43,781 nucleotides of DNA from Raillietiella orientalis (taxonomy: Eukaryota): contig JAYWIR010000119.1 in assembly GCA_036172245.1 (NCBI GenBank), forward strand, positions 62,001 to 105,781, written 5' to 3'. The translations under genes were made by a program, and so were the position numbers. This document shows, one piece after another, positions 1-43,781 of this stretch. Positions within the stretch are counted from its first letter, which is position 1. Each line of letters opens with the position of its first letter. The notes under the pieces were generated by a model that saw only the letters and a list, made by a program, of their open reading frames with translations, ran no database searches and was not told the DNA's origin.

Positions 1-3000
1 CCTTGTTGCTGCAAATATGTTGCTTTTGCACTTTTTCCCTCCTGCTAACCCGGTCCTCTTGATATACGGAAACCAAAATTTTTGAATGAATGCGCAAAAT
101 AGCTTGATTTATCAATCAAGAAGTTCTTGGCACTTGCGTACAGTTAGTGACATCTTTTTCATTTATATTATAAATTCATTGCTTCATTTATTCGTAAGTG
201 CCGTTTCTAGTCATTTCTGCTCAGTATTATAAAAGTATCATTTTGGTTTATTTGTAGTCGTATTGGTTTTGTTTTAGCGCAATCGAGAACATATAAATTA
301 GCCATTCCCACAGACAGAATAGAAAAAAGAAATTCCTCCTGAAACAAGGCAAGTCTCCTTGTAATCGGAAGCTCACGAAAGCCTTCACTGCTCTTTCGAT
401 AAAGAGGCATATCATACCAAATTCCCCTTCTGCTGCTGTTAGTTTAATGTCTAGCGCATTGCCGGCGAAGGGGGGCTCCGAAACCACCAGAGCTAAACCA
501 CGAACCACCGCAGAGGAATTTCGCTTGTGAAATATGCATGAAACAAACAAGCTCCAATTTGCAAAAGAAGACTAGGGAGTTTCTCAATATTTCTTCAGAA
601 TTTCTTAGGTTTCCCCGCGTCTGTGTTGAGCCCACTTATGATCTCTTTGAAAAAAAAAAAAGCACGGAAAGTTGGTTAAAAGTTTTTTTCCCGCTAATTC
701 TATGTTTGGAGAGATTTTTCATCCTAGTTTCCTCAGAAATATTCCATCTTGCTGCAGCTTCCTCCTCTGTCTGATTTGCATTTGAAGAATAACAACAAGA
801 TTCGCCTATTTCGGATTTCACGCATTTCTTTTCGCTTTAGGTGCAATTTGCTTTTTGAGTAATGGACTGGAGCTGTTTAAAGTTTCTTACGTTGCCCCAT
901 CATCGAGACAAAAAGTATTGCAATCATCGAGCCTCCACCTATTCCTCTTCGTTGAAAATCATTTTTCCTGTTTTTGTCCATCTTCGAGTTTAAAGCATCT
1001 GAGAATGCAGTAAGGTTCCACCCATGCCTTCAGACTTCGCCTCCAAAACACACAAAGAGAATGGTGGATGTCGTTCCTGATGGCTTCAATGATGGAGGCA
1101 TTGCATCAGTCTTTTCCATCCACAACGTTGTCACTGAGCATCGAAGTAGAGCTGCAACTCGAGAAACGTAAACGCGCTTCATTTTCTGAAACCTTTCCTG
1201 ATGCAGTGGGATGTGCACGGAGTTGTCCACTCATATGTGACTGCTGATAATTCAATATATAAATATGAGGTTTCCATTTTCTTTATGGAAACCTAATGTT
1301 TACTCTCCTTCCTACAATCCGCGTTGGAAAGCGCCTCTGTGTTCTCGGGCTCGTGCCTCAAAGTGAGTAGTGCAAAACGCAAAAAAACAAAAAAAAAAAT
1401 TGCATTACTCCGCTGGAAATTCATTTCTGTGGCACTCCTGGGTCTTTCAAAGAGAACGCAGTGAGCAGTTTTTCGCGAGAGGTATGTATCGAGTTTGCGT
1501 TGCCCCATGCGAGCCAAAGATAACTAAGGCACTTGCTCTTGCAGCAGCCGCATCTGCATCAAGCCTGGAATGAAGACTGAAGTTTTTGCCCGGACCTTCA
1601 TACTTTTTCAGATACCCCTTTAACATGACCTAGCCATCAGGCATGCTTCACCATCCCTCATCCAAACCCAATTAGACACATCAGCATCATTGTATAGCAG
1701 CTTATCATTTCAGGGATCGAGTGTTTCCACACAAATTTGAGCAGTTTCGCAGTTGACAGCATATCACAAATGATGATATAGAGAGAGAGAAGGAGCGAAA
1801 CAGACAGAGAACGTAGGACTCTTACAGAGAACTTCAAAGATTACATATACATATATATAAATTGCACATCCGTATATTATTCTTGAAGTTTTTCCCATTT
1901 ATAGTTTTTTAAACTCCTTTCGAATTAACTTCTAGTCATAGTTATCAATGTGTGATCATTTTTTCATACACACTTTTTTGTTCTTTAGAGTACGAAAATA
2001 AGAAAGTGCTTCTTAAATCAAATGCATGCTTCAAAGTTTTTATGAGACTGAATTCAAGGCACGTAGCAGCAATCTTGTGAAAGAATATAAAGACCAATGG
2101 AAAACTAGTTCAAGTAAGAAGATTTCAAAACCCAAAGTAATATAATTATCTAAAGAGATTCAGTTTCCTCTTTGTTTTCATGTTTCATAAATCTCAAAGA
2201 AATCGGGAGAATCCTCATGATTGATACCCAAAACATATCTTGAAGCATAGTAGTTCTGCCTTCAATTTTGCAGTTAGAGCCATAAAATAGGCAGTTACAC
2301 TAACATGCAGTTAGGACCATAAAATAGCGGATAGACTGATTATTCGGCATGTATATGTAAGTCCCTCTGCGCACTCGCCAAAAATTGTAATATTGATACT
2401 TTTCTATCCGAGCTTCTATAGAAATTCAAATATGTTCCAGTTTTTCAGTTTGTGTTTTAATGCTTTCCTTCTTTAAATGCAAGAAACTATGAAGTACACT
2501 TCTCAAATCAAATGTGAATTCCCCATTTGTTCAGATTACAACCAAAGCTTAGGTCAAAGCACAATTACATCTGTTGATGGAATAATTGTTAAGCTTTTAT
2601 TTATTTCTGAATTGTTATTATACATCGCTTCTCGCCCTACATGTTTATGGAAGACAAATGTAGGGAGGAGTTTCCACTAAATTAACAGTCCATCTGTGTG
2701 CTTTTTCCTTCCTTTGTTTTTTTTGACTCTCAAATTTTCCGTAATGAAAGAGAGTTTATTTATTACAGACAATGGCTCAGATTATGCTTCTACTTTGTGT
2801 CCCAGGAATACCGTAGATTTTTAAATATATCGTAGAGATATCCTACTATCATCACTCATATGGTGGCGGGCACTTTGAAGGCAAGTGTAGAGCCAGTTTT
2901 CGTCACTTGTTCACCTTTCTCCGTCTGCCTCCAACGCTGTGAGCTCGTGAGTACTCATAAGGACAAAGGACGTACATAATGAGTGTTTTCCCTTATTCCG

Positions 3001-6000
3001 GCAGCACCAGGTTTTAGCACTGGCTTTGTTCCCGGAATGCACTGGCTGGAGACTGCCAACACCGAGTGTTTCCATGTAGGCTTCTCGATTTGGGTCGTCA
3101 GCTCTTCATGCATTGCTGTAATTACGCTCTGGTTATAGATGTGCCTGTTTTGGATATAATCAAAAGATTCTTTCATCTTCCACATCTCATTCGTCATAGA
3201 CGATCTGTGCCTTTCCTGGTGAGGTATCCTCACACAGTCAGGAAGTTGTCGGATTCTACCACTGTTGGATTGCGCTACATGTACCTAGAGAAGATATAAT
3301 GAGCAGGATACACGTCCACTGCTGGAGAGGATATGCTTCGAAGTATGGTACCACCCAACACAGAACATGGTTGTCGTCTGATCTGGATGTATTTCCATAA
3401 AGGATGTACATGTCCATGTTGCCTTCCTTTGGGCTGCGTATAAGATTGGGACAATTTTCCTCCTCACATGCTCGTCAGCTTCGAGAATCATACGTGATTT
3501 TAAGGATTCTTCCGTCGATCATCTACTCTATCTCGAGTCTTTTGGATGCCTATCCTCCCATCCTCCATATGCTTTTGACATCGTCTCGGTTTTCTGCGCT
3601 TTCCATCTATCACTTCCGGCAAAAAATTTCCGAAGTTTCAATCTTTGGTGCTGTCGGCATTTTCTGTTTCATCATCGACCTCAGCATCGTTTGAAAAGAT
3701 CTTATTCAGTTGGTTGGTCCTAGCAGACCTAGCATAGGATAGGTCGGCGAGAGTGAGATTTAATGGCATTTACATATTAATTGACTTAAGCATGCATTTT
3801 TTGACGAGTTGCATGATGGTGATAGGGATGAGTATCCAATCAGCTTTCTTGAATATCCCTAGCCTTTAGTAATACACCAGACCAGGGAAGGGAGCCATCG
3901 TTGCCATGGGAACGACTCGCAATTCATTATGGCCATGGCTTCGGCTAGTACCTGATATATGGTGGGCTCCAGTTGAATAAACCCTAGACAAGCATTAGGT
4001 TTATTCACATTCCACAAATTATTGTTGAATTATAGAAGTAGATCGCAGTCATAAATTTTCCCTTTGAGCTTTATTGAAGTTTTTGACACTTAAGAAAATT
4101 TTCCTATTTTCCAGCAGTATAATACAACTTTTTCAGTGAGCATGAAATAAACCATTGAGTTAAATAGATCGTGTACTTTCTGTCTGTTTCCCATCATGAA
4201 TCAGTAGATTAGATAGAAAAACAATTCTCTTCTATTGTAACTATTATCTGCTCCATAGAGCATTCCTAAATAGAAGATTGTACACGTATTTCTGCATACC
4301 ACAGCCGAATAAATGAAATGATCTCTTCTTCTAACTTATAGCTTTGATGAATTATCGTTTTGCAAAATAGTGAATATCACAGTCGCGAATGTCCTATTAT
4401 GTCAATATATTTCAGTTACAGCATTACCGGATTTAGAACTACACAACTAGCACTACAAAAAATATCATCCAAGGAGCGAACATGCTGTATTTCACTAGAG
4501 AAACAAGCAAAAAAATATGCTAAGAACCCTCAGAAACTCCAACTAGGAAATGCATTTTAAATTAAAATCAAGAAAAATGGTCATGCAGAGTGACTGGGAC
4601 TTTGAAAGTAAGGAATTGTTGACAAAGCAGGATTGAATTCTATTCACTTATCCTTCTAATCAGCAGCATGACTCAAAGTTTCTGACATTTAATATTTTTT
4701 TAAACTATAAAAATGTGTTCAAGCGTTGCTTTAAAGTCCTATTCAAATAAGCAGTTGGATTCTATGAGTTCTGTTTCTTTCTCAATCCTGAAATAGCATG
4801 ACTGCCCTGATATGTTGTAGGCAGAAAGTGGTTCGCGAAGTGTGGGTATCGTCTCGTACCCAAAAGGAGGAATTGTGTTGTTATCTGTTTCAAATGTTGG
4901 AAGATACCCAGCATAACAGCCCTGGTTCGAGTTCAAGGTATGAATTTAAAACTGAATTTTCGATCAGTGAGAAATTTCTGATTGCAACTTTTTCCTTTCT
5001 TTGACATCTTTTCAATATTGGTAGTCTTCAAATCAGTTGTATTACCTGGAGATGAAGATGTGTATTTATTGCTCATTCTTCCATTCCAGACGGAGAGTTA
5101 ATCCATAATTTAGATTTTCTTGACCCATATGTAATATTTTACTACAATCCCCCTTAGAGTTACTCTTCTTAATACTATTCTTCTGAGATCAGGAATCTCA
5201 GTCACAAGAACACATCACTACCTCTTAAAAAAGTTCACCCCTTTTGCTACTCCCACTATTTCTCACCATTATTATTGGTTTACTGTAAAGTATAATTCAA
5301 ATCCTAGAATACTTCATGCTCATATTCTCTATTGCAGACTCCATTTTTGGCACATTTTTCATCACAAAAGACTTCCGTGGCCTGATTTATCCGAAGAAAA
5401 CATTTGTATGCACTTTGTATTAGGATTTCAAGCACGATTTGACTTAGCTGGATAGCAAGATGCTGTACAAGGAAAAATGCAGCATGTAAGTTTACTTAAA
5501 TGCTTTTGCTTTTCTGACTGTAGACATGTTAAAGAATGCATCAAGAAATGCTAGTGTATGATACTTTCATTTTTATGCAATTTTAGCAATTCGTTTCGGC
5601 GACTAGGTTGGATTATTTTTGGAAATGAATTTAGTTAATTCAATTTGCATTGCATCTTACATTTTTTCATATGCAATCAGTAGTTTCAGTTGGATTTAGG
5701 AGTGCAGATGATCTTTATGGTGCTGTTTTGATCCATTTTTGTGGAAGGGCATCTACCATCTTACCGGTGGCTTTTTTTCTTTTGCAGTCAGTGCATTGAA
5801 TTGCAGTTCTTGTAATGCTTACCTCTCTTGCATGGATGTGATGTGGCATTTGTGTTAAGAGACATTCTGTTCAAGTGTAAATGAATTGGTCATTGGTGCT
5901 GTACACAACTCTCAGGGATGCTTTATGTTTTAAAGTTTTTTTTTCCTATCAATTCATATCAGCTTATTTCAAAAATGGTTTGGCATGCAACTGTTCAAGT

Positions 6001-6554
6001 ATGCAGTCATAAGAGCTGGGATTTCAGTATATGTTTTCTTTTAGAATTTCGAATTAACATTCTGCATACACAAGAATATACATGTACTGGAACTGTTTTT
6101 AACTTGTGTGATTTACCATATGATATTTCGTAATTGGTTACTATTAATGTATTTTGTATTGATAAACAGTGGAGGTGCCTTCAAGGTATTTGCTGCATAC
6201 TCCCTACAGAGGTGCTTTATATGTGGTGTAAAGGATGGTTGCCTGTTCATTTGATGCTGATAGAAGGAAATTACATGCACAGATGCAGCACTGACAGTGA
6301 TAGAATCTTATTGATCTTCATTTGTTTAAGGATCAGTGAGGATTTTCCGACTATTGTAGCCCTTTAGTGAACTTCTTAGGGTCCACAAGTTGCAGTGTTG
6401 AAGGTTTTACTATGATTTCCTTGAAGTAGGAATTAAATTTTATGGATGATGCTCATGAATATATGTTCAGACAAGGCTAGACAGTTCAGATGTTGAAATT
6501 GCAAAGCAACCCTTCAAGATGGGAAGCAACTCGGCAGTACCCTTCAGCCCACTT

Positions 6555-7780
6555 TCATGTGGCTGCCCAGGCCGTTGGAATTTGTCATGGATGTTGATTG
6601 GCAGGCTGATCTTCAGTGACAGTACAGCTCCAATGAGCAAGGGCCTCTGTTTGGTCTTCTGGTCCAGGCGCTTTATATAATTGGAACCCAAATACAATAC
6701 TGCTCTTATTGTTGCTGCAGTTTCTCTTCTCGCTGAAACTGTCTGGAATTTTCTTGTCCAGTTGAGATCTTAGTCTCTGATTCGGATTGGTATGGTCTTG
6801 ATTGCTAGGGGTGCTGTTCCAGTGATGTCCAGACTTTTGAAACAACCTTTTGTTATCTTCAAAGTTGTTTTTGGCCCTATAATATCTGACAACAACTTCA
6901 GATAACGGAGGTTGAATCGAGTTCTAGGAACGTATTCTGGAAGCGTTGTGATGGTTATTCTTCGGCTACCTAGTCTCTGCTTAATCTCTTGACGTTGAGG
7001 AGTTGTTATATTCATTCTACCTAGGAGATTCTTTGTCCACCTAGAACATCTGGCCTTCCTATTCTATAATCGATATCTGGCACTTCAGCTTCGGATGTTA
7101 GGGTCATCACACCGTTCGCAGTGATTCCCAGGCGTGGAACCTCTTTGAAAAGGTTATGATTTTCCTGGTTCGCAGCATTTGCTTAATACCATCCCAACCC
7201 ATGCACCGTTGTGGTCGGTAAGTTTGGAATGTTCAACCCCGATCTTTTGCCCATTTCGTCAGCATAATCGCCGACTGATGTTAACTAAGATGGGCTGAGG
7301 TAGTTGAACTTCCCATCTGTTGTAGCGTTACGTATTTATTTTTCCTCCAAGGTCAGTGCCCGTTTTGCTTGCTTGGCCTTTATGTCCAGCAGACGTAGCC
7401 GGACCACTGCTGAGGCATAGTATCATATGTTGGCTTTCTCAATCTTCTGATCTAGGAAAAGATTCTCGAGTGGATTTTTTTCATATATTTGGTCAGCGAT
7501 GTTATATAGCTGATCGAATGATGTGCTGAATGTCTCGCGCACACTGATTTCGGACACCTTCATATCCGAGCCGAAAGTAACCTCATCAATAGACGATTTA
7601 CGTTGTGGCATAAGATCCATGTTCCGCTCCATATTCGTCTCCGTAATGGCGAATGGCGTGGCTATATGAGTTTTGTTTGCCAGCCTCTTCACACATCCTG
7701 GATTTGAAGCTTGTGGAGCTTGCTGCTTGGCAGCAGGGGGAACTGCTCATTTCACTTCACTTTCGGACTACTTTCGCCTT
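6555..7780 (-). pseudogene. Endogenous viral element: partiti-like dsRNA virus capsid protein, decayed
   Basis: Minus-strand translation through stops and frameshifts gives EISVRETFSTSFDQL...YYASAVVRLRLLDIKAKQAKRALTLEEK*IRNAT...EMGKRSGLNIPNLPTT...HNLFKEVPRLGI...QRQEIKQRLGSRRITITTLPEYVPRTRFNLRYLKLLSDIIG...FGFQLYKAPGP...WSC...QIPTAW. From memory these blocks are collinear with capsids of arthropod partiti-like viruses; needs BLASTx confirmation. Ends approximate. Confidence 0.75.
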
Positions 7781-10700
7781 CCTTGGAAGGAAATCTTTAG
7801 GAGAATAGTTGGTTTTATTTATTTCTTAGCAGACCGCTACCTGTTAGGCCAACAACTAACTCGGTAGTTGTATGAAGCCTAATGATGCTTCTTGCAGCCA
7901 GTGGCAGTAGCCTTCTTGCAGTAGGCAGAGCGATTGCTTTTCTTTGCAGTGGTTAGATTCACAGACAGTGCTTTTTATTGCTAACAATCTTTTGGGGGTG
8001 GCCTGCAAACGGAAGTGTATTAAGATTGTGAGTCATGATGAGACATGTAGTTATTGCATAATCATATGAAATTCAAGGCCAATATCATGATGGGGATGTT
8101 GTTTCCCCGTTTCAGCCGACAAAATTGCATACTTTTTGCTTTTTATCTGCAGTTGAAACTTAAATAAAAAGAAGGATATCCAAGTACGATGTTGATGTTC
8201 AACATTGATGATGCATTCAGTGCATGCTTTGTGTTTCACAGAGCACCATGTATGATTGAAGCTATGAAGCTGCAGCATTTCTTTGTATGCTTCATTAGAC
8301 AATCGTGGGGTGTTTTGTATGTTCCATTGACTTCATGTACTCTAGGTCAAATTTTCATAAATAAATGACAGGAAGCAGGAAAATGTTATATTTTGTTTGA
8401 ATGTTTGAATAAATTGTGTCTCTTTGCCCGTCAGTTCGATTTCTTCGCGCTGCTTGGCAGGTTTGTGTACCCATATTGTGTCATTTTTGCCATTTGGTTG
8501 AAAATCTCAGCTTTAATGACAAGTACCATGTCTGAAACTGTTTTATCACGTTCAGAGATAGCAGAATATAAGTGCTTTTCGGAATTCGATATTTGAACTT
8601 TCCACTGACGGTTTTGGTTTTCTGAAGCAGCATATTTCATCTCAGCAATGTTCATTAAACTCGAGCATATCATGAACAGTTTGTTACAGTATTAGGGATG
8701 AAGTAGGCTCTATGTAGAAAGAATTATGAAGAAGGTGGATTATTTTTGATGGTTTTTCACCCGGGTGAGCCAGGGCTTCTATGATTAAAATTTTTTCACA
8801 ATAAAAAAAAAAATTCCACAATAAAGTCTTTTTCGTTCATGATGTTTGTCGTTTAGTTCACTACATTAGTTTTTGTCGTTCTTCGCCACTTGTCCTTACC
8901 AACCCTCAGGCCGGTAACGTCCTCCATACTGGCGCAGGGGCGGGAAAAACAAAAATAAAACAAAAAAAAAGAAAACGCCTGGGAAAGGCAGTGTTCTTTG
9001 TGCAGGGGAGGGAAGGGAGGGGATCACGGTACGCCGTGAAGAGGCCTCTGCATCCTGTTTCGGATGCGAACAAGTGCCGGCAAATGTTTTCCAAGTCGAC
9101 GCCAACGGCAGGCCTTCTCCAAAGAGATGGCTGCCCAGTGGATGGCATTCCGACTCGTACTTCCTCTCCTTGACGCGGTCCACTTGTCCAGGACTCCGCA
9201 TATGCAACAGAGCACTGCTACACACCCGAAATCTGGCAAGGCGTCCCGCGTCAGGAGGCGTCTAAATAAGTTTTTCGGGTCGCCCACCGGAATGTTCAGG
9301 ATCGACGAGATTCGGTCCCACATCTCCCGGAGGACAACACACTCTAGAATCAATTGGGGGAAGGTCTCCCTTTCCCCGCACTCTGTACAATTGGCATCCA
9401 CATTCCCCGATGTCCAGTGAGACAGGCGTGCTCTGCTTAAGAGTCCCCAATGGAGCAGAAGGAACGCCGTCTCCTGCCATTGCAGAGGAAGGGTGCCGTT
9501 ATCCCAACCCGCTGTGGGCCACTTCACCTCCTCCGGAAGTATGTCGAGCAGCGCGCCCCAGCGTACTAAGTCCATTCGGCGGGGCAGCGGGTGTACTAGC
9601 GTCCGCTAGTTCCCGAGACGTCCACGCCTTCAATTGTTTTTTCCTGCCTCCGATAAGGCAGGACACTTCCTACGATGCCTCCTGATGGCTGTCCCTAACT
9701 TCTCTGAGGGAGGGCAGCACGGAGTCAAGGGGGGTGAAGGAAGCCCACAGAAGCTTCCCTGGGTTGCACACGATCTCCTGCAGTGGCTGGCCAGCGTGCC
9801 TGCCTCTACGTAGGCAAAGTCCTCATCACTGGAGCCGTTGATTTTGGCCCAAGCGGAAACGGACTCCTGGAGCCAGGTAGTCCAGTCCGCAGGGATGCAG
9901 GAGATCCACGGATTGTCTCTCAACAGGGCAACCAATTCCCGCAGCTGAAATCAACAGTGGTACAGGCTGCGTTAGTTGGCTCCTAGGATTGAGGTTAATC
10001 CTTGGCAGCCGGTTGCCCTGTGTGCGAGGAGTCTTGTAGGTGCAAACCAGGGTGCAGTCCAATACTTTGCCACCAGGGCAAGTTTTCTAAATTGGAGCTG
10101 GCGCTCCATGCGCTCCATCGTCAGGACACCAAGTCCACGGTCTCTGCGTGGCTCGCACAAGTCTTTAAGACGGACACGGGGCCTCCGGTTGCCCCAGAGG
10201 GCTTTCCGTATGAGGTCCCTTGTCCGTGTCCTAATCTGTTGAGGGGTGGGACACACAAAAAGTAGGGGGCGAAGGAGGGGGGCCGCAAAAGCGTTCCACA
10301 CCGCGGCCCGTTCCTGCAAGTAAAACTTGCCGTCTCGGAACGGGCCGATCGCCAACTCCACCTTTTGGAGACGGTGGGACCAGGCTTCTGCAGCGCAGAA
10401 GTCCCCCAACGGAACGCCCAGGTACTTGAAGTACCCGCCCGTAGGGATCCCCAAGCGGATCCAGTCCGACCGTCCTGCCCGCGACGAGTCAGAAGAAATG
10501 ATCGACGACTTCGCCCTGTTTACCTCGAAGCCCGTCCCACAATGCAGCAACTCAAAGAAATCTTCGAGCGCCGATGCCGGGTTGGACCCGTGAAGCAGAA
10601 GCAGAAGGTCGTCGGCATTGGCCGACACGGCAGGCGTGCCGGGACATGAGCTCGGCAGGGTTGCCAAAGTCTCCCTGTATGCTCTCAGCACCAACTCAAA

Positions 10701-11346
10701 GTAGATGCTGAAGAGCAGGGGGCTGAGGCTGTCACCCTGCCGTATGCCTCGACGAACCGGCACGCCGTACATGTGCCGGCCGCTGAAGTTAATATTAATG
10801 ATCGCGAAGCGCCAGCAGGAGCGCAGGTAGGCCAGGAAGACAGACGGTTAATCCCATGCGTTCCAGGAGCTCCAGGAGGAGCTCCTGGCCGACGCAATCG
10901 AAAGCTTTACGCAAATCGACTGCGACCGCAAGGGCTCCGGGCGCCGCATCTTCTCCCCGGCTTCCTTCTCCCCGGCTTCCTTTCCCCCGGTCAGTGAAGA
11001 GTCCAGGACTCTCCCGAGCTAGCTGCCCCTCGCGTTGTTGCAACTGCCAAAAGGTGCGGGCGAGGAACAGGTTGGCCTCCATGGTTCGTCCGGGAACAGC
11101 GTAAGTCTGTTCCGGACTGACCACGGATCCCGCTACCCGTCCCAGCCGCTGAGCCCAGAGTTTGGCGAGCAACTTCGCGTCCGCATTCACTACAGTGATG
11201 GGACGCCAGTTGCCAACGTTCCGCAAGTCTTTTCCCATGGGGAGGAGACGTACTCTAGCTGACCAGAACGAGTTCGGGACATCCCCACGTTCACGGATCA
11301 GCATACATAATTTGAGCACCAGGGGGACCAGCTCTGCCTCGAAGTG

Positions 11347-12403
11347 AATGAGGATGAGGAATCTGTCGAGTCGCGGGCTTGCGCTGTACTAGGACTTGAA
11401 GCGCAAGCCCAAGGGAGTATGGTTCCATTTTCATTCATCATCCAATCTGTAAGACGACTAGCATCACACTTGGAGATATCACGTACAACCCATATGTCTG
11501 ACGACATCTTTTCGTAGTTCGGCTCCCAATTACTAGAGACAATGATGTGAGGGTCCAAAATGTTTGATGGATCCTTGATATTTGCTGTCGAAGATAATTC
11601 CGTTTTTCATGGTTTCGATGAAACCGTATTGCACGAGTTCTTGATTGTCTCGTGTAAGATCGACTACGATTACCCACTCGCCGTTGTAGATGTGGGCGGC
11701 GTCCGTTTTCTTGCAGGAGTGCTTGTAGATCGCTCCCTTTTTTAGGTAAAGGAATTTGGCCATCGTGATTTTGCCTATTCCTCCAATTGGGTCGAAGAAC
11801 CAGTGTATTTTGCGGTTGTCTGGGTTGTGGCGGATAAGTTTGAGTATGTCCATCTGCCAGCTTCTGAGTTGGAGTTTAGTTAGTGGATTAGGGTGTGCTC
11901 TGCTGTGTGTTAGCCTTAAGCATTCTTTAACAAAGTTTATGTTTTTGGAATAAAACTTTGTGTGATTTTTTAAGATGAAGTGTTCGTCTGCACCTTCTTC
12001 GATAAGCTGTAGGATCTAGTAGAGATATGACTAATTATTTTGTTTGAACGATTTATGGACTTACCAGGTCTTGGTAGTTTGTTGGTTCGTTTGCTTCGTG
12101 TAATTTGCCGTATGTCCAGGCGTTTTTGTCCTCCTTAGTGCAGTACCTTAAGTTGCTCTGAGCTGATCCTCTTGCTTTCTCCAAGTGTGTCTTGTGGAAA
12201 GGTTTTCTTTTTAGTCCTGGCATGGTGCGTGGCTCTTTTAATTGGAAGTATCCCTAAAGATGTGGCGTCCCTGTTTTGGCAGTTTTTTGGCCAATGCAGG
12301 CGAAGCCGCAGTTGGCACGGCATCAGTTCTTAATGTCTTTCAAGTCTTCTTCGGTGAAGTTGCAGAGTGTAAAGCACCAATTGAAAAACAGTGCGTACGG
12401 CAT
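11347..12403 (-). pseudogene. rep: Rolling-circle replication initiator Rep (HUH endonuclease + SF3 helicase), spliced, disrupted
   Basis: ATG at 12403; motif I WCFTLCN, motif II TPHL*G, motif III YCTKE; Walker A DPIGGIGKIT, Walker B IVVDLTR, KNGIIFDSKY, motif C PHIIVSSN, SSDIW. Premature stops at 12323-12325 and 12254-12256, a frameshift near 11555, and no stop before the LINE junction. Confidence 0.95.
12016..12064 (-). other. 49-nt GT-AG intron in viral rep
   Basis: GTAAGT...CTACTAG; removal joins a 339-nt exon 1 in frame to the helicase exon (NYQDL|ILQLIEEG). Confidence 0.8.
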
Positions 12404-12452
12404 CTTGAAATTCACTGTAGGTAAGACTTGGCTTTGGTTCTCTGTGTGTTGG

Positions 12453-12460
12453 TATTTATA
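12453..12460 (-). promoter_or_regulatory. TATA box of rep
   Basis: TATAAATA on the minus strand about 50 nt upstream of the rep ATG, next to the origin hairpin. Confidence 0.6.
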
Positions 12461-12479
12461 GTGCGTAACTGCGCAGAAG

Positions 12480-12514
12480 ATGCAATCTGGTAAATAGTAT
12501 TACCCAGATTGCAT
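12480..12514 (+). other. CRESS virus origin of replication stem-loop
   Basis: ATGCAATCTGG-TAAA-TAGTATTAC-CCAGATTGCAT: perfect 11-bp stem; the loop contains the canonical nonanucleotide TAGTATTAC (12495-12503). Confidence 0.95.
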
Positions 12515-12760
12515 TTCGCTGACAACTCAAAACCTTGGGAAATTCCGATATGTTGTAAGTGATATTTTTAGTGGCTGGTTTTTGTGCGCAATCATGGAAG
12601 ACTTTGGAATGAGGAACATGCTGTTGCTGTCCACGTGGGAAGTGCGTGGCGTAACCCGACCTCGTGGAAGACTGATGAAGTCGGGTGGGCGTGCCCACCA
12701 GCCAGACTAAAAAAGGGCGGGGGATTGACTTAGGTCGTCAGTACGCTGTCAAGCAGCGGA

Positions 12761-12904
12761 ATGGCGGCACCTCGCGCTGTTCGTTCTCGGAAGCGAAACC
12801 GTGTAGTATCTTGGTCTGTAGGAAAGCGACATAGGTTGTCGCGTCGCAATGTTGGTTATAGTACGTTTAAACGTCGGCGCCGCTGGAATAATCGTCGCCG
12901 TAAG
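12761..12904 (+). pseudogene. 5' fragment of CRESS virus capsid gene (Arg-rich N-terminal arm)
   Basis: MAAPRAVRSRKRNRVVSWSVGKRHRLSRRNVGYSTFKRRRRWNNRRRK, divergent from rep across the origin, cut by the LINE junction. Confidence 0.75.
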
Positions 12905-13295
12905 TTGGTAAAATTCAGCTGGCGGGCCGTGTTCCCCTGGTGCTTTGTTTTTTTTTAAATATTTGATGGCGGAGACAATCTCCGCCATGGTGAAATCTTT
13001 GTTTATGGTATAAGACTCTGCCTCCCTTAACGCGGGAGCACCTTTGGCAGCAAACGCTGCGCAAAGGAGCGCTCTGGTGTTCTCGCGTCTAGGGAGGAGT
13101 AGAAATCCCGCAAAATGCGGCAAACCTGCGCTGGAGTAGAGCGCTCCTGGCCTTGCTCGTCCAGAAAGCAGGAAGACCCGGATTGCCAGGCCTGCTTCTC
13201 AGGTCCAGCCTTGAACTCCGCCAGGCGACGGACGTCGGGCTTGTTGGAGAAACGACGGGCCTGAAGATAGCCCCTGTCGTTTCTCACGCCTTCGC

Positions 13296-13783
13296 CCGAT
13301 TCAATCGACCTCATCGTCACCAATGTGTACGCTCCTAGCGTTAAACAGGGATACCAGCAGCGCAACGCGTTACTGGAAACCTTGAAGCGCGAATGGCTGG
13401 TGGACACGGACGTGCGAAAGGCGCATCTGATAGCAGGGGATTTCAACGTCCGTCTGCTCTCAGATGAGCACGGAGCACAGGGAAACGCGATCAACGAGTT
13501 GTGCGCCGCCCTGCGCGCGCGCAGATTGTTGACAGAAATACAGGGGATGGTCAGAAGCGTGGACCACGTCTTTCTCGACGAAGACCTGTGCACACGGGTC
13601 GGAAAACAAGAAACACTTGAATCGACGCTGTCGGACCATTCCCGGTTATTATTCGAGATGCGCCCGCGCGAGCACGGACCGCCATCCAAGGCGTGGCATA
13701 TGCCAGGGGACTGGACGCGCTTGTGAGGAGCGAAAGAACACCTTGGCGAATTCCTGCGAGGCGTCACCGTCCAGAGTCTCTCT
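13296..13783 (+). mobile_element. LINE APE endonuclease fragment, inverted relative to copy X
   Basis: DSIDLIVTNVYAP, AGDFNVRL, SVDHVFL, LSDHSRL. Confidence 0.9.
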
Positions 13784-15485
13784 TTAAACCCGGTTCTCCG
13801 GGATGTTTATTTTTGCAAAGAAAGCTCTCTAAATTTTGACTGGACCAGTAGTCCAGCCACGCCCTAGAAACTTTCAGCCTCCCGGGCTACCGATGCGCAG
13901 ACCGGCGCGGTTGACTTCGGCAGCAGAGGGGAGGGGGAATGAAACAAAAGAAAACAAAAAAAAAAAAAAAATCGGGGAGGGAGCGGGAAGGGATCACTGT
14001 TTGCTTGGAGAGCCTGTCATCCTATGGAGAATGCGGGCAAGCTGTTGCTGCATGGTGGATGCCAGATGGATCCATCGCGTCGCCATCCTCAGAAAGCGGG
14101 CTGCGTACACGGTGGCATCCCTGTCGCTGGTTCCTCCCATCGCTTTGCTCCATGCATCGACGATCCCGCGTAGGCAGCACAGTGCTGCAAGCGAGGCCGC
14201 TATAGGCAGGGCGTCACGACCGAAGAGGGGACGCAAAGCGTCTCTTGGGTTTCCTACGGGGATACCCAGGGCCGCGGCAAAGCGTTCCCACAAGGACGGA
14301 GGGCAACAATCCACTATCAGGTGGGCGAGGTATTCCCTCTCCCCGCAACTGACACAATTGGTGTTGACATCCCCCCCGCGTCCAGTGGTGTCGGCGGGTG
14401 TTGCAAGGAAGGCCCCAATGCAACACCAGCAGTTCCAGCCGCTTCAGCGTGAGGAGGCCAAGACCGCTGTCCCGACGCGGAGCACACAAATACTCGTGAC
14501 GGACTCAGGGCCTCACTCTGCCCAAATGGCCGATCCTCAGGAGGTCCTTCGTCCTTTTTTTGACCTCCGCTGGGGGGGAGGGCAAATAAAAAAAATTGGT
14601 GAAGGAGGAGGGTTGCAAACGCGTTCCACTCCGCGGCCCGTTCCTGCAGGAACAACCTGCCGTCCTGGAACGGGCCGATCGCCGCCTGAGCCTTCTGACG
14701 GCAGCCCGAACACGCTTCCGCAGGGGAAAAATCCCCCAACGGCACCCCAAGGTACTTGAAGTACCTTACCGTGGGGATCCCCAAACGGACCCAGTCCTGC
14801 TGCCCTGCCCACGCCGCTCCGACCGGCATTACGGACGACTTCGCCCTGTTCACCGTAAGTCTGGTTCCCTGATGCAGCTGGTCGAAGAACTCCTCGACCG
14901 CCGAAGCCGGGGTGGACATAGGGAGCAGCAGCAGCAGATCGTCCGCGTATGCCGAAACCGCAGGCGTACCGGGACAATCGCACGGCAGGTGCGCCAGAGT
15001 CTCCCTATACGCTCTCAGCACCTATTCGAAATAGTCGCTGAAGAGCAAGGGGCTGAGGCTGTCTCCCTGCCGTATGCCGCGTAGCACCGGTACGCCGTAC
15101 ACGGTGGATCCACTAAAAAAGACATTAATAAGCGCGTCGCGCCAGCTGGAGCGCAGGTAGGCCAGCAAAGAGGCCGGGAAGCTTAAGCGTTCCAGAAGCT
15201 CCAAAAGGAGGTTCTGGTCGACGCAATTGAATGCTTTATGCAAATCGACTGCGACCGCGAGGGCTCCTCTCCCCTCCCTACCATCCCGTCCCCCACCGAG
15301 GGACGCATCGGAATTCCGGTTGCTTATCATGCTCCTTCCTTGTTGGAGCACTAACCATGTGGAAGCGTGGAACAGGTTCGACTCCATACTTCGCCCGGAA
15401 ACAGCATATGTCTGTTCCGAGCTGATGAAGATGTTGGCAACCCGTCCCAGCCGCTCTGCCCACAGCTTGGCTAGCAGCTTGGCGT
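13783..15485 (-). mobile_element. LINE copy A1 (RT to 3' end, about 650-nt internal deletion near 14432)
   Basis: AKLLAKLWAERL, DLHKAFN, RQGDSLSPLLF, AYADD, FKYLGVP, zinc finger, 3' UTR with AATAAA and terminal hairpin. Close relative of 18359-22137. Confidence 0.92.
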
Positions 15486-15573
15486 GCGGACGTGTTTTTT
15501 CCGCGCTCCTCTGCGCCTGTTGTAAAGCCTTTCGTTGCGTTAGTGTTAGTGTGTGGTGCATCTGCAGTGTCCA

Positions 15574-17567
15574 ATGGCAGAAATGCCTGAGGACACCGCG
15601 ATGGAAGTCGGCGGGGGAGAGGATTGTTCCTCTCCCCAACCCATTGAGGTCAGGGCAACTGTCCCCACGGAGGAGAGGGCAACCTTTCCCTTGAAAAAGG
15701 GGGCAACCGCCCCACCGGAAACGAGTGCTACCGCCACCTTGAAAAAGGGGGCGACCTACCTCGTGGAAAAGGCCGCAACCGCGCCCTTGAAAAAGAGGAC
15801 AACCGCCGCCTTGGAAAAGGGCGCAACCGCGTCTTTGGATCCGTCTGCTCCATCCACAAGGACCTGGAGCTCCGTGGCTGCAGCGCCATCTCCCGCAGCC
15901 TTAGCAGAACAGCGCGCCTACCTTGAACAAGGATACAAGCCATCCTTGATTTACAAGGTAGGAAACCTGTTTGTGGGAAACACCGCTCGTAACTTTGAAA
16001 GAAAGTTACAGCGGTTGGATGTAAAAAAGAAAGACCTGGATGGTCTCGCCGTGATGAGTGGAAGGCAGCGGGTGGAGCTGACTTGCAAAAATGCAAGTCT
16101 GGCTCAACGCCTGCTGAACACTCCCATCACTCTGGAAGGCCGAAAGGTCTTCCCTGTAACGGAGGACCGCTCCTTTGTTGCACACCTAACCGGTGTAACT
16201 CTGCGCATGACAAAAGCAGGCGTGCAGGAGGAGTTGCAAAAAATGGTACGGTGCACGCGCCCAGGACCAAGCCCAAAGTATTCCAAACATACGGAAGACT
16301 GTTCAGTGGCATGGCTGCAGCGCGTGTGACCGTCCACGAAAACGGTGGGCTGCCCCACAAACTCGACGTCGGCAACGAGGTCGTCGACGTCTGGTACGTG
16401 GGCAAGCCCAAGTACTGTGGCCACTGTGATGCAACAGGGCACCTGAAAAAGCGTTGCCCTCACATCCAGTGTTTCCACTGCGGGGAGAAGGGCCACCTCC
16501 GAAAAGTGTGCCCAAAGCGGGAACCTCCAACTCCCTCTGCCTTGAAAAAACGTAAGGGGAAATGCTTCGAGAAAACAAGCAAGCCCACAGAAATGAAGGA
16601 AAGGCCAAGCAAAAAGCCAGAGTCCGAATGTTCCCAGCAAACGGTGGTCAAGAAAACTCCCGACGACGCTGGTGACAACGAGCACTGGAGAACAGCGAAG
16701 CCGAAAACTAAAAAAATCCGTAAAACCGAAGAACCGATAGCGGAACCCGCGACAACTTCTTTAAATAGAAGGCAACGCCGCGCTTTGCTCCGCGAATGTT
16801 CGGTCGCTTTGTAGCGAGTGGAGATCCCCGAGACCTCCACCGGGGGAGATATCCCCCGCCTCGTTGACGACGAAGCCGCGATCGCGAAAGGCGAACCTTC
16901 TGTGCAAAAAGAGGGGGAGCAGAGCGACCCGCTCGCCGCAATCGAGGACGCCGCCTTATAACAGGCGGCGGAAGAGCTCGCGGCCGTACTCGCGGAGCGT
17001 GAGAACGGGGCGCGAAAGGCCTAGCGAAGGCCGGCCGCAAGCAAGGCACCTCCGACAGGTGACCACGAAGCGGATGCCGGAAGTGCGTCCTCCTCCGCGG
17101 AGGCGCCTTTGAAGAAGACTGGACGGAAGTCCAAAAATCCAAAGAGGCGCATTCCGACAAAGGAGGGGGACGCACCGGCAACCGAGGGGGAAGCCGACAG
17201 CGTGGGAACGGAGGGAGCGATTTTCCCACCCTCCGCTACCGAGCAGCTGGCGACCCCCATGGAGGAGGGGGATAAGGTGAGTGATTGCCGCCCCCTCCCA
17301 ACGGTGGAACCTGTTCAGGAGATAGCCATGGAGGAAAGGGAGCAGACAGCTGACAACCGCTCCCCCCTGCCGTCCAGCGCAGTCGACGAATCGGCCCCCA
17401 TGGAAGAGGGGGAGCAGGTGCGTCAAACCCACCCCCTTCAACCGTCGCGGTCCGCCGAGGAATCAGCCCCCATGGAGGAGGAAGAACCGGTGCCCGGTGA
17501 TCCCATTCCTCCATCCGTCCCGCCCGATCAGGTGGCGGTAGCCCCATTGCCACTTTCCCAGGAATAA
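15574..17567 (+). pseudogene. LINE ORF1 (nucleic-acid-binding, two CCHC zinc knuckles), disrupted
   Basis: MAEMPEDTAMEV...; CGHCDATGHLKKRC and CFHCGEKGHLRKVC; low-complexity C-terminus with PMEEGE repeats; frameshift near 16250 and stops at 16812 and beyond. Confidence 0.85.
15652..15843 (+). repeat. 24-bp (8-aa) degenerate tandem repeat in ORF1, 8 units
   Basis: RATVPTEE RATFPLKK GATAPPET SATATLKK GATYLVEK AATAPLKK RTTAALEK GATASLDP; only 3 units at 31396-31467. Confidence 0.8.
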
Positions 17568-18358
17568 CACCTGGGCTCGCCTGTCGCTGTCGATTACGCG
17601 TGACCTGCTAGAACGTCAACGGGCTGGGCGACGACGGCAACAGACAGGACACGGCCGCCACCCTGCGTGACTTCGACCTGGCGCTCCTGCAGATCCATGT
17701 GATCACCGCGGAGAACGCCCAGGAGATCGAAAGGATCGCAGGAGGGCGGCTTGTGTGGCAATGCGGCACCCGATACACCTGCGGCGTCGCGTTCTTTATG
17801 AAGCCGGTGGTCGACGCTGCCGTGAAGGGCGTGCGCTTCGACGAAGCCGGTCGTGTCGGCCAGATCAGGTGGTCCGACACGATCGACCTCGTCGTAACAA
17901 ACGTGTACGCTCCGAGCGGTCCTACCAGGTACCCGGAACGTAAGGCGTTCCTGCAAACCCTGAAGCACGACTGGCTGGTGGAAGCGAACGTGCTTGTGGC
18001 CCACCTGAGAGCGGGAGAGTTTTATCTCCGCCTGCTATCAGGTGAGCCACACGCACGGGAACGGACGGCTAACGAGTTGTGCGCCGCTATGCGGACGCGC
18101 AACTTGTTAGGGAATCTCTCGGAAATGGTCAGCAGCATTGACCACATCTTCCTGGACGACGAGGTGTGCTCACGGGTCGGCAAACGGTTGAAAGTTGCGT
18201 CGGAGCTGTCTGACCATTCCCGGTTAATTTTCAAGATGCGGCTTCGCGACAAGGGACCGCCATCCAGGGATTGGCGTCTGCCGGGGAACTGGAGGCGACT
18301 CAGGTGCGAAGTAACACCTTCGCGAATTCCTGAGAGGCGTCACGCTCCAGATTCTCTC

Positions 18359-21300
18359 TTGAAACCCGTGTGCGCCGGGTCGTTTATTCTCACGAATAAA
18401 CCAATATAATTTGTGACTGGACCAGTAGTCCAGCTACGCCCTGGAAAGATATAGCTTGCCGGGCTACCAGTGCGCAGACCGGCGCGGTCGACCTCGGCAG
18501 CAGAGGGGAGGGGGAACGAAACAAAAAGAAAACAAAAAAAGTAAACAAAAATCGGGGAGGAAGCGGGATGGAATCACAGTCTGCTGGGAGGTTCCGTCAC
18601 CCTCTGGACAATGCCGGCAAGCTGTTGCTGCGTGTGTGGTTCCAGGTAGGGCCATCGCGTCGCCATCCTGAGGAAACGGGCGGCATACACGTTGGCATCC
18701 CTGTCGCTGGATCCTCCCTTCGCTTTGCTCCATGCCACGACGATCCCGCGTAGGCAGCACAGGGCTGCAAGCAAGGCCGCTGGAGGCAGGGCGTCACGGA
18801 CGAAGACGGGGCGCAAAGCGTCTCTGGGGTTGCCTCCGCGGATCCCGAGGGCTGCGGCAAAGCGTTCCCACAAGGGACGGAGGGCAACACAATCCACTAA
18901 CAGGTGGGGGAGGTATTCCCTCTCCCCGCACCTGACACAACTAGGGTTGACACTCCCCGCGTCCAGTGGTATCGGCGGGCGTTGCAAGGAAGCCCCCAAT
19001 GCAACACCATCAGTGCCGACTGTTGCCACTTCATGGGGAGGGTGCGCGAGTCCATGAGCACCGGGGGCCACTCGAGATGTTCCTCTAAAACATCCAGTAG
19101 CTCTCCCCAGCGCAACAGTCCATTTGGGGTGGTCCTCGGGGTCGCAGCGTTGCTGAAACTGACACGTTCTCCGATCCCCGATCTTCTTCGCGCTGCCGGC
19201 GATCTTGACAGTAACCTCCCATTGTGCCGCGACGTCGCTGCCCAGATGTTCCCGTAGGGTAGGCAGTACCGCAGCAAGGGAGGTTCTTGGAGACAACGCT
19301 CTCCTTCGGGGATCCTCGAAGATTTCTCGGAGCTTACGTTGGGCGTGAGGCCCGAACAGAGCTATTCGCTCGTGTTGCGGGCTCTGTTCCTGAATCATCG
19401 CCCACGTGCGCACGGTTTCCTGCAGCCAGACAGGAGCTTTCGCGGGGCGTACGAGGATCCGCGCCGGGTTGTTCTTCACGACCTTGGCCGACCTCCGAAG
19501 TTGAAATCCGAAGTGGCAGATGGGGCTTCGGAGTGCAAAGTAGGACGAGAGTCCTGCATTGCCGGTGGCCCGTTCGAGGAGGAGACGTGCCGGGAGGCAC
19601 CAAGGGGTGCACCAATTTTCTGCCATAAAGGCGACAACTGGAAACTGGAGCTGTAGCTCCAGCCGCTCCAACGTCAGGAGGCCCAGACCACCATCCCGAC
19701 TTCGAGCGCACAAGTCCGCAAGACGGACTCGGGGCCTCCCTCTGCCCCAAAGGGCGATCCTCAGGAAGTCCTTCGTCCTCTTCTTTGACTCCGCTGAGGG
19801 GGGAGAAACAAAAAGCAAGGGGCGAAGGAGGGGGGCCTCAAACGCGTTCCACGCCGCGGCCCGCTCATGCAGGAAGAACCTACCGTCCTGGAACGGGCCG
19901 ATCGCCTCCTCAGCCTTCTGAAGGTAGGCGGACCATTCTTCCGCAGGGGAGTAGTCCCCCAACGGCACACCAAGGTACTTGAAGTACCTCACCGTGGGGA
20001 TCCCCAAACGGACCCAGTCCTGCTGCCCTGCCCACGCCGCACCAACTGGCATCACGGACGACTTCGCTCTGTTCACCGTCAGTCCTGTTCCCCGACTCAG
20101 CAGGTCGAAGAAGTCCTCGACCGCCGCAGCCGGGGTGGACCTAGGCAGCTGCAGCAGAAGGTCGTCCGCGTACGCCGAAACCGCAGGCGTACCGGGACAA
20201 TCGCACGGCAGGTGCGCCAGAGTCTCCCTGTACGCTCTCAGCACCAATTCGAAATAGGCGCTGAAGAGCACGGGGCTGAGGCTGTCTCCCTGCCGTATGC
20301 TGTGTCGCACCGGTACGCCGTACACGGTGGATCCACTAACAAAAACATTAATAAGCGCGTCGCGCCAGCTGGAGCGCAGGTAGGCTAGCAAAGATACCGG
20401 GAAGCCCAAGCGTTCCAGAAGCTCCAAAAGGAGATTCTGATCGACGCAATCGAATGCTTTATGCAAATCGACTGCGACCGCGAGGGCACATCTCCCCCCC
20501 CGACCATCCCGTCTTCCACGGACGGACGCACCGGAATTCCTGTTGCTTATTATGCTCCTTCCTTGTTGGAGCTCTAACTATGTGGAAGCGTGTAACAGGT
20601 TCGCCTCCATACTTCGCCCGCGAACAGCATATGTCTGTTCCGAGCTGATGAAGATGTTGGCGACCCGTCCCAGGCGCTCTGCCCACAGCGTGGCTAGCAA
20701 CTTGGCGTCCGCATTCACTATTGTGATGGGACGCCAGTTGTTCATGCTCCTAAGGTCTCCTCCCTTAGGGAGGAGCCGCACCTTTGGTGAACGAAACGAG
20801 GTGGGAACGTCACCTGTTTCGCGGATCACCAAGGTGAGCTGATGTACCAAGGGAGTAAGCTCTGGCGCGAAAGTTTGATAAAACTCCGCAGGCAGGCCGT
20901 CCTCCCCTGGAGCCTTCCGCCTCTTGAGCTTTCCGATGGCGGAGAGGATCTCGTCCATCGTGAAAGGCTCGTCGAGGCTTCTTTTCTCCTCCTCCACGAT
21001 CGCTGGAGCACTTTCCGGAAGCAGAAGTCGTGAGACGTCTTGCTCCGGAGGCGCCCTGGCGTACAGGGAGGAGTAAAATTTCCTCACTATCCCGCGTTTC
21101 TGAGCGGGAACCGAGTGCTTTCGGCCCTGGTCGTCCAGCAAGCTGGCCGATCCGGATTGCCAGGCTTGCCTCTCGGCTCCCGCTTGATACTCTGCTAATC
21201 TGCGCATGTCGGGGGTTCTCGCGTAACGTCGGGCCTGAAGATAGCACCTCTCGTTACGCGGCCCCTCCCCAAATCCCGCAGGTAGGCGATGCAGGGGGAA

Positions 21301-22137
21301 CTGGTCGCAGAACTCCTGGACCGACCGCTTGAAGCGGTCCCAGTCCTGAACTGTCTGCATCCTGAAGCTCCGAATAAACGCCCGGAGGTGCTCCGCCGCG
21401 TCGGGAAACTTCAGCCAGTCTCCTAGCAGACGCCACGCTGACGAGGGGGGGCCCTTGTAGCGCGGACGCACTTCGAACATGATCCGACCATGGTCCGAGA
21501 GCTCGTATGGTACCTTGCCGCGCCTGCCCACCCGAGAGCATAGGTGCTGATCAAGGTACACGTGATCGATGCTGCTTTCCATGGCCGTGTCCCCGGCCAA
21601 CAAGTTGCGCGTGTTCATTTCTGCGCACAACTCGTTGACGCGGTCGTTCAGTGTATCCGGCGCACCTGAAAGCAGGCGCAGGTTGAAATCACCTGCGATC
21701 AGGTGCGCTTTGCGAACTCCTGCATCGGTCAGCCAATCGCGTCTCAGGGCAAGGTAGAATTCCCTTCTTGCCTTCGCCCTCAACGCGTTATTTCCGCTAG
21801 GAGCGTATAGGTTGGTGACGACCAGGTCGATAGAGTCGGACCAGCTGAGAGTCAGCTGACCGACGCGACCTGCGTCATCGAACCGAACGTCCGTTATTGC
21901 GGTCTCGATGGCTGGCCGTAGCAGGAAGGGGACACCTCTTGATTTCGCGGTGCCGCAACGCCACAACAGCCGCCCACCCGAGATCCGTTCGATCTCCCGG
22001 GCTTGATCTGCGGAGATCACGTGGATCTCCTGCAGCAGCACCAGGTCGGAGGATGCCAGGGCGGCGGCCACGTCACGCCTCTTGCCGTCGTCGCATGGCC
22101 CGTTCACGTTCCAACAGGCGATCAGAAGACGACGCCG
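18359..22137 (-). mobile_element. LINE copy A2 (almost complete ORF2 plus 3' UTR)
   Basis: CWNVNG, LLQEIH, AGDFN, SIDH, LSDH, KAPGEDGLPAEFY, WRPITIVNADAKLL, YADD, CVRCGEREYLPHLLVDC; 3' AATAAA and hairpin at 18360-18390. Confidence 0.96.
18574..22137 (-). pseudogene. ORF2 APE endonuclease-reverse transcriptase, best-preserved copy
   Basis: The 520-aa and 630-aa ORFs are in the same frame, separated by one TAG (20578-20580). There are two compensating frameshifts near 19165 and 18960, and the first few codons are lost at the 22137 junction. Confidence 0.9.
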
Positions 22138-25100
22138 CATCCTCCGTAATGGTTTCCTTGCCCCCGGTGCGGAGTTACGCCGCCGTTACCTTTTAAAGAC
22201 CAGGACCCTGCGAATCGGAGTTCCAGGCATATGTGTCATCAGGATACATGCCTGCACTCCGTTATAAGGTCAGTGGGCCACTTAACGGGAGAATCATTCG
22301 TGAGCTCAATGATGAGCTCGTCCGGATAGGCGTTCGCGAGAAGGAACTCCTTGCCATAATGCCTGCTGGCAGGATGGAATATACCAAGATTCGGTGCAAG
22401 AACGCAGCACTTGTGCAGCGCCTTCTCCGTACGCCGTTGACCATCAATGGCAAGGAAGTCCTACCTACCGCGATAGACGACTCTTTTGTCGTTCAATTGT
22501 GCGACATCGAACCGGAAATCTCCGACCGCGATGTCGTAAGTGTGCTGGCGAAGTTCGCCACCGTGCACGCTCTGTGGAGGAGGCCAAATCTTTTAAAGGA
22601 TTTCCCCTCTGTCCACATTGGACAAGCCTCCGCGAGGATCACCGTCGCGAACAGGCGTGTTGTGCCTGAGCAGCTGCAGGTGAACGGCACGGTCGTTCAC
22701 CTGTGGTTCATAGGCCAGACTCGCGCGTGCGAGCAGTGCGGCAAGGAGGGGCACCGAATTAAAGAGTGCCCCTATCCAGGATGCCGCTATTGCAAAGATT
22801 CCGGCCACGAAATCAAAAAGTGCCCGGTACTTGCAAGAAAAAGAGCCGCAGCGGAAATTCGTCGGGTTCAAGAGACCACTTCACGAAAAGCCGCAGCGGC
22901 AAATAAACAACGTCGTCCGCAAAAACTCGAAAAAAACCACGAGCGATCCGCGGATAAAAAGAAAGCATCCCCGCCCGCAACGCCCCGAAAGGGGAAAGTC
23001 ACGGCGGGAAAGCCAATTAAAAAGGGGGGCGAGGGTTTGACGCGTGCCGTGCCTTCCCTCTCTGCCGAACTCGCGGGCACCTTTCCGAACCTGGAACCAG
23101 GAAATCTCCGTAACACCCTGGAGGGAAAGGTAGGAAAACAGGAAGATCGCAACAGTGCGAAGACTTCTTGCCCCGTTCCGTTGTCCCTTCCGAGTTCCGG
23201 ACAGCCCCACTGCAGCGCAGGCCCCACTGCAAAGGCTACGAAAGCCGTAAAAAGCAGCGTCGCAACGAGCACAAGCACGCTGCATGCAGTCGCCCCATCG
23301 CCGACTCTAGGCAGGAGCAGAGCGATCTGCCGACTGTCAAGAAAGTGACTCCGTTGCCGCCTTTTAAAGGCGTAGCGAAAGCAGCGCCCCCAGAGAACGC
23401 AGCGAAAATCCCGGTGGTTTCTGCAACTACTGTCGCGGGAGCCTCCGAAAATCGCGAAGACGAATGAAGGGTTGTGAAGAGGAGGAAAGAAAAATCTCCC
23501 AAAAAGCTTCGCAACATCGATCCCTGAGCTTTTTTATAGGAAAAGGCAGTCGCCCGAGTACGAAAACACGCGGGGCTGGTGCCACTTCCCAAAAAAAAGC
23601 CAGCGCCTACAATGCGTGCAAGTCCGCTGATGTGACCGCTGAGAAGACCATTCCGTTGCAAGCGCACTTCGATCTTGCGAGCATCAGACTCCGCAAAGGA
23701 GTTCAATAGCGCCGCTGAACGACGGGTTACTCGCACGGGCGCTAGCGCCCGCAGGGCTAAAGCCCTAAGGCGTGACACACTCGCCGCAGAACGGCGAGTG
23801 CTCACCCCGGAACCCACAGGTTCTGCACCCGGGGAGAAGCACTCCATCTCGTGGAGCAGAGTTGAGGCCGGTGGGACCGTGCTCTTCAGCCCGTCGTGCT
23901 GCTTACTGCCCGCTCGCCGGGTGGAGCGAGCATCACGGCCTCGCTTTCCCAGCCCTGATGAGGGCAATCGCGTCTTCTCGTCGTGTTGCCGTTAAGTCTT
24001 GGAACGTCAACGTGCTCCAAAACGAGGAGCAGAGGTGACTAGTGGCTAACTCTCGGCGCGCCTTCGACTTGACGCTTCTGCAGGAGATTCACAGGATCTG
24101 CGAAGAGCAGGCTGCCGAAATCGAACAGCGCGCGGGCGGAACGCTACTTTAGAAATGCGGCGTTGCACGTACGTGCGGCGTCGCTTTCCTCGTGCGATGA
24201 ACTTTGGCGGGAGCGGTGCGCAGCGTTCGTTTCGACACGGAAGGCCGAGTGAGACAGCTTGTACTCAAGTGGTCCGACTCGATCGACCTTGTCGTAACCA
24301 ACGTGTAAGCGCCGAGCGGTGCTGGACGATGGGCCGAAAGGATTGAGTTTTTCGGTACCGTTCAAAGGTAGTGGCTGACTCGATCTCACGCTACTGTGGC
24401 CCAAATCATTGCATGGGACTTTAACGTCCACCTGCTTTTCGAGAATAGATCCCACAAAAGGGAAAAGTTGCTAGCAAAAGAGATGTGCGCGTCCGTTCAC
24501 GCGTGCAACTTGTTCGCTAGCGACCCTGTTATGGCAGCAACGCCGGACCACGTATACCTTGATGAACACATGCTCTCTCGAGTGGGTCGGAGAGGTGCCG
24601 TCCCGTCCCTGCTTTCAGACCACAGCAAGCTCGAGTTCGTATTGCTCCCGCCTGGCAAGGGGCCTCCAAACTGTTTTTGGAGGATGCCGGCAGACTAGCT
24701 TAGCCACCCGGAGGCGGCTGAGCACCTTCGCCAGTAGCTCCTCGGCTTTGCCATGAGTGAGCTAGAGGACTAGGACAATCTTAAAAGATCGGTCTGAAAG
24801 TTCTGCTGCCGGTTTCCCTTGCACCAGCTTCCGCGCGGCTTAGGAGAGGGCGTAGCCAACAGCAGATATTTTCTGCAGGCCTGCTTCTTCTCCAGGCGCG
24901 CGGACGTTGGTCGATTATGCGAGTACAAGGCTGGGGCCGAGCGCCAGTTCTGGTAGTCAGGGGCTACAGTTCTGCTCGACGACCAGGACCGTGAATGCTC
25001 GGCTCCAGCCGACGTGCCACGGATAGTCAGGCGCTATTACTCTTCTCTGTATGCAAAGGCATCGACGGAACGCAGCCTCTCCCGGCTGCTTCTGCCGATT

Positions 25101-27802
25101 GATGCACCTGTTGTAGATGAGGAGGAACGCGCGCGTCTTGATGAGCCCTTCACGGCAGAGGAAATTTCCTCGGCCATCTCGGGGCTCAAGTGACGAAAAG
25201 TGCCAGGATAGGATGGACTCCCCGGAGAATTTTTCCAGTGCTTTGCGACGGAGCTCATCCTCCTGGTACTCCAACTCACTTCGCTGATGCGAGACTCGGG
25301 CGAGGTCCCCGCCTCGTTTCGCTCAGCGAAGGTGCGTCTACTGCCGAAAGGCGGAGATTTGCACCAACTGAACAACTGGAGGGCGATCACATTAGTGAAT
25401 TCGGACGTCAAGTTGTTCTCGAAACTTTGGGTGGCGCGGACGGGTAGGATCGCGGAATCCTAGGTAAGTCCGGAGCAGACGTACGCTGTTCCTGGGCGGT
25501 CCATGGACGCGTATCTCTTGTTCATCCGCACATGGCTGCAATTGTAGCATCGTGTGGCGGTGGATCGTCGTTGCGAAAGCAACGCCTTTGATCTCTCACC
25601 GACGGAGGCGCGGGTAGCAAAGGGAATCCCCGGGAGCCTTGGCGGTTGTACTCGATTTACACAAAGTTTTCGATTGCGTGTACCAAAAGCTTCTTCTTGA
25701 GCTTTTGGAACGTCTGGGTCTTCCGACATCCCTGTTGGCGTACTTGCGCTCCTGCAGGCGCCACGCGATTAGATCCATTGTTTTCAGTGGCTGTCGCGTG
25801 TACGGCGTGCCGGTACGACGAGGAATTAGGCAGGGTGATAGCTTAAGCCCGCTGCTCTTCAGCATATATTTTGAATTGGTGCTGGAGGCTTACAGACTGA
25901 CGCCAGCCATCCTGCCGAGCTCCTGTCCAATTACGCAGGCCGTAAGCCGTAACAGCCTATGCCGACGACCTGCTTATCCATTTGCCCATGCCCCCATCTG
26001 CGACATCGCTTGAAGACTTCTTTGAGATGAATCGTCGCGTTGCGGGCGTGAGCGTTCACAGGAGTAAGTGTATGGTTGTTCCCGTGGGTGCGACGTAAGA
26101 GGGTCAGTCCGACTGGATCGGCCTGGTAATCCCCACGGGCAGGTGCCTCAGGTACCTTGGCGTGCCGTTGGGCGACATCCGCATCTCAGAAGCGTTGTCA
26201 GACTGCCTTCGGAAGGCAGAGCGTACACTTTGCCCGTTTACAGGAGGCGAGCTCGTCTTGCAGGAACGGGCCTGCATCTGAAACACCTTCGTTGCCTTGC
26301 TCCTCCGCTGCCTGTTTTTTGTTTGATTACCCCCCCAGGAAGTCAATTTCTGGGCGCAGCGCCTTCTACTCAAAGCTTTGTGGGGCGCTGCAAGATCCCG
26401 TGTTAGACTTAAAGAATTGGTGGCGCCGCTTCAGAATGCAGGCTTGGGCATCCTCGACTTAAACAGCATCGAACTGCAGGAGGTTTCGCATGCTGCGGCT
26501 CTGTGCCATGCTGTGGTGTACGCCGTGGTGCTTACCCGCACGCCTTATACTGAGGCGCTGCTGCGGAAGCGAGGGACTGCTTTCGTTGCTACCCCACTTT
26601 CGGCACACCAGAATAGGGTTTAACTTCACGCTGAGGCAGCTGTTCTCACTGCTGGAAGCCCAAAGCTGGATCTGCTGCCGCCCTATGAAAATCAATGCAT
26701 GTTGGCAGGAATTTTTTTCATCGTGGGCAGCTTCCGAAGGAACGCGCCCGAAAGATCTTCGACGCCTGCGACTTCTCCTCAGTCATCAAATGGACGATGT
26801 CATGCAGGACAAGAAGTTGTCGGATCGTCTGGCCACCACACCACTCGCCGCAGCGCTGTCTGCCCTCAGGGCAAGAAACGACGGTTGCCTACCGGCGGAA
26901 TAAGAGTTCTCCTGCAAAATAGCGGGAGGCAGTAAGCTCCTCGGCAGCTGGACGACAAAGGAGCTGGTGCAGGCCGCAGCTCCTCGGAATCGGGCAAAGG
27001 GCCTGCTTCGATGGAGCGAACATTTAAGTGTGCCCCCCGGAGAGATAGTGGTTCCCCCCGTTTGTTTGGACAGCTCCGTGTTCCCCCTTAAGTGGAAACA
27101 AGATGTGCTGCTCTTTTTACATTGTGCATTTCACTGTAATAAGCAGCGAAGCATCGTTTCCGGGGGAGCTGCTTTGCCAAACTGTTTAAGGTGCGGAGAG
27201 ATCGAGTCTTTTCCGCACCTTTTGCTGGACTGCGGTGACCTCCGGGAACTGTGACGAAGGCTGACTTCGGCCATCATGCCACAAGGAGGCACTGCCATTG
27301 ATGTGCTGCGGCGCTTCTTCAGCAGAAATGGACTTTCGGTTGGCGCGATTGTCGCAGTCATGTGTTGCGTTCGCGCCATCGTGAAGGCCCGCTACGCCCT
27401 GGAGTTGTCATCGCAGCGAAGGGAGGCTCACCTGCTTGCAGCTCAATTCATGGAGAAGGCTTCAAGGTGGTCTCATCTTCGTGACAAGGTGAATGAGGAC
27501 ATCACCGGCATACATCGCCGGTTTACACACCTTTGAGAACGGCGTAATCCGGTGACCCCTGCGACCTCTCGCCCACCCATACCCCGTCCCCGTTCGCTTC
27601 GTAAAATTTCCGGTGCCCATGCTTTTATCCCCGTGTCTTCCAGAGCGATCCCAAAGACCCTTATCCCGTCCTCCTTATTCATTGTTTTGATTTTATTTTG
27701 GTTTCTTTGTGTTTCCCGCCCCCCCACACCGTTCAAGAAACTGTTACTCTGGCCTGCGTGCCAGCAATATTCTCTTCATTCTTGTTCAGTCGTCGGTTGG
27801 GA
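22138..27802 (+). mobile_element. LINE copy E, near full length, heavily decayed ORF2, 3' terminus missing
   Basis: ORF1 from RSYAAV (about 22149) with CEQCGKEGHRIKEC and CRYCKDSGHEIKKC; ORF2 from 23958 MRAIASSRRVAVKSWNVNV through DLHKVFD, RQGDSLSPLLF and CLRCGEIESFPHLLLDC to 27536. Confidence 0.92.
22149..23958 (+). pseudogene. LINE ORF1 of copy E, disrupted
   Basis: 371-aa open stretch 22233-23348 with two CCHC knuckles; stop at 22194; ends ...ASLSQP*. Confidence 0.8.
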
Positions 27803-27881
27803 GTTTGGTTCCCAACCGACGACTGAACAAGAATTCGTTAGAGAGCAGGGGACTTCAACGTCCACCTGCTCTCTAACGAAT
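27778..27881. repeat. Two abutting perfect inverted repeats (25-bp and 17-bp arms) at a LINE-LINE junction
   Basis: 27778-27802/27810-27834 and 27833-27849/27865-27881 are exact reverse complements. Confidence 0.92.
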
Positions 27882-28685
27882 GGAGCTGCCCGAGGAAGCG
27901 CACGCTGTTCTTCAAGATGTGCGCGTCAGTACGCGCTCTTAATTTGATGGTCGGCGTACCTGAGAGGGAAAGTTCGCCGGATCACATCTTCCTCGATGAC
28001 AACCTGCACCCTCGTGTGGGGAGGAGAGAAGGACTGCCGTCCGCACTTCCTGACCATCACAGGTTAGAGCTCGAGCTCCTTCCGCCAGGCAAGGGGCCTC
28101 AGTTGAAAAAATGGAGGATGTTGGCGGACTGGCTTAGCCATCCGGGGAGGGCGGATAACCTCCGACAGCACCTCCGGACCTTCGTCATCTTCGAACCTGC
28201 AGACAGCGATCATCTAAAGAGATCAGTCCGCGAGTTCTGCGAACGGTTTCCCTTGCTTCAATTTCCGCGAGGCTTTGAAGAAGGAATCGCCAACAGCAGG
28301 TCTTTATTGCAGGCGCGCACCTTTTTGAGACGCGCAGATGTCACCGGCTTGTGGAATACAAGGCGAGAGCCGAGCGCCAGTACTGGCAGTCAGGAGCATC
28401 TTGCTTGCTCGACGAAAGAGGTCTGCAGTGCTGGACACCAGCCGGTATTCCCCGCATAGTAAGAAGTTATTCCTTCTCGCTATACGCGGAAGCGCCCACG
28501 GAAAATATCTTTTCGGAGATACTACTTCCCCAAAATGCTCCCACTGTTAGCAAAGAGGAACGCTCACGTCTCGACGAGTCCTTTACGGCAAAAAAAATTG
28601 CTTTCACAATAGCAAAGCTCAAGAGACGAAAAGCTCCAGGCAAGGAAGGGCTGCCCGCGAAGTTTTACCAGTGCTTTGCGGGCAG
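27845..28685 (+). mobile_element. LINE fragment F (APE C-terminus to pre-RT linker)
   Basis: AGDFNVHL, PDHIFLD, LPDHHRL, KAPGKEGLPAKFYQCF. Confidence 0.88.
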
Positions 28686-28880
28686 CCTCGCTTTCGGAAG
28701 ACATCTCTTCCACTTCGACAGGGGAGACGATCTTATTCGGCTTTGTGGAATTATGTACAGTTTTTTTGCGGGGTGCCCTGGAAACGCAGGGTGCTCTGTC
28801 AGCCTACACCACGAGGTCGGATAAGGGGGACTCCTGAGGGGATGGCGGACGCCTTACGGCCTTCATACTAGCTTTGGAGG
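28686..28880 (-). mobile_element. Short ORF1 C-terminal fragment related to A3
   Basis: Aligns by eye with 38960-39150 (shared GGAGACGATCTT...GGCTTTGTGGA and ACTCCTGAGGGGA...CGGACGCCT). Confidence 0.65.
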
Positions 28881-31228
28881 TTGACACCCGTGTAAGCCCG
28901 AGGGGTTTCTTAATAAACTCTGCATCCGCAGAACAATGTTCCACTCACGGCCATATGCACAGGACCTGCCGGGACGCCGGGACGCAGCCCGTCGTAGCGT
29001 TACTTAGCAGCGAACAGGAACGGGGATAAAACAGAAAGAAAAATGTAAAAATAAACAAACAAAAAGAAGTTGGACGGTAGCGAAGGGATCACTAGTAGCT
29101 GTAAGGAGGGCCCATCCATTGAAGGAAGACCTCAGGGTCCATCCGTACATTCCCAAGCTGGAGGCATCCAGCAATTCTCCTCATAAAGCGTTGGGCATAT
29201 GGGATGACATCCCTTGCGTGTGAACCCACTCCTTCGTTCTTGGCGTTACTTCATGCCTCCAGAATGCCTTGGACGCAGCCCAAGGCTGCGAGGGCTGTGA
29301 CTGGCTGCAGGGCGTCCTTCACGAAGAGGGGCCGAAAAACGTCTCTAGAAGTGATGCCCGTAGGGAGGTCGAGGATCGTCTTGAACCGTTCCCAAAGGGG
29401 TCGGAGGGCAGCACAGCCCACAATAAGTTGGGAGAGCGATTCTTGCTCTCCGCACCTGGCACACTGAGGATCAACAGCTTCACTGCAGGGTAAACCCTAG
29501 TGCAACAGCAGCAACGTCGACTTTTTCCCCTCAAGGGGCAGGATTCTGAATTCTTTGAGTACTGGGGGCAAATTGAGCACATCCATAGGGATGGCGAGCA
29601 GCTCGCCTCATCTCTTCAATCCTCGCGGTTGGACACTCGGGGTCGTGGCGTCTGCCTGTTCTCCTGTGGTCCAGCCGCCAAATAACATTTCCCTGCCTGC
29701 GATCCGGCAGGAGATCTGCCACCTCGTCTTCTAGCGGCCGCAAAGCATTCACCGGAGGTAGGGCATCGTCGTAGAAAGCCAGGTCGTCTCCGCCCACCTG
29801 CGACTCACGGTAAATTCGAGTATTTCCGGCAGGGTGCGGTTAACGTATGGGCGGATACGCAGATAGTTCATGCGATCTTCGCACCTCTGGTTCGGTTGGG
29901 CCCAGGTGCCAGCAGTCTCCTCCAGCCAGTCGGAGAAGTTGGCGGGGCAACAAACAATCCAGCCGTTCTTATTCGCCAGGGCTGCCATGCGCCTGAGCAG
30001 TAGGCCCCATCTTCAATACTTACGGCCAGGGCACAAAAGAGACGACGCGAGTCCTTCGCACTGAGACAGACGCCTGGCTAGGAGGCGGGCCGGAATGCAC
30101 AAGGAGGTGCTCCATATCTTCGCTGCCATGGCGAGGATTCGCCATCGCAGCTGGATTTCCACGCGCTACAGCGTCAGGACGCTGGAACCGCCGTCCCGCC
30201 GAAGAGCGCAGAAGTCCTTGAAAAGGACCCGGGGCCTTTCTTATCCCCAAAAGACGATGCGGAGGAGGTCCTGCGTTTTCTTCTTGCATACCACAGTGGG
30301 AAGGCAAACAAAAAGCAAGGGGCGGAGGATATCTCCAAAGGGGGGCCGCAAAAGCGTTCCAAACCGCGGCCAGTTTCGGCAAGTGAAACTTGCCTTCCAG
30401 GAATGGGCCGATCCCCGTCTTGACTTTTTGGAGGCAGCTGAACCACGCTTTCGACGGAGACTAGTCCAACAACGGCACATCAAGATACTTGAAGCACCTC
30501 GCCGTGGAGAACCCTAGACGGACCCAGTCCTATTGCCCTGCCCACGGGGCACAAACTGGCACCACCGACGACTTCGCCCTGTCCACCTGTAATCCGGCCG
30601 CACAGCTAAGCAGGTAGAAGAAATCGTCCACCGCCTCTGCCGAGGTGGACATAGGTAAAAAAAACAGAAGATCGTCGTCATAGGCTGCCACGGCGGGCGT
30701 GTCGGGGCAGGAGCTCGGCAAAGGAACCAATGTCACTTTATGCGCTCTCAACACCAACACAAAGTAGGTGCTGAAGATCAGGGGAATAAGGCTATAGCCC
30801 TGCCTCATGCCCCGCCGCATCGGCACGCCATACACCTTCTTTCTGATAAAAGAGAAACAGATAATCGCATTCCGCCAGCAAGAGCGCAGGTAGGGGATCA
30901 AGGAGAATGGGAAGCCCATGCGATCCAGGAGCTCCAAGATAAGTTCCTAGACAACACCATCGAACGCCTTATGTTGATCGACTGCGAGCAATAGGGCCCG
31001 TTCCCCGCCCAGGAGTCACTTGCCTGCCCTGCTGGCGGCCCCGAAGTGAGGTTGCCGATTTGTACTTTCTTTTCCATCTGACACCTCTGCGCGTGCATCC
31101 ATGTGCTCGCGTCGAAGAGGTTGGCATCCATACTTCGCCAGAGAACAGCATACGTCTGCTCCTGGATAATTATGGATTCTGTCACCTGCCCCAGACGCGA
31201 AGCCCATAGCCCGGCAAGCAACTTGGCG
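28881..31228 (-). mobile_element. LINE copy D (RT to 3' end), decayed
   Basis: AKLLAGLWASRL, RRGMRQGYSLIPLIF, AYDDDLL, zinc-finger remnant, 3' end ...ACACGGGTGTCAA. Confidence 0.9.
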
Positions 31229-34200
31229 AGCCTACGTGTTTTTTCCACGCTCCTCGGAGCCTGTTGTAAAGGCATTTGTTGCGTTAGTGTTTGTGTGTGG
31301 TGCATCTGCGGTGTCCCATGGCAGAAATGCCTGAGGACACCGCGATGGAAGTCGGCGGGGCAGAGGATTGTTCCTCTCCCCAACCCATTGAGGTAAGGGC
31401 AACTGTTCCCACGAAGTAGAGGGCAACCGCTTTCTTGAAAAAGGGGGGAACCGCGTCTTTGGATCGATCTGCAACATGCACGAGGACCTTGAGCTCCGTG
31501 GCTGCAGCGCCATCTCCTGCAGCCTTAGCATAACAGCGCGCCTACCTTGAACAAGGATACAAGCCGTCCCTGATTTACAAGGTAGGAAATCTGTTTGTAA
31601 GAAACACCGCTCGTAACTTTGAAAGAGAGCTACAGCGCTTGCATGTAAAAGAGAAAGACCTGGAAGGTCTATCCGTGATGACTGGGGGCCATCGGGTGGA
31701 GCCGACCGGCAAAAATGCAAGCCTGGCTCAACGACTGCTGAACACTCCCATCGCACTGGAGGGCCGAAAGTTCTCAACGGTAACGGAGGATCGCTCCACT
31801 CTCGCTCACCCAACCGGTGTAACTCTCCGCATGACCGAAGCTGGCGTGCAGGAAGGGTTGCAAAAACACGCTACGGTGCACGCGCTCTGGACCAATCCGA
31901 ACGTCTTCCAAACGTACGGAAGACTGTTCAGTGGTATGGCCGCAGCGCGAGTCACCGTCCACGAAAACGGTATGCTACCCCACAAGGTAAACATCGGCAA
32001 CGGTACCATCGACGTCTGGTACGTGGGCAAGCCCAAGTACTGTGGGCACTGTGATGCCAGAGGACACCTGAAAAAAAAGTGCTCTCACATCCAGTGTTCC
32101 CACTGCGGAAAAAAGGGCTACCTACGGAAAGTGTGACGAAAACGTGAACCTCCAGTGCCCGCTGCCTTGAAAAAAGATAAGGGGAAACGCGTGGAGAAAG
32201 CGCCAAAGGCCAATGAGGCAACCAAACAGCAAAGCCAAAAGCTTGTGCCCGAACACTCCCAGCGAACGACGGTTGACAAAACTGCGACGACGCTGGTGAG
32301 AACGAGGGCTGGCGGACGGCGAAGCCCAAAAGCGAAAAACCAAAGAAAACCGAAGGCCCGATAGCGGAACCCGCGACGTCTCCTTTAAATAGGACACAAC
32401 GACGGGCATTGCTCCGCGAATGTTCGGTCGCTTTGGAGCGAGTGGAGATCCCCGGGACGTCCACCGGGAGAGATATCTTCCGCCTCGTTGACGCCGAAGC
32501 CGCGATCAAGGAAGGCAAATTCTCTGTGCAAACAGAGGGGGAGCCGAGCGACGCGCACGCTGCAATCGAGGACGCCGGCTTCCAACAGGCAGCGGAAGAG
32601 CTCGCGGCCGAACTCGCGGACTGAGAGAACGGCGCACAAAAAACCTTGCGAAGGCCGGCCGCGACCAGGGCGCCTCCGAAAGGTGACCACGACGCGGATG
32701 CCGGAAGTTCGTCCTCTTCCGCGGAGGCGCCTCCGAAGAAGACTGGACGGAAGTCCAAGAACCCGAAGAGGCGCATCCCGACAAAGAAGGAGGGGGACGC
32801 ACCGGCTTCCGAGGGGGAAGCCGGCAGCGTGGGAACGGAGGGAACGACTATCCCACCCTCCGCTACCGAGCATCTGGCGACCCCCATGGAGAAGGGGGAT
32901 AAGGTGAGTGATTGCCGTTCCCTTCCAACGGTGGAACCTGCTCAAGAGATAGCCATGGAGGAGGGGGAGCAGACCGCTGAGAAGCGCTTCCCCCTGCCGT
33001 CCAGCTCAGTCGACGAATCGGCCCCCATGATAAAGGAAGAGCAGGTGTGTGAAACCCACCCTCTTCAACCGTTGCAGTTTGCACAGGAATCGGCCCCCAT
33101 GCAGGAGGGTGAACCGGTGCGCGGTGATCCCATTCCTTCATCCGTCCCGCCCGACCAGGTGGCGGGAGTCCCATTGCCACCGTCCCTGGAGTAATACCTG
33201 GGCTCGCCTGTCGCCGTCAATTACGCGTGGTCTGCTAGAACGTGAATGGGCTGCGCGACGACGGCAACAGACGGGACACGGCCGCCACCCTGCGTGACTT
33301 CGACGTGGCGCTACTGCAGGATATCCACGTGATCACCGCGGAGAACGCCTAGGAGATCGAAAGGATCGCAGGGGGGCGGCTTATGTAACAATGGTTCACC
33401 CGATTCACCTGCGGCGTTGCGTTTTTTATGAAGCCGGCAGTCGACGCAGCCCGTAAGGGCGTGCGCTTCGACGAAGCCGGTCGTGTCGGCCAGCAGATTC
33501 TCAGGTGGTCCGACGCGATCGACCTCGTCGTAAGAAACGTGTACGCCCCGAGCGGTCCTGCCAGGTACCAGGAACGTGCGGCGTTCCTGGAAACCCTCAA
33601 GCGCGACTGGCTGGTGGAAGCGAACGTGCGCAGGGCTCCCCTGATTGCAGGCGATTTCAACCTGCGCCTGCTCTCAGGTGATGCCCACGCACAAAAGCGG
33701 ACGGCCAAGGAGTTATGCGCTGCCATGCGCACGCGCAACTTGTTATGGGATCTCCCGAAAATGGCCAAGAGCATCGACCATTTTTTTCTGGATGCTGATC
33801 TGTATCCACGGGTCGGCAATCGAAAAAGAGTTGCGTCGACGCTGTGGAACCATTCCCGGCTATTTATCGAAATGTGCTTGCGCGACAAAAGTCCTTCTTC
33901 CAGGGCATGACAGCTGCCTGGGGACTGGACACTATTCTCAGTTCTTGAAGCACATCTTCGCCAATTACTGAGAGGCGTCACCCTCCGGAATCTCGCTGAT
34001 TGCGACCTTATTAAGGCTACGGACCGCGAGTTCTGGGAGGAGTTCCCCTTGCCCCGCTTGCCCCCCGGATTTGGGGATGGGGTCCGTAACGAACGGGCGT
34101 ATTTGTATGCCTGCCGTTAAGCAAGGACCCCCAACATCCGTCGCCTGGCGGAGTATCGAGACGGGGCCGAACGTCAAGCCTGGCAATCCGGTTCGGCCTG

Positions 34201-36988
34201 CTTGCTGGACGACCAGGGCCGGTAGCTTTCCGCTCCGGCTAGAATACGGCACCTATTGCGGTGTTATCATTCCTCCCTTCACGCCAGGGCGCCTCCGGAA
34301 CAAAATGCCTCTCGGCGCTTGCTTCCGCATGGTGCATCGTCAATAGGGGAAGAGGAGAAGCAAAGCCTCGACGAGCCTTCTACCACCGGCGATATTCTCG
34401 CCGGTATCAAAAGGCTCAAGTAGCGGAAAGCACCAGGAGGGGACGGCTTGCATGCGGAGTTTTTTTAATGCTCCGCGGCAGAGTTGACTCCTCTGGTGCT
34501 TCAGTTGACAAGGCTTATGCGAGACGAAGGCGATGTTCCCGCCTCGTTTCGGTCAGCCAGAGTGAGGCTCCTTCCCAAGAGAGGAGACCTCAGAGAACTC
34601 AGCAACTGGCGTCCGATCACCATTGTGAATACGGACGCCAAGCTGATCGCCGGACTGTGAGCGTCGCGTCTAGGACAGGTGGCAGAATGCGTAATTAGCC
34701 CGGAACAGGCTTACGGTGTTCCCGGGCGAAGTATGGATGCCAACCTGTTCTTCGCGATCACATGATTTTGCTGGCAGAGTAGTAAACAAGATCGTGAGCG
34801 TGTGAGGGGCTACCCTGATTTGGGGGCGCCGGCCGGGCAGTGAAGAAACACCGAGCCGGAGAATGGGGCCCAAGTGATCGCAGTCGATCTGCATAAAGCG
34901 TTCGACGGCGAGGACCAGGAGCTTTTGCTGGAGCCCCTGGGTCGCATGGGCTTACCACCCTCCCTACTAACCTACCTGCGCTCCTGCTGGCGCAACGCTA
35001 TAATCAACGTCTCTTTCAGTTATCAACAAGTGTACGGCGTGCCGGTGCGACGGGGCATCACGCAGGGCGATAGCCGGCGTCTTCTGCTCTTCAGCACCTA
35101 CTTTGAGTTGGTGCTGAGAGCGTACAGGGTTAATTTGGCCCCCTTGCCGAGCTCCTGCCCCGGTACGCCCGCCGTAGCGGCTTAAGCCGATGATCTTCTG
35201 CTTCTTTTGCCCATGTCCGCCCCGGTAGCCGCAGTCGAGGATTTCTTCGATCTGCTAAGCCACGGGACTGGACTACGGGTAAATAAGGCGAAGTAATCGG
35301 TGATAGCGGTTGGTGCGACGTGGGTGGGACCGCCTGACTGGATTCGTTTGAGGATCCTTACGGCGAGATGCTTGAAGTAACTTGGTGTGCCGTTGGGGGA
35401 CTATTCCCCTTCGGAAGCGTGGTCGGCTCGTCTCCGGAGAGTATAGTTGGCGATCGGCACGTTCTTGGAAGACAGGCTACTCCTTTGGGAACGGAATGCG
35501 CTATGGAAAGCGTTCGCGGCATTTATCCTCCGCCTCCTGCTGTTTGTTTGCCTCGTCCCGCCGCAGTTGAAGAAACGGACGAAGGACCTCCTAAGAATCG
35601 CCATTTGGGGAAGAGGGAGACCTCGAATCCCGTTGATGGACTTGTGTGCTCAGCGTAGGGATGGCGGTCTCGGCCTCTTGACGCAGGAGCGAATGGAGAC
35701 GTCGCTGCGATGGCGTACCCTGGCCATCGCAGCGAAGTTATGGAGCACCCCTTGGTGCATTCCGGCCCGCCTCCTAGACAGCCGTGTGTCCCGCTGCGAT
35801 TGACTCGCGTCTTTTCTTCTTCGCCCAGGCCAGAAGATAAGAAGTTGCGGCCTTCTTCACAAACGCATGGAAACATTGGTCAAGGAGAACGTCTGGATTG
35901 CATGCAGCCACGCCAACTCCTCCGCATGGCTGGAGGAATCTGTTGGAACGTGTGCGAGGTTAAATGCCCAAGGAGAAAAAAACTACAAGTGCCTGCGATT
36001 CTACAACCGTGCCCGCGGCAGCCTTCGGACCTTCTTGCAATGTTCCGCCCTGTGCAGGTGGGCCGAGACCACGCACCTAGCTACGGCGATGCCCTTCGTG
36101 AGGAGGGCGCCCTTCAGCAGCCGCACGCCTAGGTGGCAAGTCTACTGCCGAATTGCAGGCAGAGCGAAGAAGTTAAGCGGCTGGACCACGGCGCAACTGG
36201 CCGATGCCACTACCCGAAGTGTCCTCCCGCGTGGTTTAAAGAGATGGGGCGAGCTGCTCGGCATCCCGATGGATGACCTGATATGGCCCCCGGATTTTAT
36301 TGGATCGAGGATCCTCCCCCTGAAGTGGCAGGAGTCGGCGCTCCTGCTGTTGCCTTGGGGTCTACCCTGCAACGCACGCCGCCACCACTGGAGCAGGGGT
36401 CGAGAAGATCCTGCCTGCATCAGGTGTGGGGAGCGGGAAACCCTCATCCACCTCTTGGTAGATTGCGCTGCCCTCCGACCCCTGTGGGAGCGTCTTGGTA
36501 CCTCCCTACGGCTGCAGGAGGGCAGCCAGCCCAGAGACGTTTTTCGGCTTCTTTGCGTGCAGGATGCCCTGCGACCAGCCGCCGCTCTGGTAGCTCTCTG
36601 CTGCATCCGAGGGATCCAGAGAAGCTGAAGCGATTACAGAAGACCGAGTTTACGAGAGGGGTGCCGTCCAACTGGCAGTCCGCTACCTACAACTTGCAAC
36701 CAGATGGCCTCACCTGGGAATCATTCGGACGTACCTCGAGGGCATCCTGGAAAGGATGGACCGTCCTCCCAGTGGACCATGATCCCTTCCCCGCCCTCCA
36801 ACTTCTTTTTGCTTTTCTCTTTTATTTTTCTTTTTGTTTTTCCCCACTCTTTTCCGCTGCCGAGGAGAGTCGCGCCGGTCTGCGTACCGGTGGCCCGGCA
36901 TTTCCTGTTGAGTTGGCCGTAGTGGAGCCAAGTACCACAATTTGTAAAGAGAGTTTACAATAAACGCCCCGACGTGACCGGGTGGCAA
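31229..36988 (+). mobile_element. LINE copy B2, full length (about 5.76 kb), multiply disrupted
   Basis: 5' UTR; ORF1 31318-33194 (CGHCDARGHLKKKC); ORF2 about 33194-36780 (AGDFN, DLHKAFD, A*ADD, CIRCGERETLIHLLVDC); 3' UTR AATAAA 36959-36964 and terminal CCGGGTGGCAA. Confidence 0.94.
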
Positions 36989-39900
36989 CGTACAGGGAGA
37001 AGTAAAATTTGCGGATAATCCCGCGCTTCTGAGCAGGAGCCGAGTGCTCCCGGCCCTGGTCGTCCAGCAACCTTCGCGACCCGGATTGCCAGGCTTGACT
37101 CCCGGCTCCAGCTCGATACGCTGCTTACATGCGCATGTCTGAAGTTTTCGCGTAACGTCAAGCATGATGATAGCACCTTTCGTTCCGCGGCCCCTCCAGA
37201 AATCCTGGAGGTAGGCGATGCAGAGGAAACCGTTCGCAGAGCTCCTGAACCGACCGCTTGAAGCGGTCCCAGTCCTGAAGCGTCCGCAACCTGAAGTTCC
37301 GTGTGAACGCGCGGAGATGTTTTGACGCATCCGCACGCTTCAGCCAGTCCCCTGGGAGACGCCACGCTGACGAGGGGGGGCCGTTATCGCGCGAATGCAC
37401 TTCGAACACGATTCGGCCATGGTCAGACAGCTCGGACGGTAACTTGTCGCGCCTGCCCACGCAACAGCATAGGTGCTGGTCAAGGTAAACGAGATCGATG
37501 CTGCGTTCCATGTCTGTATCTCCGGCCAGCAAGTCGCACGTCTGCATTTGAGCGCACAACTCGTTGACGCGGTCGTTCAGTGTGTCCGGCGCACTAGAAA
37601 GCAGGCGCAGGTTGAAGTTTGGCACCCGGATATGCCGGGGCATTTATTATTCTAATTTTCTACAAAAATTAGATAATAAAGTCTTTCAAAAGTTAATTGT
37701 GGGAAACACTTGGTTTTCCCACCTTGGTTGACGTGTCTGTTGCCGGTGCATAGACCGGTTAGGTCCATTCCCGAGGCGCATGGGAAGGGAAAACTAGAAC
37801 AAAAACAAACAAAAAGAGAGATAACGGGGAGGGAAACAGTTGTATGGGGAGAGTGGGGGGGCAGGGAAGGGATCACTGAGCGCCTGGGTCGGTCCTCCGC
37901 ATCCTGTTCAGGATGCAGTCAAGTTCTGTTTTAACTCTGAAAGGTAGACGCCACCTTGTCGCCGTCTCTAAAGAGATCGTCGTCCAGTGGATGGCGTCCC
38001 TGCATCTTGGGCCTCTTCTTCTGGCGTGCCACCTTTGCACAATGCCGCGCACGCAGCAGAGGACTGCTAGAGACGCAGCGGGGCGCAGGTTGTCACGCAG
38101 AAAGAGGCGACGGTAAATTTCCTTAGGGTCGCCTACTGGAAGATGGAGGATTGGGGCGATTCGACTCCAGAGTCCATCCAGGGCGACACACTCGAGGGTG
38201 AGATGCGGGAAGGTTTCTCTTTCTCAGCACTCGACACAGCAGGCATCCACATTTCCCAGTGTCCAGTGAGACAGGCGTGCTCTGCTTAACAGTCCCCAGT
38301 GCAGAAATAGCAACGCCGTCTCCTGCCACTTCGATCAACCTGCTTCAATCAACCAATCGCGTCCGAGGTCAAGGTACAATTCTCTTCTTGCCTTCGCCCT
38401 CAACGCGTCCTTACCGCTAGGAGCGTACAACTTGGTGAGGACCAGGTCGATTGAGTCGGACCAGCTGAGAGTCAGCTGACCGACACGAACGGCGTCATCA
38501 AACCGTACGTCCTTTATTGCGGCCTCGATGGCTGGCCGGAGCAGGAAGGCGACACCGCTTGATTTCGCGGGGCCGCAACGCCACAACAGCCGCCCACCCG
38601 AGATCCGTTCGATCTCCAGGGCTTGATCTGCGGAGATCACGTGAATCTCCCGCAGCAGCACCAAATCGAAGGATGCCAGGGTGGCGGCCGCGTCACGCCT
38701 CTTGCCGTCGTCGCTTAGCCCGTTCACGTTCCAACAGGCGATCAGAAGACGACGGCGAGAGGCGATTCCCGGCATTATGGCTGGGAAAGTGGCGCTGAAG
38801 AGTCTGCCGCAGGGCAGGTGTTGGGGATGTCCATGAGGACGGAGTTCTCTTCAGACACCTGGGGCACCTGTTCGGTCTCTACCTTCTCCATCCCCTCCGT
38901 AACGGAACGTGGGATTCTCTCGGGCGACGGGTACCGGGAGTTTCCCAAGCTCATCGCACCCTCGCTGGCGGAAGCCTTCTCTTCCCTTTCGTCGAGGGAG
39001 ACGATCTTTTTGGGCTTTGTGGACTTTCGTACAGCCTGTTTGCTTGGTGCGCTGGAGATGAATGCTGTGCTTCCGGCCTCCACTTCGGGGTCGGAAGTGG
39101 GATACTCCTGAGGGGAGGCCGGACGCCTGACAACCTTCTTGCCAGCCTGGGGGTGGCCGGCTGCAACGAGGCAGCAACCTCCTCGCGGCGCGCTCAATGG
39201 CGACGTCATCGAGCGTGGACTCGATGACGGATGCCGCCGCCTCGCTCCCCTCCTTGTTGACTTTCTCAACGGAGGGTTGAGCAGGGGCAGCAGCGAGTTC
39301 TTCAGCGACGCATTCGTAGATGGCGAGAATCCGCTTTACGACGACGCAGCAGCTTTTGATTTTTTCGCGGCGTGGCTCGGTTTCGCTCTCTTTTGCCACG
39401 CTTTTTCCCATCTTAAGGGATTTTTTCTTGGAGTCGACCTTCTGTCACCCTGGCTTTTGACCCTCGCCCTCGATTTTTTCGGCGTTTTTCGTCGGAGTCT
39501 GAGGGCTGGCATTCGCCTTGCTGGCGAAGGTGACCTCCTTAGCAGCAGCAAGAGCTGCCTGCTTCTTTCTGTTTTTAAACGCGCGCTTTCTCGCGTTATT
39601 TGCCGACCTGACGCGGACTGTGTTTTGGGGGCACACAGAACGGGTGTGCCCCGCTTGTTTACATTGCTGGCATCACACGCTTGGAGACCTCATTTTAAGG
39701 TAACCAAAGCTGCTGCAGCAGCCGAAAAACTTGGGTTTCCCCACGTACCACACGTCAACGGATTTACCGTTGACGTTGAATTTGTGGGGAAACACATCCC
39801 TCGCGAACCGTCACTCGCGCTGCACCCAGGCCGCCAGGCACCCCGTCGTTATCAACAAACGGAGTAGGTTTTCCCATAGCGTGACGACCGTTGCGAATTT

Positions 39901-40190
39901 TTCTAATTGGTTCCGGACGGTTTTTTTCGTCATCCGCAACGTGATACCGGTCAGGTGAATGATCACCGACCGGTCTTCAGTAATTGGGAGAAGCCTCCGG
40001 CTGCCCATAATTACGGGGGTTCGAAGAAGTCTTTGCGCAAGAGTTGCCTCGTTGCAGATAACTTTCAAAAATTGACCCCCGCTTCTGACGGATATAGCCA
40101 GAAGCTCCTCTTTTTGTACGCCGAGAACGCGCATCGCCTGCGAGAAGGCGCGCGCGTTCTCGGCAGAATATAAACCGCCTAAAAAGTTAA
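36989..40190 (-). mobile_element. LINE copy A3 (most of ORF1, APE, linker to SLY), interrupted by copy Y
   Basis: ORF1 with DLWYVGKPKF and knuckles ending LSQP*; ORF2 MPGIASRRRLLIACWNVNG...RDWLIEAG (38338), resuming FNLRLLSSAPDTLNDRVNELC at 37618. Confidence 0.88.
37619..38333 (-). mobile_element. 5'-truncated LINE copy Y (C-terminal domain + 3' UTR) nested in A3
   Basis: KWQETALLFLHWGLLSRARLSHWTLGNVDACCVEC; ends AATAAATGCCCCGGCATATCCGGGTGCCAA. Confidence 0.85.
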
Positions 40191-40920
40191 AAGTCCCGGA
40201 GAAAGAAGTCCTCGGGCTTTCGGTTAGAAGTGGCGGGCAGCTTGTTGAGCTGAACTGCAAGTCTGCAGGGATGACTTTCGACCGTGAACGGTCGAAGAAT
40301 CTTCCCGTTCACGGCGGACAATTCCATCGTTGTCCACCTCACCGGTATTACCATGAGAATGGCTAAGACCGCCGTTCGCGAGAGTTTGGAAAAGTTCGGG
40401 ACGGTCCACGCGTTGTGGGCAAAACTTAATGTCCTGGGTTACACCAGGGCATTCAGTGGTTACGCCGCTGTCTGCGTGACCGTCCGAGCCGAGGGTGGGC
40501 TACCCCACAGACTGCAGTTCGGGGAGGAGGAGATCGACCTGTGGTATGTGGGGAAACCCGTTTACTGCGGCTTTTGCCAGGTGTCGGTGCATTTAAAAAA
40601 GAAATGCCCCAACATCGTGTGCTTGGGCTGTGGGGAGAAGAGGCACATCAGGCGGATGCGCCCCTACCGATAAAGGTCCGTTCCGTCAGGCGCGATGAAG
40701 GATGAGACGCCGAAAGAAAAGGACCGAAGCCAACAACTGGCAGAATCCCGCCCTGCCGACCAACCTGCTGTTTAGCCATCCTCCAGCGAACAACCAGCTG
40801 GAGAAAGCGCCGAGAACAAGAAAGGTTAACAGAAGGTGGTCAAGAAGAAAAAGGCCATCGTCAAGGAGGTAAAACGCATAAACAAGGCGGCTCCGAAGAA
40901 GCAGAAGCTGGAAGTCTGCG
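40186..40920 (+). mobile_element. LINE ORF1 fragment G
   Basis: VPEKEVLGLSVRSGGQLVELNCK...DLWYVGKPVYCGFCQVSVHLKKKCPNIVCLGCGEKRH. Confidence 0.85.
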
Positions 40921-43151
40921 TTTTCACCCGGATATGCCGAGCATTTATTCAAAAGAATAAAATTACAAGTGATTCTCGCGTTTGAACCCAAAGGTCCACC
41001 ACTACAAAACAGCTTGGTATTTACCGGCGCTATGCCGGAGAGGTCCATCCGATGCGCGAGTGTTGGGAAAGAAAAAACAAAAAACAAACAAATAGTGGAA
41101 GTATGGGAGGGAACAAATGTTTCGGGAATGGGAGAGAACGGGAAGGGATCACTGCTGCTGCTGGGGCCGCATCATCCCTCTCAGGATGCTGGCAAGCTCT
41201 TGTTTGTTCTGAACATCCAGGTGGGGCCATCGCGACGCCCTCCTCAGGAATTCGGAGGCGCACTGGATGGCTTCCTGATCGCTAGGTCCTCCCGTCGCCG
41301 TGCTCCAGGCGGCGACGATCCCACGAAGGCAGCACAAGGCTGCTATCGAGGACGCTGGACGCAGGGCGTCGGCAACGAAGAAGGCTTTTAGTGCGTCCCT
41401 GGGGTTGCTGCAAGGGATACCGATGGCCGCGGCAAAGCGGAACCAAAGGGGCCGAAAGGCAACACAATCCACTAGGAGGTGGGGGAGCGACTCTTGTTCC
41501 CCGCACCTTACACAATTGGGATCCACCGCTCCCCGGGTCCAGTGGTGTCGACGGGCGTTCCAGGGGAGTCCCCAGTGCTGCAACAGGAATGCCGACTCTT
41601 GCCATTTTAGGGGGAGGATGGAAGTGTTCATAAGAATCGGGGGCCACTTCAGATGTTCAATCGGAACATCCAGCAGCGCTCCCCAGCGCAGAAGTCCATT
41701 AGGAGGCGTACTCGGGGTCGCAGCATCAGTTAGCTGGCCCGTCTACCACTCTCTCTGCTTCTTCTCCTTCCCGGAGATTTTCATTGTAACCTCCCACTCA
41801 GCAGAAGCATCGCTGTCCTGATGTTCCACTAGGGAGTCCAGCGCAGCAGCGAGGGGGGTTCTTCCTGACCACGCTCTCTTCTTAGGATCCTTCTTAGGTA
41901 TCACCCAAACAGGAACCTTCGTTCCTAATGGAAGGGTTGCATGCCGAACTGTCCCCACGTACGAACGGTTTCCTGCAACCAGGGACTACCGTTCGCGGGG
42001 AGACAGGTGATCCATCCTTGATTTTTCCTTGCCAGCGCAGCCACCCTCCGTAGCCGAAGCCCACATCGGTTGATGCGGCTTCGATGGAGTGCAAGAAACG
42101 CCGTAAGTCCCGTTTTGCCGGTGGCGTGCTGAAGGAGGAGACGTGCAGGGACGCACCAACAGGTGCACCACAACTCCGGCACAAGCGCCAAAATCCAGAA
42201 CTGGAGCTGCAGCTCCAGTCGCTCCAATGTCAGGAGGCCGAGACCACCGTCCCGACGCGGACCGCACAAGTCCTTCAAGCGGACCCGGGCCCTCCCGTTG
42301 CCCCAAAGGGCGATACGGAGGAGGTCCTTCGTCCGCTTTTTGATCCTCTCTGTGGGGGGGCAAACAAAAAGCAGGGAACGGAGGAGAGAAGCCGCGAACA
42401 TGTTCCAAACCGCGGCCCGTTCATGCAGGAAAAACCTGCCGCTTCGGAACGGGCCGATAGCCGTATCTACTTTTTGAAGGCAGCCGAGCCGCGCTTCCGC
42501 AGGGAAGTAGTCCCCCAACGGCACACCAAGGTACTCGAAGTACTTCACCGTGGGGATCCCCAAACGGACCCAGTCCTGCTGCCCTGCCCACGCCGCATCA
42601 ACTGGCATCACGGACGACTTCGCCCTGTTCACCGTAAGCCCGGTTCCTCGATTCAGCAGGTCGAAGAACTTCTCGACCGCCGAAGCCGGGGTGGACATAG
42701 GGAGCACTAGCAGGAGGTCGTCCGCATATGCTGAAATCGCAGGCGTTCCAACGCATTCATGTGAAAGGTGCGCCAGAGTTTCCCTGTACGCTTTCAGTAC
42801 CAACTCAAAGTAGGTACTGAACAGCAAGGGGCTCAGGCTGTCTCCTTGCCGGATCCCAAGTCGCTCCGGCACGCAGTGAACAGTATGCCCGCTGAAAGTA
42901 ACATTGATTAGCGCATCGCGCCAGCTAGAGCGCAGATAGGCCAATAATGAGGCCGGGAAGCCCAAGCGTTCCAAAAGCTCCAGCAGGAGATTCTGGTCGA
43001 CGCTGTCGAATGCTTTACGCAAGTCGACAGCGACCGCAAGTGCTCCCTCCCTCATCCGACCATCCGTCGCATGACTGACGGACTCACCGGAATTCCCGGT
43101 GCGCATCAAGCCCCTTTCGTGTTGGAGCTCTAGCTAGGTGGAAGCGTGGAA
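40921..43151 (-). mobile_element. LINE copy A' (RT to 3' end)
   Basis: 394-aa ORF with DLRKAFD, RQGDSLSPLLF, AYADD, YLGVP; zinc finger CVRCGEQESLPHLLVDC; ends AATAAATGCTCGGCATATCCGGGTGAAAA. Confidence 0.94.
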
Positions 43152-43781
43152 CACGCCCGTCGACACCACTGGACCTGGGGAGTGGTGGATCCCAATTGTG
43201 TAAGGTGCGGGGAACGGGAGTCCCTCCCCCACCTCCTAGTGGATTGTGTTGCCCTTCGGCCCCTTTGGTTCCGCTTTGCCGCGGCCATCGGTATCCCTTG
43301 CGGCAACCCCAGGGTCGCACTAAAAGCCTTCTTCGTTGCCGACGCCCTGCGGCCAGCGTCCTCGATAGCAGCCTTGTGCAGCCTTCGTGGGATCGTCGCC
43401 GCCTGGAGCACGGCGACGGGAGGACCTAGCGATCAGGAAGCCAACCAGTGCGCCTCCGAATTCCTGAGGAGGGCGTCGCGATGGCCCCACCTGGATGTTG
43501 ACAACAAACAAGAGCTTGCCAGCATCCTGAGAGGGATGATGCGGCCCCAGCAGCAACAGTGATCCCTTCCCGTTCCCTCCCACCCTTTGCTTTTTTTTTT
43601 TGTTTAGTTTTTTTTTGTTTTTCCCCTTTCCCCTGCTGCCTTAGTGGACCGTACCGGTCTAGAAACCGGTGAATTGGCAGCCGCCGTGGTTCTTAGCTTC
43701 TGGCTGGAGCATTGCCACAGCCATTAATAATTTGTTTACAAAGTTTATTTTTTTAATAAACGACCCGGAGAAATCCGGGTG
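43147..43781 (+). mobile_element. 5'-truncated LINE copy A'' (C-terminal domain + 3' UTR)
   Basis: Near-identical inverted copy of 41137-41561; ends AATAAACGACCCGGAGAAATCCGGGTG at the window edge. Confidence 0.92.

Follow-up and report, generated by a model that had tools for sequence, protein, structure and literature searches.

The finishing step of LINE integration is still poorly understood. Among the described systems that lie closest to the locus reported here are 5′-inverted L1 insertions formed by twin priming, in which the strand switches within one insertion, the two segments meet with their 5′ sides, leaving the 3′ terminus outermost. For human and chimpanzee, the share of recent L1 insertions that twin priming has 5′-inverted is reported as about 31%, and target deletions are reported to be frequent in 5′-truncated L1 insertions in cell culture (PMC2912911). 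For nested and double transposable elements (TEs), tail-to-internal junctions are attributed to nested or repeated insertion and inversion junctions are placed at internal sites of fragmented heterochromatic TEs, while inverted tandems are described as mostly rare and are little analysed in that account (McGurk and Barbash 2018, PMC5932611). The piRNA clusters of Aedes and other arthropods that hold endogenous viral elements (EVEs) are densely filled with TE fragments of either orientation, in or beside which non-retroviral virus relics lie, and the clustering of EVEs in piRNA clusters is documented (10.1101/396382; PMC5497376; PMC6797480). In one of these sources, primary piRNAs are given by 81.4% of the arthropod EVEs in clusters and by 35.7% of other EVEs, and arthropod EVE densities are reported to reach up to 5.68 per 10^7 bp (10.1101/396382). 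Endogenous circovirus- and cyclovirus-like Rep elements of animal genomes, for their part, have a Rep endonuclease with conserved motifs and a P-loop-like part, together with stops.

The locus compared with these systems lies in a 43,781-nucleotide stretch of Raillietiella orientalis DNA (the window), and it exemplifies, with good documentation, a type of region that is already known and does not amount to a new system. Between position 8756 and the end of the window (35,026 bp), 89.6% of the DNA (31,366 bases covered, by self-BLAST and tblastn with the window's own ORF1 and ORF2) detectably belongs to one L1-like LINE group, and the uncovered remainder is made up of a 1,560-bp Rep insert, 3′ UTR tails and pieces between the ORFs. 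A previous sequence-only reading had described 35 kb built from a single LINE clade, with two viral relics; this stands from 8756 on, but the 2.2 kb at 6555–8755 are non-LINE, namely a capsid relic and about 1 kb of AT-rich DNA in which no self-match, LINE match or Pfam match was found. As in that reading, 11 strand switches were counted, here among 14 LINE elements with 13 adjacencies, and 16,942 bases lie on the plus and 18,097 on the minus strand. The alternation is modestly above chance (binomial P 0.011 for 11/13 adjacencies), with P = 0.033 when the two duplicated junctions are counted once (9/11) and P = 0.105 when each fragment is counted separately (11/16). All LINE copies in the block are dead or broken. 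The explanation preferred here, with a probability of roughly 0.55, is that the block is a passively built LINE nest, a transposon graveyard that borders on AT-rich host DNA and has trapped virus DNA; known by-products of LINE integration, together with duplication, do explain most of the pattern. The features are collected in Table 1.

Table 1. Coordinates of the features of the locus, in window positions
Feature	Position	Strand	Description
Partitivirus-like (dsRNA virus) capsid gene relic	6558..7737	-	tblastn with 9 relatives
AT-rich DNA	7738..8755		38% GC; between capsid relic and first LINE terminus
LINE copy A	8756..13290	-	3′ terminus (hairpin 8759-8773) to ORF2 residue ~273; split by Rep insert
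Rep insert (circular Rep-encoding ssDNA virus)	11344..12904	-	~1.56 kb inside LINE copy A
LINE piece C′	13296..13782	+	ORF2 residues ~117-285; right end cut by the 3′ terminus of B
LINE copy B	13783..15488	-	3′ terminus (hairpin 13788-13802) to residue 494; internal deletion of residues ~838-1049
LINE copy C	15489..18360	+	true 5′ terminus, ORF1 type b (zf-CCHC), to ORF2 residue ~285; cut by the 3′ terminus of F
LINE copy F	18361..22134	-	3′ terminus to ORF2 residue ~17; without ORF1
LINE copy G	22135..27845	+	divergent lineage; 5′ terminus, ORF1 type a, frameshifted ORF2, own 3′ hairpin ~27778-27834
LINE piece N	27846..28689	+	ORF2 residues ~160-443; nearest relative G, 66%
LINE scrap n2	28682..28880	-	ORF1 C-terminal region; 28682-28872 vs 38956-39146, 74.9%
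LINE copy E	28881..31228	-	3′ terminus to residue 494; same breakpoint as B within 4 nt
LINE copy D	31229..36988	+	full length, 5′ to 3′ terminus (hairpin 36968-36983); many broken frames
LINE copy M	36989..40290	-	ORF2 residue 375 back through ORF1 to 5′ part; 3′ side removed by the terminus of D
LINE copy S	37618..38328	-	short, 5′-truncated; residue 1077 to 3′ terminus; nested in M
LINE piece K	40281..40920	+	ORF1 residue ~82 into basic C-terminal part; cut by the 3′ terminus of H
LINE copy H	40921..43153	-	3′ terminus (hairpin 40926-40941) to residue 523
LINE piece I	43154..43781	+	residue 1077 to 3′ terminus (hairpin 43764-43780), the window end
Minus-to-plus 5′-5′ joins	A/C′ ~13290; B/C 15488; F/G 22135; E/D 31228; M/K ~40290; H/I 43153

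By its domains, the LINE group is an L1-like non-LTR retrotransposon (L1/Tx1 group), with an endonuclease, a reverse transcriptase (RT) and a Cys-His knuckle, and the Pfam domains found in its copies are Exo_endo_phos, RVT_1 and zf-CCHC. The N-terminal apurinic-type endonuclease domain of ORF2 is recognised by Exo_endo_phos (4.9e-12 on 20578–22185, minus strand), and L1 endonuclease chains match at 2.6e-4 to 1e-3. In an RT comparison made against solved structures only, which places the family at the level of the L1/Tx1 group, the best relative is human LINE-1 ORF2p (6.7e-42), with R2 proteins at 5e-13 or weaker. The C-terminal knuckle of ORF2, CxxCG-x6-H-x4-C, is present in six copies and degenerate in A and S, and ORF1 has a CCHC knuckle (zf-CCHC at 1.2e-5 and 3.2e-4). 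The single group and the 64–90% DNA identity among its copies agree with the one clade of several subfamilies recognised before. As for the 3′ ends, they consist of AATAAA, a 5–7-bp hairpin and 2–5 A, and a poly(A) tail of the mammalian L1 type is absent from the window's LINE copies; copy G has a long, perfectly paired terminal hairpin of ~25 bp (folding energy −50.5 kcal/mol). Copy F is the best-kept copy in the window, its ORF2 being open over 1,203 codons except for one internal stop, and copy M is 84–91% identical to it. In copy A, tblastn places residues 439–1184 at 9084–11343 and residues 273–437 at 12905–13422, and the insertion of S in M is a clean nesting with ~30 nt of M missing at the site.

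The capsid relic spans about residues 19–420 of a protein of ~455–465 amino acids and is damaged by two frameshifts (near 7045 and 6695) and by at least four in-frame stops in its first segment. With phmmer, 152 relatives were found at E ≤ 1e-3 and 61 at ≤ 1e-10 (E down to 1.1e-37); they are encoded on contigs of 1.45–1.67 kb, one of which is a named RNA-virus segment, and none of the 12 relatives scanned matched a Pfam family. The AlphaFold model of one relative (P0004, pLDDT 89.5) matches Verdadero virus, Netjeret virus, Galbut virus and many partitivirus coat proteins (Foldseek E to 4e-20, TM 0.67), and its best solved match is the capsid of Atkinsonella hypoxylon virus (E 4.4e-3). The relic is real and derives from a partitivirus-like capsid, of the kind encoded on monocistronic dsRNA segments of ~1.5 kb, as the dsRNA virus relic named in the sequence-only reading had suggested. 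No trace of its route of entry is left in the sequence.

The relic inside copy A, previously assigned to an ssDNA virus, is confirmed as a circovirus-type Rep. Its endonuclease domain is recognised by Pfam Viral_Rep (PF02407, 7.9e-15, 55.3 bits against a cut-off of 26), and circovirus-type Rep structures match it (PDB 7kii at 7.9e-13 with residue-level alignment; 2hw0 at 1.2e-9). The gene starts with an ATG at 12403; exon 1 runs to 12065 with two in-frame stops, followed by a 58-nt GT..AG intron-like piece (12064–12007) and an open exon 2 (12006–11536). A P-loop-like part with a Walker-A-like GGIGK follows the endonuclease, and a search for a Superfamily-3 helicase domain gave no Pfam, PDB or word-search match; the nearest Atlas clusters of exon 2 are Cressdnaviricota (0.97), some with RNA_helicase, which is a lead only. 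An origin-like hairpin at 12480–12514 holds TAGTATTAC at 12495–12503 on the plus strand, within a loop closed by an 11-bp stem (−11.2 kcal/mol, z −6.4; 0 of 200 shuffles fold as well). This TAGTATTAC agrees with the canonical origin nonanucleotide NANTATTAC, a motif that alone has 3 matches in the window against 1.33 expected. Because the origin hairpin and the intron-like piece are kept, the circular virus would have entered as DNA, and the insert has the look of a virus-genome piece of ~1.56 kb and not of a reverse-transcribed mRNA. It shares the endonuclease motifs, the P-loop-like part and the stops with the endogenous Rep elements of other animals, and differs from them in the hairpin with its nonanucleotide, the intron-like piece and the site inside a LINE. 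The borders within copy A show no clear target duplication, and the border at 12904/12905 is spanned with 0 differences by a contig of X1, a set of short contigs from a single low-coverage DNA run outside whose support most junctions lie.

All six switches from the minus to the plus strand are direct 5′–5′ joins, with a spacer of at most 14 nt or none. Six 3′ termini face LINE DNA, each at an internal LINE site (C′/B, C/F, n2/E, K/H, G/N and D/M), unlike the terminus of copy A, which adjoins host DNA. Tail-to-internal and internal inversion junctions are thereby shared with the elements of McGurk and Barbash (PMC5932611), whereas head-to-head joining is the rule here (6/6). Plain nesting would need head ends beside interrupted target sequence, and since none of the 12 head ends at these joins is so placed, it is insufficient, just as had been argued from the letters of the DNA; the accompanying claim that most interrupted elements fail to resume also holds, with resumption inside the window in only 2 of 8 interruptions, namely of A beyond the Rep insert and of M beyond S. 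The join A/C′ has textbook twin-priming coordinates (residue 273 versus 117–285), and those of B/C (494 versus 5′ end–285) also fit twin priming on a single RNA; B groups with F (89%) and C with D (87%), and B and D are 69.6% alike. The pairs E/D (69.1% alike), F/G (64.7%) and H/I (96.5%) overlap in element coordinates, and each partner has its own 3′ terminus. Since E/D and F/G overlap and yet are only 65–69% alike, two RNA templates are indicated, and at least three pairs thus differ from 5′-inverted L1, as do the ends, which have a short hairpin and 2–5 A instead of poly(A). No target-site duplication was recognised around any head-to-head pair, the flanks being other, mutually unmatched LINE pieces. 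Support for the true 5′ termini of C/D and G comes from X1 contigs, which break off or are joined anew at precisely these points: one links 21277 to 15486 via an 11-nt filler, and a paralogue departs from the window sequence left of 22134.

Two composite junctions occur twice. The segment 13296–15488 corresponds to 17874–20711 (86% overall) and 14433–18359 to 30157–33997 (81% overall), with breakpoints that agree within 4 nt; four junctions are each present as two diverged copies, 70–96% alike around the breakpoints. Being double and diverged, these junctions are old and real and not assembly chimeras. Identity changes in steps at the shared junctions (C′ and C ~76% against B and F ~89%; B and E ~70% against C and D ~87%), which is unlike simple duplication and calls for gene conversion in addition, or else for insertions made independently at a single site.

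It is therefore very improbable that the switches are artefacts of a repeat-rich region, joined wrongly in assembly or through chimeric fold-back reads. The window does end exactly on a LINE terminus, maybe a contig end at a repeat, with the near-identical inverted repeat H/I beside it, and the outside data are short contigs of one DNA run only; but fold-back chimeras have identical arms, whereas the arms here are 64–72% alike, H/I itself has 15 substitutions, no gaps and unrelated 3′ tails, four junctions in diverged duplicate are beyond any assembler error, and X1 contigs cover, besides the Rep border, 18362–18539 across C/F with 8 differences. For the passive LINE nest, older copies of the L1-like family would have received repeated target-primed insertions of younger ones. 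Reverse transcription would be primed from the two DNA ends of a single break and the two cDNAs would then be joined 5′–5′, so that the head-to-head joins would represent twin priming in which the LINE RNAs were often two different ones; target deletion at insertion and later duplication or conversion would remove the parts expected to resume, and the two virus relics would be incidental captures in insertion-tolerant DNA. This explanation is weakened by the fact that classical twin priming uses one RNA, from which E/D, F/G and H/I, to judge by their coordinates and termini, cannot derive; to our knowledge, and after a limited literature search, two-template head-to-head LINE dimers have not been described as a regular product. 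The repeated junctions could instead be independent hits at the same site by a LINE whose endonuclease prefers sequences in its own copies. B and F (89% alike) do lie at the identical point of C′ and C (~76% alike), S and G, inserted in like orientation into two different targets, have 3′ termini within ~10 nt of each other in one and the same endonuclease-coding motif, and 6 of the 7 3′ termini with a flank in the window face LINE DNA. Such self-targeting is nevertheless decidedly unlikely, as the six different 3′ flanks share no target motif, the residue-285 site is uninterrupted in D, M and G, the recurrent residue-494 breakpoint is a 5′ junction not fixed by site-specific nicking, and most insertions in a LINE-only block meet LINEs by chance.

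A further reading, possible but doubtful, is that the block works as a dual-strand piRNA or endo-siRNA cluster, in which read-through transcripts with sense and antisense LINE and virus sequence would silence the LINE clade and remember two virus infections. The two unrelated EVEs lie among the TE fragments within 6 kb of each other, and chance neighbours would be expected at <0.01 for the published density of 5.68 EVEs per 10^7 bp (10.1101/396382), so that the region is special in some way, a piRNA cluster being one such way. Moreover, both EVEs and copy A share one strand, and the strands are balanced overall (16.9 versus 18.1 kb); the TE strand bias of uni-strand clusters is absent, and a piRNA cluster here would be of the dual-strand type. 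The content of mostly TE fragments, often with EVEs, is found here (89.6% LINE, two EVEs), but it is not specific to piRNA clusters, and any insertion-tolerant heterochromatin is expected to have the same make-up. Folding of a read-through transcript into long dsRNA, as proposed before, mostly fails: long perfect complementarity is limited to 41129–41558 of H against 43582–43153 of I (430 bp, 96.5%, perfect runs of 23–63 nt, with differing 3′ UTR tails), a pair that would yield hairpin RNA, whereas all other inverted pairs are 64–72% alike and too diverged for Dicer-grade dsRNA; besides H/I and one hairpin, exact inverted runs number only 9 and measure 21–24 nt each. The relics, moreover, are broken and have 30–43% protein identity to their nearest known relatives, so that guide RNAs would match few present-day viruses. 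The surroundings of mosquito EVEs are mostly LTR retrotransposons, in contrast to this block, in which all the elements are of one LINE group; its partitivirus-like capsid and circovirus-type Rep also differ from the rhabdo- or flavi-like relics most often reported. By analogy with published arthropod work, piRNA output from the block is plausible, and the locus may be transcribed into piRNA precursors like other such regions; nothing in its sequence requires a dedicated immune function. It is also conceivable, though unlikely, that the L1-like family routinely integrates by double-ended priming, often with two LINE RNAs, the cDNAs being joined 5′–5′ and preferentially placed into its own copies; nests would then be chains of head-to-head dimers, and the balanced block with its 430-bp hairpin and two relics would be a dual-strand small-RNA source.

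If the head-to-head rule held genome-wide, two-template twin priming would be a normal finish of LINE integration. As a LINE nest that bears EVEs, the locus also offers a compact case for testing whether such nests, and not LTR-rich clusters, make antiviral or anti-transposon piRNAs, and DNA-level capture of a circular ssDNA virus stands in it side by side with the capsid relic of an RNA virus. The block shows no CpG depletion (observed/expected 0.97), so that silencing, if any, would not act through germline CpG methylation.

The alternating series of LINE copies and viral relics described in the sequence-only reading is confirmed, save the first 2.2 kb of the stretch that it outlined, which is not LINE; its statement that host spacer DNA is absent and that a single LINE clade builds the whole holds for 8756-43781 and not for those 2.2 kb. 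The architecture is best explained as ordinary LINE biology at an extreme, to which self-nesting, head-to-head joins resembling twin priming, target deletions, and duplication or conversion would all contribute. The base composition shifts at about 8.7 kb, GC being 34-42% in the initial 8 kb and 51-60% beyond 10 kb, and in six-frame ORFs between 8756 and the window end the domains Exo_endo_phos, RVT_1 and CCHC knuckle are present. By self-BLAST together with tblastn using the window's own ORF1 and ORF2, 31,366 of the 35,026 bases (89.6%) of this block were assigned to LINE, and the remainder is accounted for by a Rep insert, by 3' tails and by sequence between the ORFs. The best-kept ORF2, that of copy F (copies and pieces are lettered A, C', B, C, F, G, N, n2, E, D, M, S, K, H and I from left to right), has 1,203 codons with one internal stop; its closest solved structure is human LINE-1 ORF2p (6.7e-42), R2 proteins match at 5e-13, and the Cys-His knuckle at the ORF2 C-terminus is repeated in eight copies. 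DNA identity among the copies is 64-90%, and at least three lineages can be distinguished in the endonuclease region, namely C', C and D; F and M; and G and N. A word-indexed search with ORF2 gave a single match, at 63% identity; there was no Rfam match in the window, and a tandem-repeat scan of it gave nothing structural. The ORF1 start region of copy C contains a 24/48-nt tandem repeat in 3-6 copies, and at this site C is about 65 nt longer than its relative D. Copy B has an internal deletion of about 640 nt (ORF2 residues ~838-1049) present in its close relative F. In the LINE block, CpG occurs at 0.97 of its expected frequency, against 0.61 in the AT-rich host flank (1-6500); the old LINE copies are free of methylation-type CpG decay. 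A NUMT in the host flank was rejected, since there was only a weak COX3 match (E 0.0022, below the cut-off) and no long frame under code 5.

According to termini and ORF coordinates, the block is composed of 14 elements plus S, nested in M. In the 3'-end alignment, the common 3' terminus has T-rich sequence followed by AATAAA, by a hairpin of 5-7 bp with CCGGGT at its end and by 2-5 A, without poly(A); copy G is the exception, with its own long perfect 3' hairpin (-50.5 kcal/mol, z -11). All the 3' termini facing LINE sequence abut internal points of other copies (C'/B, C/F, n2/E, K/H, G/N and D/M), and a 3' terminus at an internal point of an older copy is the signature of target-primed insertion. 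The switches from minus to plus strand all join two 5' sides directly (A/C', B/C, F/G, E/D, M/K and H/I). Counting confirmed the 11 strand switches claimed before, among 13 adjacencies. It had also been argued that simple nesting does not explain the pattern, and this is borne out, because plain nesting would leave each head end against interrupted target sequence, which is seen at none of the 12, and only two interruptions are resumed, that of A around the Rep insert and that of M around S, whose insertion cost M about 30 nt of target. By coordinates, E and M may be the two halves of a single copy that D interrupted, with ~120 codons deleted, although E is 69% like F and M is 84-91% like F. 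N as the resumption of C beyond the F and G pair was rejected, the two being only 60-63% alike. The strand alternation modestly exceeds chance: 11 of 13 gives a binomial P of 0.011, which rises to 0.033 with the two duplicated junction pairs each entered a single time and to 0.105 with all 17 fragments counted. Pairwise head-to-head insertion would produce such an excess.

Twin priming, in which one DNA end primes at the 3' end of the RNA and the other internally and the cDNAs are then joined, yields an L1 insertion with an inverted 5' segment; among recent L1 insertions of human and chimpanzee, ~31% take this form (PMC2912911). By coordinates, A/C' (residue 273 versus 117-285) and B/C (494 versus 5' end-285) fit this process, whereas in E/D, F/G and H/I both partners have their own 3' terminus and overlap each other, with overlap identities of 69.1%, 64.7% and 96.5%, respectively. 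Moreover, B groups with F (89%) and C with D (87%). As the simplest common mechanism of the head-to-head joins, we infer that both ends of one break would prime on two RNAs and that the resulting cDNAs would be joined. Our literature search found no description of such two-RNA, double-ended priming as a regular outcome, and to our knowledge none exists for LINEs. Inversion by homologous recombination between inverted copies was rejected by reasoning, since it would keep the element coordinates colinear and the junctions are not colinear. Short contigs from one low-coverage DNA run (X1) give some outside support. One of them joins 21277, in an F-like minus-strand copy, via 11 filler letters to 15486, exactly a C-type 5' terminus, so at least one further head-to-head join exists in this run; a second follows ORF1 of G and diverges left of 22134. 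Because the contigs re-join or diverge at those points, the C-type and G 5' termini are real; coverage by X1 is partial, many window bins being uncovered, including 6500-8500 and 11169-12502.

Two composite segments of the block are repeated, and the C/F-type and B/C-type breakpoints are kept to within 4 nt between the duplicates. These junctions therefore arose before the duplicates had diverged considerably, which excludes assembly chimeras. Plain duplication is insufficient because identity steps occur at the shared breakpoints (C' and C ~76% versus B and F ~89%; B and E ~70% versus C and D ~87%), and the steps would require either that B was later gene-converted by F or that one preferred site received independent insertions. 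The terminus of S (in M) and that of G (beside N) lie at most ~10 nt apart in the same conserved endonuclease-coding motif, a hint that this motif may be an insertion hot spot or preferred site; by a rough estimate, the chance of such a coincidence among six junctions is a few percent.

Coordinates and particulars of the features of the window and of three capsid-like host proteins
Feature	Position	Particulars
Capsid relic	7737-6558 (-)	aligns with residues 19-420 of 455-465-aa proteins
Rep insert	11344-12904 (-)	inside copy A
Intron-like piece of Rep	12064-12007	58 nt, GT..AG ends
Insert past origin hairpin	12540-12904	~390 nt
Repeated composite segment	13296-15488	matches 17874-20711
Repeated composite segment	14433-18359	matches 30157-33997
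Deletion in copy B	14436-14431 (B)	versus 19017-19655 (F)
Tandem repeat in copy C	15677-15831
ORF2 of copy F	18574-22185 (-)
G hairpin	27778-27834	exact inverted arms 27778-27802 and 27810-27834
S and G terminus sites	37618-37645 and 27838-27850	two different target copies, same orientation as target
Compared parts of copies H and I	40921-41558 and 43153-43781
P0002 (scale insect)		1,976 aa, 16 matched stretches
P0076 (bee)		annotated serine-rich adhesin, 14 stretches
P0008 (firefly)		capsid-like segment fused to PQ-loop repeats

An insert of 1,560 bp (45% GC) separates ORF2 residues 439 and 437 of copy A, and its minus strand codes for a Rep endonuclease domain, detected with Pfam Viral_Rep (7.9e-15) and matched among solved structures by circovirus-type Reps (7.9e-13 to 1.6e-8). 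Upstream of Rep is an origin-like hairpin (11-bp stem, -11.2 kcal/mol, z -6.4) with the nonanucleotide TAGTATTAC in its loop, on the opposite strand to Rep; together with the domain matches, it supports the ssDNA viral relic that had been claimed. The endonuclease half is interrupted by two in-frame stops. Directly after this first half lies the intron-like piece, and its excision would put the first half in frame with an open second half of 157 codons, in which a Walker-A-like loop can be read by eye. This second (helicase) half had no match in Pfam, in PDB or by word search, which gave no longer relatives either, and no locus came from a scan of IMG/VR; the Atlas clusters nearest to it, at 0.97, consist of Cressdnaviricota proteins, which is a lead only. 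The origin and the intron-like piece argue that the ssDNA-virus fragment was probably integrated as viral DNA rather than as retro-copied mRNA. The right border of the insert is bridged by an X1 contig with zero differences. Past the hairpin there is an arginine-rich minus-strand reading near 12900-12850, which might be a remnant of a capsid gene.

The capsid relic lies outside the LINE block, ~1 kb from the terminus of copy A, in AT-rich DNA, where no poly(A), LINE tail or duplication was seen as a trace of integration, and its frame is broken by two frameshifts and at least four stops. A phmmer search of 1.84 billion representatives gave 152 matches at E<=1e-3, 61 of them at <=1e-10. In eighteen cluster look-ups, most of the relatives lay on contigs of 1.45-1.67 kb, and one of them is a segment of an RNA virus that is named but unclassified. 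Named relatives come from spiders and insects or lie in insect genomes, which suggests an arthropod-like host. The confident model of one relative, P0004 (pLDDT 89.5), matches the coat proteins of Verdadero, Netjeret and Galbut viruses and of numerous partitiviruses of fungi and plants (best E 4e-20, TM 0.67), and among solved structures its best matches are partitivirus and picobirnavirus capsids, at 4.4e-3 and weaker. Since the relatives thus share the fold of partitivirus coat proteins, the earlier label of a dsRNA viral relic is upheld. The relic itself had no Pfam match in three frames and no match in a word-indexed search at near lengths, a profile search of PDB sequences met only chance matches, and none of 12 scanned relatives carried a relevant Pfam family. 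Assignment of the relatives to quenyaviruses was rejected, because the named virus is absent from the quenyavirus paper and the fold is that of partitiviruses. Capsid-like segments are also repeated or fused in the predicted host proteins P0002, P0076 and P0008, which appear to be EVE arrays that annotation has taken for host genes.

By our own arithmetic, the highest EVE density reported in 10.1101/396382 would by chance give far fewer than two EVEs in 6 kb; if the host is an arthropod, that work makes piRNA output of the block plausible. An immune-memory function, as proposed from sequence, is a candidate to which the findings give support neither way. The LINE block carries 16,942 bases on the plus strand and 18,097 on the minus strand, and with so nearly equal a load a transcript of either direction would be about half sense and half antisense LINE. 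That a read-through transcript could fold into long dsRNA is realistic only for 41129-41558 against 43153-43582, in copies H and I, since the other inverted pairs are 64-72% alike and their exact runs are short: the 19 exact inverted runs of at least 21 nt comprise nine in the H/I pair (23-63 nt), the G hairpin and nine others of 21-24 nt. The arms of the H/I pair are not identical, being 15 substitutions apart with no gaps, and their 3' tails are unrelated; a fold-back artefact was therefore rejected. Their 96.5% identity extends over 430 bp of C-terminal coding sequence, beyond which the 3' UTR tails are unalignable, that of I being like B and F and that of H like S, a pattern suggestive of a recombinant lineage or of gene conversion over a tract ending at the stop codon.

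Follow-up and report, generated by a model that had tools for sequence, protein, structure and literature searches.

Positions 1-8900 of the window (the whole stretch of DNA analysed here, 43,781 nt from Raillietiella orientalis) have a GC content of 38.8% and hold no coding sequence that could be recognised, and 26 ORF pieces taken from positions 1-8700 gave no match in Pfam. Searches of the window for tRNA genes and for Rfam families likewise returned none. The remaining part, about 35 kb, is a graveyard of nested LINE fragments in mixed orientation, in which the following features are referred to below:

About 9000 to 43781 (window end), both orientations: LINE graveyard made of APE-type LINE fragments, 55-61% GC
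9006..11346, minus strand: LINE 3' part with RVT_1 and zf-RVT matches, degraded into several ORF pieces
12905..13281, minus strand: LINE ORF2 upstream of the reverse transcriptase (RT) domain, continuing the left flank
13296..13726, plus strand: inverted 5' LINE piece from the endonuclease region, assigned to the same LINE family by BLASTN to copy A2

Copy A2 (18577-22185, minus strand) is the best-preserved LINE copy in the window. It carries stop-free stretches of 535 and 667 codons, from which it follows that the host nucleus reads the standard code, and it has both domains that define an APE-type LINE on one strand (Exo_endo_phos, E 5e-12; RVT_1, E 8e-14). The copy on which this study centres retains RVT_1 and zf-RVT, and its 3' part (9006..11346) aligns with seven other LINE copies of the window at 67-74% identity. 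At its 5' end, positions 13296-13714 align to A2 21839-21415 in reverse orientation, and about 159 nt of the A2 sequence are absent where the orientation switches. Inversion of the 5' end is a pattern known from twin priming, and the copy is itself a product of retrotransposition. A single relative of the LINE RT was found (64% identity), and the Atlas neighbours of the LINE are eukaryotic and of mixed taxa (Basidiomycota, Chordata).

This LINE copy is interrupted by an insert of 1558 nt, the features of which are:

11347..12904, no strand: inserted fragment of a CRESS-DNA virus, 1558 nt
11347..11443, no strand: left-terminal imperfect palindrome, outer arms 11352-11362 and 11433-11443
11471..11555, minus strand: conserved C-terminal block of Rep (region of helicase motif C), in a third frame, recognised by alignment to relatives
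11556, minus strand: one-base frame change in Rep, conserved residues running to 11557 in one frame and from 11555 in the next
11557..12015, minus strand: Rep exon 2, linker and SF3 helicase (Walker A, Walker B), recognised by library matches and alignments
12016..12064, minus strand: Rep intron of 49 nt (GTAAGT...CTAG), across which the frame shifts, with in-frame stops inside
12065..12403, minus strand: Rep exon 1, HUH endonuclease domain with motifs I, II and III (Pfam Viral_Rep)
12453..12460, minus strand: TATAAATA, candidate Rep promoter, 50 nt upstream of the Rep ATG
12480..12514, plus strand: replication-origin stem-loop with an 11-bp stem and a 13-nt loop ending in TAGTATTAC
12761..12904, plus strand: putative capsid gene, first 48 codons, cut by the right junction at a codon boundary

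The insert differs from its flanks in base composition (45.4% GC versus 55-58%). The ratio of observed to expected CpG is about 1.0 both within the insert and, from 13297 on, within the LINE graveyard; in the interrupted LINE copy it is 0.82-0.90 on either side of the insert, and in the AT-rich part of the window 0.63, values that give a faint hint of an invertebrate-like methylation pattern in the host.

Paralogous LINE copies provide the corresponding empty site, and with their help both ends of the insert can be fixed to the base. On the plus strand, the LINE stops at ...GAAGTG (11346) and picks up again with TTGGTAAAATTC at 12905, one G at the junction being assignable to either side (1-nt ambiguity). 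On the minus strand, ORF2 reads ...KAPGEHGPPAEFYQ down to 12905 and then HFEAELVPLVLKLC... from 11346, so that the encoded protein runs ...PAEFYQ up to the insert and HFEAELVPLV... beyond it, and copy A2 is uninterrupted at the same point (EFYQTFAPELTPLV). When the flanks were compared with the window by BLASTN, the left flank (10089-11303) aligned to A2 19642-20831 at 73% identity and the right flank (12905-13281) to A2 20875-21255 at 67%; the two abut in A2, which places the empty site between A2 positions 20874 and 20875. In the same kind of comparison, a further LINE copy on the opposite strand (34471..34239) also runs through the site in unbroken order, to within 4 nt. The inequality of the two flank identities lies within the range of the LINE family itself, since A2 and the copy at 34471..34239 are 71% and 74% identical over the same two segments. 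Base-level alignment to A2 shows that no LINE bases were lost and that there is no target-site duplication. The original prediction had described a clean in-frame interruption of a LINE ORF2 with no loss and at most a 1-nt duplication, and this description holds against two paralogs that run across the site; the collinearity of both also speaks against flanks derived from different LINE subfamilies, the observation that had been named as contradicting it. Neither end of the insert has poly-A, no nonamer-like sequence was found at either junction, and no further copies of the insert were found in the window.

The viral identity of the insert is established mainly by its Rep gene. Exon 1 matches Pfam Viral_Rep with an E value of 6.3e-15 (55.6 bits against a cutoff of 26), and of its 16 matches among solved structures, 8 fall on endonuclease domains of Reps (E 8e-13 to 6e-5) and the rest on fibrinogen, at noise level (E 0.4-1). 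Motifs I-III align with those of the solved Rep domains, motif II being broken by a stop codon. The helicase piece encoded by exon 2 has 3986 relatives at E<=0.001 among 1.84 billion representative proteins, 1075 of them at <=1e-10 and one at <=1e-30; this last is a protein with two tandem helicase copies whose score sums two domains, and the best single-domain E value is 2.8e-24. Alignments of this piece extend over 150 or more residues, and the relatives listed mostly carry PF02407, with some carrying PF00910. In Pfam, neither the helicase piece nor the C-terminal piece of Rep has any match at E<=10. Among solved structures, the helicase piece has two matches, both noise (PEPCK, E 0.5-0.8), and no Rep chain, missing even the full-length solved Rep chain that the endonuclease piece matches. 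The Atlas neighbours of Rep are 88-96% viruses, most often Cressdnaviricota. Reps of Cressdnaviricota combine an HUH endonuclease bearing motifs I-III with a C-terminal SF3 helicase bearing Walker A, Walker B and motif C, and both parts are found here. Together with the origin stem-loop described below, this supports the original assignment of the insert to a CRESS DNA virus. The two exons are separated by the 49-nt GT..AG gap, over which full-length relatives align without interruption at 12016-12064, indicating that a spliceosomal intron is retained in Rep, as had been proposed; an alternative acceptor at 12007, nine bases further on, would give an intron of 58 nt. A short spliced intron in turn implies that the donor virus expressed its genes in a eukaryotic nucleus.

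The Rep gene is no longer intact. Two in-frame stops interrupt exon 1, a TGA at 12325-12323 and a TAG at 12256-12254, the latter inside motif II; Walker A is off consensus at the residue following the lysine; and the frame changes by one base at about 11556, next to a TTTT run, where an assembly indel could be responsible. Rep has no stop codon of its own inside the insert, and its open frame runs on past the left junction. Two stops and a frameshift mark the gene as a fossil and not a contaminant. With two stops in 294 codons and some 3.9% of substitutions expected to create a stop, divergence since inactivation would be roughly 6% (Poisson 95% range 0.7-21%). The stops could also be sense codons of a donor virus with a variant genetic code, in which case Rep would be unbroken by them, a reading to which the placement of the TAG at a conserved motif-II position lends some appeal. 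Yet stops that arise by a single transition come from few codons, so that decay itself would lead one to expect a stop at a conserved position, and two different stops would demand a rare triple-reassignment code. The host LINE ORFs, moreover, read without a stop in the standard code over as many as 667 codons, and the frame change would be left without explanation. A variant code is therefore scarcely credible, and decay of a standard-code gene remains the reading adopted here.

Upstream of Rep, the insert keeps the control region of the virus. The origin stem-loop occupies the intergenic region bounded by the Rep ATG (12403) and by a second ATG at 12761, i.e., it is flanked by two divergent gene starts, as expected of a CRESS origin. 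Its fold is more stable than that of any of 200 shuffled sequences (z -4.0), and the nonamer TAGTATTAC, at 12495-12503 on the capsid-sense (plus) strand, occurs once in the window against 0.04 expected, with 4 of 100 shuffles containing at least one. Thus, the origin is retained, in agreement with the original prediction. The exact 21-nt origin loop had no match when searched in viral contigs. The TATAAATA element would be suited by its position to serve as the Rep promoter. Both divergent gene starts are likewise preserved, as predicted, whereas the name "capsid" for the second gene goes further than its evidence: the stub has no family match (Pfam, including E<=10), and its putative assignment follows from its position, its divergent orientation and its Arg-rich composition (16 Arg and 4 Lys, i.e., 20 of 48 codons). 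A complete circular genome obtained by joining the two ends of the insert was considered and rejected, since the resulting open capsid frame has 105 codons, too short for a capsid protein; the complete-genome reading is further weakened by the fact that chance alone would leave such a frame open one time in three.

The layout of the fossil can be compared with that of cycloviruses, which, in the descriptions of the ICTV, are ambisense, carry the nonanucleotide on the capsid-sense strand and have a Rep intron in some members. The fossil shares all these traits, having divergent genes, a nonanucleotide on the capsid-sense strand and an intron in Rep. At the level of protein sequence, its best relative among 271 gathered proteins (P0083) shows 40% identity in the endonuclease, 41% in the helicase and 50% in the C-terminal block, and metagenomic CRESS Reps share the same two-domain architecture at 31-41% identity per domain. 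A tree was built from the fossil, read through with X at each break, and from 54 proteins of the 271, made up of the 40 with the highest summed scores and 14 named or early matches. In it the fossil has no supported sister, and its end branch measures 1.66 substitutions per site. When 20 relatives were looked up, one cluster proved to be labelled as a bacterial MAG protein and one to hold Skomarfal virus 46. Among 120 profile-search matches listed, six bear virus names, namely Otevirus soksuewis (Anicreviridae, Mulpavirales), Hermit crab associated circular virus (unclassified Circoviridae) and four entries named "Cressdnaviricota sp.". Membership of Circoviridae is not supported by the Rep sequence comparisons made here, in which the endonuclease piece matches solved circovirus Reps best, the helicase piece matches none, and the tree includes no bona fide Circovirus or Cyclovirus references. 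Searches for a circular relative gave no candidate: in viral contigs, six tblastn relatives of the helicase piece yielded no loci and P0083 as query found none, and in metagenome contigs none of 103 pattern matches to the helicase piece was confirmed. A word-indexed search for longer relatives of the helicase piece produced 98 candidates, none of them significant. Rep is an orphan in these comparisons, and its lineage is best called an unclassified member of Cressdnaviricota.

The original prediction took the whole insert to be viral, which applies to most of it but may not apply to the left-terminal 95 nt or so. This segment forms the imperfect palindrome listed above, with a perfect 11-bp inner hairpin (11375-11385/11400-11410) and folds of z -3.6 and z -3.9, and a plus-strand ORF at this end has no Pfam match at E<=10. 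Contigs of a public sequencing run (X1) match only 11354-11428 at the left end, at about 92% identity, are unlike the insert on both sides of this segment and have one difference in common. It is possible that the segment represents a viral 3' region or hairpin common to other, diverged fossils; it is equally conceivable as a small host repeat, or as filler DNA captured at the junction, in which case end joining would still fit but the viral breakpoint would move. More speculatively, the fossil could be one of several diverged copies left by a single unsampled CRESS lineage in a large host genome, with the LINE graveyard around it acting as a piRNA-type source locus, in which case the host would make antisense small RNAs against an ssDNA virus that still circulates; alternatively or additionally, the left palindrome could be a viral hairpin that has spread independently through the host genome. 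We regard these readings as unlikely.

Run X1 is the one source of read-level data, at low depth and with a 0.06 share of words; no RNA run was listed, and gaps in the X1 cover of the window carry no weight as evidence. Its contigs total 1.48 billion letters at this depth, which suggests a large host genome. Of its 27 records over the window, 14 have 90-95% identity, 12 fall below 90% and one reaches at least 99%. A 207-nt contig corresponds to 12745-12951 with no differences and spans the right junction (160 nt viral and 47 nt LINE); the left junction is not bridged among the 8 listed of 29 X1 pieces. X1 may be the assembly's own sample, so that this support for the right junction is possibly not independent. 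These data bear on whether reads of a contaminating or infecting virus might have been misjoined into a LINE during assembly, as the deviating GC content of the virus-like block and the presence of only one of the two junctions in a read-derived contig could suggest. Such a chimera is highly improbable given the contig that crosses the right junction without a difference. In addition, the LINE sequences on the two sides of the insert fit together in frame exactly as in two paralogs, a precision that a random misjoin would not produce, and a replicating virus would not tolerate two stops and a frame change in Rep. Instead, host sequence lies on both sides of disrupted viral genes within one contig, which is what identifies an endogenous viral element.

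The form in which the viral DNA arrived can be read from what the insert has kept. The retained intron, genes on both strands with a shared control region and an internal origin, and the absence of poly-A indicate that the source was viral genomic DNA and not mRNA, as originally proposed; together with the lack of a target duplication, they exclude an mRNA retrocopy and, with it, a processed pseudogene made by the LINE machinery. Template switching by the LINE enzyme would have required the enzyme to exit and re-enter the LINE RNA at adjacent bases.

A different involvement of the retroelement would be that a virus fragment entered an active LINE and that the present locus arose when RNA of the LINE-virus composite was retrotransposed, in which case the element would exist in multiple copies. 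Carnivore circoviral fossils lie in non-LTR retrotransposons by which they were apparently amplified (10.1101/207399), and at the present locus Rep lies on the LINE sense strand and the LINE copy has the 5' inversion typical of retrotransposition by twin priming. Additionally, the diverged X1 matches (11354-11428 at about 92%, 12745-12805 at 85%, and some depth at 11556-11637) could represent further copies. These contigs, however, stop short of the LINE flanks: record 6 turns unlike 7 nt inside the left end, and record 8 falls short of the right junction. Moreover, no other LINE copy in the window has the insert, both copies that span the site being empty, and a GT..AG intron on the same strand as the LINE is still present although it would have been exposed to splicing, which need not, however, be efficient. 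Amplification as a composite RNA is thus quite unlikely, and capture of viral genomic DNA directly at this site remains the preferred reading.

The route of capture is suggested by the ends of the fragment. The nick site is intact and internal, with 390 nt between the nonamer and the right end and 1134 nt between it and the left end, which is not what Rep-mediated integration at the nick site would give. This position, combined with the absence of duplication or deletion, argues for end joining rather than a Rep-made junction, in keeping with the original prediction; it is the form of the junctions from which we infer this route. The viral Rep, or an event during rolling-circle replication, might nevertheless have carried out the integration if the present ends were produced by later trimming, and a study of CRESS fossils in Entamoeba and Giardia assumes a Rep route (PMC7493932). 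After trimming, however, one would not find LINE flanks that meet in frame with every nucleotide in place, and neither junction bears any trace of a nonamer, which makes this course of events very unlikely.

Taken together, the locus is most probably an endogenous viral element in which a sub-genomic piece of double-stranded CRESS DNA was end-joined into a dead LINE copy in the germ line. The donor would have been an unclassified CRESS-DNA virus whose replicative form, double-stranded, was present in the nucleus of a germ-line cell, and which had a divergent Rep/Cap layout, a nonanucleotide on the capsid-sense strand and a very short Rep intron. The captured piece, perhaps about three quarters of the viral genome, would have been broken in capsid codon 48 on one side and at or just past the 3' end of Rep on the other. 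Non-homologous end joining would then have sealed this linear fragment into a clean double-strand break in a LINE copy that was already inserted and dead. Since then the fragment has undergone neutral decay, seen in the two stops, the frame change and the departed Walker A.

The locus ties a eukaryotic host, directly and physically, to a CRESS lineage for which no close relative exists in a set of 1.84 billion representative proteins. Non-coding features that are missing from most fossils of this type are kept as well, namely the origin, both gene starts and a short spliceosomal intron. The locus would also offer a clean documented case of CRESS DNA entering a genome by plain end joining, and not through Rep alone. 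The known range of viral-fossil kinds is nonetheless unchanged by it: CRESS fossils in non-LTR retrotransposons and whole-genome integrations are already known, and the present one is of a fairly ordinary kind. The original prediction, which considered it unusually informative, rated it too high, inasmuch as comparable or fuller CRESS integrations, as well as fossils in non-LTR retrotransposons, appear in the published accounts compared here.

One example is CVe-Carnivora-4, a group of circoviral elements embedded in non-LTR retrotransposons of carnivores in 10-20 copies (Dennis et al., 10.1101/207399). Both cases are Rep-bearing ssDNA-virus fossils flanked by a non-LTR retrotransposon in a eukaryotic genome. 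As that report describes it, CVe-Carnivora-4 is a multi-copy vertebrate element derived from Circovirus and apparently amplified with its retroelement, whereas here a Rep lineage that could not be placed occupies one documented locus; in addition, both junctions are here resolved to the base, and the intron, the origin and the capsid start are kept. Another example is provided by Entamoeba and Giardia, whose genomes contain entire CRESS genomes that are assumed to have been integrated by Rep (Kinsella et al. 2020, PMC7493932). Similar to the present fossil, these integrations contain both Rep and Cap sequence and tie an unclassified virus group to a host. They are complete genomes with exogenous relatives at 73-84% nucleotide identity, whereas the fossil described here comprises about three quarters of a genome, has at most 41% amino-acid identity to its relatives and has junctions that speak against a Rep-made join. 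Finally, tandem full-length circovirus genomes are integrated in cyprinid fish (10.1101/207399) and, like the present insert, derive from viral genomic DNA and not from mRNA. The cyprinid fossils are tandem multimers, suggesting products of rolling-circle replication or recombination, whereas the locus studied here holds a single sub-genomic piece.

Parts of the virus-derived insert are matched at a distance by contigs of X1, a low-depth public sequencing run. The start of the putative capsid gene has a diverged X1 match over window 12745-12805 (85% over 61 nt), and the helicase region (about window 11556-11637) shows some X1 depth together with diverged matches. These sequence matches hint that this virus lineage left further fossils, of greater age, elsewhere in the genome. 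Additionally, the left end of the insert carries an imperfect palindrome of 95 nt (window 11347-11443), which two X1 contigs match only over 11354-11428, at ~92%, with flanks unlike those in the window; this palindrome may itself constitute an independent repeat.

A relative of the fossil's Rep helicase piece, the library protein P0001 ('Methylococcales MAG hypothetical protein', 354 residues), consists of two CRESS-type helicase halves in tandem, without an endonuclease domain. P0001 probably results from reading through two full turns of a circular CRESS contig, or from mis-binning.

The window itself is divided by a sharp composition boundary, positions 1-8900 having 38.8% GC and a CpG observed/expected ratio of 0.63, versus 55-61% GC in the LINE-rich remainder (9000-43781), where the ratio is 0.82 adjoining the boundary (8900-11346) and ~1.0 from 13297 onward. 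Tandem repeats were found at the following positions:

10950-10987, 15 nt unit, 2.6 copies, within the interrupted LINE copy
15677-15831, 24/48 nt units, 6.4 and 3.0 copies
8943-8975, 18523-18551 and 36803-36853, LINE sense strand, T-rich terminal tandem units of LINE copies

Copies of the interrupted LINE's family terminate, on the sense strand, in such short T-rich units (~12-13 nt, e.g., TTCTTTTTGTTT), with no poly-A tail there.

Relative to A2, the best-preserved paralogous copy, the 5' part of the interrupted LINE copy is inverted (window 13281-13726 vs 21255-21839), and ~159 nt are absent at the switch point. Twin priming in retrotransposition is expected to leave such an arrangement.
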